Translations under genes and position numbers: made by a program
Shown here: positions 1 through 64,000 of the stretch, one piece after another
Numbering within the stretch: position 1 is the first letter of the stretch
How the letters are laid out: the number at the start of each line of letters is the position of its first letter
Assembly (NCBI GenBank): GCA_963771275.1
Contig: CAVYSW010000010.1
Coordinates: 192,001 to 256,000 of the forward strand
Source: an uncultured Gemmatimonadales bacterium
GTDB lineage: Bacteria > Gemmatimonadota > Gemmatimonadetes > Gemmatimonadales > GWC2-71-9
Length of the DNA: 64,000 nt
Direction of reading: 5' to 3'
The notes under the pieces: generated by a model
The model's input: the letters and a program-made list of their open reading frames with translations, nothing else
What the model was told of the DNA's origin: nothing
Database searches by the model: none

Positions 1-734
1 TCTCCCTGGGCAACACGGATTGGTTCATCCGCCAGCTGCGCGACAACCCGGTGCGCCGCTTCGATCCGGCACAGGCCCCCTGGTACGCGCCGCTCGCCCG
101 CGCCGAACCACCGCCCGTGCTCTCCTGGACCGATGCGGAGATCGCGACCCTGTACCCGCAGCGGACGAGCCGCGCGCTGCTGTTCCGGGTGGGGCAGGTC
201 AGCCGGACGATCCCGCGCGACACGCCGCTCTACGTGAAAGACATCCTGATGATGCGGCTGATGCAGGAGAACGCGGGCCGCCGGCCGATCTACTACTCCG
301 TGACGGCGGGAAGCGGAAACTGGCTGGGGTTGCAGCGCTACCTCACGAGCGAGGCGCTGGTGATCCGCGTGAATTTCACTCCTCCCAACTCGAGCCGCCT
401 GGTGTCGGGCAGCGTGCTCGGCATCGCGCTGGACCTGCCGCGGACGGACTCCCTGGTGAACCACGTGTACCGCTATGCGGGGCTGTTTCAGCGCGACACG
501 CTTGCGCTCGACCCCACCAACCGCACGATTGCGAGCAACCTGAGCCTGCCGTTCCTGGCCCTGGGCGAGGCCTACGAGGTGCGCGGCGACCGCGCGCGCA
601 GCGTGGAGAATCTGCGCAAGGCCTACCACCTGTCGCCGACGCCCGATCTCGGGGCGGTGATCGAGGCGCTGGCGCAGCCGTTCCCGCCGCTGCCGCCCGG
701 CGGGGACACGGCGGTGGGAGATTCGCGGCACTGA
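1..734 (+). CDS. DUF2723-family membrane protein (putative glycosyltransferase-like), C-terminal part; 5' end outside window
   Basis: Frame is open from position 3 and reads SLGNTDWFIRQL, resembling the conserved 'SLLNTDWY.RQL' segment of DUF2723 proteins; later RPIYYSVT; stop at 734. Confidence 0.6.
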   Translation, partial: SLGNTDWFIRQLRDNPVRRFDPAQAPWYAPLARAEPPPVLSWTDAEIATLYPQRTSRALLFRVGQVSRTIPRDTPLYVKDILMMRLMQENAGRRPIYYSVTAGSGNWLGLQRYLTSEALVIRVNFTPPNSSRLVSGSVLGIALDLPRTDSLVNHVYRYAGLFQRDTLALDPTNRTIASNLSLPFLALGEAYEVRGDRARSVENLRKAYHLSPTPDLGAVIEALAQPFPPLPPGGDTAVGDSRH

Positions 735-741
735 AGCCCGC

Positions 742-770
742 TTGTAGGCCCGTCTAAGTGTCGGTACCTT
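742..770 (+). promoter_or_regulatory. Putative sigma70 promoter for the yggS operon (near-leaderless)
   Basis: TTGTAG(742-747)-17 nt-TACCTT(765-770); ATG lies 8 nt downstream with no strong Shine-Dalgarno. Confidence 0.5.
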
Positions 771-778
771 AACAGGCT

Positions 779-1465
779 ATGTCGTACGAGACCCTCCCGG
801 AGAACCTGGCGCGGGTGCGGGAGGCCATCGCGCAGGTACAGGCCAACGAAGGCGTGCGGCAGAACGTCGCGGTGGTCGCCGTGACCAAGGCGCACGGCCC
901 GGCGGCGGTCGAAGCGGCCTGGCGGGCGGGCATCACGGACGTGGGAGAGAATCGCGTCCAGGAGGCCCTCGCCAAGCAGGAGGCGCTGGCCCTGCCGGTG
1001 CGGTGGCACCTGATCGGGCACCTCCAGACCAACAAGGCCAAGCTGGTCGGGGCGCGGTTTGCCGTGGTGCATTCGCTCGATTCCGCGCGGGTAGGGGAGG
1101 CGGTCAGCGAGGCGGCGCAGCGGGCCGGGACGCGTCTGCGGGCGCTGCTCCAGGTGAACATCGCGGGGGAGGAACAGAAGAGCGGGTGCGATCCGGCCGC
1201 TGCCGAGTCGCTGGTGGACGCGATGGGGAGTCTGGCCGGCATCGAGCTGATCGGGTTGATGACCATGGCACCGTTCACGGACGACGAGGGGGTGCAACGC
1301 CGGGTGTTCGCCGCGTTGCGCGAGCTGCGTGATCGCCTCGCGGCGCCCGCGCGGCCGCTGGCGGACCTCTCGATGGGGATGAGCGGTGATTTCCGGGCCG
1401 CGGTCGCAGAGGGAGCGACGCTGCTGCGGCTTGGCACGGTGCTGTTCGGGGAGCGAGCCACATGA
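779..1465 (+). CDS. yggS: PLP homeostasis protein YggS/PROSC
   Basis: Motifs VAVTK, GENRVQE, WHLIGHLQTNK, GLMTM, LSMGMSGD, RLGT.LFG. Confidence 0.95.
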   Translation: MSYETLPENLARVREAIAQVQANEGVRQNVAVVAVTKAHGPAAVEAAWRAGITDVGENRVQEALAKQEALALPVRWHLIGHLQTNKAKLVGARFAVVHSLDSARVGEAVSEAAQRAGTRLRALLQVNIAGEEQKSGCDPAAAESLVDAMGSLAGIELIGLMTMAPFTDDEGVQRRVFAALRELRDRLAAPARPLADLSMGMSGDFRAAVAEGATLLRLGTVLFGERAT

Positions 1466-1953
1466 ACGATGAGTTTCGCCTCACGCCGGTGGACGTGCGG
1501 GCACAGGAGTTCCGCCGGGCGGCGTTCGGCTACGAGCGGACGGCCGTCGAGGATCTTCGGGGGCGCGTCGCGGATGAGATCGAGCGGTTGCTGCGGGAGC
1601 GGGCGACGCTCGAAGAGCGGGTGCACACGCTGCGCGAGCAGCTCAAGGCGTTCCGCGAGCGCGAGAAGGCGCTGAACGACGCGCTGGTCGCGGCGCAGCA
1701 GCTTCGTGCCAGCACGGAGGCCGTGGCGCGGCAGGAAGCGGAGTTGCTCCTGCGGGAGGCGCGGGCCCAGAGCGACGCCCTGCTCGCCGAGGCGCGCAAT
1801 GCGGAGCGCGATGTGCGACGGGACACCGAGGAGGCGCATCGCCACTTCTCGGCGTACCTGGTGGCCTACCGCGCGTTGCTCGACCGCTCCCTGGCCGACG
1901 TGGAGGCGCTCGCCGCGCACGCGCGGGCCGCGGCGTCGCCGGCGCGGCCGTGA
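1462..1953 (+). CDS. divIVA: DivIVA domain coiled-coil protein
   Basis: N-terminal LTPVDVRAQEFRRAAFGY DivIVA signature followed by a coiled coil; ATGA overlap with yggS. Confidence 0.88.
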   Translation: MNDEFRLTPVDVRAQEFRRAAFGYERTAVEDLRGRVADEIERLLRERATLEERVHTLREQLKAFREREKALNDALVAAQQLRASTEAVARQEAELLLREARAQSDALLAEARNAERDVRRDTEEAHRHFSAYLVAYRALLDRSLADVEALAAHARAAASPARP

Positions 1954-1975
1954 ACGCCTGACTCGACCGCACGGC

Positions 1976-4900
1976 ATGGCCTTCGATCCGCTGCACTACG
2001 CGAGCGCCGACGCGCTCGAGCGCGACCTGCTCGCGATGTGGGAGCGGGAAGGGCTGTTCCGCCAGACCCTGCGGGCCACGCAGGACGGGGAGCCGTTCGT
2101 GTTCTACGAGGGGCCGCCGACGGCCAACGGGCGACCGGGCATCCACCACGTCTTCGCCCGCACGATCAAGGACCTCGTGTGTCGCTACCAGACGATGTGC
2201 GGCCGGCAGGTGACGCGGATCGCCGGGTGGGACACGCACGGGCTGCCGGTGGAGATCGAGGTCGAGAAGGCGCTCGGCGTCTCCGGGAAGGCGGACATCG
2301 AGGCGCTCGGCGTTGCGGAATTCAATCGCCGCTGCCGGGAGAGCGTCTTCCGGTACAAGGCGGACTGGGAACAGCTCTCCGCCCGCATCGGATACTGGCT
2401 CGAGTACGACCGGGCCTACGTCACCTACACGAACGACTACGTGGAGTCGGTGTGGTGGTTGCTCAAGCGGTTCCACGAGCGGGATCTGCTGTTCGAGGGG
2501 CACAAGGTGCTGCCCTATTGCCCCCGGTGCGGCACGGTGCTGTCGAGCCACGAGCTCGCTCTGGGGTACGCGACGCACCGCAGCCCCTCCATCTACGTGC
2601 TGTTCCGGCTCGTAGAGCCGGCCGCCGACGGCCGGCCGCGCCATCTGCTCGTCTGGACGACGACGCCCTGGACCCTGCCGTCCAACGTGGCGGTGGCGGT
2701 GCACCCCGACCTGCACTACGTCGAGCTGGATGTCGACGGGCGCCGCGTCATCGTCGAGCGGGGCATCGCCGAGAGCAAGGCGATTCCCGGTGCCACGCAC
2801 GGCAAGGCACTCGGGGAGTTCCCGCGGCTGGGCGAGTGGGAAGGGCGCGAGCTGGTGGGCCGGCGATACCGGCAGCTGCTCGACGCCGTGCCCGTCGACG
2901 CCGATCACGCGTTCCGGGTGATTCCGGGCGACTTCGTGACCAGCGACGAGGGGACGGGGCTGGTGCATCTCGCACCGGCATTCGGGGCGGACGACTACGC
3001 CGCCGCGCAGCGCGAGGGAATCGCGTTCGTCAATCCGGTGGACGCCTCCGGGCGCTTTCAGGACACGCGGTGGAGCGCGATCAACGGCAGGACCGTCTTC
3101 GAGGCGAATCCCCTGGTCGCGGCGCGGCTGGCGGACGAGGGATCGCTGTTCGGGCGGTACGAGGCCGAGGGCTACGAGCACAGCTACCCGTTCTGCTGGC
3201 GCTGCGACTCGCCGCTGATCTACTACGCGCGGCGCTCGTGGTTCATCCGGACGACTGCGGTGCGTGACCGGATGCTCGCGATCAACGCCGCCGTGCGCTG
3301 GGTCCCGCCCGAAGTCGGCGTGGGCCGGTTCGGCGAGTGGCTCGAGAACAACATCGACTGGGCGCTGTCGCGCGACCGGTACTGGGGCACGCCGCTGCCG
3401 GTGTGGCGCTGTGAGACGGATGCGTCGCACGTGGTGGTGGTGGGCTCGTACGCCGAGCTCGCGGCCCTGACCGGGGCGCCGCTCGGCCCGGACTTCGATC
3501 CGCACAAGCCGTTCGTCGACGACATCGTCGCCCGCTGCCCGAGCTGCAGCGGCGTCATGCGGCGGGTGCCGGAGGTGATTGACGCGTGGTTCGATTCGGG
3601 AGCCATGCCCTACGGACAGTGGCACTACCCGTTCGCGCACCAGGCCGAGTTCGCGCGGCACTTCCCCGCCGACTTCATCTGCGAGGGACTCGATCAGACG
3701 CGCGGCTGGTTCTACTCCCTGCTCGCGATCGCCGCCGGCGCGTTCGACGGCCCGGCGTACCGCAACGTGATCGTCACCGGGCTGGTGCTCGACGCGGAGG
3801 GGCGGAAGATGTCCAAGCGCGTCGGCAACGTCGTGGACCCGTGGCAGGCGGTCGCGGAGCACGGCGCCGACACGGTGCGGCTCTACCTGCTCGCGTCGAG
3901 TCAGGTGTGGTTGCCGAAGCGGTTCGACGCGACGTCTATCACGGAGGTGGCGGGCGCGTCGCTGCACCGGCTGCGGAACTCGTACGGCTTCTTCTGTCTG
4001 TACGCGGAGGGGTGGACGGCGGCCTCCGCGCCACCGCCGGAGGTCCGTCCGCCGGTCGATCGCTGGTTGCTCGATCGTCTCGACCGGCTGGTCGCCGACG
4101 TGCGCAGCGCGTGGGATGGCTTCGACGTCACGGGCGGGGTGCGGGCGCTGCTCGACTTCTGTGACAACGATCTCTCCAACTGGTACGTGCGGACCAATCG
4201 GGGGCGGTTCTGGGCACCGGACGCCCAGGCGGACCCGGCGGCGCTGGCGACCCTGTACGACGCCCTGGTCGTCGTGGCGCGTCTGCTCGCACCCGCCGCG
4301 CCGTTCCTGAGCGACGCGATCCACCGCCGGCTCACGGGCCGCTCGGTGCACCTCGAGCGCATGCCCGCGGCGCGCGGCGGCGGCGACGCGGCCCTGGCGG
4401 CGGCGATGGATGCGGTCCGGCGCCTCGCGACGCTGGCGCGCGCGGCGCGCGATGCGGCGGGGCTGCGGGTGCGTCAGCCGTTGACCGGGATGCGCGTCGC
4501 GGTGCCGGCGGCGGCGCGCGGGGACGCGTTCCACCGGCTGCTCGGCGTGCTGGCGGCGGAGGTGAACGTCAAGACGGTCGCCCTGGCGGCGGACGCCGAG
4601 CTGGTGCGCCTGCGCGGCAAGCCGAACTACCGCAGCCTCGGCAAGATCTACGGCAAGGACACGCCGCGGGCGGCGCAGCTGGCGGCGGCGCTGACGACCG
4701 AGCAGCTCCAGGCGCTGGAGGCCGGCAACGACGTGGTCGTGGAGGCCGACGGGCGGCCGGTCCGCTTCCGGCCGGAGGATGTCGTCGTGGAGCGGGACGT
4801 CGCCACCGACTGGCTGGTCCAGAGCGACGGGCCGTTCGTCGTCGCGCTCGACCCCCGCCTCACGCCGGCGTTGCGCCAGGAGGGACTGGCGCGCGAGGTG

Positions 4901-5170
4901 GTCAACCGGGTCCAGCGGCTCCGCAAGGAGGCTGGGTACGAATACATCACCCGCATTACTTTAAGTGTTTCCGGTGACGGCGAGGTGCTCGCCTCGGCGG
5001 GGGCGTTCGAGGACTTCATCGCCGGGGAGACGCTGGCCCGGCGCGTGGAGCTCGGCGCCGAGCTCGGCGATCCGGACGTGCGGGAGGAGGCCGAGATCGA
5101 CGGGCGGCGCGTCGTCATCGCCGTGAGGCGACACGACCAGGGCGGCTCGACGCACGGGGCGTCGGCCTGA
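1976..5170 (+). CDS. ileS: Isoleucyl-tRNA synthetase, type 2 (IleRS2)
   Basis: EGPPTANG.PGIHH, GWDTHGLP, WTTTPWTLP, GTGLVH, DW.LSR.RYWGTP, DQTRGWF, KMSK; long C-terminal extension typical of IleRS2. Start placed at ATG 1976. Confidence 0.96.
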   Translation: MAFDPLHYASADALERDLLAMWEREGLFRQTLRATQDGEPFVFYEGPPTANGRPGIHHVFARTIKDLVCRYQTMCGRQVTRIAGWDTHGLPVEIEVEKALGVSGKADIEALGVAEFNRRCRESVFRYKADWEQLSARIGYWLEYDRAYVTYTNDYVESVWWLLKRFHERDLLFEGHKVLPYCPRCGTVLSSHELALGYATHRSPSIYVLFRLVEPAADGRPRHLLVWTTTPWTLPSNVAVAVHPDLHYVELDVDGRRVIVERGIAESKAIPGATHGKALGEFPRLGEWEGRELVGRRYRQLLDAVPVDADHAFRVIPGDFVTSDEGTGLVHLAPAFGADDYAAAQREGIAFVNPVDASGRFQDTRWSAINGRTVFEANPLVAARLADEGSLFGRYEAEGYEHSYPFCWRCDSPLIYYARRSWFIRTTAVRDRMLAINAAVRWVPPEVGVGRFGEWLENNIDWALSRDRYWGTPLPVWRCETDASHVVVVGSYAELAALTGAPLGPDFDPHKPFVDDIVARCPSCSGVMRRVPEVIDAWFDSGAMPYGQWHYPFAHQAEFARHFPADFICEGLDQTRGWFYSLLAIAAGAFDGPAYRNVIVTGLVLDAEGRKMSKRVGNVVDPWQAVAEHGADTVRLYLLASSQVWLPKRFDATSITEVAGASLHRLRNSYGFFCLYAEGWTAASAPPPEVRPPVDRWLLDRLDRLVADVRSAWDGFDVTGGVRALLDFCDNDLSNWYVRTNRGRFWAPDAQADPAALATLYDALVVVARLLAPAAPFLSDAIHRRLTGRSVHLERMPAARGGGDAALAAAMDAVRRLATLARAARDAAGLRVRQPLTGMRVAVPAAARGDAFHRLLGVLAAEVNVKTVALAADAELVRLRGKPNYRSLGKIYGKDTPRAAQLAAALTTEQLQALEAGNDVVVEADGRPVRFRPEDVVVERDVATDWLVQSDGPFVVALDPRLTPALRQEGLAREVVNRVQRLRKEAGYEYITRITLSVSGDGEVLASAGAFEDFIAGETLARRVELGAELGDPDVREEAEIDGRRVVIAVRRHDQGGSTHGASA

Positions 5171-5189
5171 CTTCAGACGGAAGCGCGAC

Positions 5190-5576
5190 ATGAACAAGAA
5201 GCAGCTGGCACATCTCGAGAAGCGGCTCCTGGAAGAACGCGCTCGTGTCACCAAGGAGCTGGGGATTCACGGGAAGTCGTTTTCCGGGACCCTGCAGGAT
5301 TCCGACGGCGACCTGTCGTCCTACTCGTTCCACATGGCGGACCAGGGAACGGACGCGATGGAGCGCGAGAAGGAGTTCCTGTTCGCGTCCAAGGAGGGCC
5401 GCTACCTGTGGCACGTCAACGAGGCGCTGCGACGCCTGTATCAGTCGCCCGAGACGTTCGGGCAGTGCCAGGAGTGCGGCGAGGAGATCAGCTTCGAGCG
5501 CCTCGACGCGCTGCCCCACGCGCGCCTCTGCATCAAGTGCAAGGCGAAGGAAGAGGACAGTGACAAGCGGCGCTAG
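5190..5576 (+). CDS. TraR/DksA-family C4 zinc-finger protein (YlyA/YteA-like)
   Basis: Coiled coil with HMADQGTD, then C-x2-C-x17-C-x2-C (CQEC...ERL.ALP.A.LCIKC). Confidence 0.88.
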   Translation: MNKKQLAHLEKRLLEERARVTKELGIHGKSFSGTLQDSDGDLSSYSFHMADQGTDAMEREKEFLFASKEGRYLWHVNEALRRLYQSPETFGQCQECGEEISFERLDALPHARLCIKCKAKEEDSDKRR

Positions 5577-6081
5577 GCGAGGCCTGTTTTGGGGAGTGCT
5601 GCTCGGGGTCGTCGTCCTGGACTTCATCACGAAGCGGGCCGCGGTCGCGACGCTGGGGCGTGTCCCGGTGCGGCTGCTCGGCGACTGGCTCACGCTGCGA
5701 CTGGTGTACAATCCCGGAGCCGCGTTCGGCATCCACGTCGGCGCCTACTCGCGCTGGGTCTTCACGGTCCTCGCGCTCGCGGCCCTGGTGGTGCTGGGGA
5801 GCATGGTGCGCCAGACGCGGGCGGCGCAGCGGATCCGGCTGTTCGCGCTCGCGCTGGTGTGCGGCGGCGCGGTCGGCAACCTGCTCGACCGCCTGCGGGG
5901 GGGACGCGGCGTCGTGGACTTCATCGATGTGTGGATCGGCTCGTTTCACTGGCCGACGTTCAACGTGGCCGACATGGCCGTAAGCTGCGGCGCCGTGGCC
6001 CTCGCGCTGGTGCTGTGGCACGAAGGGAGGAACGGTGAGCGGGCCGCTCCGCAGGCCGACGCCGCCGAGCTCTCCCCCTGA
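5560..6081 (+). CDS. lspA: Lipoprotein signal peptidase (SPase II)
   Basis: LDFITK, YNPGAAFG, GGAVGNLLDR, VVDFID, WPTFNVAD; probable GTG start at 5560. Confidence 0.95.
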   Translation: MTSGARRGLFWGVLLGVVVLDFITKRAAVATLGRVPVRLLGDWLTLRLVYNPGAAFGIHVGAYSRWVFTVLALAALVVLGSMVRQTRAAQRIRLFALALVCGGAVGNLLDRLRGGRGVVDFIDVWIGSFHWPTFNVADMAVSCGAVALALVLWHEGRNGERAAPQADAAELSP

Positions 6082-7096
6082 TGTCGCCGGTCCGTCGGGG
6101 TGGACCGTGACATTCCAGGTCGCGGCGTCCGCCACCGAACGGCTCGACCGCTTCCTCGCCGACCAACTGTGCCTCCCGCGCACCCAAGCGGGACGGCTGA
6201 TCGCCGCCGGCGCCGTGACGGTCAACGGCGTGCCGGGCCGGGCCGGGCGGCCGCTCGCACGCGCCGATCTCGTGGAGGTCCAGCTCGGTGCGCCGGGCCC
6301 GCCGGCCCGCCCGCTCGTGCCGCATCCCATTCCCCTCGCGATCGTGTTCGAGGATGCCCAGCTGCTCGTGCTCGACAAACCCGCCGGGCTCGTTGTCCAC
6401 CCCGCGCCCGGTCACTGGGAGGGAACCCTCGTCCACGCGCTGGTGGCCCACGGGGTTCCGCTCGCCGTCGGCGCGCGGGAACGTCCCGGCATCGTGCATC
6501 GTCTCGACCGGGACACGTCGGGGCTGATGATCGTCGCCAAGACGGACGAGGCGCATCGACGCCTCGCCAAGGCCATCGCGCTGCGCCGGGTGGAGCGGCA
6601 CTACGCCGCCCTGATCTGGGGGCACATCGACCGGCCGCTGGATATCGACGCGCCGCTTGCGCGCCACCCGGTGGATCGCAAGCGCATGGCCGTCGTGGCC
6701 ACCGGGCGCCCCGCGCGGAGCCGGGTGGAGCCGGTTGCGCGGTTCGCCATGGGCGACCTCGTGCGCGTCCGGCTCGGCACCGGCCGCACGCACCAGATTC
6801 GCGTGCATCTCGCCCACGTGGGCCATCCGGTCGTCGGGGATCCGACGTACGGGGGGGGCGGCAGCCGGCGGGTTTCCGGCCCGGCGCGCCGGGCCGCGGA
6901 GGCGCTGGAGCGGGCGACACCGCGCCAGGCGCTCCACGCGGCGCGCCTGGCGTTCGCGCACCCGGACACGCGGGCCTGGCTCGAGTTCCGGGCGGAGTGG
7001 CCCGCGGATCTGCGGGCCGCGCTGGCGGCCGCCGCAGAGGATCCGGACATGCTTGCTCGGTCTTCTCCGCTGGACTATCTTGGCTTCTTTAAATAA
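6035..7096 (+). CDS. rluD: RluA/RluD-family pseudouridine synthase (start may be GTG 6107)
   Basis: S4-like RLDRFLA, KPAGLVVHP, GIVHRLDRDTSG, TGRTHQIRVH, QALHA. Confidence 0.9.
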   Translation: MSGPLRRPTPPSSPPDVAGPSGWTVTFQVAASATERLDRFLADQLCLPRTQAGRLIAAGAVTVNGVPGRAGRPLARADLVEVQLGAPGPPARPLVPHPIPLAIVFEDAQLLVLDKPAGLVVHPAPGHWEGTLVHALVAHGVPLAVGARERPGIVHRLDRDTSGLMIVAKTDEAHRRLAKAIALRRVERHYAALIWGHIDRPLDIDAPLARHPVDRKRMAVVATGRPARSRVEPVARFAMGDLVRVRLGTGRTHQIRVHLAHVGHPVVGDPTYGGGGSRRVSGPARRAAEALERATPRQALHAARLAFAHPDTRAWLEFRAEWPADLRAALAAAAEDPDMLARSSPLDYLGFFK

Positions 7097-7097
7097 G

Positions 7098-7529
7098 ATG
7101 GCCGACTTCGCGGCGCGTCTCCTGCTGGTCCGCGTAGACGACATGGTGTGCGCCGCCGAGGCGGCTGCCGTGCGCGAGATCCTGCCGATGCAGCGGGCGA
7201 CCAGAATCCCCGGGGCACCGCCGGCCGTCGCAGGGTTGATCAATGTACGCGGCGAGCTCGTCTCGCTGATCGACGGGGCGAGGCTGTTGGGTCGCGCGGC
7301 ACCCGAAGCCACCGGCGCGGTGGTACTGATGCGCTGGCGCGACACCGCGGTCGCCCTGACCGTGGACGAGGTGCTCGATCTCGTGCCGGTGCCGGCAACG
7401 GATCTGGCGGCGCGCGAGACGCTGGTGGGGATCGATCCGGCGGTCGTCCGAGCGGTGGGGCGCCACGGCGATCGCACGTTCGTCATACTCGACCTCGACG
7501 CCCTGCTGGGGCCGCTGCTGACCGCATAG
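7098..7529 (+). CDS. cheW: Chemosensory adaptor CheW (1 of 3)
   Basis: VREI, TRIPGAP..V.GLINVRGELVSLID, LTVDEV; ATG 1 nt after the rluD stop. Confidence 0.88.
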   Translation: MADFAARLLLVRVDDMVCAAEAAAVREILPMQRATRIPGAPPAVAGLINVRGELVSLIDGARLLGRAAPEATGAVVLMRWRDTAVALTVDEVLDLVPVPATDLAARETLVGIDPAVVRAVGRHGDRTFVILDLDALLGPLLTA

Positions 7530-7537
7530 GAGGACGC

Positions 7538-7900
7538 GTGAGCCACACGGTGCTGGTTTGCGATGATGCCATCTTCATGCGGACCATGATCTCCGATATC
7601 CTCACCCAGGCGGGCTTCGAGGTCGTGGGGGAGGCGGAGACGGGTCTGCAGGCCGTGGAGAAGTACACCCACCTCAAGCCGGATCTCGTGACCATGGACA
7701 TCGTGATGCCTGACATGGGGGGCATCGACGCGGTTCGCGAGATCGTCAAGGCCGATCCGGCCGCCCGGATTCTGATGTGCAGCGCGATGGGGCAGCAGGC
7801 GCTGGTGGTCGAGGCGATTCAGGCCGGCGCCAAGGATTTCGTCGTCAAGCCGTTCCAGCCGTCGCGCGTCCTGGAGGCCGTCCAGCGGGTCCTGGGGTAG
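7538..7900 (+). CDS. cheY: Single-domain response regulator CheY
   Basis: AGGAGG SD; VCDDAIFMR, DLVTMDIVMP.MGG, CSAMGQQ..V.EAI.AGAKDFVVKPF (Bacillus/Thermotoga-type CheY). Confidence 0.93.
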   Translation: MSHTVLVCDDAIFMRTMISDILTQAGFEVVGEAETGLQAVEKYTHLKPDLVTMDIVMPDMGGIDAVREIVKADPAARILMCSAMGQQALVVEAIQAGAKDFVVKPFQPSRVLEAVQRVLG

Positions 7901-7903
7901 GGC

Positions 7904-9766
7904 ATGGATCTGTCCCAGTACGCCGAGCTGTTCCGGTCCGAGACCCGGGACCATCTCAACACGCTCAACCGGCTGCTCCTGGAATGGGAGCAACGGCCCG
8001 ACCACCCCGAGCCGGTGGCCGGGATCTTCCGCGCGGTCCACACGATCAAGGGGATGGCCGCGACGATGGGGTACGCCCGGGTGGCGGACCTCGCGCACCG
8101 CGCGGAGACCCTGCTGGATCTGCTGCGCCAGTCGCAGCGTCCGGTCGTGGATGCCGAGCTGGAGCTGCTGTTCCGGACGGCGGACGTGCTGGAGGAGCTG
8201 GTCGAGGCGTCGGTGAGTGGGCGCGACGCGACGGTGGACGTGATGCCGCTGCTGGAGGCGCTGCAGGAGGCCGCGCGCGGGCACGAGAAGCCGGAGGAGC
8301 CGGGCCGCGCGCGCCGCCGCATCTCGTTCGTGGCCGCGCCGGTCGGCGTCGGTCGCCGGGTGCTGGTCGTCCTGCGCGCGGATTCCCCGCTCATGGGGGC
8401 GCGCGCGCTGCTCGTGCTCAAGCGCATGGAGCGGCTCGGTCCGGTGATCGGTGTCGAGCCGGCTCCGGCGGCGATCGAGAGCGAGGGGTTCGACGGCCGA
8501 TTCACGTTCCGGGTCGACACGACGGAGGGTGTCGAGCGGATCACGGCCGAGATCCGCTCGGCGGGCGATGTCGAGCAGGTGGAGGTGGATGTGGGGGAGT
8601 CGACCCCCGACGCCGAGCGCGACCCGGGGCGCAGCCGGCATATCCGGGTCGACCTGCGGCGGCTCGACGTGCTGATGAACGTGATCGGCGAGCTGGTGAC
8701 GGCGCGTGGACGACTCGAGCACATCGGCGTTGCCAGGAGCGACCCGGAGTTGGGCGAGAGCGTGGCCGCGGTTTCGGCGCTGACGTCCCGGCTCCAATCG
8801 GAGATCATCCAGGCCCGCATGACGCCGGTCTGGCAGGTGTTCGACCGGTTTCCGCGCCTCGTGCGGGACCTCAGCCGCCAGCTCGGCAAGCAGGTGGTGT
8901 TCCGGGTGGAGGGCAAGGAGATCGAGCTGGACCGCGCGATTCTCGACGAGATCGGCGATCCGCTGGTGCACCTGCTGCGCAACGCGGTGGATCACGGCAT
9001 CGAGACGCCGGAGCGGCGGCTGGCCGCGGGGAAGCCGCCGGAGGGGACCATCGTGCTGGCCGCGCTCCGCGACCGCGGGACGATCGCCATCATGGTGTCG
9101 GACGACGGTCGCGGCATCGACCGGGAGAAGATCCTCGCGGAAGCCAAGCGCCGCGGCGTGGCCGAGGCCGGCGTCGCCGAGCTGACCGACGATCAGCTGC
9201 TCCGGTTGCTGGCCAGCGCGGGGTTCAGCACGGCCCAGCAGGTGTCCGAGGTCTCGGGGCGGGGGGTGGGCGTGGACGTCGTGGTGACGCGGATGCGCGA
9301 GCTCGGGGGCTCCGTCGAGGTCAAGAGCACGCCGGGGGCGGGCACGACCTTCACGCTGCGCCTGCCGCCGACCCTGGCGATCGTGCGGGCGCTGCTCGCG
9401 CGGGTCGGAGCGGAGCGCTACGCCCTGCCGCTCACGCACGTGGCGGAGACCGTCGAGCTTGGCAGCTGGGCGATGACGAGCCTCGACGGGCGGGACGCCC
9501 TGCTCGTGCGCGACGAAGTCTTGCCGCTCGTGCACCTGCGCGAGCTCCTCCAGGTGGATGGCGAGCCGCCGGTCCAGCGTCCGGTGGTGGTCCTGCAGGT
9601 CGGCGACCGGCGCACGGGACTGGTGATCGATCGGATGGAGGGACAGCGGGAAATCGTCGTGAAGGCGTTCGTGCCCCCGCGCGGAACCCTGCGGATCTTC
9701 AGCGGTGCAACAGTGCTCGGGGATGGCGAGCCGGTACTGATCCTGGATGCGGGCGGGCTGGTGTGA
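7904..9766 (+). CDS. cheA: Chemosensory histidine kinase CheA (P1-P2-P3-P4-P5)
   Basis: Hpt FRAVHTIKGMA; dimerisation IRVD..RLD.LMN.IGELV; HLLRNAVDHGIE, DDGRG, GFST, GRGVG; C-terminal CheW-like domain. Confidence 0.96.
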   Translation: MDLSQYAELFRSETRDHLNTLNRLLLEWEQRPDHPEPVAGIFRAVHTIKGMAATMGYARVADLAHRAETLLDLLRQSQRPVVDAELELLFRTADVLEELVEASVSGRDATVDVMPLLEALQEAARGHEKPEEPGRARRRISFVAAPVGVGRRVLVVLRADSPLMGARALLVLKRMERLGPVIGVEPAPAAIESEGFDGRFTFRVDTTEGVERITAEIRSAGDVEQVEVDVGESTPDAERDPGRSRHIRVDLRRLDVLMNVIGELVTARGRLEHIGVARSDPELGESVAAVSALTSRLQSEIIQARMTPVWQVFDRFPRLVRDLSRQLGKQVVFRVEGKEIELDRAILDEIGDPLVHLLRNAVDHGIETPERRLAAGKPPEGTIVLAALRDRGTIAIMVSDDGRGIDREKILAEAKRRGVAEAGVAELTDDQLLRLLASAGFSTAQQVSEVSGRGVGVDVVVTRMRELGGSVEVKSTPGAGTTFTLRLPPTLAIVRALLARVGAERYALPLTHVAETVELGSWAMTSLDGRDALLVRDEVLPLVHLRELLQVDGEPPVQRPVVVLQVGDRRTGLVIDRMEGQREIVVKAFVPPRGTLRIFSGATVLGDGEPVLILDAGGLV

Positions 9767-9799
9767 GGGGCGAGTCCGAGACGCGGGGGAGAGCGGCGC

Positions 9800-10420
9800 A
9801 TGGATGACGTGCGAGATCTGAAGGAGCTGCAGCTGGACGCGCTGAAGGAGGTCGCGAACATCGGCGCTGGCCATGCCGCGACCGCGCTGTCCCAGCTCAC
9901 GAGCCGGCGCATCATGATCAACGTGCCGCAGATCACCATCTCGCGGCTCGAGGACGTGCCGGAGACGATGGGCAACCCGGAGTCGGTGGTGGCCGCGGTG
10001 CTGATGCACGTGCTCGGCGATCTCACCGGGCGCACGCTCCTGCTGTTTCCGGAGGAGAACGCGCACCTGCTGTGCGATCTGCTGCTGCGGCGGACGCCCG
10101 GGACGACGCGCACCTTCGGGGAGCTGGAGCAGTCCGGCCTCAAGGAGGCGGGGAACATCCTTGCCGGCGCGTACCTGAACGCGCTCTCCGATTTCATGGG
10201 GATGCTACTGCTGCCGTCGGTGCCGAGCCTCGTGGTGGATCTGTCGGCGGCGGTGCTCACCACCACGTATCTCAACTTCGGGCAGGATCGCGACTTCGTG
10301 TTCTGCATCGACACGGACTTCCACTTCACCGAAGCGGACCGCCGCCTGCAGGGGCACTTTCTCCTGCTGCCGGACCTGGCGTCCCTCAAGGCCATCTTCG
10401 ACGCCATTCGCCTGACGTGA
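9800..10420 (+). CDS. cheC: CheC-family phosphatase
   Basis: Two E-x-x-N active-site motifs (DALKEVANIGAGHAATALS; LKEAGNILAGAYLNAL). Confidence 0.92.
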   Translation: MDDVRDLKELQLDALKEVANIGAGHAATALSQLTSRRIMINVPQITISRLEDVPETMGNPESVVAAVLMHVLGDLTGRTLLLFPEENAHLLCDLLLRRTPGTTRTFGELEQSGLKEAGNILAGAYLNALSDFMGMLLLPSVPSLVVDLSAAVLTTTYLNFGQDRDFVFCIDTDFHFTEADRRLQGHFLLLPDLASLKAIFDAIRLT

Positions 10421-10421
10421 C

Positions 10422-13112
10422 GTGATGAACGCGCCGGCGCTCCCTTCCCAGGAGCGGGAGACCCTCCGCTCCTTCGCCCGCCGGATCGATCCCTCCGACC
10501 CCGGCGCGCACAACAATCTCGGCGTCCTCTATTATCAGAAGGGGCTGATCGACGAGGCGATCGAGTCGTTCGCCCGCGCGCTCGAGCTCGACCCGAAGAT
10601 GCTCATCGCGCGGCGCAACCTGGAGATCGCCTACAAGCAGACCGGCTACTACGACCGCCGGGTCGCCGAGCTGCAGGAGCGCCTGCGGGCCGATCCGGCC
10701 GATCGCGACGCCCGCTGGGAGCTCGGGCGCGCGTACGCCTCGCTGGGCCAGCACGACGCGGCCGCGCAGGAGTTTCAGGTCCTGGTGGATCGGAACCCCC
10801 AGGACCTGCCGGCGATCCTGCAAATTGGCCTGGCCGAGAAGCTGCGCGGGCGGCTCGAGCTCGCCACGGAGTGGTTCACCCGGGCGCGCGAGCTGGACGA
10901 CCAGAGCAGCGTGGTGCACTTCTACCTCGGCGAGACCCTGTACAACCGGGGACTGAACGCCGAAGCCCTGGCCGCGCTGGAGCGCGCCGTGGAGCTGAAC
11001 CCCGAGAACGCGGACGCGCACTATCTGCTGGCGTTCGTGTACGGCGATCTGCAGCGTGCCCAGGACGCGCGCGACGCCGCCGCCCGGGCCAAGCGTCTGA
11101 ACCCCACGCTGGGGCGGGCGCAAACCAATCTGTCGCTCGAGCGGTACGCCACGGCGCGCCGCGATGCCCCCGTGCGGGTGCCGCCGGCCCTGATGCCGGA
11201 GATCGCGGAAGGGCGGGCCCTGGCGCACTACAACCTCGGGCTCGCGTTCCGCCAGCAGGGCTACTACGCCGATGCGTTGCGTGAGTACCAGTTGGGGCTC
11301 GAGCGGGGCGAGGACCGGCGGCTCACGCTCCAGGCGATGGCGGAGGTGCAGTTGCTGCGGCGGGACTACCCGGCGGCGCGCGAGCTGTACGCCGGCCTGA
11401 CGGGCGAAGTGCCGGACGTGCCGAAGCTGTGGAACGAGTACGGCGTGGTGCTGCACCAGCTCGGTGAGCCCACCGAGGCGATCCGGGCGTACGGCCGCGC
11501 GCTGGATCTGGCGCCCGACTACGCGCTCGCGCGCAACAACCTCGCGGTCACGCTTGCCCATCAGGGCCGGCACGACGAGGCGGTCGAGGCCCTGCACGAC
11601 GCGCTCCGTGTCGGTCCGGAGCTCGCGGTCCCCCGGCTGAACCTCGGGCTGCTGCTGGCGCACCTGCGGCGCCACCAGCTCGGGCTGCAGGTCTACCGCC
11701 AGGTGCTGGATCTCGATCCCGCCTCCGCGCCGGCCTGGAACGGCATCGGCCTAGTGCTGAACGAGCTGGGGAGGGTGGCCGACGCGCGCAACGCGTTCGC
11801 GCGCGCGGTCGAGGCCGATCCCACCGCCGCCGAGGCGCACTACAACCTGAGCTTCGCGCTCTCCGCCCTGGGAGACTACGACGGCGCGTTGCGCGCGGTC
11901 ACACGGGCGCAGACACTCGATCCCTACTACGTCCCGCAGAAGTTCCGTCTCACCATCGACCTGCAATACGAGGACCCGACGATCGCGGTCGCGCCCGAGA
12001 TTTCGGCGGATGTCACCACAGATCTCGCGCCGCAGCCGCTCCAGTTCGATGCGGGAGTGCTCGACCAGATCTTCCGGGAGCTGGATCGGCCGTTACGGCG
12101 GCCGAGCACCGGACGGGTAACCGATCCGCTTGCCATGGCGCGGGACTACCTGTCGAAGGGCCTGCTGGAGCTCGCGGCCGCCGAGTGCAACCGCGCGGTG
12201 ACGCGGGGCGCCGACGAGACGGAGGCGCTGGCGCTGAGCGGGACGATCTTCGCGCGCCGGGGCCTGCACGGCGAGGCGCTTGAGCGGTTCCGCGCCGCCC
12301 GCGCGCGGGATGCGGAGCGGCACGACGCACGTCTCGGAGAGGGGCGCGCCCTGCTGGCGCTGGGGCGGGGGCGCGAGGCGTTGCCGGACGTGGAGCGCCT
12401 GGCGGCCGAAGCCGGCACGGACCCCGACGTGCTGATCGTCCTGGCCGAGGCGCGGCGCGCCGGGGGCGACCCCGGCGGTGCGCTGGAGGCGGTGCGGTGG
12501 GCGCGGGAGCGGGCGCCGGAGCGGGCCGACGTGCTCAAGCTCGAGGGCGACATCGCGTTCGGCCTGGGCGATCTCGGCGCGGCGCGCCACGCGTTCGAGG
12601 CGGCGGTGCGCCTCGATCCGCGCCTCGCGCAGGCGTTCGTGGCACTCGGCGCGGTCCACGAGCGGCGCGAGGACTGGCCGGCGGCGGAGGCCGCCTATCG
12701 CACGGCGCTGGACCGGCTGCCGACGTACAGCGAGGCGGCGGTGCTGCTCGCCCGGGTGCTGCGCCGCACCGGCCGGGCGCGCGTCGCGGTGAACCTGCTG
12801 GCGGACCTCCTGGGGAGCGATCCGTCGGACCTCGATGCGCTCCTCGCGCTGGCCCACGCGTTGGTGGACGACGGGCGCCTCGAGGCGGCGCTCCAGGCCT
12901 TCCACCGCGTGATGGCGCATGATCCCCAGCACGTCGCGGCGCACTTCTATGCGGGGGTCGCGCTGGCGCGGCTGCGCCGCTACAGTGAGGCGGTGCGCTG
13001 CTGGGAACGCGTCGTGGCGCTGGATCCGACCGGGCCCTACGCGCAGCGGGCGCGGCGGCACGCGCGGACGGCGCTGGACCTCAAGCACATCTTCCGGGTC
13101 GAGGCGGCCTGA
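10422..13112 (+). CDS. Large cytoplasmic multi-TPR protein (~896 aa)
   Basis: Many canonical TPRs (AHNNLG.LY...G...EA...F.RALELDP etc.) in blocks joined by Pro-rich linkers; no signal peptide. Confidence 0.85.
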   Translation: MMNAPALPSQERETLRSFARRIDPSDPGAHNNLGVLYYQKGLIDEAIESFARALELDPKMLIARRNLEIAYKQTGYYDRRVAELQERLRADPADRDARWELGRAYASLGQHDAAAQEFQVLVDRNPQDLPAILQIGLAEKLRGRLELATEWFTRARELDDQSSVVHFYLGETLYNRGLNAEALAALERAVELNPENADAHYLLAFVYGDLQRAQDARDAAARAKRLNPTLGRAQTNLSLERYATARRDAPVRVPPALMPEIAEGRALAHYNLGLAFRQQGYYADALREYQLGLERGEDRRLTLQAMAEVQLLRRDYPAARELYAGLTGEVPDVPKLWNEYGVVLHQLGEPTEAIRAYGRALDLAPDYALARNNLAVTLAHQGRHDEAVEALHDALRVGPELAVPRLNLGLLLAHLRRHQLGLQVYRQVLDLDPASAPAWNGIGLVLNELGRVADARNAFARAVEADPTAAEAHYNLSFALSALGDYDGALRAVTRAQTLDPYYVPQKFRLTIDLQYEDPTIAVAPEISADVTTDLAPQPLQFDAGVLDQIFRELDRPLRRPSTGRVTDPLAMARDYLSKGLLELAAAECNRAVTRGADETEALALSGTIFARRGLHGEALERFRAARARDAERHDARLGEGRALLALGRGREALPDVERLAAEAGTDPDVLIVLAEARRAGGDPGGALEAVRWARERAPERADVLKLEGDIAFGLGDLGAARHAFEAAVRLDPRLAQAFVALGAVHERREDWPAAEAAYRTALDRLPTYSEAAVLLARVLRRTGRARVAVNLLADLLGSDPSDLDALLALAHALVDDGRLEAALQAFHRVMAHDPQHVAAHFYAGVALARLRRYSEAVRCWERVVALDPTGPYAQRARRHARTALDLKHIFRVEAA

Positions 13113-13114
13113 GC

Positions 13115-14269
13115 ATGGCGATCGAGGGACCGCTCAAGGAGCTCGGACTGCACGACGTCTTCCACCTGCTCGACCTGAGCCGGAAGACGGGGGTGTTGCG
13201 CGTCACCTCGCCGCTGCGGCGGAACCAGGGAACGATCTACTTCGATCAGGGTGCCGTGGTCGCCGCCGAGATCCGCTCGAATCCGCACCCGCTGGGGGCG
13301 CTGCTGGTGCGCTCCGGGAAGATCACGGAGTCGGAGCTCGCGCGTGCGCGGGCGTGCCAGGAGGCGGGCGACACGCGGCGCCTCGGCGAGATCCTCGTCG
13401 AGCTGGGGGCCGTGGCGCAACGGGAGCTCGAGCGGCTCATCCGGATGCAGATCGAGGAGGTGGTCTTCGAGGTGATCGGTTGGCGCGAGGGCTACTTCTC
13501 GTTCGTCGAGGGCCCGCTCGGCGGTCTGCGGACCGAGGCGGGAATCCGGATCCCGACCGAGGCCCTGCTCATGGAGGGGGCGCGCCGGATCGACGAGTGG
13601 TCGCGGATCGAGCGGCAGGTGCCCCATCTTGGAGTCGTGCCGGCGCTGGCCACGGGAGCGGACCAGCGCGAGGCGGTGCTGGACCTCCGCCCGCCGGAAT
13701 GGGAAGTGCTGGCCCTGATCGACGGCACCCGTGACCTGCGCGAGATGGCGGCGGCCCTGGGGCGGTCGGAGTTCGACGTGGCCAAGACCGTGTTCGGCCT
13801 CTACAGCAGCGGCGTGGTGACGCTGCACGATCTCCGGCGGGCCGAGCTGGACGCGGCACGGCCGCAACGGGTCGAGGACACCCTGGCCGAGCTGGGCCGC
13901 CTGCTCGAAACGGGGGATGTCGAGACGGCGCGCCTCGAGGCGGAAGCGCTGGCGGCGGGCTACCCCAACGACCCGCGGACGCACCTCGTCGCCGCGCGGG
14001 TGCAGCTGGCCGCCGGGCGGGCGCGCGAGGCCGAGGCCGCAGCCCGACGCGCGCTGGGGCTCGACCCGGCCCTGGCGGATGCCCACCGGCTGCTCGGGGA
14101 CGCGCTGCTCGCGCAGGGACAATTCGGGGACGCCGCGGGGTGGTGGGAGCGCTGGCTCGCCCTGTCGCGCGAGGCGGGCGAGGATGGGCTCCTGCGCGGT
14201 CGCCTGACCAAGGCCCTGGCCGCCGCGCGCGCGCTGCAGGGCTACCTGAAGGAGCACCATGACGGATGA
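13115..14269 (+). CDS. DUF4388 (PATAN-like) + MshEN-like + wHTH-like + TPR protein
   Basis: MAIEGPLKELGLHDVFHLL..SRKTG.L, W.EG.F.F, ALLMEGARRIDEW; RLGEILVELG motif; C-terminal TPRs. Confidence 0.82.
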   Translation: MAIEGPLKELGLHDVFHLLDLSRKTGVLRVTSPLRRNQGTIYFDQGAVVAAEIRSNPHPLGALLVRSGKITESELARARACQEAGDTRRLGEILVELGAVAQRELERLIRMQIEEVVFEVIGWREGYFSFVEGPLGGLRTEAGIRIPTEALLMEGARRIDEWSRIERQVPHLGVVPALATGADQREAVLDLRPPEWEVLALIDGTRDLREMAAALGRSEFDVAKTVFGLYSSGVVTLHDLRRAELDAARPQRVEDTLAELGRLLETGDVETARLEAEALAAGYPNDPRTHLVAARVQLAAGRAREAEAAARRALGLDPALADAHRLLGDALLAQGQFGDAAGWWERWLALSREAGEDGLLRGRLTKALAAARALQGYLKEHHDG

Positions 14270-15053
14270 CATCCGGGCGCTGACCGCGGAGCTGGCGCGC
14301 GATCCGAACAGCCTGGCGTTCCTGCGGCTGGCGGAAGCGCTGCGGCTGCGGGAGCAGCTCGACGCGGCGGCGACGGTGGTGCGGGCCGGCCTCGAGCGTC
14401 ACCCCGATCGCGCCGACGCGCACGACCTCTATGCCCGGATCCTGGCCGATGCCGGGAGCGTCGACGCCGCGCGCGAGGCCTGGGAGCGGGCGTTCGTGCT
14501 GGACCCGCGGCACGTCGGCACGCTGAAGGGCCTGGCCTACCTGGCGTTTCGCGACGGCGACCTCGACGGCGCGCTCGACCGTCTGGAGAGCGCGTTGGGC
14601 GTGGATCCGACCGACGAGAGCGTGGTGCAGGCACTCCAGACGGTGCGGGAAGAGGCGGAGCGACGGCTCGCCGAGGAACGCATCCGTGCCGGGACCGACA
14701 TCTTCGCCGGCTTCGAAGGCGCGGAGCACGGGCTGCTCCTGGCGGACCGTCGCGGGCTCGTGCTCGGCGGAGCGCTGCGGAGCGTCACCGGCAGCGACGT
14801 GGCGGAGGAGGTGGCCGCGTACGTGGCCGGGGCCGCGCAGGAGGCCGAGCGCACGGCGCGGCTGCTGGAGCTCGGCGACTGGGGCGCAATCGTGGTCGAG
14901 GGGACGGCCGGCCACCTCCATCTGTCGGCACCGGCGCCGGACGCGCTGCTGCTGGTGAAGCGGGATCGTGCGGTGCCGGCGGGCCGCGTGGCGCTGCTGG
15001 CCCGGCGGGCGGCCGCGGCAGCCCGCGGCTGGCTCGAGGCGCAGCGCGGATGA
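14259..15053 (+). CDS. TPR + C-terminal roadblock/LC7 domain protein
   Basis: N-terminal DP.S.AF..LAEALR TPR region; C-terminal GLLLADRRGLVL roadblock-type beta pattern. Confidence 0.7.
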   Translation: MTDDIRALTAELARDPNSLAFLRLAEALRLREQLDAAATVVRAGLERHPDRADAHDLYARILADAGSVDAAREAWERAFVLDPRHVGTLKGLAYLAFRDGDLDGALDRLESALGVDPTDESVVQALQTVREEAERRLAEERIRAGTDIFAGFEGAEHGLLLADRRGLVLGGALRSVTGSDVAEEVAAYVAGAAQEAERTARLLELGDWGAIVVEGTAGHLHLSAPAPDALLLVKRDRAVPAGRVALLARRAAAAARGWLEAQRG

Positions 15054-15400
15054 CGGCCCATCTGGTGCGAATCCTCGACCAGGTGACCCGGGTCCGCGGT
15101 GTGCGCGGCGCGCTGCTCGTCGCCGCCGAGGACGGGCTCGTCATCGCCGAGTCCCTGATGGAGGGTGTGCGTGGCAACGCGCTGGCAGCGCTCGCCGCCG
15201 CGCTGGCCAGCCGCCTGGAGCGCGCGGCGGCGGCGACCGGGGTCGGGAGCGCGACCTTCGTGCACCTCGAGGCGGCGCGCGGCGCCCTGCTGCTGGTGCC
15301 GGCCGGGCAAGGCGTGCTCCTCGTCACCATCGCGGACTCCGTGGTCAACGTCGGCCTGGCCCGCCTCGAGATGCTGCGCGCGGTGGCGGAGGTTGCATGA
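15050..15400 (+). CDS. Roadblock/LC7 (MglB/MglC-like) protein
   Basis: 116 aa; GVRGALLVAAEDGLVIA...NVGLARLEM is a typical roadblock signature. Confidence 0.85.
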   Translation: MTAHLVRILDQVTRVRGVRGALLVAAEDGLVIAESLMEGVRGNALAALAAALASRLERAAAATGVGSATFVHLEAARGALLLVPAGQGVLLVTIADSVVNVGLARLEMLRAVAEVA

Positions 15401-15864
15401 GGCAGGCGCGGGTCATCGAGCCGTGGTTGCGGGCGCCGCTGGAGCGCTTCCTGGGCGAGACCGGCGCGCGGCTCGCGCTGCTGATGACCCCGGCCGGGCA
15501 GGTGCTGGCACAGTACGGCTTCGTCCGGGCCGTGGACGTGATGGCGGCGGCCGCGCTCGGGGCCGGCATTGCCGCCTCGACGGGTGAGATGGCGCGGATG
15601 CTCGAGGAGCGGAGCTTCCGGGCGCTGAATCACCAGAGCCCGCGGCATGGGATCTTCCTCGCGCAGTTCGACTCGCCGCGCGGCCCGCTGCTCGCGCTCG
15701 TCGTGTACGGTCCGGACTCATCGATCGGGCTGGTGCAGCTATTCTTCGAGGGGCTCGTGGGGGACCTCGCCGAGGCGGCGCCGCCGGCCCCCCGGGGAGC
15801 CCCCGTGCTGGCGGCGGACTTCGAGCGGGACCTGCACGACAGTCTCGCCACCCTGTTCCGGTAA
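15397..15864 (+). CDS. mglB: MglB-like roadblock protein (GTPase-activating partner candidate)
   Basis: ATGA overlap; [36 protein letters not shown] resembles MglB; sits directly upstream of mglA. Confidence 0.75.
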
Positions 15865-15869
15865 TCGCT

Positions 15870-16469
15870 ATGTCGCTCGTCAACTTCACGACCCGCGAAA
15901 TCACCTGCAAGATCGTCTACTACGGCCCGGGCCGCTCCGGGAAGACGACGAACCTGCAGTACATCTACGGACGGGTGCCCGAAGAGCGGCGGGGGCGGAT
16001 GGTCTCGCTGGCGACGCAGACGGACCGCACCCTGTTCTTCGACTTCCTGCCGCTCGAGCTGGGATCCATCTCGGGCTTCGCCACCCGGTTCCAGCTGTAC
16101 ACGGTGCCCGGTCAGGTCTACTACAACGCGACGCGCAAGCTCGTGCTGCAGGGCGCGGACGGTGTGGTGTTCGTGGGTGACAGCCAGGCCCGCCAGCTCG
16201 ATGAGAACCTGGAGAGCCTGCAGAACCTCCAGGTGAACCTGCTGGAGCACGGCATCGATGTGCGCGAGGTGCCGTACGTGCTCCAGTACAACAAGCAGGA
16301 CCTGCCGCGCGATCTCATCCTGACGCCGGAGGAGCTCGACGATCAGCTCAATTTCCGCGGGGTGCCGAGTTACGGTGCGGCGGCGGTGACCGGTCAGGGG
16401 GTGTTCGAGACGCTGCGCGCCATCTCGGAGCGGGTGCTGCGCAAGCTGAGCGAGGACGAACCCGGGTGA
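15870..16469 (+). CDS. mglA: MglA-family small Ras-like GTPase
   Basis: [66 protein letters not shown]. Confidence 0.95.
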
Positions 16470-18415
16470 CGGCAGAGCTGAACCCTCGGTTCACGTTCGA
16501 CGCGTTCATCGTCGGTCCGAGCAACCGGCTGGCGGTGGCGGCGGCGCGCACCGTGGCGGAGAGCCCGGGCACCGCCTACAACCCGCTGTTCATCTACAGC
16601 GCGAGCGGCCTGGGGAAGACCCACCTGCTCATGGCGGTCGGCACGCATGCGCGATCGCTCTCCCCCACGCTGTCGGTCGCGTACCTCACGCTCGAGGAAT
16701 TCGTCGAGGCGTTTCACGCCGCAGTCGCGGCCGGCCAAGGGGAGGCGTTCGGCCGCCGCTTCGACGCGGTGGACATCGTGCTGATCGATGACGTGCAGTT
16801 CCTGACGACCCGGCTCGAGACGCAGGCGGAGCTGCTGCGTCTCGTCACGCAGCAGCTCGAGGCGGGGCACCAGGTGGTGCTGTCCAGCGACCGCCCGCCG
16901 CAGGAGATCGAGCAGCTCGACGAGCGGCTCATCTCGCGCTTCGCGGGCGGCCTGGTGGTGGACATCGGACCGCCGGAGTTCGAGACGCGGCTCGCGATCC
17001 TGCGCCGCAAGGCGGAGGAGCGCGGCGTCGATTTCGAGCGGGCGATTCTGTCGGCGGTCGCGGCGTTCGAGGCGCGCAACGTGCGCGAGCTGTTGGGTCT
17101 GTTGAACCGGCTCATCGCGTTCCAGGCCGTGAATGAGGGCACGTTGACCACCGAGGGCGTGCGCACGCTGCTGGGTCTGGAGGAGACGGAGCCGCCCGTC
17201 GAGCCGACCGAGCCGGTGGCGCCGGGCGCGGCGGACGAGTTCGCCGAGTTCGTGTCGACGGTCGGGGCGGCGCTCGCGCAGCAGATGGACTCGTGGCGCC
17301 GCCGGCTGCACGAGGCCCGGGCGTATTGGGAGGGTCGGGGGTACCGGGTACAGCGGATCACCGGTCCGCTCGAGCAGGACACGCCCGTCGGGGCCGAGGT
17401 GCTGATCAAGCAGTTCGAGGAGGACGTGGAGCGCCTGCAGGCACTCGAGCAGGAGATGACGCTGCTCGAGCCGGCGCGGGCGGGCGACCCGGTGTTCCGC
17501 GATCCGGATCGGGTGGCGGATGCCGAGGCGCTGGTGCACGCGGCCAAGGAGGGGCTGGCACCGCCTCCCGGGCCCTCCGCGGCGTGGGCATTCGAGGACT
17601 TCGTGGGCACCGGGTCGAACCAGCTCGCCCTCACCGCCGCCCGCGCGGTGGCCGAGCAGCCGGGTACGATGTACAACCCGCTCGTCGTGATCGGATCCAC
17701 GGGCCTCGGCAAGACCCACCTGCTGCACGGCATCGGGCACGCGCTCTCCGCCGCCCCGGGCTCCCTGGTGGCGTGCCTGTCCGCCCAGGACTTCCTCGAC
17801 GAGCTGGTGCAGGCGATGGAGCGCCACCGGGTCGATGCATGGCGCTCGCGGTATCGCCGGGCCACGGCGTTCCTGCTGGACGACATCCACCTGCTGGCGC
17901 ACAAGGAGCAGTCGCAGGAAGAGCTGTTCCATCTGTTCAACGCGCTGCTCGACACGCAGCGGCAGCTGGTGTTCACGGCCAACGTGCCGCCGCGCGAGCT
18001 GGAGGGCATCGACGACCGGCTCGTGACGCGACTCGGTGGTGGCCTGGTGACCGAGCTGCAGCCGCCCGACCGGGAGCTGCGGCTGGCGGTCGTGACGCGC
18101 GAGCTCAAGGGCCGGCAGGGCGAGGTGGATCCCGATCTCGCGGCCTACCTCGCCGATCGGCCGGCGACGTCGCTCCGCACCGTGACGGGGACGGTCCAGC
18201 GCGTCGTGGGCGAAGCCGAGCTGCAGGGGGTGTCGCCGTCGGTGGCCCAGGCCCGCGCCCTGCTCGAGGGGACGCCCGAGCCGGCGCGCCGCGCGACGCC
18301 GCGGCTCCGGACGAGCGGCATCGTGGTCTCCCCGAGCGGCGGCGTGCGCAGCCGGGAGAAAGTGATCTGGCGGTGGCCCAACATCACCGACCGGATCATC
18401 GAGGACGTCGGCTGA
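16466..18415 (+). CDS. Protein with two tandem DnaA/Hda-type AAA+ domains, lacking the DnaA N-terminal and DNA-binding domains
   Basis: Domain 1: [50 protein letters not shown]. Domain 2: FEDFV...SN.LA, YNPL...[33 protein letters not shown]. No domain IV HTH. Confidence 0.85.
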
Positions 18416-20034
18416 TGGCGATCAAGGGCAGCCTCAAGGAAGCGTCCCTGCCGGACGTGCTGCAGCTGCTCGCGCTCGGCCAGAAGACGGGATGCCTGTC
18501 GATCGCGGACCGGAACAACTTTGGCTACATCTACTTCGACCGCGGCCGGATCTCGTACGCGTCGATCGTCAACCGGCGGGACCGGCTGGGCGACATCCTC
18601 GTCAAGGCCGGGAAGCTGAAGGTGGAGCAGTTGGAGGCCGCGATCGCGCGTCAGGAGCGCGAGCGCGATCGGCGGCTCGGGCAGATCCTGATTGCCGAGG
18701 GGATGATCTCGCGGGCCGACCTGGAGCGCTACATGCGGCTCCAGATCGAGGAAGCCGTCTACTTCCTGTTCACGTGGACCCAGGGGACGTTCAACTTCGA
18801 GTCGGATGTCCGGCCCGACCACGAAGAGTTTCTCGTGTCGATCAACCCGGAGTCGCTGCTGCTCGAAGGCGCCCGCCGGGTGGACGAGTGGAGCCTGATC
18901 GAGAAGAAGATCCCGTCGTTCGACCTGATCTTCTCGGTGGAAGCCGAGCGGCTGCAGGCTTCCGAGGTGGAGCTGACGCCGGAGCAGGCGCAGATCCTCA
19001 GGCTGATCGACGGCAAGCGGGATGTGACGCGGGTGACCGAGGACTCGGGCCTGGTGGAGTTCGACGTGGGGAAGGCCCTCTATGGGCTGATCTCCGCCGG
19101 CTTCGCGCATCGGGTCGGGCGGAGCCAGGCGCCGAAGGTGCAGGAGGTCAACGAGAGCCGGATTCAGGAGCACCGCAACCTCGGCGTCGCGTTCTACAAG
19201 ACGGGCATGCTGGACGAGGCCGCCCGCGAATTCCGGCGCGTCACGGATCTGCGGTCGAACGACGGGGGTGCGCATTTCCATCTGGGGCTCGTCGCGCTGC
19301 GCCAGGCGCGGTGGCGTGATGCGGAGGCGTCGCTGCGCCAGGCCGCCGAGCTGCTGGGCGCCCGCCCGGGCGTGCTCCACAATCTCGCGCTCGCCTTCGA
19401 GCAGCTCGGCTTCCTCGATCGGGCCGACTCCGCGTACGGCGATGCGGCCGGCCGCGCCCGACACGATCCCCGCATTCTGATCGGGTGGGGGATCGCCGCG
19501 CTGCAGCGCGGGGACTTCCAGGTGGCCGAGGGGCGGCTCGACCGCGCGCGGGAAGTCACGGGGGAGAAGCCGCTGCCGGCGGTGTGGTACTGGGGTCGGG
19601 CGCTCGCGGCGGCCGGCCAGGACGCGTTCGATCAGGCCGAAGCGTTCCTCCGGGAAGGGCTGGAGCGGCACCCGCGGCATCCGATTCTGACGAACAACCT
19701 GGCGGCCCTCGTAGAGCTCGTCGGCGACGCGGCGCAGGCCGAGGAGCTGCTGCGCGACGCGCTCGCCGACGAGCCCGCCGTCCCGCAACTGTCGAAGAAC
19801 CTGGGCGACCTGCTGTACCGGTCGGGGCAGTACGACGACGCGGCCAGCGCCTACGCGCGGGCCGTCCGTCTCCAGCCGGACCTGGGCGACGACGTGTACT
19901 TCAAGCTGGGCAACATCGCCTACCGGCGCGGCGAGCGGGAGCAGGCCGCGGCCTACTGGAAACAGTCCCTCGAGCTGAATCCCAGCCACGAGTTGGCGCG
20001 GACCAACCTCGACACGCTCAGCGCGCTCGTCTGA
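18415..20034 (+). CDS. DUF4388 + tandem MshEN-like + TPR protein
   Basis: [19 protein letters not shown]...QKTG.L, RLGDILV/RLGQIL motifs, WTQGTFNF, SLLLEGARRVDEW; C-terminal TPRs; TGATG overlap. Confidence 0.85.
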   Translation: MAIKGSLKEASLPDVLQLLALGQKTGCLSIADRNNFGYIYFDRGRISYASIVNRRDRLGDILVKAGKLKVEQLEAAIARQERERDRRLGQILIAEGMISRADLERYMRLQIEEAVYFLFTWTQGTFNFESDVRPDHEEFLVSINPESLLLEGARRVDEWSLIEKKIPSFDLIFSVEAERLQASEVELTPEQAQILRLIDGKRDVTRVTEDSGLVEFDVGKALYGLISAGFAHRVGRSQAPKVQEVNESRIQEHRNLGVAFYKTGMLDEAAREFRRVTDLRSNDGGAHFHLGLVALRQARWRDAEASLRQAAELLGARPGVLHNLALAFEQLGFLDRADSAYGDAAGRARHDPRILIGWGIAALQRGDFQVAEGRLDRAREVTGEKPLPAVWYWGRALAAAGQDAFDQAEAFLREGLERHPRHPILTNNLAALVELVGDAAQAEELLRDALADEPAVPQLSKNLGDLLYRSGQYDDAASAYARAVRLQPDLGDDVYFKLGNIAYRRGEREQAAAYWKQSLELNPSHELARTNLDTLSALV

Positions 20035-20846
20035 TGGTGGCGAGCGAGGACCCCGGACTCCCGGCGCTCCTGGCGCAGATCGCGCGGGCGCGCGGCCTCG
20101 ACTGCGAAGCGTACAAGCAGAGTTGCCTGCGGCGGCGGCTCGCCGTCCGGATGCGCGCACGCGGGGCGCACACCTACGCCGACTACGCCCGGGTGCTCGC
20201 GGCCGACGGAGGCGAGTACGATCGGCTGCTCGACGCCCTGACGATCAACGTGACGAAGTTCTACCGCAATCACGAGACGTGGGATGCGCTGGCGGAACGC
20301 TACCTGCCGGACGTGTGGACGAGGCGACGCGGTGCGGTGCGCTGCTGGTCTGCGGGGTGCGCGTCCGGCGAGGAGCCGTACACCATGGCGATCCTGCTGC
20401 TCGAGTGCGCGCGGCGGCTCGGCGAGAGCGGGCCGCTCCAGGCGAGGGTGGACGCCACCGACCTCGACCGCGTGAGCCTCGAGCGCGCCGCGGTGGGACG
20501 CTATCGCGCGGCCGCCTTCGAGGAATTGCCGCCGGCGCTCGCCGACCGGTACTGCGCGCCCGGCGAAGTCCGGGAGATCGCGCCGGCGGTCCGCGCGCTC
20601 GTGCGGTTCCAGCAGCACGACCTGCTGCGGGACCCGCCGCCGCGGGCACCCTATGACGTCGTGCTCTGCCGCAACGTGGTGATCTACTTCGATCGCGCGA
20701 CGCAGGACCGGTTGTTCGCCGGGTTCGCCGACGCGCTGGCGCCCGGCGGGATCCTGGTGCTCGGCAAGGTCGAGACCTTGCTGGGGGCGGCGCGCGGCCG
20801 CCTGCGCCTCGACGACACCCGCGAGCGCATCTACCGGCGTCCATGA
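20034..20846 (+). CDS. cheR: Protein-glutamate O-methyltransferase CheR
   Basis: LTINVTKFYRN, WSAGCASGEEPYT, ATD, CRNVVIYF. Confidence 0.94.
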   Translation: MVASEDPGLPALLAQIARARGLDCEAYKQSCLRRRLAVRMRARGAHTYADYARVLAADGGEYDRLLDALTINVTKFYRNHETWDALAERYLPDVWTRRRGAVRCWSAGCASGEEPYTMAILLLECARRLGESGPLQARVDATDLDRVSLERAAVGRYRAAAFEELPPALADRYCAPGEVREIAPAVRALVRFQQHDLLRDPPPRAPYDVVLCRNVVIYFDRATQDRLFAGFADALAPGGILVLGKVETLLGAARGRLRLDDTRERIYRRP

Positions 20847-21337
20847 CGGGGTCGCCCGGGAATCAGGCGGTGGGGCTCGGGCACTACGCGGTGGCCCGGG
20901 GTGGCGGCACCCTGGCCTGCCTCGGTCTCGGGAGCTGCGTGGCCGTGGTGCTGCATGACCCGGAGGCGCAGGTCGGCGGGCTCGCGCACGTGGTGCTCCC
21001 GTCGACCTCGCTCTCCCGCGACCGCTCCAACCCCGGCCGCTTTGCCGAGACGGCCGTGCCCCTGTTGATCGCCGAGACGCTGCGCGCGGGGGCAGTGCGC
21101 GGGCGCCTCTCGGCACGCCTGGTGGGTGGGGCCAGCATGTTCACCAACCTGGTGCCCGCCGGCGCGGTGCAGATGGGCCAGCGGAACGTCAATGCGTGTC
21201 GCGCCGCGCTGGAGGCGGCGGCGATCCCGATCACGGGAGAGGCGGTGGGAGGCGAGATCGGGCGCTCGGTCTGGCTGGTCGTGGAGTCGGGCGCGCTCAC
21301 CGTGCGGTCCGTCGGACGTGAGCCCGAACGCCTCTAG
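20843..21337 (+). CDS. cheD: Chemoreceptor glutamine deamidase CheD
   Basis: [35 protein letters not shown]. Confidence 0.92.
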
Positions 21338-22412
21338 CGGGGGCCCGGCCCGCACGGTGCTCGTCGTGGACGACAGCGCGCTGATGCGCCGCGTGCTGAG
21401 CGACCTGATCGAGCAGTCGGGGCGCTATCGCGTCGTCGCCGCCGCGCGGGACGGGATGGACGCGCTGGAGAAGGTCCACCGGTACCGCCCGGACGTGGTG
21501 ACGATGGACCTCGAGATGCCGGAGCTCGACGGACTGGGCGCGATCGGCTACATCATGAGCGAGGCGCCGACGCCGATCGTCGTGGTGAGCGCCTATGCCG
21601 GACCGGGAACCGCCACGGCGATCCGCGCGCTCGAGCTCGGGGCGGTCGAGATCGTCGCGAAGCCCGGGGACCGGCAGCGGGCCACCCTCGAGGCGATCGG
21701 CCCGGCCCTGCTCACGGCCCTCGATGCGGCCGTCGCCGCGGACGTCGCGCGCGTGCCGGTGCTGGCCCGGCGTCCGACGCCGGCGCTGCCGATCCGGTCG
21801 CACGGGGTGGCGGAGATGCAGGGGCGCGCGCGGGTCGCGGTGGCGATCGCCGCGAGCACCGGCGGCCCGCGAGCGCTTGCCGAAGTGATCCCGCGCCTCG
21901 CACCCGAGGGGAACGCCGGCGTGCTGATCGTGCAGCACATGCCGCCCAAGTTCACCCGCAGTCTCGCAGAGCGACTCGATCAGGGCAGTGCGCTCCGCGT
22001 GGTCGAGGCCGACGACGGCGTGCCGTTCCTCAGCGACACGGCGTACATCGCCCCGGGCGATTATCATATGCGGGTGGAGCGTTCCAGCGACGGGCCGCAG
22101 GTGCGGCTCGACCAAACGCCGCCCCTGTGGGGGGTGCGGCCGGCCGCCGATCCGCTGTTCCGGTCCGTGGCGGCGGCGTTCGGCGCGCGCGCCGTAGGGG
22201 TGGTGCTGACCGGAATGGGCCGGGATGGTGCGGCAGGGCTGCGCGCGATCCGGGATGCCGGTGGCGCGGGCATCGCCCAGGATCGCGCCACGGCCGTGAT
22301 CTACGGCATGCCACAGGTCGCGGTCCAACTCGGCGGCGTGGAGACCATCGCGCCGCTGGATGCGATCGCCGCGCACATCGCGGCGGCGGTGGGGCGCCGG
22401 GCGGGTCCGTGA
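21318..22412 (+). CDS. cheB: Protein-glutamate methylesterase CheB (REC + methylesterase)
   Basis: [19 protein letters not shown]; catalytic [21 protein letters not shown] start at 21318. Confidence 0.95.
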
Positions 22413-22837
22413 CGACCTGCCTGCTCGTGCGCAGCGCGGACCGCACGGTCGCCCTCCCGCTGGAGGACCTCGAGCAGGTGCTCACGATCGACACCACGGT
22501 TCCCGCTCCCGGTCTGGTGCCCGCCGTCCGCGGCGTGGTCGCGGTGCGGGACGGCCTCGCGCCGGTGGTCCATCTCGGCGCGCTGATCGCCCGGAGTGCG
22601 GCACCGGCCGAGCGCGGCAGCGTGGGGGTCGTGGTGCTTGCGGGGACGCGGCGGGTGGTGCTCGAAGTGGACGAGGCTGTGGATCTCGTGCGACAGGTTC
22701 CCGAACCGCTGCCGCCCGAGTGGGGGACGGGGTGGGCATCGGGCGGCGTCCGGTGGGCGGGGGCGCTGGTCCCCGTCGTGGAGGTGGGCGCGCTCGTCGA
22801 GCGTATGGGATCGCGCAGCGCGGAGGCAGCCGCATGA
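22409..22837 (+). CDS. cheW: CheW-like adaptor (2 of 3, divergent)
   Basis: ALPL..LEQV, V.GVV.VR..LAPVVHL, LEVDE; GTGA overlap with cheB. Confidence 0.72.
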
Positions 22838-23319
22838 GCACGGGCGATGACGTCCAGCTGGTGGTGTTTCGTGTCGGGTCGCAGGCGTTCGCCGTCAACA
22901 TCTTCGAGGCCGAGCGCATCCTGCGATATCAGGAGCCCACGCCCCTGCCCAGCGCCCCGGCCTTTCTGGAAGGGGTCTTTGTGTTCGGCGAGCAGGTGAT
23001 TCCGCTGGTGGATCTGCGGAAGCGGCTCGGCGCGCCCGCGCCGATCCGCGACGAGACGCGGCTCGTCGTGCTTGCCCTCGATGTCGGGCCGGTCGGCATC
23101 GTGGTGGATGCCGTGCTCGCCGTGCGCAAGGTGGCGGCCGACGCGATCAGGCCGCCGTCGGGCCTCGTCAAGGGACTCGCCGCCGAATACGTGAACGGCA
23201 TCGCCATCGTTGACGGCCGCACGGTCGTGATCCTCGCCGCGACGCGACTGCTCTCGTCCACCGAGCAGGTCAGCGTGCGCGACCTTCTCGTGGAGGCGGG
23301 TCCATGGGCGAATCGATAG
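22834..23319 (+). CDS. cheW: CheW adaptor (3 of 3)
   Basis: QLVVFRVG.Q.FAVNI, TPLP.AP.FLEGV, IPLVDLRKRL, GIVVDAV. Confidence 0.9.
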   Translation: MSTGDDVQLVVFRVGSQAFAVNIFEAERILRYQEPTPLPSAPAFLEGVFVFGEQVIPLVDLRKRLGAPAPIRDETRLVVLALDVGPVGIVVDAVLAVRKVAADAIRPPSGLVKGLAAEYVNGIAIVDGRTVVILAATRLLSSTEQVSVRDLLVEAGPWANR

Positions 23320-24167
23320 CCGCGGCCCTGCGCGCCGCGTACGAAGGGATCGCGCGCCAGCTCGAGCAGGTGCGCTCCTCCGCGGAGCGCGAAGTGGTCA
23401 AGCGCGACATCATCGCGCTGTTCAAGACGGTCGATCAGGGTCTCGCCGACCTGGCGGCGCTGAAGGAGGACATCCGGGTCCTGGTGGACAAGTACAAGCA
23501 GCTCCAGGTGGGGCAGAGCGGCGACCGCGCGCCGCAGTTCACGGGCCAGGTGCCGGCCGTCCACACGAGCCACATCGACGCCTCCACGCTGATCGAGAAG
23601 GGATGGCACCTGATCTCGCTGGGGGACTATGACGGGGCGATTCAGGCGCTGGAGAAGGCGCTGCACTATGCGCCGGGTGACACGCAGGCCGAGTCCCTGC
23701 TGGGGTGGGCGCAAATGCGCCACGAGCAGTATGACGAGGCGCTGCAGAGCTTCCAGCGCGTCCTGACAAAGGAGCCGGCCAACGCGCTGGCACGGATCAA
23801 CGTCGGGTACATCTGCCTGAAGAAGCGGATCTTCGGCGAGGCCATCGAGCACCTGTCCAAGGCGATCCGGCTCGACAACGACAAGAAGGCGACGCTGTAC
23901 GCCCACTACTATCTCGGGCTGGTCTATCTCGAGCGGGAGATGTACGAGGACGCCCAGACCTTCTTCCGGAAGACGCTGGCGCTCGGCCCCAATCTGATCG
24001 AGGCCTATTTCGAGCTGGGACGGGCCCAGTGGTATGGTGGCGACCCGGCGGGAGCGAAGCAGACGTGGGCCGACGGGGTCAAGGCGAACCGGTTCACCCC
24101 CTGGGGCGCGCGCTGCCAGGAGGCGCTCGATCTCGTGGCCCAGGGCCAGGAGCCCCCGCGCTCGTAG
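23304..24167 (+). CDS. Coiled-coil + TPR protein
   Basis: N-terminal coiled coil followed by about 5 TPRs; no signal peptide. Confidence 0.8.
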   Translation: MGESIAAALRAAYEGIARQLEQVRSSAEREVVKRDIIALFKTVDQGLADLAALKEDIRVLVDKYKQLQVGQSGDRAPQFTGQVPAVHTSHIDASTLIEKGWHLISLGDYDGAIQALEKALHYAPGDTQAESLLGWAQMRHEQYDEALQSFQRVLTKEPANALARINVGYICLKKRIFGEAIEHLSKAIRLDNDKKATLYAHYYLGLVYLEREMYEDAQTFFRKTLALGPNLIEAYFELGRAQWYGGDPAGAKQTWADGVKANRFTPWGARCQEALDLVAQGQEPPRS

Positions 24168-25021
24168 CGTGGCTGCTCGCCCTCGCGGCGATCGCGCAAG
24201 GGCCCGGCTTTGTCGAGGTGAACGACGTCCGGGTCGTCTATTGGGGCGGTGACGAGCGCCTGGCGACGGCGCTGGCCGAGTACGCCGACGGGGCGGGGGA
24301 GTGGCCCGGGCTCCCGCCAATCGATCCGTTCCCTATCACCATCATCGTCACGCGCTCCGAGACCCGGTTCGACTCGCTGACGCGCCGGCGGCTGCCCGGC
24401 TGGGCCGGCGCGGCCGCCTTCCCACGCGCCAACACCATCGTGCTGAAGCTCGATGGCGATCCGATCCCGACGCTGCGTCACGAGCTCGCCCACCTGATGC
24501 TCGCGCGGGTCGCGCCGCGCGTGCCCCTGTGGTTCGCCGAAGGGTACGCGGCCCGGGCGGCCGGCGAGTGGAGCGGGCTGGACGCGCTGAGCGTGAACTG
24601 GCAGCTCGCGCGGGGCCGCACGCCGACATTCGCGCAGCTCGATCGAGAGCTCCGCGCCGGTCCGTCGAGCGCCCGCGCCGCCTACGCGCTCGCCATGGCC
24701 GCGGTGCTTTACCTCGAACGGCTGGGTGGGGATCGCGGCCTCCGCCCCCTGATCGACCATCTGGCCGAGGCGCCCGACTTCGAGACCGCGGTGCGCCAGA
24801 CCTACCTCGCGTCCATGGAGACGATCGAGGACACGTGGCGCGGCGATCTCCGGAAGCGCTACGGGTGGCTGCTGCTCGCCACGTCGTTCACCGCGTTCTG
24901 GAGCCTGGTCGGCCTGGCCGTCGGCATCGTCTGGTGGCGCCGCCGTCGGCGCGACCGCGTCCGCCGGGCCGCGCTCGACGAGGGTTGGGTGGTGCCGCCG
25001 GGGCCGGACGCGAGTGCTTGA
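24164..25021 (+). CDS. Membrane-anchored zinc metallopeptidase (peptidase MA/gluzincin-like); start uncertain
   Basis: LRHELAH plus downstream P.WF.EG third-ligand motif; N-terminal hydrophobic signal; C-terminal TM helix followed by an Arg run. Confidence 0.72.
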   Translation, partial: VAWLLALAAIAQGPGFVEVNDVRVVYWGGDERLATALAEYADGAGEWPGLPPIDPFPITIIVTRSETRFDSLTRRRLPGWAGAAAFPRANTIVLKLDGDPIPTLRHELAHLMLARVAPRVPLWFAEGYAARAAGEWSGLDALSVNWQLARGRTPTFAQLDRELRAGPSSARAAYALAMAAVLYLERLGGDRGLRPLIDHLAEAPDFETAVRQTYLASMETIEDTWRGDLRKRYGWLLLATSFTAFWSLVGLAVGIVWWRRRRRDRVRRAALDEGWVVPPGPDASA

Positions 25022-25055
25022 CGTGACCGGACCGAGGGGTTAGTCATGATGGCCT

Positions 25056-25241
25056 ATGCCGGCTAAGGCCTCGTCGCCCGCGAAGTTACGGTTCGGACCC
25101 AGGAACTTCGTCCTGCTCGCCGCGGCAATTGCCGCGCTCGCGGCGGGGTACTTCCTGTTGGCCCGGGGATCGACGACGCTGGCACCGATCCTGCTCGTGC
25201 TGGGGTATTGCGTGCTGTTCCCACTCGGCCTGGCACTCTAG
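25056..25241 (+). CDS. Small two-TM membrane protein (DUF3098-like)
   Basis: 61 aa; F...N..L...GY.LL..GS.TLAPILLV.GY pattern. Confidence 0.6.
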   Translation: MPAKASSPAKLRFGPRNFVLLAAAIAALAAGYFLLARGSTTLAPILLVLGYCVLFPLGLAL

Positions 25242-25255
25242 GCGCGGGCCGGCCC

Positions 25256-25329
25256 GGGCGAATAGCTCAGCGGTTCAGAGCGCCTGCCTTACACGCAGGA
25301 AGTCGGGGGTTCGAATCCCCCTTCGCCCA
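25256..25329 (+). tRNA. tRNA-Val(TAC)
   Basis: Acceptor GGGCGAA/TTCGCCC; TAGCTCAG D-arm; anticodon arm CCTGC-CTTACAC-GCAGG; GTTCGAATC T-loop; CCA not encoded. Confidence 0.96.
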
Positions 25330-25373
25330 CTGACGCTGGCGTCGGGCCCGGGACGACTTCGGAGGACGAACGC

Positions 25374-27131
25374 GTGCAGCCTATCCGTATGGTGATTCGC
25401 CGCGCCGTGATAACGGGCGGGGTGTGCGTGGGCCTGGGGCTGCCGGCGGTGGCAGGGGCGCAACTTGCCCGCCAGGCGTCCAACGAGCGCCTGCTCGTGC
25501 TGGCACCGCTGCCGAACAACCCGGCCGACTCGACGTACGCCGTACAATTGGCGGACGCGATCCGAGACCGGATGACCCTCAAGTACCGCTTCCAGTTCCT
25601 GGTCATCCCGACGGAGAAGATCTGCGAGGCGCTCGAGGCGTCCGGGTTCAGCTGCGGCGCCCCGCTTCCGCTGGAGAACGCCGCGGCGCTGGCGCGCTTC
25701 CTCCAGGTGACGGCGTACATCGTGGGGTGGTTGCGGATTACTCCGGACAGCTCGGAATTGGTGCTGCGCCTGGTGGACGCGGCCGGCTCGGGTCTCACCG
25801 GCTGGGAGCGGTTCGCCACGCCCGCCGCGACGACGCCCGGCTCGTTCGGGCAGACCGTGGCCGACGGCCTCGACACCGAGATCAAGGCGGCCGAGCGGGC
25901 CCGCTCCTGCAACGAGCGACGCCAGCGCGGGGATACGAGGGGGGCGGTCGCGCAGGCGCTGCGGGCGTTCGAGCTGTACCCGAACCACACGGGCGCGGCG
26001 CTCTGCCTCGAGCTGGTGTACGAGCTGCAGCGTCAGCCGGTCGACAGCCTCATTGCCGTGCTCACCAAGGCTGCGGCAGGCGACTCGCTCAATAAGCGGG
26101 CGTGGGAGGACCTCAGCCGCCGGCTGCTCGAAAAGGGCGACACGGTGGGCGCGCTCAACGCGTCGCGGCGACAGCTGCGCGCCGAGCCCGTTGACCAGAA
26201 GCTGCGGGTCGGCGTCGTCGCCTGGCTCATCACCCGACGGGAATACCAGGACGCGTCGACGCTCGCCGACGAGGGCCTCGCATTCAATCCCGGCGATCTC
26301 ATGCTGCTCGGCCTCAAGGAGCGCGCGTGCCTCGAGGGCACGATGTGGCGCTGCGCGCTCGAAACCCTCGATCAGGAAGTGCAGATCGACACGGCGCTCG
26401 CCGCCGACTCGATCTTCTACCAGAAGATCTTCGGCGCGGCGCAGTCGATACCCGACACCGCGGCGATGGTGCTCTGGTCGGGCCGGGCCGTGGAGCGGTT
26501 CCCCAGCTCCGTCGCGCTGTGGCGGGCGCGGGCCGCGGCGCTCAAAGCCGTGGACGATCGCGCTGGCGCGCTGAGCGCCTACCAGCGACTCCTCACGCTC
26601 GACTCCACGCAAGTGGGCAGCGCGCTCGCGGCCGCGCAGCTGCTGCTCGACAGCACGTTCGTGATCGACACGGGCGTGCCGCTCGACACGGCGCGGCTGC
26701 ACGAAGCCGATGGGCTGCTGACCCTCGTCGCCAGCCAGACGAGCGACTCCCTCACACTGATCAACGTCGCGCGGATGTACTACAACCCGGCCGCGAAGAT
26801 CACGCAGCTGCGGATTCCGGCGGGGCTGCCGATCGCGGCCCGTTTCCTGGAGGACGCGCTGCGGTACGACAAGAGTGGCGCGCTGCTCGTCCCGGCGAAC
26901 TTCTTCCTCGGGTTGGCGTACGCCCTCCAGGTGTTCGAGGGACTGGACAAGCTGCAGGAAACGAAGTCCTGCGAGGTCGTGCAACGGAAACTCGACATGA
27001 CCCTGCAGGCTAAGCGGGCACTCACGATCGGGAAACCGATCAGCGCGGCGACGGTAAACCAGATTTTCCCGTATCTCACGCGCTTCGAGAGTGACCTCCC
27101 GAAATACAAGGCGGCCTGGAAGTGCCCGTGA
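25374..27131 (+). CDS. Secreted alpha-helical (TPR-like) protein of unknown function (start GTG 25374 or ATG 25389)
   Basis: Signal-peptide-like N-terminus ending VAGA-Q; degenerate TPR periodicity; 8 cysteines in the mature part. Confidence 0.65.
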   Translation: MQPIRMVIRRAVITGGVCVGLGLPAVAGAQLARQASNERLLVLAPLPNNPADSTYAVQLADAIRDRMTLKYRFQFLVIPTEKICEALEASGFSCGAPLPLENAAALARFLQVTAYIVGWLRITPDSSELVLRLVDAAGSGLTGWERFATPAATTPGSFGQTVADGLDTEIKAAERARSCNERRQRGDTRGAVAQALRAFELYPNHTGAALCLELVYELQRQPVDSLIAVLTKAAAGDSLNKRAWEDLSRRLLEKGDTVGALNASRRQLRAEPVDQKLRVGVVAWLITRREYQDASTLADEGLAFNPGDLMLLGLKERACLEGTMWRCALETLDQEVQIDTALAADSIFYQKIFGAAQSIPDTAAMVLWSGRAVERFPSSVALWRARAAALKAVDDRAGALSAYQRLLTLDSTQVGSALAAAQLLLDSTFVIDTGVPLDTARLHEADGLLTLVASQTSDSLTLINVARMYYNPAAKITQLRIPAGLPIAARFLEDALRYDKSGALLVPANFFLGLAYALQVFEGLDKLQETKSCEVVQRKLDMTLQAKRALTIGKPISAATVNQIFPYLTRFESDLPKYKAAWKCP

Positions 27132-27141
27132 CGCCCGGCGC

Positions 27142-27170
27142 TTGAATCGCGCGTCGCACGCGCCTACATT
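27142..27170 (+). promoter_or_regulatory. sigma70-type promoter for tRNA-Asp (and possibly the dcw cluster)
   Basis: TTGAAT(27142-47)-17 nt-TACATT(27165-70), 20 nt upstream of the tRNA. Confidence 0.65.
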
Positions 27171-27190
27171 CCCCTGCTGTGGGAAATCGG

Positions 27191-27265
27191 GGGGCTGTAG
27201 CTCAGCTTGGTTAGAGTGCCGGTCTGTCACACCGGAGGTCGCGGGTTCGAGCCCCGTCAGCCCCG
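27191..27265 (+). tRNA. tRNA-Asp(GTC)
   Basis: Acceptor GGGGCTG/CAGCCCC; anticodon arm CCGGT-CTGTCAC-ACCGG; GTTCGAGCC T-loop; CCA not encoded. Confidence 0.96.
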
Positions 27266-27292
27266 TTCAGGCGTAGCGCGCGTGTTCCACGT

Positions 27293-27331
27293 GGCGGCCC
27301 CGCGCAAAGTCCCTGCGGGGCCGTCGTCTTA
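27293..27331 (+). terminator. GC-rich hairpin between tRNA-Asp and rsmH (weak terminator or processing signal)
   Basis: GGCGGCCCCGC / GCGGGGCCGTC 11-bp stem (one G-U), 11-nt loop, poor U-tract (GTCTTA). Confidence 0.4.
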
Positions 27332-27341
27332 CCCGGCGGTG

Positions 27342-28250
27342 GTGAGCGCATATCACGTTCCTGTCCTGGCTGCGGCGGTGCTCCGACTCCTCGGGGACCG
27401 TCGCCGCGTGGTCGACGGGACGGTCGGGGGCGGCGGGCACGCCGCCCTGATCCGCGCCACCGGCGCCGCCGTGCTCGCCATCGATTGCGATCCGGAAGCC
27501 CTCGCCGCCGCGCGCGCCCGACTGGGCGGTGACGGCGTCAGCTACGTCGCGGGGAGCTTCGCCGCCGCCGCCGTGCTCGCCCGCGTTTCCGCGTTCCGTC
27601 CCGACTGCGTGCTCCTCGACCTCGGGGTATCCTCGCATCAGCTCGACCAGGAGGCCCGAGGGTTCTCGTTCCGCCCCGGCGTCCCGCTCGACATGCGCAT
27701 GCAGCCCGCCGGTCCGACGGCCGCGGACCTGCTGAACCGCCTGCCCGTCGCCGAGCTCGCCTGCCTGTTCCGTGACGGGGCAGACGAACGCCACGCGAGC
27801 CGTCTCGCGCGGACCGTGGCGGAGCGCCGCGCGCGCGCGCCGTTTGCTGTGAGCGATGACCTGGTCAACGCCATCCGCCGGGCGCTCGGACCGCGCACCG
27901 GGCCCGGGGACTTCGCGCGGCTGTTCCAGGCGGTGCGGATCGCCGTGAACCGTGAGCTGGAGGCGCTGGCCGCCGCCCTGCCGGCCCTGCGCGACGCGCT
28001 GGTGACCGGCGGCATTCTCGCCGTGATCAGCTACCATTCAGGGGAAGACCGGCTGGTCAAGGATGCGTTCCGGTTCTGGGCGCGCGACTGCATCTGCCCG
28101 CCGCGCCAGCCCGTGTGCACCTGCGGGCACACGCCGCTCGGGCGCGTCGTCACCAGGCGACCCGTGATGCCGGACGCGGACGAGGTGGCTGCGAACCCGC
28201 GGGCACGCAGCGCGAAGCTGCGGGCGTTCGAGGTGGGACATGGCAGCTAA
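27342..28250 (+). CDS. rsmH: 16S rRNA m4C1402 methyltransferase RsmH (MraW)
   Basis: HVPVL, DGTVGGGGH, DLGVSSHQLD..RGFSF, PLDMRM, FQA.RIAVN, ISYHSGEDRLVK, NPRARSAKLR. Confidence 0.95.
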   Translation: MSAYHVPVLAAAVLRLLGDRRRVVDGTVGGGGHAALIRATGAAVLAIDCDPEALAAARARLGGDGVSYVAGSFAAAAVLARVSAFRPDCVLLDLGVSSHQLDQEARGFSFRPGVPLDMRMQPAGPTAADLLNRLPVAELACLFRDGADERHASRLARTVAERRARAPFAVSDDLVNAIRRALGPRTGPGDFARLFQAVRIAVNRELEALAAALPALRDALVTGGILAVISYHSGEDRLVKDAFRFWARDCICPPRQPVCTCGHTPLGRVVTRRPVMPDADEVAANPRARSAKLRAFEVGHGS

Positions 28251-28527
28251 GGGCCGACATTGGCTGCTCCTGTGGCTGCTGTTCGCGCTCGTGATCCTGG
28301 TGTGGGTGAGCGCGCGCCAGACGTCGAGCGTCGTGCTCGCGGGCGCGCTCCGGGACGTGCGCGCGCAGCGCCTCGCGGTCGAAGCGGAGCGGACGGCGCT
28401 CGCTCGCCGGCTGCAGGAGGCGGAGAGCCGGGCCGTGCTGATTCCGCGTGCCGAGTCGCTCGGGCTCCGGCAGGCCGTGGACAGCGAGATCATCAACCTG
28501 CAGCCTGCGCCCGCGACCAGGCACTGA
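28240..28527 (+). CDS. ftsL: Cell division protein FtsL-like
   Basis: 95 aa, single TM then coiled coil, A..LGL C-terminus; lies between rsmH and ftsI. Confidence 0.7.
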   Translation: MAAKGRHWLLLWLLFALVILVWVSARQTSSVVLAGALRDVRAQRLAVEAERTALARRLQEAESRAVLIPRAESLGLRQAVDSEIINLQPAPATRH

Positions 28528-28530
28528 GGC

Positions 28531-30471
28531 ATGGCCAAGCCCGAGGTGCGCCTCACGGTGGTGGGTCTGGGACTCGCGGTGGGTCTCGCGGCGCTGGTCG
28601 CCCGCGCGGCGCAGGTCCAGCTGATCGATGGCGGGCGGTACGCCGCGCAGGCCGAAAGTCAGCGGACCGACTCGGTGGACCTGCCGGCCCGTCGGGGCAC
28701 GCTGTACGACCGGACGGGCGTTCCCCTCGCGACGACGCAGGAAGTCTTCCATGTGGGCCTCGACCGCCGCGAGCTGAAGGACCCCGCCGCCGCCGCGCGC
28801 CGCGTGGCGCGCCAGCTCGGGCTGTCCGAAGCCGAGGTGCGGCGAGCGCTGCGGCGGAAGTACGCGCACTTCGAGGGACCGTTTTCCGCGGCGCAGGTGC
28901 TGCTGCTGCGCAGCATGCCGGGCGTCTACCTGACGAGCGAGCTCGTGCGCAGCTATCCCGATCCGGACTTCGCGCGCCCGATCCTCGGCCGTCCGGCGGT
29001 GGCGGGACGCGCGGCGACGGGCCTCGAGCGCCAGCTCGACTCCCTGTTGCGTGGGCGACCGGGCGCCGCCGTGGTGCTGCGCGACAGCCGTGGCCGCGTG
29101 CTCGAATCGCCATCCCGCCTTGCGGCATTCCCGGTGCCCGGTCACGACGTGTTCCTCACCATCGATGCCGGCGTGCAGGAGATCGTGGAGACCGCCCTGG
29201 CGGACGCGATTGAGCGGCTGAACGCGGCCGGCGGCGATGTGGTGGTGCTCGATCCCCACACCGGGGAAGTCCTCGCGCTGACGTCGCGGCTGGCCGACGG
29301 CAGCTCGAGCTCGGGGGCGCTGACGGCGACCTTCGAGCCCGGGTCCACGGCCAAGATCTTCGCGGCCGCCGCCCTGCTGGCGCATGGCCTCGTCGCGCCC
29401 GGCGACAGTGTGTACGGCGAGGGCGGGCTGTGGAAGCTCCCCCACCGGACCCTCAGCGACGACCACCATACTGGGTTCGTCTGGATGCGGCTGGTCGACG
29501 CGATCCGGATCTCGAGCAACATCGGGACGGTCAAGTTCGCCAGCAGGCTGGACCCCGCCGAGCAATTCGACATGCTGCGCGCCTTCGGGATCGGCGCGCC
29601 GACGGGCATCGATTTTCCAGCCGAGTCGCGCGGGCGGCTGCTGCGGCCCGCAGAGTGGAGCGGGGTGTCCGCGCAGTCGCTGGCGATCGGCTACGAGATG
29701 GCGGTCACGCCGCTGCAGCTCGCGGCCGCTTATTCGGCGATCGCCGCCGACGGCCTGCTGTTGCAGCCGGCCCTGGTGAAGCGGGTGCGCGATCCCGACG
29801 GCCGCGTCGTCTACGAGCGGCGGCCCGAGCCGGTACGGCGCGTGGTGAGCCCGAAGATCGCGGCCCAGCTGCGCGAGATGCTGCGCGGGGTCGTCTCCGA
29901 GGGCGGTACCGGCTCGGCGGCGGCGCTCACCAGCTACGAGGTGGCCGGCAAGACGGGAACCGCACGGGTGGCCGGGCCCGGCGGGCGCTACGTGCAGGGC
30001 GCCACCACCGCGGTGTTCGCGGCGCTGTTCCCAGCGGAGGACCCGCAGCTCGTGATGGTGGTGAAGCTCGACTCGCCGCGCGGCAGCTACGCGGCCCTCA
30101 CGGCGGCCCCGCTCACACGGCGGGTGCTCGAGCAGGTGCTGGCCGCCCAGACCGGGGCGCTCGACCGCGGGCGCCTCACCGTCACCGCGCCGCCGCCCGC
30201 CCCCGCGCATCGGGCGGCCGAGACGACGACCTGGCAGGTGTTTGCGTTTGCGTGGCCCGACGCCGGCAGCGCGCGACCGGCGGCGCCGCGTCGCGTCCCG
30301 AACGTCGGGGGCCTGTCCGTGCGGGAGGCCGTGAGTCGCCTGCACCGCGCCGGCCTGCGGGCGCGGCTCAGCGGGTTCGGGCGCGTGGTGCGCACCGCGC
30401 CCGGTGCGGGTGACTCGGTCGCCGCGGGGACCCTGGTCACGGTGTTTGCCGAGTCCGGAGGGACACCCTGA
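28531..30471 (+). CDS. ftsI: Class B penicillin-binding protein FtsI (PBP3) with PASTA domain
   Basis: RGTLYDR, GLE, LTID, EPGSTAK (SxxK), SSN, KTGT; C-terminal VPNV.GLS.REA PASTA. Confidence 0.93.
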   Translation: MAKPEVRLTVVGLGLAVGLAALVARAAQVQLIDGGRYAAQAESQRTDSVDLPARRGTLYDRTGVPLATTQEVFHVGLDRRELKDPAAAARRVARQLGLSEAEVRRALRRKYAHFEGPFSAAQVLLLRSMPGVYLTSELVRSYPDPDFARPILGRPAVAGRAATGLERQLDSLLRGRPGAAVVLRDSRGRVLESPSRLAAFPVPGHDVFLTIDAGVQEIVETALADAIERLNAAGGDVVVLDPHTGEVLALTSRLADGSSSSGALTATFEPGSTAKIFAAAALLAHGLVAPGDSVYGEGGLWKLPHRTLSDDHHTGFVWMRLVDAIRISSNIGTVKFASRLDPAEQFDMLRAFGIGAPTGIDFPAESRGRLLRPAEWSGVSAQSLAIGYEMAVTPLQLAAAYSAIAADGLLLQPALVKRVRDPDGRVVYERRPEPVRRVVSPKIAAQLREMLRGVVSEGGTGSAAALTSYEVAGKTGTARVAGPGGRYVQGATTAVFAALFPAEDPQLVMVVKLDSPRGSYAALTAAPLTRRVLEQVLAAQTGALDRGRLTVTAPPPAPAHRAAETTTWQVFAFAWPDAGSARPAAPRRVPNVGGLSVREAVSRLHRAGLRARLSGFGRVVRTAPGAGDSVAAGTLVTVFAESGGTP

Positions 30472-31931
30472 GCGATCTCGCGGCCATCGTGCGCGCCCTG
30501 CGTGAGGCGGGCCTGCTGCTGCTGGCCCCCGATCGGCTGCCCGCGATTACCGGGGTGGCCGCGGATTCGCGGCGCGTGCAGCCGGGGGCGCTGTTCTGCG
30601 CGGTGGAAGGGACGGTTGCCGACGGGCACGGGTTCGTGCCCGATGCGCGCGCCCGCGGCGCGGCGGCCGCGCTGGTCGCGCGCCCCCTCGAGGATCCGAT
30701 TCCGCAGATCGTCGTCGCGGACGGGCGCACCGCGGCGGCCACGGCGGCCGCGGTCTGGTTCGGTCAGCCGGCCGACCGCCTGGAGCTGATTGGCGTCACC
30801 GGCACGAACGGCAAGTCGACCACGGTTGCCCTCACGCGCCACCTGCTGAACGCCGCGGGGGACGTCGGCGCCTTGGGCACGCTCGGGGGAATGGACGGAC
30901 GGGGCGGGGTCCTCCCCGAGGACGCCGGCCTCACGACGCCGGGCCCCGTGGAGCTCCACGCGGCGTTCGCCGAGCTCGCGCGCCGCGGCGTCCGCACGGT
31001 CGTGATGGAGACCTCCTCGCACGCGCTCCACCAGCGCCGGGTGGCGGGGCTCCGGTTCGCGGCCGGCGTCTACACGAACCTCACGCACGATCACCTGGAC
31101 TATCACGGCGACTACGACAGCTACCTCGCCGCGAAGGCCCTGCTCTCCGCCCACGTCGGGGCGGGCGGGCTCGAAGTCGTGAATCTCGACGATCCGGCGT
31201 GGGGGGGGCTGCCCCGCCGCGAGGGCCTCCGCCGACTGACCTTCGGAACGAGCGCGCGGGCCGACGTCGGTGCCACCGCCATCCGGCTCGACGCGCGTGG
31301 GGCCGCGTTCCGCCTGCGCCTGGGCGGCGCCACGACGGACGCGTTCGTGCCGCTGATGGGCGAGTTCAACGTCAGCAACGCCCTGGCCGCCGCCGCGGTC
31401 GCCTGGGGACGCGGCCTGGCGCCCGCGACCATCGTGGCCCGGCTCGACGGTGCGCCCCAGGTGCCCGGACGGATGGAGCGGCTCGTGTCCGCCGGCTTCA
31501 CGGTGCTGCGCGACTATGCGCACACGCCCGATGCGCTACGCCGCGCCCTGCGCGCGCTGCGGCCGCTCACGACGGGGCGGCTGATCGTGCTGTTCGGGTG
31601 CGGCGGGGACCGCGACCGACGCAAGCGACCCGTCATGGGCGAGATCGCGGCGCAGGACGCGGACGTTGCCGTGGTCACGTCCGACAACCCGCGCAGCGAG
31701 GATCCCGAGCGCATCATCGACGACATCGAGGCGGGCATGGGAGGCGTGGCCCACCTCCGCATCGCGGATCGGCGCGCGGCGATCCACCGCGCGCTCGCCC
31801 TGCTCCAGGCTGGGGACAGCCTGCTGCTCGCCGGGAAGGGTCATGAGATGTACCAGGTGGTCGGCGCCACGCGGCTGCCGTTCGACGAGCTGGCGATCGT
31901 GCGCGAAGCGCTGGAGAGCGCCCGCCGGTGA
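30468..31931 (+). CDS. murE: UDP-MurNAc-tripeptide synthetase MurE (meso-DAP type); start CTG 30468 or GTG 30489
   Basis: DSRRV, DGH.F, GVTGTNGKST, LTTP, METSSH, TNLTHDHLDYH, DYAHTPD, FGCGGDRD, TSDNPR, AGKGHE. Confidence 0.95.
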   Translation: MSDLAAIVRALREAGLLLLAPDRLPAITGVAADSRRVQPGALFCAVEGTVADGHGFVPDARARGAAAALVARPLEDPIPQIVVADGRTAAATAAAVWFGQPADRLELIGVTGTNGKSTTVALTRHLLNAAGDVGALGTLGGMDGRGGVLPEDAGLTTPGPVELHAAFAELARRGVRTVVMETSSHALHQRRVAGLRFAAGVYTNLTHDHLDYHGDYDSYLAAKALLSAHVGAGGLEVVNLDDPAWGGLPRREGLRRLTFGTSARADVGATAIRLDARGAAFRLRLGGATTDAFVPLMGEFNVSNALAAAAVAWGRGLAPATIVARLDGAPQVPGRMERLVSAGFTVLRDYAHTPDALRRALRALRPLTTGRLIVLFGCGGDRDRRKRPVMGEIAAQDADVAVVTSDNPRSEDPERIIDDIEAGMGGVAHLRIADRRAAIHRALALLQAGDSLLLAGKGHEMYQVVGATRLPFDELAIVREALESARR

Positions 31932-33292
31932 GCGTTTGGACCGGCGCGCGCCTCGCCGAGGCGCTCGGGGTCGACGTGCCGCCGAGCCTCGCCTGCGCCC
32001 GGGTGGCCACCGACACGCGAACGCTCGGCCCGGGCGACCTGTTCGTGGCCCTGAAGGGCGAGCGGTTCGACGCGCACGACTTCCTGGAGACGGCCCGCGC
32101 CGGGGGCGCCGTGGCCGCCGTCGTGCGGCGCGGCACGCCGCCGGTCCCGGGCCTCCTGCTGCTGCCGGTCGACGACCCGCTGCAGGCGCTCGGCCGGCTG
32201 GGGCGGCGGCGGCGCGAGGCGGTCCCCGGACCGGTGGTCGCCGTCACCGGCACCAACGGCAAGACGGCCACCAAGGAGCTCGCCGCCCGCGCGCTCGGCG
32301 CGGCGTGGCGCGTGCACGCCACCCGCGGGAACCTGAACAACGAGGTCGGCGTGCCGCTCACGATCCTCGATGCTCCGGACGACACGGAAGCGCTCGTGGT
32401 CGAAGCAGGCGCGAGCGTGCCGGGCGAGCTCGCACGCCTGCGCGAGGTCATCGCGCCGACGGCCGCGATCGTGACGAACGTGTCGGCCGGTCACCTCCAG
32501 GGCTTCGGGGGGCGGGACGGCGTGTTGGCGGAGAAGGTCTCGCTCCTGGCAGGCGTGCCGCTCGCCGTCGTCGGCGTCGAGCCGCCGGCCTTGGCGACGC
32601 GCGCCCGCGCCGCCGCCCGCCGCGTGGTGAGCGCGGGTCTCGGCCCCGCCGCGGACGTCCGACCGGACGCGTGGTCGCTCGACGCCGCCGGCCGGGGCGC
32701 GATCGTGTTTCGCGGCGTCGCCATCCGGCTGCCGCTCGCGGGACGGCATCAGCTGGAGAACGCGATGCTCGCGCTGGCGCTGGCCGAGCTGCTGGGCCTG
32801 GACCCGCGGCCGGTCGGCCGGGCGATGGAGACGGTCTCGCTTCCCGGCGGGCGGTGGGAAGTGCATGATGGTCGGGGGCGCACCGTGATTCACGACGCCT
32901 ACAACGCGAATCCCGCGTCGCTGCTCGCCGCGCTGGAAACGGTGGCGGGAATCCGCGGGACCCGGCCGCTCGTGCTCGCGGTCGGGTCGATGCTCGAGCT
33001 GGGCGATACGACGGCGGCGGAGCACGCGCGCCTGGCGGAAGCGATCGTGCGGCTCGAGCCGGCGCTGGTGGGCGCGATCGGTGAGTTCGCGCCGGCGCTC
33101 GAGCGGCACCGCGCCCGACTGGGCGACCGCCTGGTGACGGCACCGGACGCGGACGCGCTGGGACGGGCGCTCGCCCCGCGGCTGCCCGCGCGCGCGCTGG
33201 TCCTGCTCAAGGCCTCCCGCGGCATGCGCCTCGAGCGTGCGCTGCCATACCTTCTTCCCGACAGCGAGGCCCCGTGCTCTACCAGCTGCTGA
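31928..33292 (+). CDS. murF: UDP-MurNAc-pentapeptide synthetase MurF
   Basis: TDTR, LKGERFDAHDF, VTGTNGKT.TKE, GNLNNEVGVP, DAYNANP.S, MLELG, KASRG. Confidence 0.94.
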   Translation: MSVWTGARLAEALGVDVPPSLACARVATDTRTLGPGDLFVALKGERFDAHDFLETARAGGAVAAVVRRGTPPVPGLLLLPVDDPLQALGRLGRRRREAVPGPVVAVTGTNGKTATKELAARALGAAWRVHATRGNLNNEVGVPLTILDAPDDTEALVVEAGASVPGELARLREVIAPTAAIVTNVSAGHLQGFGGRDGVLAEKVSLLAGVPLAVVGVEPPALATRARAAARRVVSAGLGPAADVRPDAWSLDAAGRGAIVFRGVAIRLPLAGRHQLENAMLALALAELLGLDPRPVGRAMETVSLPGGRWEVHDGRGRTVIHDAYNANPASLLAALETVAGIRGTRPLVLAVGSMLELGDTTAAEHARLAEAIVRLEPALVGAIGEFAPALERHRARLGDRLVTAPDADALGRALAPRLPARALVLLKASRGMRLERALPYLLPDSEAPCSTSC

Positions 33293-34395
33293 CGCCCTAC
33301 GCCCGGGAATTCATCCTCTTCAACCTGTTCAACTACATCTCGTTCCGGGCGGCGGGGGCGGCGGCGACGGCCGTGCTCCTGGCGTTCATCGTGGGGCCGG
33401 CCGTGGTCCGGCGCCTGAAGGCACTCGGCGTGGGGCAGATCATCAGGGCCGAGGGCCCGGCCACGCACCAGAGCAAGCGGGGCACGCCCACGATGGGCGG
33501 CCTGCTGATCCTGCTGTGCACGCTGATCCCGACGCTGCTGTGGGCCCAGCTCGACAACCGCTACGTGCTGGTGGCGTTGGCGGCCACCCTCTGGATGGGC
33601 GCGATCGGGTTCCTGGACGACTACCTCAAGGTCGTGCAGGGGAAGTCGCGCGGCCTCGTGGCCCGCTACAAGCTGGTGGGGCAGGTGACCTTCGGGATCG
33701 TGCTGGGGAGCTACCTCATCTGGCGGCCGCTCACCGACACGCTGCCGGCCACCGCCACCACGGTGCCGTTCTTCAAGTACGTCGTCGTGGTGTTCGTCCC
33801 CGTCGCGTACGTCGCGTTCGTCACGTTCGTCCTGGCGGGGACGAGCAACGCGGTGAACATCACCGACGGGCTCGACGGGCTCGCCATCGGGCTCACGGGG
33901 ATCGCGGCCGCCACCTTCGCGGTCTTCGCCTACATGTTCGGGCGCGTGGACGCCTCCGAGTATCTGCGGATCTTCTACCTGCGGGGCGCCGGGGAGCTGA
34001 CCGTCTTCCTGGCGTCGCTGATGGGCGCGGCCATCGGGTTTCTCTGGTTCAACGCCCATCCGGCGCAGGTGTTCATGGGCGACACGGGCAGCCTCGCGAT
34101 CGGGGGCGCCTTCGGGACGGTGGCCATCTTGCTCAAGTCGGAGTTCCTGCTGCTGATGGTGGGCGGCGTGTTCGTGGCGGAGACGGTGTCGGTGATCCTC
34201 CAGACCTCGGTCTTCAAATGGCACCGCCGCCGCCGGGGCAGGGAATACGCCGAGCAGCATCGCGTGTTCCGCATGGCGCCCCTGCATCACCACTTCGAGA
34301 AGATCGGCTGGGTCGAGTCCAAGATCGTGACCCGGTTCTACATCATCGGGCTGCTGTGCGCCCTCTTCGCCCTGTCCAGTCTCAAGATCCGGTGA
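33274..34395 (+). CDS. mraY: Phospho-N-acetylmuramoyl-pentapeptide transferase MraY
   Basis: K.GTPTMGG, GFLDDYLK, SNAVNITDGLDGL, FMGDTGS, MAPLHHHFE. Confidence 0.97.
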   Translation: MLYQLLTPYAREFILFNLFNYISFRAAGAAATAVLLAFIVGPAVVRRLKALGVGQIIRAEGPATHQSKRGTPTMGGLLILLCTLIPTLLWAQLDNRYVLVALAATLWMGAIGFLDDYLKVVQGKSRGLVARYKLVGQVTFGIVLGSYLIWRPLTDTLPATATTVPFFKYVVVVFVPVAYVAFVTFVLAGTSNAVNITDGLDGLAIGLTGIAAATFAVFAYMFGRVDASEYLRIFYLRGAGELTVFLASLMGAAIGFLWFNAHPAQVFMGDTGSLAIGGAFGTVAILLKSEFLLLMVGGVFVAETVSVILQTSVFKWHRRRRGREYAEQHRVFRMAPLHHHFEKIGWVESKIVTRFYIIGLLCALFALSSLKIR

Positions 34396-35735
34396 TTCCG
34401 GCCGGCTGGCGCCGCGGTGAGGTCGCGGTGATCGGACTCGCCCGCACTGGCGCGGCGGCCAGTCGCTGGCTCGCGGCGCAGGGCGTCTCGGTCTACGCGT
34501 CGGACCGGGCGGCCGCCGGCCTCGAAGAGACCGCCCGCGCGCTCGGTGCCCTGGGCGTCGCCGTGGAGCTCGGCCGCCACGACCTGGAGCGGATCGCGCG
34601 CGCGACGGTGGTCATTGCCTCGCCGGGCGTGCCACCCGACGCGGAGCCGCTCGTCGCCGCGCGGCACGCCGGGGTCGCCGTCCGCTCGGAGATCGACCTC
34701 GCGGCGCAGGCACTCCGGACGACGCGCCTGATCGTGATCACCGGCACGAACGGCAAGAGCACGGTGACCGCGTTGATCGCCCACCTGATGGAGCGGGGGG
34801 GGATCGCGTGCCCGGCGGCGGGGAACATCGGGCGGCCGCTGATCGCCCTGGCGCTCGACTCCACGCCGCCGCCGTGGGCCTCGGTCGAGGTCTCGTCCTT
34901 CCAGCTGCACGACTCGCCCGACCTCCGGCCCGCCGTGGGGGTGCTGACGAACCTCTCCCCCGATCACCTGGACCGGTATCCCAGCGTCGCAGCCTACTAC
35001 GACGACAAGCGGCTCCTGTTCCGCAACGCGGACGCGGCGTCGCGCTGGGTGCTCAACGGCGATGACGACGCGGTGCTCGCCCTGGCACGGGGTGCCGCGG
35101 GAGCCCATTGCACGTGGCGGCTCGCCGGGCAGGCCGACGCCTGGCTGGACCGGGCGGGGGACGCGCTCATGCTCGACGCCGCGCCGCTGCTCCCGCGGGG
35201 CGACCTGCCGCTGCTCGGCGAGCACAACGTCGCGAACGCCCTGGCCGCGATTCTCGCGACGCGGGCGGCGGGACTTCCGCGCGAGGCGATCCGCGACGGG
35301 CTGCGCACGTTCCGCGGACTGCCTCACCGGCTCGAGATCGTGCGAACCGTGGCCGGGGTCGTGTGGATCAACGACTCTAAGGCGACGAACGTCGCGTCCA
35401 CGGCGGTGGGGGCGCGCGCGATGGACCGCCCGTTCGTGCTGATCCTCGGGGGGCGCCACAAGGGCGAGCCGTACACGTCGCTCGGGCCGGTTCTGGAGGG
35501 CCGCTGCCGGCACGTCCTGGCGTACGGCGAAGCCGGGCCGCTGATCGTCGCGGATCTCGGCCGGGTGCTGCCCGTGACACAGGTGTCCACGCTGGAGCAG
35601 GCCGTGGCCGATGCCCGGCGCCGCGCGGCACCCGGCGACGTGGTGCTGCTGTCGCCGGCGTGCTCGAGCTTCGACCTGTTCAGCAACTACGAGCAGCGCG
35701 GCGCGACGTTCCGCGCGCTGGTGGAAGCCCTGTGA
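34392..35735 (+). CDS. murD: UDP-MurNAc-L-Ala-D-Glu ligase MurD
   Basis: SPGVP, ITGTNGKST, GNIG, EVSSFQL, PDHLDR, HRLE, NDSKATN, LSPACSSFD; GTGA overlap. Confidence 0.95.
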   Translation: MIPAGWRRGEVAVIGLARTGAAASRWLAAQGVSVYASDRAAAGLEETARALGALGVAVELGRHDLERIARATVVIASPGVPPDAEPLVAARHAGVAVRSEIDLAAQALRTTRLIVITGTNGKSTVTALIAHLMERGGIACPAAGNIGRPLIALALDSTPPPWASVEVSSFQLHDSPDLRPAVGVLTNLSPDHLDRYPSVAAYYDDKRLLFRNADAASRWVLNGDDDAVLALARGAAGAHCTWRLAGQADAWLDRAGDALMLDAAPLLPRGDLPLLGEHNVANALAAILATRAAGLPREAIRDGLRTFRGLPHRLEIVRTVAGVVWINDSKATNVASTAVGARAMDRPFVLILGGRHKGEPYTSLGPVLEGRCRHVLAYGEAGPLIVADLGRVLPVTQVSTLEQAVADARRRAAPGDVVLLSPACSSFDLFSNYEQRGATFRALVEAL

Positions 35736-36862
35736 CGAGCCCGACGTTCGCGACGCCGGTCAACTGGGAAGGCCGGCTGCTCGCCGCCGTGACGGCGGCG
35801 CTCGCCGTGTTCGGCGTGGCGGCTGTCTACGGCGCGTCATCGATCTTGGCGGTGCAGCAAGACCACGCGGGGTCGTACTACGCGCTGCGACAGCTGCTGG
35901 GGGTGGTGGCCGGCGGCGTGCTCCTGGTGGTCGCCGCCCGGGTGGATTACCACGTGTGGCAGCGGCTCGCCTGGCCGATGGTCCTCGTGGCCCTCGTGGT
36001 CCTCACCATCCCGTACGTGCCCGGCCTCCGCGCCATCGCCCCCGAGCTGAACGGGGCGCGACGGTGGATCCGCGCCGGGCCGGTCCAGCTCCAGCCGTCG
36101 GAGTTCGCGAAGTTCGCGATCGTGGCGTGGGCCGCGGCGCTGGCGGCGAAGAAGGGCGACCTGGTGCGCGAATTCAAGCGCGGCGTCCTGCCGTTCCTGG
36201 TGATCGTGGGACCGCTCTGCGCCCTCATCCTGTTCCAGCCCAATCTCTCGACCGCGACCCTCGCGGCGATTCTCCTGGGCGTCGTGCTGTTCACCGCGGG
36301 CGCCAAGATCGGCCACTTCCTCCTCCTGCTGCTCGCGGCGATCCCGATCGCCTGGCACGAGCTGACACAGGTCCAGTACCGGCTGGCGCGCGTGCTCACG
36401 TTCCTGAGCACGGGGACGGACGCCAGCGAGACGAGCTGGCAGATCAAGCAGTCGCTCATCGGCATGGGTGCGGGGCGCGCGTTCGGCGTGGGGTTCGGCC
36501 AGGGGCTGCAGAAGCTCGGATACCTCCCGCTCGCGTTCTCGGATTTCATCTTCAGCACGATCGGGGAGGAGTGGGGCTTCGTCGGCGTGATGGTGATCGT
36601 GGTGCTGTTCGCGCTCTACGTCTGGATGGGGCTGCGCATTGCCCGAAGGGCGCCCGACCGGTTCGGGCTGCTGCTCGCCGCGGGTCTCACCGCGATGATT
36701 GGCGTAACGGCGTTCCTGCACATGGCCGTGACCGTGGCACTGGTTCCCACCACCGGCTTGCCGCTGCCGTTCGTCTCCTACGGTCGCTCGGCGCTGCTGG
36801 TCGCCCTCTTCGCGACCGGTGTGGTCGTCAACATCGGGCGGCAGGCGGCGCGGCGGCGATGA
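35732..36862 (+). CDS. ftsW: SEDS glycosyltransferase FtsW
   Basis: NGARRWI, QPSEFAK, QPNL, DFIF..IGEEWG, PTTG.PLPFVSYG.S. Confidence 0.95.
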   Translation: MTSPTFATPVNWEGRLLAAVTAALAVFGVAAVYGASSILAVQQDHAGSYYALRQLLGVVAGGVLLVVAARVDYHVWQRLAWPMVLVALVVLTIPYVPGLRAIAPELNGARRWIRAGPVQLQPSEFAKFAIVAWAAALAAKKGDLVREFKRGVLPFLVIVGPLCALILFQPNLSTATLAAILLGVVLFTAGAKIGHFLLLLLAAIPIAWHELTQVQYRLARVLTFLSTGTDASETSWQIKQSLIGMGAGRAFGVGFGQGLQKLGYLPLAFSDFIFSTIGEEWGFVGVMVIVVLFALYVWMGLRIARRAPDRFGLLLAAGLTAMIGVTAFLHMAVTVALVPTTGLPLPFVSYGRSALLVALFATGVVVNIGRQAARRR

Positions 36863-37947
36863 TCCGCGTGCTGCTGGCCGGCGGGGGGACCGGTGGTCAC
36901 CTGATGCCGGCGCTGGCGCTGGCCGACGCACTGCGGGCGGCGCGGGCGGATCTCGAGCCGGTGCTGGTGGGAGCGCTGCGCGGCGTGGAGGCGACGGTGC
37001 TGCCGGGCCGGGCCTACCGCTACCATCTGCTCCCCGCCGAGCCGATCTACCGCCGCGCCTGGTGGCGCAACGTCCGCTGGCCTCTGCTGTGGCCCCGCCT
37101 CTGGCGGGCGACGCGCGCCGTGCTCGCGGAAGAGCGGCCGCGGCTCGTCGTGGGCACCGGAGGCTATGCTGCAGGCCTGGTCCTGCTCGCCGCGCATCGC
37201 GCGGGAATCCCGATCGCCCTGCAGGAGCAGAATGCCTACCCGGGGGTCACTTCGCGCCGGGCTGCGCGCTGGGCGGCCCAGGTCCACCTTGGCTTTCCCG
37301 AGGCGGCCCGCCGGATCCGGCCGGGTCGCCGGACGACGGTCTACAGCCTGGGGAACCCGATCGTGCCCCCACCGGTGGAGCGATCGCGGGCGGAGGCGTG
37401 CCGCGCGCTGGGCCTGGATCCCGGCCGGCCGGTCGTCCTCGTGACGGGCGGGAGCCAGGGGGCGCGGGCCGTCAACCGTGCCGTTGCGGAGGTGCTCGCG
37501 GCGGGCGGATTCGGCGACGCGGCTCTGCTGTGGAGCACCGGCGCCGCCACGCACGCGGACTACGCCGCGCTGGACCGGCCTCCCGTGGTTCAGGTGCGGC
37601 CGTTCTGGGATCCGATCGCGACGGCGTACGCCGCCGCCGACCTCGTGGTGGCCCGTGCCGGAGCGATGAGCGTGGCGGAGCTTGCAGCCTGGGGCCTCCC
37701 CAGCATCCTCGTCCCGCTCCCCACGGCGGCGGCGGACCACCAGAGCGCGAACGCCCGCGCGATCGATGCGGCCGGGGCCGCCATTCACCTGCCGGAGGGC
37801 GCGTTGAGCGGCACGCGGCTCGCGCGGGAAGTGCGTGGCCTGCTCGCGAACCCGACGCGGCTGAAGGCAATGGCGGAGGCCGCTCGCCAACGGGGGCAGC
37901 CGGACGCCGCCCGGGCAATTGCGGCGTGCCTGCTCGACCTCCTGTAA
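36859..37947 (+). CDS. murG: Lipid II GlcNAc transferase MurG
   Basis: GGGTGGH..P, GTGGY, EQN..PG, GNP, GGSQGA, RAGA, HQ..NA. Confidence 0.95.
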   Translation: MIRVLLAGGGTGGHLMPALALADALRAARADLEPVLVGALRGVEATVLPGRAYRYHLLPAEPIYRRAWWRNVRWPLLWPRLWRATRAVLAEERPRLVVGTGGYAAGLVLLAAHRAGIPIALQEQNAYPGVTSRRAARWAAQVHLGFPEAARRIRPGRRTTVYSLGNPIVPPPVERSRAEACRALGLDPGRPVVLVTGGSQGARAVNRAVAEVLAAGGFGDAALLWSTGAATHADYAALDRPPVVQVRPFWDPIATAYAAADLVVARAGAMSVAELAAWGLPSILVPLPTAAADHQSANARAIDAAGAAIHLPEGALSGTRLAREVRGLLANPTRLKAMAEAARQRGQPDAARAIAACLLDLL

Positions 37948-37960
37948 CCTCTCGTTAGGC

Positions 37961-37989
37961 TTTCGTAACTGTTGATTTGGTCTTATATT
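37961..37989 (+). promoter_or_regulatory. Putative internal promoter upstream of murC
   Basis: AT-rich 55-bp gap in a very GC-rich region; TTTCGT-17 nt-TATATT. Confidence 0.45.
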
Positions 37990-38002
37990 AGCTGCCCAAC
38001 CA

Positions 38003-39382
38003 ATGCGTCTTTTCGCCCCGGACGATCCCCGCCCCATCCATTTCCTTGGGATAGCCGGCGCAGGGATGAGTGCCTTGGCGCTGATGGCCCGGCGGCGGGG
38101 CGTGGCGGTCACCGGATGTGATACCGATCCGGCTGCGGCGGCGGACGTAGCGCGTGCCGGCGCCGAGGTGCACCGGGGACACGATCCGGGCCATGTCGTC
38201 GGAGCTCGCGCGGTCGTCTACACGGCCGCCGTGCCGGGGGATCATCCGGAACTCGAAGCCGCGCGCGCAACCGGGATTCCGGTGATTCGGCGGGCTGTGG
38301 CGCTGCGGGAAGCCGTTTCCACCGGTACCGTCGTGGGGGTTGCAGGGACTCATGGCAAGACGACCACGACGGTGATGGTGACCGAGGCGCTCGCGGCGGC
38401 AGGGCTGCACCCCACCGGACTCGCGGGCGGGCGGGTGGCGGCGTGGGGTGGCAACGCGCGGCTCGGCGGCGAGCGGCTGTTCGTCGTCGAGGCCGACGAG
38501 TACGACCGGTCGTTTCTCGAGCTGTGGCCTACCGTCGCGGTCGTGAACAACGTCGAAGCGGATCACCTGGAATGCTACGGTTCGGTCGAGCAGCTCGAGG
38601 CGGCGTTCACCGAGTACGCGGGGCGCGCGGAGCGGGTGCTTGTCGGCGTCGATGATGCCGGCGCTGCGCGCGTCGGGCGGGCGGCGGGGAAGCCGACGTG
38701 GTGCGTTGGGTTGCGGGAGGGGGCCGACCTGAGGATCGCCGATGTCGCGCAGGACCGGCGGGGAAGTCGGGCGCGACTGGCGCTGCCGGACGGCGAGCGG
38801 GTGACGCTGCGGCTGCGCGTGCCGGGGCTGCACAACGTGCGCAACGCGGCGATGGCGGTCGGCGTGGCGCGGGCGCTGAGCGCCGATCTCGCCCCCGTGC
38901 TCGAGTCGCTGGCGGAATTTGGTGGGGTGGGGCGGCGGTTCGAATTGGTCGGCGAGGCGCGCGGCGTGACGGTCGTGGACGACTACGCGCACCACCCGAC
39001 CGAGGTGGCGGCCACGCTCGCAGCGGCACGGCAACGGTTTCCGGAGGCGCGACTGGTCGCGGTGTTTCAGCCGCATCTGTTCTCGCGCACGGCCACCCAC
39101 GGGGAGGCGCTGGGGGTGGCCCTGTCGCTCGCCGACGTGGTCGTCGTCACGGACGTGTACGCGGCCCGCGAACGCCCGATGGCCGGCGTCTCCGGCACGC
39201 TGGTGCACGACGCGGCCCGCCGCGCGGGCGCGGAGACGATCTGGGTGCCGGAGCGCGGCGCGCTGGCGGACCGCGTGGCGGCGCTGGTGCGGGCGGGCGA
39301 CGTGGTGCTGACGCTGGGCGCCGGGGACATTACAACCGTGGGGCCGCAGCTGCTCGAGCGGCTGCGCGGGGAGGCCGCGTGA
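38003..39382 (+). CDS. murC: UDP-MurNAc-L-alanine ligase MurC
   Basis: HF.GI.GAGMS.LA, AGTHGKTTTT, EADEYD.SF, DHL, GV.RRF, DDYAHHPTE, FQPH, GAGDI. Confidence 0.96.
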   Translation: MRLFAPDDPRPIHFLGIAGAGMSALALMARRRGVAVTGCDTDPAAAADVARAGAEVHRGHDPGHVVGARAVVYTAAVPGDHPELEAARATGIPVIRRAVALREAVSTGTVVGVAGTHGKTTTTVMVTEALAAAGLHPTGLAGGRVAAWGGNARLGGERLFVVEADEYDRSFLELWPTVAVVNNVEADHLECYGSVEQLEAAFTEYAGRAERVLVGVDDAGAARVGRAAGKPTWCVGLREGADLRIADVAQDRRGSRARLALPDGERVTLRLRVPGLHNVRNAAMAVGVARALSADLAPVLESLAEFGGVGRRFELVGEARGVTVVDDYAHHPTEVAATLAAARQRFPEARLVAVFQPHLFSRTATHGEALGVALSLADVVVVTDVYAARERPMAGVSGTLVHDAARRAGAETIWVPERGALADRVAALVRAGDVVLTLGAGDITTVGPQLLERLRGEAA

Positions 39383-40056
39383 AGCGGCGCGGTCGTCTCA
39401 CCCTCGTCGCGCTGGCCGGGGTGCTGGCCGCGGTCGCCGCGCCGCTGCTGTTGCGCCGCGTGCCGTTCTTCCGGGTACGCCGGGTCGAGGTGGTGGGCGT
39501 GCGCTATCTGGCGCCTGAACGGGTCGTCGCGGCGCTGCAGCTAGCCGCGGATCAGAATCTGTTCGATCCGACGGGCGGTCCGGAGGAGCGCGTGGCGGCG
39601 TTGCCGGGCGTGGTCCGCGCGACGGTGTCGCGCCGGCTCCCCGCCACCCTGCGCGTGAGCGTCGTGGAGGAGTTGCCCATGGCGCTGGTGTCGGGCAAGG
39701 AGGGGATGGTCCCGCTCGACTGCGACGGCGAGGCGCTCCCGTATGAGCCCTCCCGGTCGGGGCTGGCGCTGCCGATCGTCGCGCGGGCCGACACCGTGCT
39801 GGTCCGGGCGCTGTGCGTGGTGCGCGCGGGGGACTCGACGTTGTATGATGCGGTGGACGCGGTCCGCCCGGGCGGGGGCGGGTCGGTGATTCTGGATCTC
39901 GGGCGGCAGCGGGTGCGGTTGCGCGGTGCTCCCACGACCGATGAGGTGCGGGCGGTGGCGATGGTGATGCGGCAACTCGAAGCGACCGGGCGGACGGTGG
40001 ATGAGGTGGACGCGCGGTTCAGCGGGCGGATCTACGCGCGGCGGGGGCGGTCGTGA
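39379..40056 (+). CDS. ftsQ: Cell division protein FtsQ/DivIB
   Basis: TM + POTRA (F.V..VEV.G...L, V.R.LP.TL.V.V.E), C-terminal VD.RF; lies before ftsA. Confidence 0.85.
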   Translation: MKRRGRLTLVALAGVLAAVAAPLLLRRVPFFRVRRVEVVGVRYLAPERVVAALQLAADQNLFDPTGGPEERVAALPGVVRATVSRRLPATLRVSVVEELPMALVSGKEGMVPLDCDGEALPYEPSRSGLALPIVARADTVLVRALCVVRAGDSTLYDAVDAVRPGGGGSVILDLGRQRVRLRGAPTTDEVRAVAMVMRQLEATGRTVDEVDARFSGRIYARRGRS

Positions 40057-41285
40057 AACGGGAGCGGTTGGTCGCCGGGCTCGATCTCGGCACCACGAAG
40101 ACCTGCGCGGTGATCGCGGAGGCGACGGGAAGCACGCGCGCGCCGGGGGTCAAGGTGCTCGGGGTCGGCATCGCGAAGAGCAGCGGGATTCGCCGCGGCA
40201 TGGTCCGCGACATCGAAGAGACGATGCGCGGGGTCTCGCAGGCGGTGCGGGACGCGGAGCGGATGGCGGGGGTCGAGGTGCCGGCGCTGTGCTGCGGGGT
40301 GGCCGGCGAGCACGTGGCCACCCGCACGGAAGCCGGGCTGGCGTCGGTGAGCGGTGACGAGATCGGCCGGGCCGACGTCCAGCGCGTCGACGATGTGGCC
40401 AAGGCCGTGAGCCTCGGCCCCGATCGCGAGCTGCTGCACTTCATCCCCCAGGAATACCGGGTCGACGGCCAGGGCGGCATCAGCGATCCGGTCGGCATGA
40501 CGGGGCTGCGGCTCGAGGTCGACATGTACCTGGTGTCGATCCAGAGCACGGCGGTGCAGAACCTGCGCCGGGCCGTCGAGCGGGCCGGCTACAAGCTCGC
40601 CGGCCTGGTGCTCGAGCCGCTCGCCTCCGCGGGCGCCGTGTTGACCGAGGAAGAGCGGGAGCTGGGGTGCGTCATGGTCGAGCTGGGCGGCGCCTCGACG
40701 AACCTCGCGATCTTCAAGGACGGCAAGATCCGGCACTACGCGTCCCTCCCGTTTGCCGGAGCGCACGTGACCAGCGACATTGTGCAGGGTCTCGGGGTGA
40801 CGCAGGTGGACGCGGAGCGCCTCAAGGAGCGGTTCGGCGTGGCGTACACGCCGCTGGTGGATCCGGAGGAGACGATCGAGCTGCCGGGGACACCCGGTCA
40901 GGGGCCGCGCCGCGCCAAGCGCGAGTTGCTCGCGCACATCATCCATCAGCGGACCGACGAGATCCTCGGGCTGGTCCAGCGGGATCTCGATGCGGTGGGG
41001 TACGCGGGCCGGCTGCCCGCGGGGGCGGTCCTGACGGGTGGGGGCGCGCACCTCGCCGGCATCATCGAGTTGACGCGCGAGGTGCTGGCGATGCCCGTGC
41101 GACTGGGCGTCCCGGACCGCGCGGTGAGCGGCCTGGTGGACAGCGTCGCGGCGCCGCGGTATGCCGTGTCGGTGGGGCTCACGCTCTGGGCGGCCCGCCA
41201 GCGGCTGGCTGGCGTGACCGACGGTGCGATTCCGGTTGAGCGGTTCTTGGGTCCGGTCAAGCGTTGGCTGCAGGACTTCTTCTGA
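40053..41285 (+). CDS. ftsA: Cell division protein FtsA
   Basis: [31 protein letters not shown], amphipathic C-terminus VKRWLQDFF. Confidence 0.96.
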
Positions 41286-41311
41286 GCGCAGAGAGGGGTC
41301 TGGAGCAACCT

Positions 41312-42460
41312 ATGGTCTTCGAGCTCGAGGAAACGACGTCGCAGCGCGCCCGCATGAAGGTGGTTGGGGTCGGGGGCGGCGGCGGGAACGCCGTCAACCG
41401 CATGATCGACGAGCGCCTCTCGGGAGTCGAGTTCATCTCGGTCAACACGGACGCCCAGGCCCTGCTGCACAACAAGGCGGACGTGAAGGTCCAGATCGGC
41501 AAGCGACTCACCCGGGGGCTGGGTGCCGGGGCGCGGCCCGAGATCGGCCGGCAGGCGATCGAGGAAACCCGCGACGAGGTGCTGCGCGTGCTCGACGGAG
41601 CCGATCTTGTGTTCGTGACGTGTGGGATGGGGGGCGGGACGGGCACCGGCGCGGCGCCGATCATCGCTCAGCTGGCGCGCGACGTGGGGGCGCTCACGGT
41701 GGGCATCATCACGCGGCCGTTCCTGTTCGAGGGGCGGAAGCGGATGCGCCAGGCCGAGATCGGCTTCTCCGAAATGCGCAAGCACGTCGATACGATGATC
41801 GTGGTGCCGAACGAGCGGCTGTTGGCCGTGGTGGGCAAGAACGTGCCGTTCCAGGAGGCGCTCAAGAAGGCCGACGAGGTGCTGCTGCACGCCACGCAGG
41901 GGATCTCGACGCTGGTCAGCGTAACCGGGCTGGTGAACGTCGACTTCGCCGACGTCCGGACCGTGATGCAGAACGGCGGCTCAGCGCTGATGGGCACCGG
42001 GATCGGGCGGGGCGAGGACCGCGCCCTCGAAGCCGCGCAGCAGGCGATCTCGAGCCCGCTGCTCGACGACGTGTCGATCGCCGGCTCTACTGGCGTGCTG
42101 GTGAACATCACGGGCGGGGAAGACCTCACGCTCGGCGAGGTCAATCAGATCAGCGAAATCGTGCACGACGCGGCGGGCGACGAGGCGGAGATCATCTTTG
42201 GTGCGGTGCACGACCCGGCGATGGCGGGCGAGGTGCGCGTCACGGTGATCGCCACCGGGTTCGACAAGCAGGCGGCGCAGCAGGAAGGTCCGCTCGGTCG
42301 CGGGATCCCCAACGTGCTGCCGTTCCCGCAGCGCACGCCGGCCCGCCCCGCCGCGCGGCCGTCGGCGCCGCGCCCCGCCACGCCGACGCCGGGGGCCCCC
42401 GAGGTTCCCGACGTGACGGAAATGGAGATCCCGACCTTCATCCGGCGGCAGATGGACTGA
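41312..42460 (+). CDS. ftsZ: Cell division protein FtsZ
   Basis: [39 protein letters not shown]-terminal [11 protein letters not shown]. Confidence 0.98.
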
Positions 42461-43710
42461 TGCCCCGCGGCGCACGGCGGGCGGCCGCCATCGGCGTGGC
42501 GCTGACCGGCGTCTTGGTGCTCGCGGGCCGCACGCGGGGCCCGGAGCGATTGCCCGTCGCCGTGCCGCTCGTGGTCACGCGTGCCTTCGTGGAGCACGCG
42601 GACACCGTGCGCCCCAACGAAACGCTGTCGGATCTGCTCGTGCGCCAGCGGATCGTCGGCACCGACATGCTGGCCCTGCTCGGCGCGCTGCCGGACTTGA
42701 ACCCCCGGCGCGTGCCTGCCCGCAAGGTGTTCGAGTTCCGGACCGCCGTCGGGGCAGCGGTCCCGGAGTGGGTGCGGGTGCGCGCCAACGACACCACGTT
42801 CCTGCGGGCCGATCGCGGGCCGGACGGCGCCTGGGCGCCCGCGCGCGACCGGATCGAATGGTCGGTCGACGTCGAGCGCATCGACGGCGCGATTCAGTCC
42901 TCCCTGTACGAGACGATCGACGCGCTGATTCCGGATTCGGTGATGCCCGCGCTCGGCCGGTCGCAGCTGGCGTGGGACCTGGCGGACGCCGTCTACGCAT
43001 GGCAGATCGATTTCACCCGCGACATCCGGCCGGGCGATCGCTTCACCGTGGTGTACGAGCGGCTCAACTCGTCGCTCGGCGAGTTGCGCTACGGCCGCGT
43101 GCTCGCCGCGGTGGTCGAGGCGAGCGGCGTCGCGAACACGGCGTACGTGCTGTCCGATCGCGAGGGACGGAACGCCTACTACGACGCCGCGGGACGGTCG
43201 CTGCGGCGCGCATTCAAGATGTACCCGGTGCAGTTCCGCCGGATCTCCTCCAACTTCAGCCGCAGCCGTCTCCATCCCGTGCTCGGGATCAAGCGGCCGC
43301 ACCTCGGGACGGACTTCGCCGCCGATATGGGCACACCGATCGAAGCGACCGGCGACGGCAGGGTGATCCGCGCAGGCCGGTGGGGTGGGTTGGGCATCAT
43401 GGTCGGGATCCGCCACGCGAAGGACATCGAGACGCGGTACGGCCATATGAGCCGGATCGCCGCGGGGATCCGCCCAGGCGTGCGGGTCACCCAGGGTCAG
43501 CTGATCGGCTACGTCGGGATGACGGGGCTCGCCAACGGTCCCCATGTGCACTACGAGTTCCTGAAGAACGGCCGCCAGCTCAACCCGCGACGCGTGGACC
43601 TGGGCGACGGCGAGCCCGTGCCGGCGACGGCGCGCGCGACCTTCGACTCGGTGCGAACCGCCTTCGATCGGCTCCTCGGGCGTCCGTCCCGCGTCGCGAA
43701 GGTGAACTGA
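42460..43710 (+). CDS. M23-family (LytM/MepM-like) peptidoglycan endopeptidase
   Basis: N-terminal anchor; IDF..DI..GD.F; R.HP, HLGTD (HxxxD), YGH, GPHVHYE (HxH). Confidence 0.9.
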   Translation: MPRGARRAAAIGVALTGVLVLAGRTRGPERLPVAVPLVVTRAFVEHADTVRPNETLSDLLVRQRIVGTDMLALLGALPDLNPRRVPARKVFEFRTAVGAAVPEWVRVRANDTTFLRADRGPDGAWAPARDRIEWSVDVERIDGAIQSSLYETIDALIPDSVMPALGRSQLAWDLADAVYAWQIDFTRDIRPGDRFTVVYERLNSSLGELRYGRVLAAVVEASGVANTAYVLSDREGRNAYYDAAGRSLRRAFKMYPVQFRRISSNFSRSRLHPVLGIKRPHLGTDFAADMGTPIEATGDGRVIRAGRWGGLGIMVGIRHAKDIETRYGHMSRIAAGIRPGVRVTQGQLIGYVGMTGLANGPHVHYEFLKNGRQLNPRRVDLGDGEPVPATARATFDSVRTAFDRLLGRPSRVAKVN

Positions 43711-43742
43711 TCGTTTCCGCGCACCTCCGGGTACCACAATCC

Positions 43743-44375
43743 GTGCAGCTCTATCCTGCCCTCGACATCCGGCGCGGACGCTTGGCGCGCGCCGTCCCGC
43801 CTCCCGATCCCCTCACCGTGGCCCGTGGGTGGAAGCGCGCGGGCGCCCGCTGGCTGCACGTCGTGGATTTGGATCGTGTGGTGGGGGCGGGGCGCAACGA
43901 CGCGCTGGTGCAGGCGCTGGCGGCGCTGCCGGATGTCGGCGTCCAGTTGGGCGGGGGGCTCGTTGACCCCGGGGACGTGGCCGAGGCGCTGGACTGGGGC
44001 GCGCGGCGGGTCGTGCTCGGTGCGGGGGCGATGGCCGGCCTCGGCAACCTCGCGCGGCGGGTCGGTCCCCAACGACTCGCCGTGGCGCTCGATCCGCGGG
44101 GCGCAGGCGCGGAGAAGCTCGCCGGCGTCGTGGCGGCAGGGGTCCGATGCGTCGTCTGCCGCGCGCTCGAGCGGGATGGAACGCTGGCGGGCGCGGACCT
44201 CGCGGCGGCGGCGGCGCTGGTCGGCCACCAGGTGAGTGTGATTCTGGCGGGGGGGATCGCGTCGCTGGACGAGCTGCGCGAGGCGCGGCGCGCGGGGATC
44301 GCCGGTGTCATCGTAGGCCGGGCACTGCACGAGGGCCGGTTCACCATCGCGGAGGCGCTCGCGTGCTGTGGCTGA
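43743..44375 (+). CDS. HisA/HisF-family TIM-barrel (HisA-like, shortened)
   Basis: LYPALD..RG, WLHVVDLD, VQLGGG, RDGTL.G.D, AGGI, GVIVGRAL.EG. Confidence 0.75.
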   Translation: MQLYPALDIRRGRLARAVPPPDPLTVARGWKRAGARWLHVVDLDRVVGAGRNDALVQALAALPDVGVQLGGGLVDPGDVAEALDWGARRVVLGAGAMAGLGNLARRVGPQRLAVALDPRGAGAEKLAGVVAAGVRCVVCRALERDGTLAGADLAAAAALVGHQVSVILAGGIASLDELREARRAGIAGVIVGRALHEGRFTIAEALACCG

Positions 44376-46177
44376 TCCTGGCACTCGGCGTCGTAGCGGC
44401 GGGTGCCGTGTACGTCTATGTCCGGCGGGAGCGCCTCGGGGCACACGGCCTCGCCCTCGCCGCGCTGCGCACGCTGGCGCTGGCGAGCCTGGTCGCGTTG
44501 CTCGCCAACGTGACGCGCGAGGTCACGGCGGGGCGCGGCCCGGCCACCGTGCTGCTCGATGGGTCGCTCAGCCTGCAGGCCGCCGGCGGGCGCTGGCGCG
44601 CCGCGCTGGACACGGCGCGTGCGCTCGCCGCAGGCGACGGCACGGTGCTGCGCTTCGGCGATGGCGTCGCCGCGCTCGATACGACACCGCCGACGGCCGG
44701 CCGGTCGCTGGTGGGACCGGCCCTGCGGGTCGCGGCGGCCCGGGGCGGTCCCGTCTTCCTCGTCACCGACGGGGAGCTGGGAGATTTCGGCACCCTGCCC
44801 GCGGAACTGGCGCGGGTCGCGGACGTGGTGCTGCTGCCCCGCGACACGCTGCCGGATGCGGCGCTCACGGAGGTCGGCGCTCCGCGCGCCGCGACCGAGG
44901 ACGACTCCGTGACGATCACGGTGACCGTGAGCACCTGGGGCGCGCTGGGCGATTCCGTGGGCGTGCTCGAGGTGAGCACGGGCACGCGGCGCCTGGCGCG
45001 GCGGGCCGTGGTCCTGCCACCGGCTCCCGGGACGGCGCGGCGCAGTGTGACCCTCGCGCCGGGCACGCTTGCCGCCGGGACCCACGTGCTCGACATCCGC
45101 CTGACCGCCCCGGGCGACCGCGAGCCGCGGGACGACCTGCGCCAGCGGATCATCACCGTGACGGCGCTGCCGACGGTCGTGCTGTTGGCGCGCCCGCCCG
45201 ACTGGGAGAGCCGCTTCTTGGCGCGGGAGCTCCCGCGCGTCGTGCGGAGCGCCGTCCGGGGATACGCGGAGATCGCGCCCGGTCGCTGGGTAGACGTGGA
45301 AACGGCCGAGCCGGTGAGCGAAGCGCGCGTCCGCCAGACGGCGCGGCAGGCGGCCCTGGTCGTGACGCGCGGGCCGGAGGGCTTCACCCGCGGGGCGCCG
45401 GTGGCGTGGCGCTGGCCGAGCGACGCCGGCGCGGGCAACGGAGCCGCCGGGGAATGGTACGTCTCGGGGCCGGGCGCCACCCCGCTGGCGAGCCGGTTGG
45501 CCGCGGTCGAGTGGGACTCGCTGCCGCCCCTCGTGGCGGTGAGCCCGACGACGGAGAGCGACCGGGTGTGGGTCGTGCTCGGTGCGCGGCTGGGGCGGCG
45601 CGGTCCGGCGCGCCCAGTCGTGGTCGCGCGCGATTCGGCACCGGCGCGCAGCCTCGTGACGGCGGGCGAGGGCCTGTGGCGCTGGGCGCTGCGCGGCGGG
45701 GCGGCGCTCGAGGCCTACCGCACCCTGCTCGCCGCCGGCACCGACTGGCTCCTGGGCTCGCCGGTGGTGCGCGGGCGCGGCCGACTGAGTGCCAGCGAGG
45801 CGGTGGCGCGCGGGATCCCGGTGGTGTTCCAGTGGCTGGGCGACTCGGCGCCGCCCACCGTGGACGTGGAGGTGACCGGTTCTGACTCCGTGTGGCGCAT
45901 GGCGCTCGCGCTCGACGCGCACGGCGCGGCGGAGGCCTCGTTCGAGCCGGGGGTCTACCGGTGGCGCACCATGCGCCCGGCCGGAGCCACCGGCCTCGTG
46001 GTCGTCGAGTCATATTCCGACGAGATGCATCCCGCGCCGGTGGCGGCGTTCGCGCCGGGGCTGGTGCCGGTGCGACGGGCCGCTGTGGGCGTGCGGGCGT
46101 CGTGGTGGGTGTTCGCGCTGGCGGTTGGCGCGCTCGTGATCGAGTGGGGGTGGCGCATGCGTCGCGGGTTGCCCTGA
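44363..46177 (+). CDS. Membrane-anchored protein with degenerate vWA-like and Ig-like domains
   Basis: Two N-terminal TMs ('ALR'), LLDGSLS and VTDG (MIDAS-like), GLWRW, C-terminal TM ending EWGWR.RRGL. Confidence 0.6.
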   Translation: MLWLILALGVVAAGAVYVYVRRERLGAHGLALAALRTLALASLVALLANVTREVTAGRGPATVLLDGSLSLQAAGGRWRAALDTARALAAGDGTVLRFGDGVAALDTTPPTAGRSLVGPALRVAAARGGPVFLVTDGELGDFGTLPAELARVADVVLLPRDTLPDAALTEVGAPRAATEDDSVTITVTVSTWGALGDSVGVLEVSTGTRRLARRAVVLPPAPGTARRSVTLAPGTLAAGTHVLDIRLTAPGDREPRDDLRQRIITVTALPTVVLLARPPDWESRFLARELPRVVRSAVRGYAEIAPGRWVDVETAEPVSEARVRQTARQAALVVTRGPEGFTRGAPVAWRWPSDAGAGNGAAGEWYVSGPGATPLASRLAAVEWDSLPPLVAVSPTTESDRVWVVLGARLGRRGPARPVVVARDSAPARSLVTAGEGLWRWALRGGAALEAYRTLLAAGTDWLLGSPVVRGRGRLSASEAVARGIPVVFQWLGDSAPPTVDVEVTGSDSVWRMALALDAHGAAEASFEPGVYRWRTMRPAGATGLVVVESYSDEMHPAPVAAFAPGLVPVRRAAVGVRASWWVFALAVGALVIEWGWRMRRGLP

Positions 46178-47071
46178 GTGGCCGGTCTCTGGAAGAAGAT
46201 CAAGGCGCTCGCGCTGGCGGACGTCGCGGTGCTGGTCAAGGGACTGGATCGCGACGCCCTCGAGCGCGTCGAGCGGGTGCTGCTCGAAGCCGATTTCGGG
46301 CCGGCCTCGTTCACGCTGGTCGAGGCACTGGAAGACAGGATGCGGCGCGGCGAGCTCAAGACCGAAGCGGCCGTGCGCGCGTGGCTCGTCACGGCGATCG
46401 CGGAGCAGGTGGCCGACGCCGGCAATGCCGGCCGGCTCGACCTGGGGGCGGGGGACGGACCGGCCGTGGTTCTGATGCTCGGCGTGAACGGGGTGGGCAA
46501 GACGACCCAGACGGCCAAGCTCGCGCGACTGCTGCAGCGCGCGGGGAAATCCGTGATGCTGGCGGCGGCGGACACGTACCGGGCGGGCGCGGCCGAGCAA
46601 CTGACGATCTGGGCCGAGCGCCTCAAGGTCCCCTGCGTCACGGGCGTGCAGAAGGGCGACCCCGCCGCGGTCGCGTTCGACGCGATCGAAGCGGCGGCGT
46701 CCCGCGGCATCGACGTGGTGCTGGTGGATACGGCCGGCCGCTTGCACACCCAGGGTAATCTGATGGACGAGCTCCGGAAGATCGTCCGCGTCGTGAGTCG
46801 GCGGCGCCCCGGGGCGCCGCACGAGAGCCTGCTGGTGCTCGACGGTACGGTAGGCCAGAACGCGGTCCAGCAGGGCAGGGCGTTCACCGACGCCGTGCCG
46901 GTCACCGGTCTGGTGATCACGAAGCTGGATGGCACCGCGAAGGGCGGCGCGGCCGCGGCGATCCGGCGGGAGCTCGGGGTCCCGATCCGGTTCGTGGGCG
47001 TGGGGGAGGGCCTCGACGACCTGGAGCCGTTCGACGCGGTGCGCTACGCCGAGCGGCTCATCGCCGACTGA
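46178..47071 (+). CDS. ftsY: SRP receptor FtsY (NG domain only)
   Basis: GVNGVGKTT, DTYRAGA.EQL, DTAGR, GQN, TKLDGTAKGG, GVGE..DDL. Confidence 0.96.
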   Translation: MAGLWKKIKALALADVAVLVKGLDRDALERVERVLLEADFGPASFTLVEALEDRMRRGELKTEAAVRAWLVTAIAEQVADAGNAGRLDLGAGDGPAVVLMLGVNGVGKTTQTAKLARLLQRAGKSVMLAAADTYRAGAAEQLTIWAERLKVPCVTGVQKGDPAAVAFDAIEAAASRGIDVVLVDTAGRLHTQGNLMDELRKIVRVVSRRRPGAPHESLLVLDGTVGQNAVQQGRAFTDAVPVTGLVITKLDGTAKGGAAAAIRRELGVPIRFVGVGEGLDDLEPFDAVRYAERLIAD

Positions 47072-49188
47072 TGGCACTCCGGCCCGACACCGCCGTCCAA
47101 TTCCTCAAGGGTGTCGGCCCGCACCGCGCCGAGGCGTTCGCGCGACTCGGCGTGCACATGGTCGAGGATTTGCTGTACCACACACCCCATCGCTATCTCG
47201 ATGCCAGCACCGTGACACCGATCGCGGAGGCAACGGTCGGGAAGGACGTCACGGTGGTGGGTCGGGTCGTCTCGAAGGGCGTGCTCCCCACGCGCAAGCG
47301 TTTGCGGATCTTCCGCGTGATCCTGCGGGACGACTCCGGCGTCGTGGAGTGCGCCTGGCCCGGCCAGGCGTTCCTCGATCGGTCGATCGCGCCGGGGCAA
47401 TTGCTGCTCGTGACCGGGGCCGTGAAGTACTACCACGGGCGGCAGATCGTGCCGCGGGAGACCATCATCCTGGCGGAGATGGATGAGGGGGGTGAGGGGG
47501 GTGAGGGGGGAGAGGGCCAGGGGATGATTCTGCCGATCTACCCCGCGACAGAGGGCCTCAGCCATCGCGTCATCCGCCGGATCCTGGCGGACAGCCTCGA
47601 CGCGATGCTCGCCACGGTAGATGACGTGCTGCCGGCTGCGGTGCGCGGCGCCGCCGACGTGCCGCCGTTACGGACCGCCTTGGAGATGCTCCACCGCCCA
47701 CGCCCCGCGCCCACGCCCTCCTCGTCTTCTGCCCCTCTGCCCCTGGGGAGTTGGGAGGCGGGACGCCGCCGTCTCGCCTTCGACGAGCTGTTCGATCTCC
47801 AGCTCGTCGTCGCCCGGGCCCGCCATCTCGCGACGCACGCTAGGCGCGGCGCGGCCCTCGAGAACAAGCGGGAGCTCACGACGGCACTGAAACAGGCGCT
47901 GCCGTTCGAGCTCACGGCGGGCCAGAAGCAGGCGGTGCGCGAGATCATCGGCGACATGACGTCCCCCAAGCGCATGCACCGGCTGCTGATGGGCGACGTG
48001 GGGTCCGGCAAGACCGTGGTGGCGCTGTTCGCGATGCTGCTGGCGGTCGAGAACGACATGCAGGCGGCGCTGATGGCGCCGACCGAGCTGCTGGCCGAGC
48101 AGCACGGCCGCACGCTGCAGCAGCTGCTCGCCCCGCTGGGCATCGTGCCGGACCTGCTGCTGGGCCGGCTCTCGGCCGGAGAGAAGAAGGCGGTGCGGCA
48201 GCGGATCGCGTCCGGCGAGGCGCGCTTGGTGGTCGGGACGCACGCGCTGATCGAGGAGACCACGACGTTCCGGCGGCTGGGACTGGTGGTGATCGACGAG
48301 CAGCACCGCTTCGGCGTGGAGCAGCGGGCGGCGCTGATCGAGAAGGGCCAGGCGCCGGAAGTGCTGTTGCTGTCGGCGACCCCGATTCCGCGCACGCTCG
48401 CGCTGACGCTGTACGGCGACCTCGACATCTCCGAACTGCGCGACAAGCCGCCCGGCCGGACGCCTGTCAAGACGGGGGTCCGGTCGAGCCGCTCGCGCGC
48501 GAAGGTCTACCAGTTTCTGCGCGACCAGTGCGCCGCGGGGCGGCAGGTCTACATCGTCTATCCGGTGATCGAGGAATCGGAGCAGCTCGATCTCCGGGCC
48601 GCGACCAAGATGGCCGAGGAGCTGGGCAGGTCGCTCGCCCCGGCCAGCGTCGGGCTGGTACACGGTCGCATGAAAGCGGACGAGCGGGAACGGGTGATGC
48701 GCCGGTTCCGCGACGGCGAGGTGCAAGTGCTGGTGGCCACGACCGTGATCGAGGTCGGGATCGACGTCCCCAACGCCAGCGTCATGGTGATCGAGCATCC
48801 CGAGCGCTTCGGGCTCGCGCAGCTGCACCAGCTGCGCGGGCGCGTGGGGCGCGGGGCGGACGAGAGTCACTGCATCCTGCTGACGGACGCCGTGGCCGCG
48901 GCCGGGCGGCTCCGCGCGTTCGCGCGCGAGACGGACGGCTTCGCGATCGCCGAGATGGATCTCAAGGAGCGCGGGATGGGAGAGCTGGTGGGAGCCCGCC
49001 AATCGGGAGGAATCACGTTGCGGTACACGGATCTCACACGGGATGGAGATTTGGTGAGGACGGCGCAGCGGGAAGCACGCGCCCTGCTCGGACGGGATCC
49101 CACGCTGAGCGGCCGGGAGCACGTCGGCCTGCGCCGCCGGATCGAGCGGCGTTACGAGCGGGGCGTGGAGTTGTTCCGGGTGGGGTGA
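47071..49188 (+). CDS. recG: ATP-dependent DNA helicase RecG
   Basis: LKGVGP, GDVGSGKT, APTE.LA.QH, VGTHAL, DEQHRFG, SATPIPR, VHGRM, TTVIEVG, LHQLRGRVGRG. Confidence 0.97.
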   Translation: MALRPDTAVQFLKGVGPHRAEAFARLGVHMVEDLLYHTPHRYLDASTVTPIAEATVGKDVTVVGRVVSKGVLPTRKRLRIFRVILRDDSGVVECAWPGQAFLDRSIAPGQLLLVTGAVKYYHGRQIVPRETIILAEMDEGGEGGEGGEGQGMILPIYPATEGLSHRVIRRILADSLDAMLATVDDVLPAAVRGAADVPPLRTALEMLHRPRPAPTPSSSSAPLPLGSWEAGRRRLAFDELFDLQLVVARARHLATHARRGAALENKRELTTALKQALPFELTAGQKQAVREIIGDMTSPKRMHRLLMGDVGSGKTVVALFAMLLAVENDMQAALMAPTELLAEQHGRTLQQLLAPLGIVPDLLLGRLSAGEKKAVRQRIASGEARLVVGTHALIEETTTFRRLGLVVIDEQHRFGVEQRAALIEKGQAPEVLLLSATPIPRTLALTLYGDLDISELRDKPPGRTPVKTGVRSSRSRAKVYQFLRDQCAAGRQVYIVYPVIEESEQLDLRAATKMAEELGRSLAPASVGLVHGRMKADERERVMRRFRDGEVQVLVATTVIEVGIDVPNASVMVIEHPERFGLAQLHQLRGRVGRGADESHCILLTDAVAAAGRLRAFARETDGFAIAEMDLKERGMGELVGARQSGGITLRYTDLTRDGDLVRTAQREARALLGRDPTLSGREHVGLRRRIERRYERGVELFRVG
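47485..47520 (+). repeat. 9-bp G-rich tandem repeat (GAGGGGGGT) inside recG encoding (EGG)3EGQ
   Basis: GAGGGGGGT GAGGGGGGT GAGGGGGGA GAGGGCCAG. Confidence 0.85.
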
Positions 49189-49280
49189 GGAGGGCGGGCC
49201 CGGGAGCCGGGCGGGTGACGGACGACGCGCCACTCGGGTATGTTCCCAGTGCGGGAGCGTTGGCGTCACAGGGAGGTACC

Positions 49281-49700
49281 ATGCGTCGTCCCTCGTACGT
49301 CCCGGCGCTGGCCGCACTGGCCGCCGTCGTCCCCCTCGCGGCGTGCGCCGAGGTGGGGCTGCTCGAGTCACTGGTCAGTCCCCTCACGCTCGAGCTCAGC
49401 GTACCGGTCGATTCGATGGTGCCCGGCGACCGGGTTGAAACCACGATTATCGTCCGGAACCGCAGCGACCGCACCGTCCACTTTCACGGCGGCGGGTGCA
49501 CGTTCGGTATCGAGGTCGTGCGCTCCGACGGAAGCAGTCTGAACCGCCTGCGGGACGGCAACTCGGTACCCGGCACGCTGGATGGCGGCCAGATGCTGAT
49601 GCGCACGGCCCCGATACCGATTCCGGGCGGTCAGACGCGCACCCTCATCCTGCTCGACGGGCCCGGCGGGCTGTTGACGGGTGCTCTGATCGACCCATAG
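49281..49700 (+). CDS. Hypothetical lipoprotein (beta-rich)
   Basis: GGAGG SD, lipobox LAAC, beta-strand-rich remainder. Confidence 0.6.
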   Translation: MRRPSYVPALAALAAVVPLAACAEVGLLESLVSPLTLELSVPVDSMVPGDRVETTIIVRNRSDRTVHFHGGGCTFGIEVVRSDGSSLNRLRDGNSVPGTLDGGQMLMRTAPIPIPGGQTRTLILLDGPGGLLTGALIDP

Positions 49701-49759
49701 CCGACTGCGTCGGACTGGATCGGCTTGCGCCGGGGCCTGCACCCCGTAGCGTATACCGC

Positions 49760-50281
49760 ATGTTCGCGATCCCGGACGCACTCCAGATTCTCAGCCACAC
49801 GCCGGGCGTGCTGCGCGCATGGCTCGAAGGGCTCGCCCCCGAGTGGGTCGAGGTCACCGACGGACCTGAGACGTGGAGTCCGCACGACGTCGTGGGCCAC
49901 CTGATCCACGGGGACCGGACGGACTGGATGGCGCGCGCCCGCCACCTCCTGGCGGGGCCGAGCGCCGTCCCGTTCACGCCGTTCGATCGGTTCGCCCAGT
50001 TCCGTGATAGCCGTGGCAAGACGCTCCCAGAGCTGCTCGATGAGTTCGAGCGGCTGCGGCGGGGCAACCTCGAGGAGCTGACGAGCCTCGCGCTGACCGA
50101 AGCCCAGCTCGCCCTGCCGGGGCAGCATCCCGCGCTCGGGCCGGTGACGCTGCGCCAGCTGCTGGCCACCTGGGTGGTGCATGACCTGAACCACCTCGGC
50201 CAGATCGCCCGCGTCATGGCCAAGCGGTACGGTGACGACGTCGGTCCTTGGAAGGCATACCTCCCGATCCTCACGCGCTGA
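49760..50281 (+). CDS. DinB/YfiT-family putative metal-binding thiol transferase
   Basis: WS..DVVGHL and HDLNHL.QI (His triad); preceded by TTGCGC-16-TAGCGT promoter. Confidence 0.85.
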   Translation: MFAIPDALQILSHTPGVLRAWLEGLAPEWVEVTDGPETWSPHDVVGHLIHGDRTDWMARARHLLAGPSAVPFTPFDRFAQFRDSRGKTLPELLDEFERLRRGNLEELTSLALTEAQLALPGQHPALGPVTLRQLLATWVVHDLNHLGQIARVMAKRYGDDVGPWKAYLPILTR

Positions 50282-50310
50282 CGCGGTTCTCTCACCGGAG
50301 GGGGCAGGGC

Positions 50311-50342
50311 TTGACGCATCAATAAATGTACATACATTGATG
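50311..50342 (+). promoter_or_regulatory. arsR promoter with overlapping ArsR/SmtB operator
   Basis: TTGACG-16 nt-TACATT; 26-bp palindrome CATCAAT-AA-ATGTACAT-AC-ATTGATG (50317-50342). Confidence 0.8.
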
Positions 50343-50346
50343 AACC

Positions 50347-50691
50347 ATGAGCGTCGCGACACGTCGTACCGATTCAGCCGGTGGGTTCCGCGCCCTGGGG
50401 GACGGCACCAGGATGCGGATTCTGGAACTGCTGGCGAACGGGGAGCTGTGCGTGTGCGATCTCACGGCCGCGATCGACATCCCCCAGCCGCTCCTGTCCC
50501 ATCACCTCCGGATCCTGCGCGAGGCCGGGTTCATCACGGCGCGCAAGGACGGACGGTGGAGCTACTACGCGCTCAGCCCCGAGCGCCTCGAAGCGTGCGT
50601 CAGCACGCTGGAGGCCGCCCTCGCGACCTATGACGCATCGGCGCGGAAGGGGAAGCCGGGCTGCGCGTGCCGGACGGGGACGGATCGGTGA
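50347..50691 (+). CDS. arsR: Arsenic-responsive repressor ArsR
   Basis: F.AL.D.TR..IL, ELCVCDL As(III) motif, SHHL..LR.AG, extra C-terminal CAC. Confidence 0.9.
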   Translation: MSVATRRTDSAGGFRALGDGTRMRILELLANGELCVCDLTAAIDIPQPLLSHHLRILREAGFITARKDGRWSYYALSPERLEACVSTLEAALATYDASARKGKPGCACRTGTDR

Positions 50692-50717
50692 CACCCCATG
50701 CGGAAGGACGGAACACC

Positions 50718-51521
50718 ATGAGCAGCTCAGCGGACGACGTGAAGCAGGCGGTGAAGCAGCACTACGGCCAGCGCGCACTCGGGGTGTTGGCGAGCGGGTG
50801 CTGCGGTGGGAGCGGCTGCGATGCCATCACCGCGGACCTGTACGAGCCGACCGAGACCCGGGGCATTCCCGAAACGGCGGTGCGCGCGTCGCTCGGCTGC
50901 GGTAATCCCACCGCCCTCGCGGAGCTCCGGGCGGGCGAGGTCGTCCTGGATCTCGGGTCGGGAGGCGGAATCGACGTGCTGCTCTCGGCCCAACGGGTGG
51001 GTCCCACCGGCAAGGCCTACGGGCTCGACATGACGGACGAAATGCTGGCCTTGGCGCGGGAGAATCAGCGCAAAGCCGGCGTCGCCAACGTCGAGTTCCT
51101 CAAGGGGGAGATCGAGCGGATTCCCCTGCCCGATGCGTCGGTCGATGTGATCATCTCCAACTGCGTGATCAACCTCTCCGCCGACAAGGACCGGGTGCTC
51201 CGCGAGGCGTTCCGGGTGCTCAAGCCCGGCGGGCGGTTCGCGGTGTCGGACGTGGTGGTGAAGGGCGGCGTTCCCGAGCCGATACGGCGCAGCTTGGAGC
51301 TGTGGGCCGGCTGCATCGCGGGAGCGCTCGAGGAAGGTGAATACGCGGCCAAGCTGCGGGCCGCCGGATTCGGTGACGTGAGCCTGGAGCCGACGCGGGT
51401 CTACTGTGCGAGCGACGCCCGGGCCGCGCTCGAGGCGGCCGGGCTCGACCCCGCCGCGATTGGCGACGAGCTCGACGGCAAGTTCTTCAGCGCGTTCGTG
51501 CGGGCCACGAAGGCGGCGTGA
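50718..51521 (+). CDS. arsM: Arsenite S-adenosylmethionine methyltransferase ArsM
   Basis: N-terminal [34 protein letters not shown]. Confidence 0.92.
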
Positions 51522-51556
51522 CGCCTCCCCAGCGATCGCGCTGTTCGGCCCCGAGT

Positions 51557-51584
51557 CGGGCGCCGCGCTGGTTCCCGGCGCCCG
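51557..51584. terminator. Hairpin between convergent arsM and PCD genes
   Basis: CGGGCGCCG-10 nt-CGGCGCCCG perfect 9-bp stem; no U tract. Confidence 0.4.
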
Positions 51585-51585
51585 T

Positions 51586-51918
51586 CTAGAGCACGGCGTC
51601 CGCTTTCGCGGCGAGGACGAAGTCGCTTTCGGTGAGGCCGTCGATCGCGTGGGTCCAGATGGTGAGGCGCACCTTGCCCCACGCGAGAAAGACGTCGGGG
51701 TGGTGCCCCTCCTCTTCGGCCACCTGGGCCACGTGATTCACGAACGCCAGCGCATCCACGAAGTTCTTGAAGTGGTATTCCTTGTGCAGGTGATGGCCGT
51801 CCTGGATCTGCCAGTCGGCGTCCAGCTCCTGGAGCAGGCGCCGTTGCGCGTCGGCGGGCAGCGGCGGCGTGCCGCCGCGGCAGGGAACGCAGTGCTGCTT
51901 CGCGAGCGGGCTGATCAT
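51586..51918 (-). CDS. Pterin-4-alpha-carbinolamine dehydratase
   Basis: C.PC.GG, F.NF..AL.FVN, AE.EGHHPD, WTH.I.GL.ESDF..AAK. Confidence 0.92.
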   Translation of the reverse strand: MISPLAKQHCVPCRGGTPPLPADAQRRLLQELDADWQIQDGHHLHKEYHFKNFVDALAFVNHVAQVAEEEGHHPDVFLAWGKVRLTIWTHAIDGLTESDFVLAAKADAVL

Positions 51919-51925
51919 CGGTCTC

Positions 51926-52447
51926 CTAGAATCGCCATTGCAGGCCCAACCGGTCGCGGCCGGTGTACACCTCGAACGGCGTGAACGGGATGTTGCGCGG
52001 CTCGCTGTGTCCCGCGACGAGGTCGATCAGGAACATGCCGCCCGACAGCGCCAGGGAGACCTCACCGCCGAGCATCCAGCGACGCGCCTTGCCGTCGAGC
52101 CGCAGGGTCTCCTGAAAGAGCGCCTCGGCGTCCGGGTTCACGTACGTGCCGTCCGGATCGACAATGCAGTCTCCGCTCGCGTTGCGGCACATGGACTGGA
52201 GCCGGTCGTACACGGCGTCGGCGTCGCTCTTCTGCGCGATCGCCGCCGCCGCGAAGCCGATCGCGCCGGCCAGCAGCGGCCACTTTCCCCAGTGCGACAC
52301 GGTGACGTACCAGGGACGCGGGGTGGGGCTCCCGGGTTGCTGAGCCGATGCGGAGGGGCCGAAGGGCAGGGACGCGATGAGGAGCGCGAGCGCCATCGCT
52401 CCCGCTCCGGTCCTCTGCCCCCCTGCCCCTGCCGTCATCATCGCCAA
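51926..52447 (-). CDS. Hypothetical exported/membrane protein
   Basis: Signal peptide, two hydrophobic segments, paired Cys, aromatic C-terminus; overlaps the upstream gene. Confidence 0.6.
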   Translation of the reverse strand: MAMMTAGAGGQRTGAGAMALALLIASLPFGPSASAQQPGSPTPRPWYVTVSHWGKWPLLAGAIGFAAAAIAQKSDADAVYDRLQSMCRNASGDCIVDPDGTYVNPDAEALFQETLRLDGKARRWMLGGEVSLALSGGMFLIDLVAGHSEPRNIPFTPFEVYTGRDRLGLQWRF

Positions 52448-53532
52448 GCCTCCATGGTTCCCTTCCCGTCGATCACGAGCAAGACCCCGTGGCGGACGAT
52501 CGGCGGCTGCTCAATCGGGCCGGCGAGACGGGCCCGCCGCACGACCGTGTCACGCCCCACCAGCAGCACTTCGCCGGCGAGGGTGCCGATCAGAATGCCG
52601 TTCGCCACCGGCGCGGGCGACGCCCGGACGGGAGCGCCGAGACGGTCGCTCGTGTGGTCGTACGGGTTGGCCAGCGGGACCCGCCACAGCCGTCCCCCGA
52701 CCGACACCGCGAAGACGGTATCCCGGGCGATCACCGGCCCCCCAAAGATCGGTCCGTCGGTTCGGATCGACCAGAGGAGGGCGAGGTCGTGGCGTCCGAG
52801 ACCGAGGAGGAGCCCGTCCGGCGATGCCAGCACGATCGTATCTCCCTGCCACGCCGGGGACGCGATGACGGCGCCCAGGGCCGCGACGCTGTGGCGGACC
52901 GTCCCGTCGAGGGCGGCGAGGAGAAACAGCGAGTCGTCGCTGGCGACGAGGACGTCGTCTCCCAGGGCGGTGACGCCCGACCGGACGGGCCCGTGGAGCC
53001 GGCGGGTCCAGCGCCGCTGGCCGCCGGCGGGGGTGAGGGCCGTCACCTCGCCCGCCTCCGTCGCGACGATCACGAGCCCGTGTGCCGTGGCGATCGGTCC
53101 CACCACGGGTCCGACCTCCCGTCGCCACAGGCGCTTGCCGTCCTCGAGACGGTAGGCGTAGACCTGGGCCGACCGCCCCGCCGACGCGGCGTACACGCGG
53201 TCGCCGGCGATCAAGGGCCCTCCCGCGCCCGGTGCGCTGAGCCGTCTCCGCCAGATGGGTTTGCCCGACTCGAACTGCACCAGCGTGAGGTCGCGATCGG
53301 CACCGAGGACCGCGATCACCTGATCTCCCAGGGCGGGAGGGCCGGAGGCGGCCCGCCCGAGCCCCACCCGCCACCAGCGGTCGGGCTCCGGAGGGAGGGT
53401 CTCGTCTGCCGACGGCGCGCGCGTGCCCGACCCGAGCGGCTCGCTCCAGCCGCTGGGGTCGCTCGCCGGTCCGTGCATGATGCGCGGGGCGCACGCGCTC
53501 GCGTTGACACTCCCCAGGACGAGGGCTAGCAT
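52438..53532 (-). CDS. PQQ-like beta-propeller protein (BamB-like), possible lipoprotein; start ATG 53532 or 53479
   Basis: Repeated 'SG..IW', 'DG.RLW', 'GG..RW' blades with 'P....D.V' motifs; possible lipobox ASAC. Confidence 0.72.
   Translation of the reverse strand: MLALVLGSVNASACAPRIMHGPASDPSGWSEPLGSGTRAPSADETLPPEPDRWWRVGLGRAASGPPALGDQVIAVLGADRDLTLVQFESGKPIWRRRLSAPGAGGPLIAGDRVYAASAGRSAQVYAYRLEDGKRLWRREVGPVVGPIATAHGLVIVATEAGEVTALTPAGGQRRWTRRLHGPVRSGVTALGDDVLVASDDSLFLLAALDGTVRHSVAALGAVIASPAWQGDTIVLASPDGLLLGLGRHDLALLWSIRTDGPIFGGPVIARDTVFAVSVGGRLWRVPLANPYDHTSDRLGAPVRASPAPVANGILIGTLAGEVLLVGRDTVVRRARLAGPIEQPPIVRHGVLLVIDGKGTMEAWR
53504..53532 (+). promoter_or_regulatory. sigma70 promoter of asnS (near-leaderless)
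   Basis: Perfect TTGACA(53504-09)-17 nt-TAGCAT(53527-32); ATG lies 9 nt downstream with no SD. Confidence 0.75.
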
Positions 53533-53541
53533 TCCCGCCCC

Positions 53542-54840
53542 ATGCCTCAGACTGCGCGCATCAAGGACCTGCCGGCGCTGGCGGGGCAGACGGTCACCGT
53601 GCGCGGGTGGGTGATGACCACCCGATCGAGCGGGAAGATCGGCTTCCTGGTGTTGCGGGACGGGAGCGGGTACGTCCAGGCGGTCGCGCTGAAGAATGAG
53701 CTCGCGGCCGATGTCTGGGACCGGTTCAAGACCGTGACCCAGGAAACCGCCGTCGCGATCACCGGCGCCGCGCGCGTCGAGCCGCGCGCGCCCGGGGGCG
53801 TCGAGGTCGCGGTGCAGGGCATCGACGTGCTCGGTCCGAGCAGCGACTTCCCGATCACCCCCAAAGAGCACGGTACCGCCTTCCTGTTCGAGCATCGACA
53901 CCTCTGGCTCCGAAGCCGGCGCCAGGTGGCGATCATGCGGGTTCGTCACGAAGTCATCCAGGCCGTGCGCGATTTCTTCTACGAGCGCGACTTCGTGCTG
54001 GTGGACACGCCGCTGCTCACCGGCTCGATCGGCGAGTCGGCAGGCACCCTGTTCGAAACCCAGTACTTCGATCTGGGCAAGGCCTATCTGGCCCAGACGG
54101 GCCAGCTGTATCTCGAGGCCGCCGCCGCCGCGCTCGGGCGCGTCTACTGCTTCGGGCCCACCTTCCGGGCCGAGAAGTCGAAGACGCGTCGGCACCTCAC
54201 CGAGTTCTGGATGGTCGAGCCCGAAGTGGCCTGGAACGACTCGAACGATAATATGGGGCTCCAGGAGCAATTCGTCTCGTTCATCGTCGGCCGGGTCCTG
54301 GAGCGGCGGGGCGAGGAGCTCAAGGAGCTGGAGCGCGACACCGCGCCGCTCACCCGGGTCTCGCCGCCGTTCCCTCGGATCTCGTACACCGAGGCCGTCG
54401 CCAAGCTCCGGGAGCTGGGCAGCGATCTCGAGTGGGGCACCGACCTCGGCGGCGACGACGAAACCCTGCTCGCCCGGCAGTTCGATCGGCCGGTGTTCGT
54501 CTACAACTACCCGCGGCGCGTCAAGGCGTTCTACATGAAGCAGAACCCCGACGACCCGCGCACCGTACTCAACAACGACTGCCTGGCCCCGGAAGGGTAC
54601 GGCGAGATCATCGGCGGCAGCCAGCGGGAGGACGACTTGGACCTGCTGCGCGAGCGCATCCGCGAGCAGGGACTGCCCGAGGAGGCGTACGGCTGGTACC
54701 TCGACCTGCGGCGCTACGGGACCTTCGTGCACGCCGGCTTCGGCCTTGGCGTGGAACGGACCGTCGCGTGGATCTGCGGCATCCCCCACATCCGCGAGAC
54801 CATTGCGTTCCCGCGGATGATGTATCGGCTCTACCCATAG
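53542..54840 (+). CDS. asnS: Asparaginyl-tRNA synthetase
   Basis: OB fold GWV..R.SGKI.F..LRDG, RHLWLR, YLAQTGQLYLE, FRAEKS.TRRHLTEF, EIIGGSQRE, GFGLG.ER. Confidence 0.96.
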   Translation: MPQTARIKDLPALAGQTVTVRGWVMTTRSSGKIGFLVLRDGSGYVQAVALKNELAADVWDRFKTVTQETAVAITGAARVEPRAPGGVEVAVQGIDVLGPSSDFPITPKEHGTAFLFEHRHLWLRSRRQVAIMRVRHEVIQAVRDFFYERDFVLVDTPLLTGSIGESAGTLFETQYFDLGKAYLAQTGQLYLEAAAAALGRVYCFGPTFRAEKSKTRRHLTEFWMVEPEVAWNDSNDNMGLQEQFVSFIVGRVLERRGEELKELERDTAPLTRVSPPFPRISYTEAVAKLRELGSDLEWGTDLGGDDETLLARQFDRPVFVYNYPRRVKAFYMKQNPDDPRTVLNNDCLAPEGYGEIIGGSQREDDLDLLRERIREQGLPEEAYGWYLDLRRYGTFVHAGFGLGVERTVAWICGIPHIRETIAFPRMMYRLYP

Positions 54841-54847
54841 CGACAGG

Positions 54848-54883
54848 TGAGCGGGAAGTGGGGCAGGGACGAGGTCCCGCTCA
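54848..54883. terminator. Hairpin between convergent asnS and mazG
   Basis: TGAGCGGGA ... TCCCGCTCA inverted repeat spanning the 40-bp gap. Confidence 0.45.
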
Positions 54884-55735
54884 TCTCTGCCCGTCTCCCC
54901 CTCTGTCCCGCCTCTCTGCCGTCTTCGCTTCATCCCACAGCCGATCGAGCGCTTCCAGTCCCGCCGTGTGAATGTCGAGGCCGCGGTCCGCGGCGAGGCG
55001 CTCGACCGCGCGGAAGCGACGGGCGAATCGGCGGTTGGCCGACTCGAGCGCGGCACGCGGATCCAGCCCCGCCTTGCGGGCCAGGTTCACCGCGGCGAAC
55101 AGCAGGTCGCCGACCTCGTGCTCGAGCCGGGCGCGGTCTGCACCATCGGCGAGCTCCTCGGTCAGCTCACCGGTTTCCTCGCGGACCTTGTCGAGCGGCC
55201 CGTGCCAGTCCGGCCAGTCGAACCCGACGCCCGCCGCACGTTCCTGAAGTCTGAAGGCCATGATGAGCGCCGGCATCGCGGGCGGGAGTCCGTCCAGGAC
55301 GCTGGGACCGTCTTCACCGTCGCGCTCGCGCAGCTTGAGCCGCTCCCAATTCGCCTTGACCTGCTGGGCGGTCACCTGCCGCGCGGCTCGATCCCCGCCC
55401 ACCTGCCCCTCACCCCCCTCACCCCCTCCTCCCGGGAACAGATGCGGATGCCGCCGCCACATCTTCGCTTCCACCTGCCGGGCGAGATCCTCGGAGCCGA
55501 ACTGTCCGCGCTCCTCGGCGAGGACGATCTGAAACGCGAGGTGGAGCAACAGATCTCCCAGCTCGACCCGGATGGCCTGTGCGTCGTTCTGCCCCAACGC
55601 ATGGTCGAGCTCAAAGACCTCCTCCATCAGATACGGACGGAGGGTCTGGGGAGTCTGCGCTCCGTCCCACGGGCAGCGCCGGCGGAGATCGCGCACGAGC
55701 TCGACGATGCGTCCAAGCCCTGATGGTTCTTGCAT
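54881..55735 (-). CDS. mazG: Nucleoside triphosphate pyrophosphohydrolase MazG (two-domain)
   Basis: LR..CPWD..QT, EE..E, ELGDLL, RRHPH.F, WE..K, GFDW, E.GDLLF, F.RRF. Confidence 0.94.
   Translation of the reverse strand: MQEPSGLGRIVELVRDLRRRCPWDGAQTPQTLRPYLMEEVFELDHALGQNDAQAIRVELGDLLLHLAFQIVLAEERGQFGSEDLARQVEAKMWRRHPHLFPGGGGEGGEGQVGGDRAARQVTAQQVKANWERLKLRERDGEDGPSVLDGLPPAMPALIMAFRLQERAAGVGFDWPDWHGPLDKVREETGELTEELADGADRARLEHEVGDLLFAAVNLARKAGLDPRAALESANRRFARRFRAVERLAADRGLDIHTAGLEALDRLWDEAKTAERRDRGGDGQR
55403..55433 (-). repeat. G-rich repeat in the mazG interdomain linker encoding GGGGEGGEGQ
   Basis: Minus strand GGAGGAGGGGGTGAGGGGGGTGAGGGGCAG; 21 nt identical to the recG repeat. Confidence 0.8.
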
Positions 55736-55759
55736 TTGGCTCCTCTCGCCGGTTACAAT
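55730..55759 (+). promoter_or_regulatory. sigma70 promoter for alr overlapping the mazG start codon
   Basis: TTGCAT(55730-35)-18 nt-TACAAT(55754-59). Confidence 0.55.
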
Positions 55760-55768
55760 ACCGGCCCC

Positions 55769-56848
55769 GTGGTGACCATGTCAACGCACACGTCGAACGG
55801 CCGCGCCTGGGTCGAGGTCGACCTCGCCAATCTGATCGGGAACGCGCGTGCCGTGCTCGATCAGGCTCCCGGATCCCGGCTGCTGCCCATGGTGAAGGCG
55901 GATGCCTACGGGGTGGGGGCGGTGATGTGCGCCCGGGCCCTCGAGCGGACCGACCCCTGGGGGTTTGGCGTCGCCACGGTTTCGGAGGCCATCCAGCTCC
56001 GCCAGGCGGGGATCGGGCGGCCGATCCTGGTATTCACACCGGCCCAGCCCGCGCAGCTCGACACCTACCGCGAGCATGACCTTCGCGCGGTCCTCGACCG
56101 ACCGGAGCTCATCAGCATCTGGACCCTGCCGTTCCACCTCGAGATCGACACGGGCATGGCGCGGTGCGGGGTGCGGTGGGACGATAGCGCGGCGTTGGCG
56201 CGGTGCGCCTCGCCGCAGCTCGAAGGGGTGTTCACCCATCTGTACGCCGCGGATGCCGATCCGACGAGCGTCGCCCCGCAGTGGAAGCGGTTCACCGAGG
56301 CCCGGCGCCGGTTGGGCATGTCGCCGCGCCTCGTGCACGTGGCGAACAGCGCCGGCGCCTGGCGCCTGCGCCAGGAGCTCGCCCTCGTGCGCCCGGGGAT
56401 CTACCTGTACGGTGGGCGGATGGCACCCGACCTACCGTCGCCGCTGCCGGTGGCGACACTCCGCGCTCCGGTGGTGAGCCTCCGGCGGGTGGGCGCCGGT
56501 GACTCGGTGAGCTACGGGGGTGACTGGCGCGCCTCCCATCCCACCACCGTGGCCACGCTCGGCGTCGGATATGCCGACGGGGTTCCCCGTGCCGTGCAGG
56601 GGCGGGCTCACACGCTGCTCGGCGGACGGCGCCACCCCATCGTCGGCCGCGTGACCATGGATTTCGTGATGGTGGATCTCGGACCGGCGCCGCCGCCCGT
56701 GGCGGTCGGCGACGTTGCCACGCTGATCGGGCGTGACGGCGATGACGCGATCACCCTGGACGAGTTCGCCGGCTGGGCTGGCAGTATCTCCTACGAGGTG
56801 CTCGCCCGACTGGGAGCGCGCGTGGAGCGCCGGTACGGCGGGGGCTAG
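55769..56848 (+). CDS. alr: Alanine racemase (start GTG 55769/55772 or ATG 55778)
   Basis: AWVEVDL, VKADAYG (PLP Lys), DTGM.R.G, ANSA, VRPGI.LYG, VSYG, GYADG, GRV.MD, ISYE. Confidence 0.95.
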   Translation: MVTMSTHTSNGRAWVEVDLANLIGNARAVLDQAPGSRLLPMVKADAYGVGAVMCARALERTDPWGFGVATVSEAIQLRQAGIGRPILVFTPAQPAQLDTYREHDLRAVLDRPELISIWTLPFHLEIDTGMARCGVRWDDSAALARCASPQLEGVFTHLYAADADPTSVAPQWKRFTEARRRLGMSPRLVHVANSAGAWRLRQELALVRPGIYLYGGRMAPDLPSPLPVATLRAPVVSLRRVGAGDSVSYGGDWRASHPTTVATLGVGYADGVPRAVQGRAHTLLGGRRHPIVGRVTMDFVMVDLGPAPPPVAVGDVATLIGRDGDDAITLDEFAGWAGSISYEVLARLGARVERRYGGG

Positions 56849-57111
56849 CGGGGCACAGCCGGAGTGCTGCGGGGTTCTACGGGGGGCCGCCGCCAGACGA
56901 CGCGACTGGTCGCTCGCCGGGCCCCTGAGCGAGGTCGGATGGCGACCACGATCCCGCGAGGCCGGGCCCGCCGCGCGGGAGAAGGCGCCCGATGCGGGGC
57001 GCGGCGCCGGCATCCAGGCGATGACCCACGGAACGGCGCAGTGCGGCGAGCGGGCCGGTTATCTTAGGATCAGTCGGGGAGCCGGGACTTCATTCCCGGA
57101 ACGAGCGTGCC

Positions 57112-57501
57112 GTGGATGACGCGCTGATCGCCGCCGCCCGTGCGGCGCAGGCCAACGCGCACGCCCCGTACAGCGATTTTCGCGTTGGGGCGGCGTTGCA
57201 GGTCGACGACGGGCGCGTGTTCCTCGGCGCGAACGTCGAGAACGCGTCGTTCGGCCTCACCATCTGCGCGGAGCGCGTGGCCGTCGCGTGCGCGATCACG
57301 GCCGGGGCGCGGCGGTTTACCCGCCTGGTCGTGGTGACCGACGCCGACCCGCCCGCGGCGCCGTGTGGTGCCTGCCGCCAGGTGCTCGCGGAGTTCGGCG
57401 ACGGGTTGCTGGTCGAAGCGGTCGGGCCGCGCGGGCGGCGCGCGTGGCGATTGGACGAGCTGTTGCCGGACCGTTTCGGCCCGGCCGATCTGGGTCGGTG
57501 A
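57112..57501 (+). CDS. cdd: Cytidine deaminase (homotetrameric type)
   Basis: APYS.F.VGAAL, G.NVENAS, ICAER, PCGACRQ, ELLP..F. Confidence 0.95.
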
Positions 57502-57512
57502 AAGGAAGGCAC

Positions 57513-58766
57513 GTGGAGCGAGGGGCGCGGAGCGGGACGGTGGGGGTGGCGGCGGCAGCGGTCGGTGTGGTCGTCGTGGCGCTGCTGGCGGCGTGCGGCG
57601 AGGACCTGCTCGCGCCCGGCAACGGCACGTGCCCGGCGTACTGTCCTCCGGAGCGCGTCAGCGCGATCGACTCGATTCTGGCGGACAACATCGAGCGGGA
57701 CACCGCGGTCGTCGGCTACGTGCTGCCGTACGAGGCGGGCGGCCTGCAGCTCGTGAGCGATTCCACCGCCCCGGTGCTGAAGGAGAGCCGAGGGGTCTTC
57801 CGCTTCCTGCCGTTCCCCGACAGCGTGCTGCTCAATGCGGGTGACACGGTTCCCGTTCCCGTGGCCCAGGTGGACTCCTTTTCCCTGCAATTCGCCGTCC
57901 GTGACCGCTCCCTGCTGCAAACGGGTCTCGCGCTGGTGGTGTACCGCCTCCCGGTGACGGTGGATTCGACGACGTCGTTCGCGGACCTGGATCCCTACTT
58001 CGCGGATTCGGCCCAGATCGCGGTCATCCCGGTGGGGGACTCCGTGATCGACGCCACGGTGACGGTGCGGCTCGATCCGGGCGTGTTCCCCACGTTCGAC
58101 CAGGACGGGCGTCAGGCGGCGGTCGGGGTGCTGTTGCGCGCCCCGACGGGCGGGGTCCTCGTGCTCGGGGCGGTGGATGGGAACGACGGGGCCGTGCTGC
58201 AGCGGTACCTGCAGGTCGATTCGGCGGGCACCGGCGTGGCGCGCTCGGACGGCAAGCTGCCGGCATTCGACACGTTCGTGGCGCCGCCCCGGGCGGAGCC
58301 CGGCCCGGGCATCCTGCGCGTCGGCGGCGCTCCGTCGGCCCGGGCGCTGCTGCGGGTGAATCTGCCGCCGAGGATCGCCGACTCCTCCACCATCGTGCGG
58401 GCCACGCTGCTGCTGCTGCCCGCGGCACCGGTGTTCGGTGCCCCGGGGGATTCCCTGCGGATCATCGCGGCGGGCGTCGGGGTGGACGTCGGCGCGAAGT
58501 CTCCCGTCCTCGGGGTGTCCAGCGACTCGGTGGCCCGCCTCTTGGCGACGCTCCCACCCGGGTACACCGACACGGTGCGACTCGACGTCACGACCCTCGT
58601 GGTCGGGTGGGCCGCGGACTCGACCCGGCCGCGGACCCTCGTGCTGCGGGCCATCCCCGAGGGCAACGGCTTCGCCGAGCTGTGGTTCGGCTCGAGCGCG
58701 TCGGGCGCGATGCGGCCGCGACTCGAGGTCACCTTCGTCCCGCCGATCACGCTCGGAGGCCGGTAG
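57513..58766 (+). CDS. Hypothetical beta-rich lipoprotein
   Basis: AAGGAAGG SD before GTG 57513; lipobox LLAAC; C-terminal P.LEVTF strand. Confidence 0.7.
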   Translation: MERGARSGTVGVAAAAVGVVVVALLAACGEDLLAPGNGTCPAYCPPERVSAIDSILADNIERDTAVVGYVLPYEAGGLQLVSDSTAPVLKESRGVFRFLPFPDSVLLNAGDTVPVPVAQVDSFSLQFAVRDRSLLQTGLALVVYRLPVTVDSTTSFADLDPYFADSAQIAVIPVGDSVIDATVTVRLDPGVFPTFDQDGRQAAVGVLLRAPTGGVLVLGAVDGNDGAVLQRYLQVDSAGTGVARSDGKLPAFDTFVAPPRAEPGPGILRVGGAPSARALLRVNLPPRIADSSTIVRATLLLLPAAPVFGAPGDSLRIIAAGVGVDVGAKSPVLGVSSDSVARLLATLPPGYTDTVRLDVTTLVVGWAADSTRPRTLVLRAIPEGNGFAELWFGSSASGAMRPRLEVTFVPPITLGGR

Positions 58767-59902
58767 TGCGCGCTCCCCTGCTCGTTCTGGCGGTCGGCGC
58801 GGCGCTGGCGGTCGGGGTGCCGGATCTCGCCGCCCAGAACTCGGTCTACGGCATCCGCGGCCTGGGTTTTCCCAGCCGGTCGGTCAGCGTGCCGGGGCGC
58901 GCCTTGGGTGGCGGCACGGCGGCGTTCGACTTCGCGTCGCCGATCAACCCGGCGGCGGTCGCCGGCTTCCAGCAAGTCGTCGCCCTCGCGATGTCGAGCA
59001 CGGATTTCCGGCGCTACTCGATCGACACGGTCGCGGTGACCGGTCGCCACGCCACGCGGTTCCCCCTCGTGCTCGTCGGCGGGCGCGCGGGGCACCTGCC
59101 GATCGGCTACGCGGTGAGCTTCACGTCGTACACCGAGCGGTCGTACGACATCACGCTGACGGACACGATCTCGCTGCGCAACCAGCCGGTGCAGGTCACC
59201 GATCACATGATCTCGCGGGGCGGTACCACCGACCTGCGGTTCGCGCTCGGCTGGCAGGCCGGGAGCCGGCTCCGCGTGGGGGCCGCGCTGCACGTGATCT
59301 CCGGGTCGGCCAAGCTCGCCCTGCGGCGCGAGTTCTCGGACAGCGCCTACCGGCCGTTCATCCGCACCAATGACGAGCGGGCGGACGGGATGGGCATCTC
59401 CGCGGGACTGGTCTGGACGCCGGACGATCGCGTGGCGATCGGGCTCGCGGGCCGGACCGACACCAGGGCGAACCTCAAGGTGGATTCCGTGCCCTCCGGG
59501 GCCATCGACCTGCCGGTGTCCCTCGTCGCCGGTGTTCAGCTCGTGCCGCACCGGGCGGTCCGCTGGAGCACCACGGCGACGTGGCGGTCGTGGTCACAGG
59601 CGCAGGGGGACCTCGTCGCCCACGCCTTCGACACGTGGGAGGTGGGCAGCGGCATCGAGCTGGGCGGCCCCGAATCCGGCGCGTCGCGCATTCCCCTGCG
59701 CCTGGGCGTTCGCTACGCCACGTTGGCGTTCTCCCCAACCGATCAGCAGCCCCACGAGCTCGAGTTTGCGCTCGGCTCGGGGATCGTGTTTGCCGACCGG
59801 CGCGGCGTCATCGACCTCGCGCTGGAGCGGGTGCTGCGCGATGGGGCGGGCGCCAGCGAGCGGGCGTGGCAGCTGTCGGTGATGATGACCGTTCGGCCGT
59901 GA
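58766..59902 (+). CDS. Outer-membrane beta-barrel, FadL/OmpP1/PorV-like
   Basis: Signal peptide ending LAA-Q; N-terminal S.YG..GLG...ALGG...NPAA plug motif; amphipathic strands; LRLG.RY. Confidence 0.7.
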   Translation: MRAPLLVLAVGAALAVGVPDLAAQNSVYGIRGLGFPSRSVSVPGRALGGGTAAFDFASPINPAAVAGFQQVVALAMSSTDFRRYSIDTVAVTGRHATRFPLVLVGGRAGHLPIGYAVSFTSYTERSYDITLTDTISLRNQPVQVTDHMISRGGTTDLRFALGWQAGSRLRVGAALHVISGSAKLALRREFSDSAYRPFIRTNDERADGMGISAGLVWTPDDRVAIGLAGRTDTRANLKVDSVPSGAIDLPVSLVAGVQLVPHRAVRWSTTATWRSWSQAQGDLVAHAFDTWEVGSGIELGGPESGASRIPLRLGVRYATLAFSPTDQQPHELEFALGSGIVFADRRGVIDLALERVLRDGAGASERAWQLSVMMTVRP

Positions 59903-61151
59903 CGCGCGTCTACCTCCACACGTTCGGCTGCAAGGCCAACCAGTACGACAGCGAAGTGGTCCGCCAGGCGCTCGCGGCCGCGGGCGCGAGCACAGTGGAC
60001 GATCCGCGGCACGCCGACGCCGCCGTGGTGAATTCGTGCACCGTCACGCACACCGGCGAGGCCAAGATGCGCGGTCTGGTGCGGCGGCTCGCCCGGCGGC
60101 GTCCGGGGATCCGCACGGTGGTCATGGGCTGCGCCGCGGCGGTGGATGACGGCGCCATCGCGGCGCTGCCCGGGGTGACGGGCGTGGTGGCGGGCGCGGA
60201 CGCCGCGGCGGTGCTCGCGGCCCTGGCCCTCCCGCCGGCGCCGGCCGAGCGCCTGCTGCGGACGTTCGATCGGGGAAGCCGCGCGTGGCTCAAGGTCCAG
60301 GACGGCTGCGACGAGCACTGTACGTTCTGCGCGACCGTGATCGCCCGCGGCGCGAACCGGTCGCGGCCGGTCGACGACCTGGTGGCGGAGGCCACGCTCC
60401 TGTCACGTCACGCGCGAGAAATCGTGCTGACGGGTGTGCACCTCGGCGCCTACGGACGCGATCTCCCCGGCGCGTGCTCGCTGGGGGCGCTCGTCGCGGC
60501 GCTCGTCAGGGCGGTCCCGGTGGTCCGCTTCCGGCTCTCGTCGGTCGAGGCCACCGAGATCGACGACCGGCTCGAGGACCTGATGGCGACCCGGCCGGAC
60601 CGCCTGGCGCCCCACGTCCACGCCCCGCTGCAGAGCGGCTCCGATACGGTGCTCAAGCGCATGGGACGGCATTGGTACACCAGTGGCGCGTACCGGCGCC
60701 GGATCGAGACGCTCGCTGCGCGGCTCCCCGTGCTCGGTCTTGGGGCCGACGTGATCGTGGGCTTCCCGGGCGAGACCGACGCGGACCATCAGGCCACCCG
60801 GGCGCTGGTTGCCGACCTCCCGTTCACCTACCTGCACGTGTTCCCCTACTCCGAACGACCCGATGCGTCCGCGCGCCGGCTGGGTCCCCCGGTCGCGCCA
60901 GAGGTCGTGCGGACCCGCAGCGCCGAGCTCCGCGCGTTGGCCTCCGCCGCCGGCGACGCGCACGCCGCCCGGCGCCACGGCGGGATCGCGGACGCCGTGC
61001 TGCTCGATCGCCGCCGCGGGCGGTTCACGGCGCTGACGGAGGACTACCTCACGGTCCGCGTCGCGCCGACCGGCGACGGGCCGCCACCGGCGCGCTTCCG
61101 GGCGCGCCTGACCCGCGGCGGCGACGGCGTCGCCGCCGTGCCGACGGCGTC

Positions 61152-61155
<4 letters not shown>
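59899..61155 (+). CDS. mtaB: tRNA t6A methylthiotransferase MtaB-like radical SAM
   Basis: T.GCKANQYDS, NSCTVT, GC; KVQDGCDEHCTFC; LTGVHLG.YG; D.IVGFPGET; HVFPYS.R. Confidence 0.85.
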
Positions 61156-62470
<1,315 letters not shown>

Positions 62471-62474
<4 letters not shown>

Positions 62475-62761
62475 GGAACCTCAACGAAGACGTCGTCGCG
62501 CGCGAGTACGAGCGCCTGCGTCCCACGTTCCCGGATTTCTGCGGGTGCGAGACCTGCCGGGACGACGTCATGGTCTTCGCCCTGAACCGCGTGAAACCCC
62601 ACTACGTCACCCAGCGTCGCGGGGCGGTGCTCGCGCGCGTGCGGATGGAGCGCGATCAGGAAGTGGCGGACATGTCGGTGGCCCTCGTGGAGGGTTTCCG
62701 GCGGGTCCACGAGTCACCGCGGCCGGACCACGATCGACCGGCGGGCCCGCCCGACGGCTGA
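62471..62761 (+). CDS. comFB: ComFB-family protein (Zn-binding, cyclic-dinucleotide receptor family); start uncertain
   Basis: N..E..V, C.C..C..DV...ALN...P.YV, V..SPR pattern. Confidence 0.8.
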
Positions 62762-62776
62762 GTTAGGTGGGCGGCT

Positions 62777-64000
62777 GTGCCGCCCGTCGCCCAATTCACC
62801 ATGGCCTACGCGGCCGGCCTGTGGGCCGGCCGCATCGCTTTCCTGCCGGTCGCGCTGCTCGCGACCGGTGCCATCGCGATCGCGCTGCGGGGGCGCCGGG
62901 CGCCCTGGCGTGCGGTGTTGGCGGCCACGGTCCTGGCCGGCGCCGTGCGCGGTGGCGTGGCCCGCCGGGCAGACGCCGCGACGTGCGCGGCGACCTGGGC
63001 GCCCGGGCGCCACGCCGCCCTCCTCCGCCTCGACGACGCCCCGGACGCGCGCGGCCTGACGCGCGGCGACGTGCTGCACGCGCCCGAAGGGTGCGGCGGC
63101 GCCCTGATGGTGCGCCTGGGCGCCGCGGTGCCGTCGGGGGCGACGCTGCTGATCGTCGGCCGGTACCAGGCGCCGGGGGCGCTCCGCGTCGAGCGCTACC
63201 GCATGCTGCGCCGGCGGCGACCGCTGCAGTTTGTGCTGCGGGACGCCGCGTCCGCCCGGATCGCGCACCTCTACGGACCGCGAGCACCGCTCGTCGACGC
63301 GCTGGTGACGGGACGGCGCGGCGGAATCGACGCGTCGCTCCGCGCGGATTTCGCCGCCAGCGGCTTGGCGCACCTCCTGTCGATCTCCGGTCTGCACGTT
63401 GGGATCGCCGCCGCCTGGCTGGTGATGCTGCTCCGAATCGGTGGACTGCGTCGCTGGCTCTGGCCGGTGGCCGCGGTCACGACGTGGGCCTACGTGGCGT
63501 TCCTGGGCTTCCCGGCGCCGGCCGTACGGTCGGCCGGGTTCATTACGGTGCACGCGCTGGCGCGCGCGCGGCAGCGCCATCCTCCCGGAAGCGCGGTGCT
63601 GGCGGCGGGTGCGTTGATGGTGCTCGCGCTGGATCCGGATGCCGTGACGGCCGTCGGGGCGTGGCTCTCGTTCGCCGCGGTGTGGGGGACGGGCGCGGCG
63701 ATCGCGGTCCTGCCGCTCGCGCGGCGCCGTGGCGTGTGGTCGCTGGTCGCGGCCTCCGCAGGGGCGACGGTCGCGACCGCGCCGATCACGGCGCTCACGT
63801 TCGGCGCCGTGGCCCCGATTGGCGTGCTGGCGAATCTCGCCGCCGTGCCTGCGGCCGGGATCGCCGTCCCCGGGGTGTTCGCGAGCCTGATCGTCGGCGG
63901 CCCCCTCGCGGGCGGCGCGGGCCTGGTGCTCGCGGCGATCGAGCGGATCGCCGCGATCGCAGCCGCCGTGCCGTTCGGCCATGTCCAGGGTGCTCCCGGG
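62777..64000 (+). CDS. comEC: DNA uptake channel ComEC/Rec2, N-terminal part (runs off the window)
   Basis: Open frame from GTG 62777 (not in the ORF track because it has no stop): F..SGLAHLLSISGLHV, P.VRS, G.WLSFAA, LANL.AVP. Confidence 0.88.
   Translation, partial: MPPVAQFTMAYAAGLWAGRIAFLPVALLATGAIAIALRGRRAPWRAVLAATVLAGAVRGGVARRADAATCAATWAPGRHAALLRLDDAPDARGLTRGDVLHAPEGCGGALMVRLGAAVPSGATLLIVGRYQAPGALRVERYRMLRRRRPLQFVLRDAASARIAHLYGPRAPLVDALVTGRRGGIDASLRADFAASGLAHLLSISGLHVGIAAAWLVMLLRIGGLRRWLWPVAAVTTWAYVAFLGFPAPAVRSAGFITVHALARARQRHPPGSAVLAAGALMVLALDPDAVTAVGAWLSFAAVWGTGAAIAVLPLARRRGVWSLVAASAGATVATAPITALTFGAVAPIGVLANLAAVPAAGIAVPGVFASLIVGGPLAGGAGLVLAAIERIAAIAAAVPFGHVQGAPG

Follow-up and report, generated by a model that had tools for sequence, protein, structure and literature searches.

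Several described systems resemble, each in part, the gene cluster studied here. The Frz and MglA/MglB(/MglC/RomR) systems of Myxococcus xanthus likewise combine a Che-type pathway with an MglA GTPase and more than one Roadblock-type regulator, and also share with it large TPR proteins and type IV pili as the likely target; SgmX is a TPR effector of this MglA polarity module. However, the che and mgl genes of Myxococcus are described as not being neighbours, whereas here they stand in what appears to be one operon, along with genes for PATAN-MshEN proteins and a tandem DnaA-type ATPase; also unlike Frz, the CheA has no fused receiver domain and no MCP is included. In cyanobacteria, the Tfp-type PatA-type (PATAN-REC) systems (PixG, PixE, LsiR) are described as encoding a Che-like pathway together with a PATAN protein, in which the PATAN domain serves as output by binding PilB1 and PilC. 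By contrast, the PATAN proteins of our cluster lack REC, CheY being a separate gene, and carry an MshEN_N insertion, a winged-helix-like domain and TPR repeats; the same row further encodes MglA, Roadblock proteins and the ATPase. Actinobacterial conservons (CvnA-D) are reported to unite a sensor kinase, a Roadblock protein and an MglA-family GTPase in one operon, but their histidine kinase is membrane-bound rather than a CheA, their MglA is of another group, and they are devoid of a PATAN protein, Che adaptation genes and a DnaA-type ATPase. MglA-MglB-PATAN gene neighbourhoods themselves are said to have been noted by Makarova in 2006. The locus is indeed already known in part, as far as its tabulated PATAN-MglA-PATAN segment goes: Table S2 of Wuichet & Sogaard-Andersen (2014) gives 'PATAN>MglA>-PATAN>' for Gemmatimonas aurantiaca, alongside other neighbourhoods of this trio of families such as the Chloroflexi '<PATAN<MglA<MglB<MglB'. 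That table and text record no che and no DnaA-like gene, and 'DnaA' is absent from the main text. Our literature search found no description of the full cluster, in agreement with the initial annotation, which knew of no characterised system of such composition.

The window, that is, the whole stretch of 64,000 nucleotides analysed, comes from a soil Gemmatimonadota with pilus genes, whose only chemotaxis-type pathway sits in a row of 18 genes. These genes, all on the + strand, fill positions 7098-24167, and matches to Pfam and NCBIfam models, together with the junction distances, confirm all the genes named initially as well as the tight packing and the division of the che genes into two halves:

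7098..7529, + strand, CheW 1 (143 aa; Pfam CheW 1.1e-25)
7538..7900, + strand, CheY, a single receiver domain (120 aa; Pfam Response_reg 2.1e-29)
7904..9766, + strand, CheA histidine kinase (Hpt-P2-dimerisation-HATPase-CheW; all 5 Pfam domains matched)
9800..10420, + strand, CheC-type CheY-P phosphatase (Pfam CheC 1.1e-20)
10422..13112, + strand, large TPR protein (896 aa; many TPR families, e.g. TPR_2 7e-74)
13115..14269, + strand, PATAN1, DUF4388/PATAN with MshEN_N-type insertion, then TPR (384 aa; DUF4388 3.9e-32)
14259..15053, + strand, TPR-Roadblock/LC7 protein (264 aa; TPR families and Robl_LC7 1.2e-6)
15050..15400, + strand, small Roadblock/LC7 protein (116 aa; Robl_LC7 3.3e-13)
15397..15864, + strand, MglB-like Roadblock protein (155 aa; Robl_LC7 1.8e-5)
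15870..16469, + strand, MglA, Ras-like GTPase (199 aa; solved MglA chains)
16466..18415, + strand, tandem DnaA-type AAA+ ATPase (649 aa; Bac_DnaA 1.4e-105 in 2 stretches)
18415..20034, + strand, PATAN2, DUF4388/PATAN with MshEN_N-type insertion, winged-helix-like domain and TPR (539 aa; DUF4388 1e-37)
20034..20846, + strand, CheR methyltransferase (Pfam CheR 1.7e-45, CheR_N 2.3e-11)
20843..21337, + strand, CheD deamidase (Pfam CheD 9.6e-26)
21357..22412, + strand, CheB methylesterase, REC + CheB_methylest (CheB_methylest 4.7e-63, Response_reg 2.2e-23)
22409..22837, + strand, CheW 2, divergent (142 aa; Pfam CheW 1.8e-15)
22834..23319, + strand, CheW 3 (161 aa; Pfam CheW 1.7e-30)
23304..24167, + strand, terminal TPR protein (287 aa; TPR_2 1.3e-25)

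Gaps at the 17 internal junctions range from -16 to +33 bp, with overlaps in 10, and the ATG of CheW 1 (7098) starts 1 bp past an rluA-type gene. No promoter-like site was found within the row, and terminator-like sites number 3, with 3.7 expected. Judging from candidate start codons, CheB might alternatively start at 21318.

The Che pathway appears complete but MCP-less, and its composition is F1-like, a class assignment drawn from best matches that fall under curated cut-offs: CheC matches the NCBIfam model CheC_Thtogales (7e-50, under the equivalog cut-off) and CheD the model CheD_Thtga (6.6e-39, also under cut-off). Positions 7098-24167 hold no MCP gene; three lie on another contig of the genome. 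CheA, the sole H-kinase_dim match in the genome, has as best solved relatives 3ja6_C (E 4e-95) and 1b3q_A (E 8e-95), both of which we take to be Thermotoga maritima CheA. No other protein of the row is as conserved as CheY, whose 38 orthologues are 76-94% identical and share D9, D10, D54, S82 and K104 without exception. Its distribution among genomes marks this che system as non-flagellar. Neither FlhA nor flagellin has a match in this genome (96.7% complete), and FlhA was found in none of five other cluster-bearing genomes. Three flagellated relatives (G066, G135, G102) have three H-kinase_dim (CheA) matches each, the third of G066 being marginal (E 6.7e-4), and one of them lies in the cluster; one CheA of G066 is located ~48 kb from flhA. 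The non-flagellate G040 has the cluster CheA only, and in G248, which is flagellated, no CheA was found.

Between the two che halves, the MglA is on sequence grounds a genuine one, since its best solved matches over residues 1-194 are MglA chains (6hjh_A, 6h17_A and 5ymx_A, ~3.5e-78, followed by 3t12_A, 3.8e-66) and it has the TVPGQ motif and the intrinsic Arg (of 'TDRTLFFDF'). Among its putative regulators, the MglB-like protein best matches 1j3w_A, annotated as MglB (2.6e-8), with other MglB chains at ~1e-6, the small Roadblock protein best matches 7f8m_A (8.6e-9), and the TPR-Roadblock protein weakly matches the NCBIfam MglB model (3.7e-6). The genome also encodes a second MglA paralogue, 51% identical to that of the row; this one might serve general cell polarity and as such counts against the reading that we prefer below.

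Both PATAN proteins have a helical insertion in DUF4388 that contains a tandem pair of the 24-residue MshEN_N motif defined by Wang (2016); the pair occupies residues 59-82 and 89-112 in PATAN1 and 57-80 and 87-110 in PATAN2. Their earlier designation as DUF4388-MshEN proteins holds for the motif, which exceeds the cut-off of 38 bits of the NCBIfam model NF053729 ('c-di-GMP_motif, MshE-related') in PATAN1 (39.5) and PATAN2 (48.5), but not for the whole domain, as the Pfam MshEN model has no match at E<=0.01 in the row. The c-di-GMP element is nonetheless borne out at the level of motif and fold. The motif of PATAN1 is kept in 10 orthologues, and G59, L62, Q80, R87, G89, L92 and Q110 of the element are invariant in 23 sequences. 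In the structure model of PATAN2 (pLDDT 87.7), the insertion superposes on MshE with bound c-di-GMP (5htl_B) with Z 6.7, rmsd 1.5 A and 39% identity, and Foldseek aligns it with the MshE structure over 56 columns at rmsd 1.3 A. As in MshE and PilB, the four-helix unit consists of two 24-residue RLGxx..Q motifs in tandem. It differs from theirs in lying within a PATAN domain and in having a spacer of 6 residues instead of 5; in addition, both proteins of the window have Lys at position 11 of the first motif (most orthologues have Lys or Arg there), and in PATAN1 this motif opens with Pro or Arg. PATAN1 and PATAN2 are thus likely c-di-GMP sensors, as predicted from sequence; the genome has 10 GGDEF matches. 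PATAN2 is also the sole gene present in all cluster variants seen, and we propose that it is the hub to which the Che, Mgl and ATPase modules provide separable inputs.

The explanation that we favour, with middling confidence, is that chemosensory and c-di-GMP signals feed an MglA/PATAN polarity module steering type IV pili. By homology, MCPs encoded elsewhere would control CheA together with CheW 1-3, CheR, CheB and CheD would adapt the receptors, and CheC would dephosphorylate CheY-P, which may in turn act on the PATAN/Roadblock/MglA core. By analogy with Myxococcus, MglA-GTP would mark a pole and act through the TPR proteins, restrained by MglB and the two further Roadblock proteins. PATAN1 and PATAN2 would read c-di-GMP through their insertions and might couple to the pilus motor like the PATAN domains of Synechocystis, where this domain alone is reported to bind PilB1 and PilC and to switch phototaxis; binding of PATAN to PilB is described solely for cyanobacterial PATAN-REC proteins, whereas PATAN is here fused to TPR, not REC. 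Finally, the tandem ATPase and the c-di-GMP insertion of PATAN2 could work jointly, the former as an assembly factor or a switch powered by ATP. The most likely predicted output is where or when type IV pili act, namely the polarity or reversals of surface motility. Among the outputs initially suggested, surface motility fares best, given the lack of detected flagellar genes, a pilB(MshEN+T2SSE)-pilT-pilC locus behind which come a PAS kinase and a sigma-54 regulator, and the cyanobacterial PATAN-PilB binding; for budding or division the only argument is the downstream dcw cluster.

The same integrated system might instead have another output, such as pole identity for division, budding, polar growth, adhesion or exopolysaccharide export, an alternative that we consider rather unlikely. 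The next cluster downstream of the row, after ~3 kb, is the dcw division cluster (mraW 27201 to ftsZ 41240), although the flanking genes are housekeeping ones (ileS, dksA-type, rluA-type, dcw) and such adjacency need not be functional. Likewise, the cluster contains no pilus-specific gene and does not adjoin the pil genes, pilB being on another contig; yet MglA, TPR effectors and PATAN have each been linked to type IV pili in organisms for which studies are reported, and this genome has pilus genes, no flagellar genes that we could find, and its sole CheA in the row. Persistence of the ATPase and PATAN2 in G248, a genome with flagella in which we found no CheA, hints at a role more basic to the cell, so that neither Che nor MglA need take part in the core function.

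Returning to the proposed pilus-steering system, its gene order is collinear in all of 40 related Gemmatimonadota loci (protein identity 25-93%), which were selected for the ATPase gene, so that linkage counts are conditional on it. Because the same order recurs in so many other genomes, the arrangement is beyond chance. All 40 are bounded by the same rluA-type and Peptidase_MA genes, and the large TPR protein keeps its position in related loci. We propose that the row is one operon conserved in this genome's order within Gemmatimonadota. The initial annotation had made its case depend on linkage of the Mgl/PATAN/DnaA-like block to the che genes in relatives, and both che halves indeed flank the block in 33 of 40 loci, in agreement with an earlier locus set. 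In the other seven, a contig end cuts one, one has a partial downstream half, three retain CheY, CheC and a partial CheA as their sole che genes, and from two che genes are absent. Its idea of one integrated switch is supported by linkage and conserved order but needs to accommodate modularity, the modules being separately lost in relatives. The core occurs without che in L007, L032 and L061, che and PATAN2 without Mgl or ATPase in G071, the cluster without ATPase in G036, and only ATPase and PATAN2 in G248 and G335; the terminal TPR protein (orthologues 42-76% identical) is kept even in che-less loci. These losses of single modules would suit a juxtaposition in which a Che operon, an Mgl/PATAN operon and an ATPase/PATAN pair stay together by genomic inertia, each independent and with no signal between them. 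We find this improbable: the che halves sit astride the core and are both present in most loci or both absent (2 of 40, and L007 from the earlier set), gene overlaps extend to the junctions between modules, PATAN2 of G071 remains within the che operon after all else is lost, and CheY is so highly conserved.

The tandem ATPase resembles DnaA domain III and Hda in fold and motifs. The N-terminal half of its model (pLDDT 84) superposes on Bacillus subtilis DnaA domain III (8bv3_A) with TM 0.94, rmsd 1.7 A and 42% identity, each half keeps conserved Walker A and B motifs, and the NCBIfam Hda model also matches. In contrast to DnaA and Hda, it comprises two AAA+ modules, linked by a conserved ~110-residue helical domain and followed by a conserved C-terminal motif, and its gene is in a signalling, not a replication, context. 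It is also a separate gene, whereas in MshE and PilB the MshEN unit is fused to T2SSE; the exceptions are the relatives P0184 and P0202, in which an N-terminal MshEN domain is fused to the tandem ATPase, and in P0225 a C-terminal receiver domain is. The ATPase and PATAN2 genes overlap by 1 nt, and where the ATPase gene is missing (G036, G071), PATAN2 shows a precise deletion of residues 55-108. From this overlap, co-loss and the domain fusions, we propose that the two proteins act jointly. G036 and G071 represent two genera of one family, and the joint loss may be a single event. A remaining role of the protein in replication, as an Hda-like or DnaA-titrating regulator coupling sensing or polarity to the cell cycle, is equally improbable as the juxtaposition: its halves are closer to domain III of the genome's true DnaA (41-44% identity) than to each other (36%), it scores 497.7 bits against the cut-off of 343.9 of the DnaA model TIGR00362, it retains arginine-finger, sensor and Walker motifs and the division cluster is nearby, but Pfam and the structure model reveal no domain I, II or IV (Pfam Bac_DnaA_C, the DNA-binding domain, has no match in it), signalling domains (MshEN or REC) are fused to it in relatives, it is lost along with the c-di-GMP insertion of PATAN2, and its gene adjoins PATAN2 or a contig end in all 56 carrier loci examined and never replication genes.

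Our analyses show that window positions 7098–24167 hold a real, conserved and tightly packed row of 18 genes, predicted to form one operon. Because open reading frames alone say little at the G+C content of the window (~72%), genes were called from third-position G+C together with Pfam and NCBIfam matches, and these calls, with the measurement of the junctions, bore out the gene content and arrangement first described in the initial annotation. Of the 17 internal junctions, 10 are overlaps, and the spacing runs from -16 to +33 bp; a consensus scan detected no promoter-like sites in the operon, and terminator-like sites numbered 3 against 3.7 expected from shuffles. An rluA-type gene stops 1 bp 5' of cheW, so the transcription unit may begin farther upstream. 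The row of 18 genes contains no MCP gene. Judged from its sequence, the operon is a new variation on known themes, namely a chemosensory pathway that would act on an MglA polarity module with PATAN output, to which are added a probable c-di-GMP input and a double ATPase derived from DnaA.

Gene order of the operon (window 7098–24167, + strand)
First part, + strand: CheW, CheY, CheA, CheC, TPR protein (896 aa), PATAN1 (13115–14269), TPR-Roadblock protein
Middle, + strand: Roadblock protein (116 aa), MglB-like Roadblock protein (155 aa), MglA (15870–16469), ATPase with two Bac_DnaA domains (649 aa, 16466–18415), PATAN2 (18415–20034)
Last part, + strand: CheR, CheD, CheB, CheW, CheW, TPR protein (287 aa)

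A first scan retrieved 15 loci of this gene order from Gemmatimonadota. For the second set, 40 loci, each from a different genome and together spanning three families, were retrieved through their ATPase homologues (3 loci duplicate earlier ones); as they were picked by ATPase presence, the counts that follow are conditional on this gene. The genes of all 40 run collinearly and are bounded by the same rluA-type and Peptidase_MA genes; one locus ends at a contig edge. Both che halves (cheW-Y-A-C and cheR-D-B-W-W) occur in 33/40, counting locus L035, with a fragmented second half, and L060, which has neither Roadblock genes nor CheR. Of the che genes, L048 (1/40) carries the upstream half and CheD only, L029, L047 and L062 (3/40) are reduced to CheY, CheC and a partial CheA, and L032 and L061 (2/40) are devoid of che genes, as is L007 of the first set. 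CheD, CheB, CheW2 and the last TPR gene of L035 (G385:C4) match only as fragments, which suggests frameshifts or decay of its second che half. The genome that contains L029 and L004 has no CheW-domain matches anywhere, and that of L007 encodes a different CheA-REC-CheB, 33–39% identical, on another small contig. In nearly all related loci, the two-gene variants among them, a Peptidase_MA_2 gene (window 24029–25021) comes after the last TPR gene, with which its longest ORF shares 139 nt; this peptidase gene may be either a member of the system or a conserved flank.

Five ATPase-less genomes were also examined. Three belong to the window's family and gave no match to the window's CheA, their only MglA being a paralogue with 55–64% identity. 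The fourth, G036, keeps the row through CheB without the ATPase gene, CheD and the genes 3' of CheB giving no match, and the fifth, G071, keeps cheW-Y-A-C, PATAN2, cheR, cheB and the last TPR gene, the Mgl block and the ATPase being absent. In two further lineages, represented by G248 and G335, the ATPase and PATAN2 stand alone between the same flanks. Comparison of all variants thus identifies PATAN2 as the one gene common to every one of them. Its N-terminal domain was found in 67/101 sampled genomes, all 67 in the window's class, and in 0/19 genomes of other classes. The proposal that the operon encodes one integrated switch is thus partly supported: the genomic linkage holds, but the modules of the putative switch are separable.

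The tandem ATPase contains the AAA+ domain III of DnaA twice. It starts where domain III starts (profile position 1 corresponds to residue 5), without domain I, and Pfam gave no match to domain IV (Bac_DnaA_C) in it. In the structural model (pLDDT 84), each of two AAA+ modules has a lid, a helical domain occupies the middle (about residues 262–363), and the 45 C-terminal residues form a low-confidence tail with one short helix. The first module superposes on domain III of Bacillus subtilis DnaA with a TM of 0.94, an rmsd of 1.7 Å and 42% identity. Identity is 36% between the halves and 41–44% between the halves and the genome's own DnaA, which suggests that domain III was duplicated long ago. 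Among 33 family members, 33–89% identical to the query, the Walker A Lys and Walker B Asp of both halves are invariant or nearly so (G50, K51, D108, D109; G413, G415, K416, D472), and the same applies, for example, to R175, R207 and R571, to E258, F262 and W277 of the middle domain, and to the C-terminal motif SREKxVWxWP...DRxIEE. Annotation pipelines are liable to call this protein ‘DnaA’, a name already used in its source databases and for which TIGR00362 scores above cut-off; the label is misleading. The related protein P0181 (673 aa) has two Bac_DnaA ATPase domains plus the Bac_DnaA_C helix-turn-helix, and is DnaA-like, with a duplicated motor and a retained DNA-binding domain.

All ATPase family members with names belong to the Gemmatimonadota, as does the only one of 10 distant relatives that bears a taxon name. 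In a phylum sample of 401 genomes (including the unpublished G156), we used a threshold of E<1e-70, at which matches cover both halves and are not just the true DnaA. Within the window's family, all but about 7/165 genomes have the ATPase at this threshold; a second family has it in most genomes, a third in 5/5 and others in part, and it occurs in 0/19 genomes of other classes. A scan of genome contigs with the single ATPase protein, which detects close relatives only, returned only Gemmatimonadota and, in Thiotrichales, single-domain DnaA/Hda-like matches without synteny. Some relatives carry additional domains fused to the ATPase, an N-terminal MshEN domain in P0184 and P0202 (E 3e-19 and 8e-19) and a C-terminal receiver domain in P0225 (1.5e-11). 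Metagenome contig scans for P0202 and P0225 yielded no confirmed locus, and the genome match nearest to P0225, in G335 (52% identity), is the two-gene version without the REC domain. P0184 and P0202 are giants of 1990 and 1876 aa with the first DnaA-type module near residue 185; P0202 has a second AAA-type match near residue 1630, and Pfam reports two Bac_DnaA stretches in each, only the first being listed.

The c-di-GMP input is suggested by the two PATAN proteins. Both match PF14332 (DUF4388; 3.9e-32 for PATAN1 and 1e-37 for PATAN2), and the alignment of protein residues 4–163 with only profile positions 1–122 reveals a helical insertion. Within it, a slightly relaxed pattern detects two tandem 24-residue MshEN motifs, at residues 57–80 and 87–110 of PATAN2 and 59–82 and 89–112 of PATAN1. 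The motif is described in Wang 2016 as RLGxx(L/V/I)(L/V/I)xxG(L/V/I)(L/V/I)xxxxLxxxLxxQ, two in tandem; the spacer is of 6 residues in the PATAN proteins versus 5 in MshE. Out of 20 proteins scanned, only PATAN1 and PATAN2 matched the pattern, and NCBIfam NF053729 (‘c-di-GMP_motif, MshE-related’; cut-off 38) gave 48.5 bits for PATAN2 and 39.5 bits for PATAN1. The MshEN part is the N-terminal 53-residue unit only, and the Pfam profile for whole MshEN, PF05157, had no match in either protein at E<=0.01. When 13 PATAN2 and 10 PATAN1 sequences are aligned, G59, L62, Q80, R87, G89, L92 and Q110 show no variation. In the AlphaFold model of PATAN2 residues 1–240 (pLDDT 87.7), the insertion consists of four helices that superpose on MshE with c-di-GMP (5htl_B; Z 6.7, rmsd 1.5 Å, 59 residues, 39% identity) and on the GSPIIB domain of Thermus PilF (8pdk_A; Z 6.2); Foldseek aligned 56 columns at an rmsd of 1.3 Å, the E value being only 0.12 because the match is short. 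The genome itself has 10 GGDEF matches. A PATAN domain with an inserted MshEN unit is a candidate c-di-GMP receptor. Supplementary Table 4 of Wang 2016 lists the architecture ‘REC - DUF4388’ for a Myxococcus protein, so that the combination of an MshEN motif with DUF4388 is by itself not new. Neither PATAN1 nor PATAN2 has a Pfam match to Response_reg; both end in TPR repeats, whereas PatA-type response regulators combine PATAN with a C-terminal receiver. Residues 161–236 of PATAN2 are modelled as a winged-helix-like domain; Foldseek rows to GATOR1 and SEA subunits had raised the idea that the PATAN beta-core is Roadblock/longin-like, which we rejected as VIA-align puts these matches on that winged-helix-like domain.

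PATAN2 residues 55–108, which are exactly the MshEN-type insertion, are precisely deleted in G036, G071 and their congeners G047, G052 and G073, and the insertion is retained in the ATPase-bearing G248, G066, L007 and L047. Three observations thus link the ATPase with the c-di-GMP unit, namely the 1-nt overlap of the two genes, the MshEN-ATPase fusions and this co-loss; the last concerns two genera of one family and may represent a single event. A bolder reading, which we advance tentatively and judge less likely than not, is that the ATPase and PATAN2 constitute a new kind of c-di-GMP-gated ATP switch, onto which the Che and MglA modules were bolted in one Gemmatimonadota order. On this view, the AAA+ core of a replication initiator would have taken on a new role as a motor for signalling, and its nucleotide state would be set via the MshEN_N insertion of its partner PATAN2 or, in relatives, via a fused MshEN or receiver domain. 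The operon may also be a case in which a DnaA-type AAA+ core serves outside replication.

The chemosensory part includes a CheA with the architecture Hpt-P2-dimerisation-HATPase-CheW, accompanied by CheW and CheY, as well as the adaptation enzymes CheR and CheB and the proteins CheC and CheD (all by Pfam). CheY keeps every phospho-acceptor residue, D9, D10, D54, S82 and K104 being invariant, and is 76–94% identical across 38 orthologues (mean column identity 90%), an unusually high conservation compared with the 37–76% identity of CheA in the same loci. The best NCBIfam models for the Che proteins are Thermotogales or haloarchaeal (CheC_Thtogales 7e-50, CheD_Thtga 7e-39, CheA_Halo 2e-135), and all score below equivalog cut-offs. 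The closest solved CheA chains are 3ja6_C (4e-95) and 1b3q_A (8e-95), both presumably CheA of Thermotoga maritima. The 2010 class scheme of Wuichet and Zhulin reportedly defines F1 by class-specific CheA, CheW, CheB and CheR profiles together with the presence of CheC and CheD; given the scores below cut-off, ‘F1-like’ describes here a composition and not a class assignment. The three MCPsignal matches of the genome all lie on contig C3, outside the operon contig. Prediction of a complex between CheY and full-length PATAN2 gave an ipSAE of 0.00 in both runs which, made without controls, speaks neither for nor against binding. The CheA of L064 (G036) aligns over residues 1–130 and 231–620, and that of L065 (G071) over 1–105 and 231–620, so that the P2 domain region of the window's CheA is missing there.

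The MglA of the operon (protein P0002) aligns over residues 1–194 with the solved MglA chains 6hjh_A, 6h17_A and 5ymx_A (about 3.5e-78). Its G3 motif is TVPGQ in place of DxxGQ, ‘YTVPGQ’ aligning with ‘YTVPGQ’ of 6hjh_A, and the Arg of ‘TDRTLFFDF’ by the G2 threonine (intrinsic arginine finger) aligns with the same string in that chain. TVPGQ and the intrinsic arginine are given as hallmarks of Group 1 MglA in Wuichet & Sogaard-Andersen 2014. A neighbouring MglB (Roadblock) partner is a further trait of this group, and here the MglB-like gene lies 5 bp upstream of mglA and its product shows weak similarity to a solved MglB chain (1j3w_A, 2.6e-8 at best); the 116-aa protein is a generic Roadblock (top solved match 7f8m_A, 8.6e-9). 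A second MglA paralogue, 51% identical in a gapped alignment, is encoded outside the window (G000:C3:160088-160759), and genomes without the whole cluster retain an MglA of this second kind (55–64% identity).

As for the output, the window's own genome, 96.7% complete, encodes one CheA, gave no match to either FlhA or flagellin, and contains pilB(MshEN+T2SSE)-pilT-pilC and, directly after these, genes for a PAS kinase and a sigma-54 regulator; FlhA was likewise found in 0/5 other cluster-bearing genomes. The flagellated G066, G135 and G102 have three H-kinase_dim (CheA) matches each, the third of G066 being marginal (E 6.7e-4); G066 has one CheA in the cluster and a further one some 48 kb away from flhA, and the non-flagellate G040 has the cluster's CheA only. 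These CheA counts in flagellated and non-flagellate relatives argue that the Che system of the cluster is not the flagellar one. The favoured reading, to which we give an even chance, is that the operon controls the polarity or activity of type IV pili, because of this genome content and of work on other bacteria. In Myxococcus, Frz acts on MglA/MglB although their genes lie apart, and type IV pili are reportedly stimulated there by MglA together with SgmX, a TPR protein. For Synechocystis, it has been reported that a PATAN domain on its own suffices for binding to PilB1 and PilC and for reversal of phototaxis, and the authors of that study point out that genes for MglA/MglB homologues frequently lie close to PATAN genes. 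Several observations count against a pilus output: no pil genes lie near the cluster; the flagellated G248, where CheA was not found, still has the minimal pair of ATPase and PATAN2; the genome has a second MglA paralogue; and a dcw cluster lies just downstream.

The operon departs from the Frz system, which includes the hybrid CheA-REC kinase FrzE and the cytoplasmic MCP FrzCD in its cluster, whereas the window's CheA ends at the CheW domain, without REC, and no MCP occurs in the row. Our full-text literature search, with most subscription journals outside its scope, retrieved no description of a Che-MglA-PATAN-DnaA-like operon or of a tandem DnaA-type signalling ATPase. Wuichet & Sogaard-Andersen 2014 report that PATAN occasionally neighbours Group 1 and Group 5 MglA and, in Table S2, list ‘PATAN>MglA>-PATAN>’ in Gemmatimonas aurantiaca, the local order of the Roadblock-less variant that we find in G066 and L060; they mention neither che genes nor the DnaA-like gene. 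In Myxococcus, the link from chemosensory system to MglA is still unresolved, its parts being scattered over the genome. With the parts in one operon, and natural variants missing each module in turn, the wiring becomes testable by comparison and genetics.

Other genes of the window complete the picture of the neighbourhood. The dcw cluster (27201–42460, about 3 kb downstream of the operon) comprises genes for an mraW-type methylase, a PBP with PASTA, three Mur ligases, mraY, ftsW, ftsA and ftsZ. Two long ORFs, at 25266–27131 (621 aa) and 43967–46177 (736 aa), run from stop to stop with high third-position G+C, and neither has a Pfam match at E<=1e-5. Also encoded, at 62762–64000 and 46178–49188, are a ComEC-type competence protein, cut short by the end of the window, an FtsY-type SRP GTPase and RecG.

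Follow-up and report, generated by a model that had tools for sequence, protein, structure and literature searches.

Introduction

The ATPase core of DnaA is known as a replication device, and its known relatives Hda, DnaC and IstB serve replication or transposition. A described setting that resembles the gene cluster reported here is the Myxococcus polarity pathway, in which, according to the PATAN, SgmX and TPR passages of one report, the TPR protein SgmX is recruited by MglA and brings PilB to the pole, while PATAN proteins co-occur with SgmX (10.1101/2024.03.11.584430). According to the abstract of a second report, the PATAN domain binds PilB1 and PilC (10.1101/2021.06.11.447907).

Here we describe dnaA2, a gene found in a 64,000-nucleotide stretch of DNA (the window) from an uncultured Gemmatimonadales bacterium. 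It encodes a double DnaA-domain-III ATPase of 649 aa (16466..18415, GTG start, TGA stop), as assigned from its open reading frame and profile matches. Coordinates are those of the window, and all features given lie on the plus strand. The gene presents a DnaA core that is doubled, lacks the DNA-recognition domain and is conserved in a sensing and polarity cluster of a widespread soil phylum that is genetically hardly studied.

Results

Two DnaA-type modules in one chain

The dnaA2 protein matched Pfam Bac_DnaA in two stretches (E 1.4e-105), with 350.9 bits for PF00308 against a cut-off of 23 and a best stretch covering profile positions 1-162; in the genome profile search, the two modules scored 190.9 and 167.2 bits. 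Neither DnaA_N nor Bac_DnaA_C was matched by the protein in Pfam at E ≤ 0.1, the outcome expected by an earlier note made from the sequence alone. The protein begins at position 102 of the DnaA model, i.e. without domain I, and each module matches model positions about 102-336. Module 1 is a DnaA domain III with its lid (aa 1-236, 16466..17173) and module 2 is a second domain III (aa 376-605, 17591..18280), both delimited by profiles, alignment and a structure model. The motifs IDDVQ, LDDIH, RLISRF and RLVTRL and the tail quoted in the earlier note were all present in the translation, which bears out its description of two complete domain III modules. The modules show 44% and 38% identity to domain III of E. 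coli DnaA, and an alignment with this protein matches up the residues of Walker A, Walker B, box VII and sensor II column by column. In Foldseek, module 1 superimposed on domain III of B. subtilis DnaA with a TM of 0.94 and an rmsd of 1.6 Å at 42% identity; over the structural match, the modules are 42-43% identical to the B. subtilis protein. The pTM of 0.51 makes the modelled placement of the modules relative to each other uncertain.

Each module was then compared with the DnaA and Hda models on its own. Module 1 (aa 1-240) gave 277.5 bits with the NCBIfam DnaA model vs 98 bits with Hda, and module 2 (aa 360-649) gave 225.2 vs 101.6 bits. With the Hda cut-off at 194.8 bits, an Hda-type origin of the modules was rejected on these scores. 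Both modules likewise fell among DnaA sequences in a quick 65-row tree with E. coli Hda as the root, a placement that hangs on the outgroup; the clade of module 1 had a support of 100 and that of module 2 a support of 84. Scores and tree thus agree with the DnaA-type, not Hda-type, assignment made previously. The two clades mirror each other in topology, indicating that the duplication predates the diversification of the family.

The whole protein scored 194.2 bits with the Hda model TIGR03420, under the cut-off of 194.8, and passed the DnaA equivalog TIGR00362 with 497.6 bits (cut-off 343.9). This pass occurs because the two modules add up; each alone falls under the cut-off. It accounts for the name 'chromosomal replication initiator protein DnaA' and the like in the sources, and with such 'DnaA' labels on relatives, automatic annotation can assign a spurious second dnaA to a genome. 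The canonical dnaA, which the earlier note had wanted confirmed, was found on contig C3 (C3:1086847-1088196), with Bac_DnaA and Bac_DnaA_C in one 481-aa frame and followed by dnaN (C3:1088441-1089541); the sole Bac_DnaA_C match of the genome lies on this contig. The presence of this dnaA-dnaN pair rejects dnaA2 as the only dnaA of the genome. A search of this genome found no separate Hda.

Integrity of the gene

The third-codon G+C of dnaA2 is 0.93, the same as that of the adjoining genes. Contigs from another study's run tile positions 16273-18600, each piece showing 0 or 1 differences; one of them (17148-17737) spans the end of module 1, the linker and the start of module 2. Joints that skip ~1100 bases were seen in two sequencing runs at the two Walker A regions, each with only 23-26 letters on its shorter side. 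We read these joints as canonical dnaA of other organisms and not as a deleted form of dnaA2. An assembly artefact or collapsed duplication, which the earlier note had named as grounds for abandoning its description, was rejected on the independent contigs, the full-length relatives in many genomes and the divergence of the modules.

A chemosensory, MglA and PATAN/TPR gene cluster

The upstream half of the cluster (7904..15400) encodes CheA (7904-9766), CheC (9800-10420), an 896-aa TPR protein (10422-13112), a PATAN and TPR protein (13115-14269), a TPR and Roadblock protein (14259-15053) and a Roadblock protein (15050-15400). Next come an mglB-like Roadblock gene (15397..15864, 155 aa with Met), which a longer upstream frame masks in a plain ORF list, and mglA (15870..16469, 199 aa). 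The product of mglA matches M. xanthus MglA over residues 1-194 (E 3.4e-78) and, judged by its sequence, is a true MglA. Immediately 3′ of dnaA2 lies a gene for a 539-aa PATAN (DUF4388) and TPR protein (18415..20034) with two MshEN-like 24-residue motifs (aa 57-80 and 87-110). The downstream half (20034..25021) encodes CheR (about 20034 to 20846), CheD (20843-21337), CheB (to 22412), CheW (22360-23319), a TPR protein (23304-24167) and an MA-type peptidase (24029-25021).

The GTG start of dnaA2 overlaps the TGA stop of mglA as GTGA, in keeping with the translational coupling to mglA reported before, and its own stop overlaps the ATG of the PATAN/TPR gene as TGATG at 18413-18417. The earlier note had passed over this second coupling, which is as tight, together with the Che cluster, the asymmetry of the ATP sites and the conserved C-terminal peptide.

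The gene order from CheA through CheC, TPR, PATAN, TPR/Roadblock, Roadblock, mglB, mglA, dnaA2, PATAN/TPR, CheR, CheD and CheB to CheW was present in 18 of 19 published 20-kb loci, and mglA lay directly 5′ of dnaA2 in 83 of 85 published genome pairs. The 4-nt overlap of mglA stop and dnaA2 start was found in 11/18 published loci and the 1-nt overlap of dnaA2 stop and PATAN start in 14/18. One genome (G115) retains dnaA2 and PATAN/TPR with mglA not alongside. Gene order kept within one bacterial order may stem from common descent and not from function.

Only one CheA was found in the genome, and this is the only Che cluster found in it. The cluster is flanked by divIVA on one side and the dcw/ftsZ cluster on the other, here and in 5/5 other genomes examined, a position with which a cell-cycle role fits as well as a motility role. 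Five T2SSE-type ATPases of the type IV pilus kind score over the cut-off, and no flagellin was found in the genome, which is 96.7% complete. The earlier note had suggested an initiator-derived ATPase repurposed for signalling; the location of dnaA2 apart from the dnaA-dnaN pair and within signalling, not replication, genes speaks for that suggestion.

Distribution of the family

Of 150 other genomes from the phylum, 94 gave a match at E ≤ 1e-70, or 92 of 148 without two unpublished genomes, a level that no canonical DnaA reached (best match 8.3e-61). The 120 top-ranked relatives listed have lengths of 604-662 aa, are 57-100% identical to the query and cover at least 93% of it, and the named members of the family are almost all from Gemmatimonadota. 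Variants also occur: one genome (G083) has module 1, linker and tail with module 2 absent, another (G105) has a short form with module 1 and linker only, and in three (G036, G047, G113) mglA is followed directly by PATAN/TPR without a dnaA2, which is thus dispensable in some relatives.

In other lineages, Bac_DnaA is fused to long TPR arrays (source names include Sumerlaeota and Hydrogenedentota) or to MshEN, and two Bac_DnaA are fused to a receiver domain, so that DnaA modules are joined there to partners of the types met in the dnaA2 cluster. Locus searches with five distant members returned one-module canonical dnaA loci only among genome contigs (80/80 kept), and a search of metagenome contigs with the distant member P0177 again did so.

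Linker and C-terminal tail

The linker (aa 237-375, 17174..17590), delimited by profiles and the model, consists of a disordered Pro/acidic segment (239-258) and a family-specific helical bundle. The earlier note had described it as Pro/acidic and helical; it goes well beyond a Pro/acidic stretch, the model giving a confident helical bundle for residues about 258-363, with helices at 258-290, 296-304, 310-334 and 347-363. The tail (aa 606-649, 18281..18412), placed by alignment and model, has a disordered tether (608-629) and then a conserved peptide at the chain end, EK-x-[VI]-W-x-W-P ... R-[LIM]-[IV]-E-[DE]-x-x. The three-helix linker and the tethered C-terminal peptide are hallmarks of the dnaA2 family. 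Linker and tail, each scored alone against families, gave no match, and a look-up of the linker in the ESM Atlas gave no usable match. The best hit of a fold search with the linker alone, an EzrA spectrin-like repeat, was closely followed by further three-helix bundles; its Z of 6.2 (rmsd 3.6, 114 aligned) is under the level counted meaningful for helical bundles, and no family was assigned.

Conservation of the ATP sites

The site residues are K51 (Walker A), D108/D109 (Walker B), D142 (sensor I), R154, R158 (arginine finger) and R207 (sensor II) in module 1, and K416, D472/D473, N506 (the sensor I position), R518, R522 (arginine finger) and R571 (sensor II) in module 2. Intact in this dnaA2 are the five module 1 site residues, both fingers and the module 2 site residues bar sensor I (N506). 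Counts were then taken over 126 relatives. The module 1 ATP site is strongly kept (Walker A Lys 126/126, Walker B 126/126 and 124/126, sensor I Asp 110/126, sensor II Arg 121/126), and the arginine finger is kept in module 2 in 119/126 and in module 1 in only 72/126, having been lost in the remaining 54. Sensor I of module 2 is degenerate among the relatives. The earlier note had singled out sensor II of module 2 as divergent, which does not hold: R571 is kept, R stands there in 98/126 relatives, and sensor I is the degenerate position instead. The P-loop of module 2 is lost in 8/126, all with both fingers retained. An intact module 1 ATP site occurs together with an intact module 2 finger in 105/126, and by residue conservation this pair is the unit kept in most members.

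Predicted contact with MglA

The dnaA2-MglA complex prediction scored 0.58. Of 157 solved complexes, 116 reached the mark, as did 2 of 215 mismatched pairs; the range of 0.60 or less, in which our value falls, held only 18 of these solved complexes and both mismatched pairs that passed. The best of three controls scored 0.00, agreement of contacts between runs was at least 51%, and the partner pLDDT was at least 76. The prediction gives weak support to a contact of dnaA2 with MglA. The nucleotide-dependent scaffold for MglA put forward in the earlier note is weakly favoured by this score and by the adjacency of the two genes.

Discussion

Proposed role of dnaA2

The dnaA2 protein is a descendant of DnaA but not an initiator; on balance, it is probably an ATP-gated adaptor or switch of the Che-MglB/MglA-PATAN/TPR pathway. 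By analogy with Frz-MglA-SgmX-PilB in Myxococcus and PATAN-PilB/PilC in cyanobacteria, the most likely output of the cluster is control over type IV pili, either their polarity or their activity. We infer the ATPase activity and the binding partners of dnaA2, and, from the same analogy, the type IV pilus output. Module 1 would be the working ATP site, and module 2 would act mainly as arginine finger donor and as a second, slower or structural nucleotide site, making the chain a pseudo-dimer whose assembly is gated by its ATP state. The assembled protein would bind MglA, and its C-terminal peptide or linker would bind the TPR/PATAN adaptor encoded directly 3′. Inputs from ATP, GTP (through MglA) and perhaps c-di-GMP (through the PATAN insert) would thereby be combined ahead of the output step. 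The short forms described above show that the double module is not always needed, which weakens the pseudo-dimer part of the scheme.

A more speculative version, which we regard as doubtful, is that in dnaA2 an initiator-type AAA+ ATPase has become the nucleotide-driven partner of a Ras-like GTPase, forming an ATP-assembled polar oligomer that is read by MglA-GTP and a c-di-GMP-sensing PATAN/TPR adaptor. Given the position of the cluster between divIVA and dcw/ftsZ, such an oligomer may tie the timing of pole identity or pilus polarity to the cell cycle.

Alternative explanations

The same flanking genes would also suit a regulator of the true initiator, in which the modules use AAA+ contacts to dock on oligomers of DnaA-ATP and supply an Hda-like arginine finger, so coupling initiation or the cell cycle to polarity. 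For the co-oligomerisation with DnaA and the link to replication put forward in the earlier note, this position of the cluster is the only new hint. The identity of the modules to E. coli and B. subtilis DnaA and the lack of a separate Hda in the genome fit this explanation, as does module 2, which besides its finger keeps the residue aligned with R227 in 106/126 relatives and that aligned with L290 in 114/126 (E. coli numbering). It is nevertheless unlikely. The N-terminal clamp-binding motif of Hda, which we take to be of the QL[SP]LPL type, is absent from this protein, and a loose pattern for such a motif matched the first 40 residues of only 1 in 126 relatives, while the per-module Hda scores are far under the cut-off. 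Moreover, dnaA2 was never seen adjoining dnaA or dnaN but sits among Che, Mgl and PATAN genes, and related modules are fused to receiver, MshEN and TPR signalling domains, not to replication domains.

The absence of a DNA-binding domain, as claimed in the earlier note, holds for the double-strand-binding HTH; it may not extend to single strands, as module 2 keeps, in most relatives, residues aligned with E. coli DnaA V211 (V or I in 101/126) and R245 (R in 87/126), which presumably act in binding the unwound, single-stranded origin DNA. Module 2 might thus grip ssDNA with ATP, for example in DNA uptake by type IV pili, whose ATPases the genome encodes, or in a nucleoid tether of the polarity machinery. 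We consider this still less probable than a role in regulating DnaA, as the R245 equivalent in this dnaA2 is Q482, the corresponding positions of module 1 are changed in most relatives (H in 84/126 and E in 99/126), the cluster showed no competence genes, and the short forms retain module 1, not module 2.

Very improbable is a paralogue in decay that is retained for its shape alone, i.e. a nucleotide-independent scaffold, for although module 1 fingers and some module 2 P-loops have been lost and the gene is absent or short in some relatives, the retention of the module 1 Walker A, Walker B and sensor II residues is not a pseudo-enzyme pattern, and the sites of this dnaA2 are intact bar N506.

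Comparison with known systems

The ATP-gated adaptor proposed here resembles DnaA in that each module matches the whole Bac_DnaA profile. It differs in lacking domain I and the domain IV HTH, in having two modules per chain with a new linker domain and a C-terminal peptide, and in its location in a Che/MglA/PATAN cluster with a normal dnaA-dnaN pair elsewhere. With Hda/HdaA it shares descent from DnaA as an AAA+ protein without domains I and IV, but Hda has one module and the clamp-binding motif at its N-terminus, whereas dnaA2 has two modules and no such motif.

Type II AAA+ proteins (p97/Cdc48, NSF, Rix7), which appear on the Foldseek list, also have two modules per chain with unequally conserved sites. 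Matches to p97 and Rix7 had an rmsd of about 19-24 Å, read against an uncertain inter-module geometry of dnaA2, and at such values the arrangement of the modules may well not be shared. Unlike dnaA2, whose modules are of the initiator clade, these are classic-clade proteins that form closed hexamers; initiator-clade AAA+ modules form open spirals.

No double DnaA-type protein with MglA or PATAN was found in the papers searched, as judged by listings and abstracts. In a survey of prokaryotic small GTPases (PMC4316618), 'DnaA' has 0 occurrences in the text, although its table S2, on the neighbourhoods of MglA genes, may include such a protein. In composition the dnaA2 cluster resembles the Frz/MglA/SgmX system of Myxococcus xanthus, since it encodes together a Che pathway, MglA/MglB, extra Roadblock proteins and large TPR proteins. 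The dnaA2 cluster differs in having all of these parts in one co-directional gene string, and in its DnaA-like ATPase, of which there is none among the proteins named with MglA in the PATAN, SgmX and TPR passages of the Myxococcus report (10.1101/2024.03.11.584430). If our proposal is true, dnaA2 adds an ATP-driven component to the MglA switch, so far described with GTPase regulators and scaffolds only, and the operon is a natural system that supplies chemosensory, GTPase, c-di-GMP and ATPase inputs together. The doubtful polar oligomer, if it exists, would represent a novel kind of ATP/GTP double switch without counterpart in the Myxococcus polarity module.

Two DnaA-type modules of old origin

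The dnaA2 gene (16466–18415, + strand) is an open reading frame of 649 residues, with a GTG start and a third-codon G+C of 0.93, like that of its neighbours. A Pfam search of the product matched Bac_DnaA at E 1.4e-105 in two stretches, and neither DnaA_N nor Bac_DnaA_C was detected down to E 0.1. This bears out the earlier note, which had proposed a tandem DnaA-type AAA+ protein without a DNA-binding domain; all the motifs quoted there were found in the translation. In an alignment that includes the E. coli proteins DnaA and Hda and the genome's own DnaA, both modules track DnaA position by position, from the beginning of domain III through to the sensor II helix. Module 1 alone (aa 1–240) scored 277.5 bits with the NCBIfam DnaA model and 98 bits with the Hda model, and module 2 alone (aa 360–649) 225.2 and 101.6 bits, respectively. 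The whole protein exceeds the cut-off of the DnaA equivalog (497.6 bits versus 343.9) only because the two module scores add up; sources do give some relatives the initiator's name. Profile searches of the linker (aa 241–375) and of the last 50 residues gave zero family matches.

The modules were placed in a tree of 65 rows, rooted on E. coli Hda and built by a quick search that leaves many deep branches unresolved. Within the main group, modules 1 and 2 each formed a clade of their own (support 100 and 84, respectively). Both clades were placed among DnaA sequences and had mirrored topologies, which points to a duplication that is old within the lineage. An assembly artefact at dnaA2, already judged improbable in the earlier note, is ruled out by contigs from another study's run, whose pieces tile 16273–18600 and each show 0 or 1 differences; a single piece (17148–17737) spans the end of module 1 and the entire linker, and runs into module 2.

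In the genome, which comprises 3.86 Mb in 11 contigs and is 96.7% complete, Bac_DnaA matches three times: in each DnaA2 module and, on another contig (C3), in a 481-aa frame shared with the genome's sole Bac_DnaA_C match. With E. coli queries, the canonical dnaA that had been expected elsewhere in the genome was located at C3:1086847–1088196, followed by dnaN at C3:1088441–1089541. DnaA2 is not the genome's initiator.

ATP sites, linker and C-terminal peptide

Catalytic residues were counted in an alignment of 126 family members, with positions assigned by equivalence to E. coli DnaA. The Walker A Lys is present in 126/126 members in module 1 and 118/126 in module 2, and the two Walker B Asp residues in 126 and 124 members in module 1 and in 120 and 114 in module 2. 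The sensor I Asp (E. coli D269) is kept in 110/126 in module 1 and 32/126 in module 2, where the position is otherwise mixed, and the sensor II Arg in 121/126 and 98/126 (His in 14), respectively. The arginine finger (E. coli R285) shows the reverse bias, being present in 72/126 in module 1 and 119/126 in module 2. In 105/126 members, all five residues of the module 1 site (Lys, Asp, Asp, sensor I Asp and sensor II Arg) and the module 2 finger are intact together. Of the 54 members that lack the module 1 finger, 51 retain the module 2 Lys-Asp-Asp; eight of the 126 are without the P-loop and Walker B of module 2 and retain both fingers. The joint and separate counts thus point to the module 1 ATP site with the module 2 finger as the most conserved unit, the pattern to be expected of a pseudo-dimer with a single main catalytic site.

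The AlphaFold2 model of DnaA2 (mean pLDDT 87.2) is confident within domains and, with a pTM of 0.51, not confident between them. Module 1 superimposes on domain III of B. subtilis DnaA with a TM score of 0.94 (rmsd 1.6 Å over 234 columns, 42% identity). Modelled alone, the linker forms a bundle of three long helices and two short connecting ones (pLDDT 85.1), for which a fold search returned generic neighbours only (best Z 6.2). Its sequence blocks DEF..F, W..G, L and F.DP.R..EAE are kept even in the most distant members. Module 2 is followed by a disordered tether (residues 608–629, pLDDT below 50) and a peptide, EK-x-[VI]-W-x-W-P ... R-[LIM]-[IV]-E-[DE], that runs to the very end of the chain; each of E631, K632 and W637 is found in 90% or more of the 126 members. 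As the peptide is conserved and acidic, its tether flexible and the gene cluster rich in TPR proteins, it is a candidate docking motif for a TPR domain, by analogy with those chaperone C-termini that bind TPR clamps.

A conserved Che–Mgl–DnaA2–PATAN cluster

The gene directly upstream of dnaA2 encodes a true MglA, as its match to the M. xanthus protein shows (E 3.4e-78, residues 1–194), and the dnaA2 GTG start overlaps the mglA TGA stop within the sequence GTGA. The order on the + strand is CheA, CheC, an 896-aa TPR protein, PATAN+TPR, TPR+Roadblock, Roadblock, MglB, MglA, DnaA2, PATAN+TPR, CheR, CheD, CheB, CheW, TPR and, closing the cluster, a protein with a weak MA-type peptidase match (24029–25021, + strand; Peptidase_MA_2, 1.2e-9). 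The MglB-like gene, the third with a Roadblock domain (15397–15864, + strand; E 2.6e-8 to T. thermophilus MglB), directly precedes mglA, with an ATG that overlaps the stop codon of the Roadblock gene ahead of it. Plain ORF listing hides this gene behind a longer, out-of-context frame (14959–15864). The ATG of the downstream PATAN/TPR gene (18415–20034, + strand; DUF4388, 2e-38) overlaps the dnaA2 stop, and cheR starts at about 20034 (+ strand, stop-to-stop reading).

In a comparison of 20-kb loci from diverse relatives, this order was retained in 19/20 loci (18/19 without the unpublished genome G096). mglA lies directly upstream of dnaA2 on the same strand in 83/85 published genome pairs, the exceptions being G105 (763-nt gap) and G115 (mglA on another contig). 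Of the 18 published loci holding both genes, 11 have a 4-nt overlap between the mglA stop and the dnaA2 start and one has a 1-nt overlap, while 0–14 nt separate the two in the remaining six. At the other end of the gene, the dnaA2 stop shares 1 nt with the PATAN start in 14 of these loci. dnaA2 is thus bound as tightly to the PATAN/TPR gene as to mglA, and in G115 (locus L031) the dnaA2–PATAN/TPR pair is retained without an adjoining mglA. Natural variants also exist without the gene or with short forms of it: in G036 (L119), G047 (L120) and G113 (L121) mglA is followed directly by PATAN/TPR, G105 (L123) has module 1 and linker only, and in G083 (L122) module 2 is missing but module 1, the linker and the C-terminal peptide are retained. 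dnaA2 is therefore an accessory part of the cluster.

Spread of the family and other DnaA-type fusions

Relatives were sought in a collection of 5.8 billion proteins. The best 120 listed are 604–662 aa long, with 57–100% identity and a query coverage of at least 93%; those that carry a name from their source are called 'DnaA/Hda family protein' or 'ATP-binding protein' (Gemmatimonadales/Gemmatimonadota), or 'chromosomal replication initiator protein DnaA'. Within the phylum, 94/150 other genomes have a match at E ≤ 1e-70 (92/148 without the unpublished G057 and G096), a level that no canonical DnaA match attained in this search (best 8.3e-61, query 4–251). By family, matches occur in 67/71 genomes of f1, 21/31 of f2, 2/2 of f3, 1/1 each of f4 and f5, 0/6 of f6, 1/16 of f7, 1/2 of f8 and 0/20 of f9–f12. 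Representatives clustered at 50% identity are headed by double-module proteins of 640–700 aa, with identities falling to about 34%. P0177 and its relatives form a low-G+C branch; by their source names, one of its members is 'Candidatus Cloacimonetes bacterium 4572_55' and two are Gemmatimonadetes. In the corresponding match list, about 28 double-module proteins come before ordinary DnaA begins. The range of the family thus seems limited to Gemmatimonadota and a small number of neighbours. Context scans of contig collections with distant members returned ordinary dnaA loci only.

Among long relatives from other lineages, DnaA-type modules were also found in fusions. Eight clusters (P0184, P0202 and six more) combine MshEN and Bac_DnaA, in proteins of about 1870–2000 aa that carry a further DnaA module close to the C-terminus; P0398 is a shorter form and P0478 an MshEN form with two modules. 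P0225 has two modules and a C-terminal receiver domain. Many proteins of 1300–2150 aa carry a long TPR array followed by one Bac_DnaA module, with source names that include Sumerlaeota and Hydrogenedentota, and fusions to HEAT repeats (with DUF835) and zinc ribbons are also present (P0399, P0424, P0409, P0426 and P0401 complete the set covering the fusion types). P0181, with two modules and Bac_DnaA_C, was set apart from the family. Through these fusions, DnaA-type modules are linked to TPR, MshEN and receiver domains, the kinds of partner encoded around dnaA2, and the range of fused domains suggests that the initiator ATPase has been put to a wider, unstudied use outside replication.

Functional reading and known systems

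The best-supported reading makes DnaA2 an ATP-gated adaptor or switch in the Che–MglA–PATAN pathway, with no role as initiator. Complex prediction hints weakly at a contact between DnaA2 and MglA. As a rival, DnaA2 might regulate DnaA or the cell cycle. No separate Hda was found in the genome with E. coli queries, and the cluster is flanked, all on one strand, by yggS-divIVA-ileS-dksA-rluD (779–7096) and the dcw cluster (27207–42460; mraW, ftsI, murE, murF, mraY, ftsW, murC, ftsA and ftsZ), in an order found in 5/5 other genomes examined (G141, G066, G121, G126 and G040; L205–L214); the immediate neighbours of dnaA2 are mglA and PATAN/TPR. A single-strand-binding ATPase is a second rival. The third, a passive scaffold, has the frequent loss of the module 1 finger and the variants without dnaA2 or with short forms on its side, and the conserved module 1 ATP site against it.

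The pathway to which the adaptor or switch would belong probably steers type IV pili. With window proteins as queries, no second CheA, CheW, CheR or CheB was found in the genome; its three MCP matches are all on C3, away from the Che cluster. A second, free-standing mglB–mglA pair lies at C3:160088–161200 (− strand), its MglA 51% identical to the cluster copy, and two MglA matches are likewise seen in most other genomes of the order. Five T2SSE-type ATPase matches exceed the cut-off, two of them adjacent, and no flagellin match was found. In the PATAN/TPR protein, two tandem 24-residue stretches (aa 57–80 and 87–110, 6 residues between) match the MshEN c-di-GMP-binding motif (pattern from PMC5013675) when it is loosened; neither fits the strict motif. 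The upstream PATAN paralogue (13115–14269) has one such loosened stretch.

The literature, covered at the level of listings and abstracts, yielded no description of a double-DnaA-type protein. A survey of prokaryotic small GTPases (PMC4316618) places a Gemmatimonadetes MglA in group 1 and reports PATAN genes near some MglA genes; the word DnaA is absent from it. According to two further reports, cyanobacterial PatA-type regulators bind PilB1 and PilC through their PATAN domain (10.1101/2021.06.11.447907), and the 14-TPR protein SgmX of M. xanthus, with which PATAN proteins co-occur, is recruited by MglA and in turn delivers PilB to the leading pole (10.1101/2024.03.11.584430). Relative to the literature so covered, DnaA2 is a DnaA-clade AAA+ ATPase that is new in both its architecture and its functional setting.
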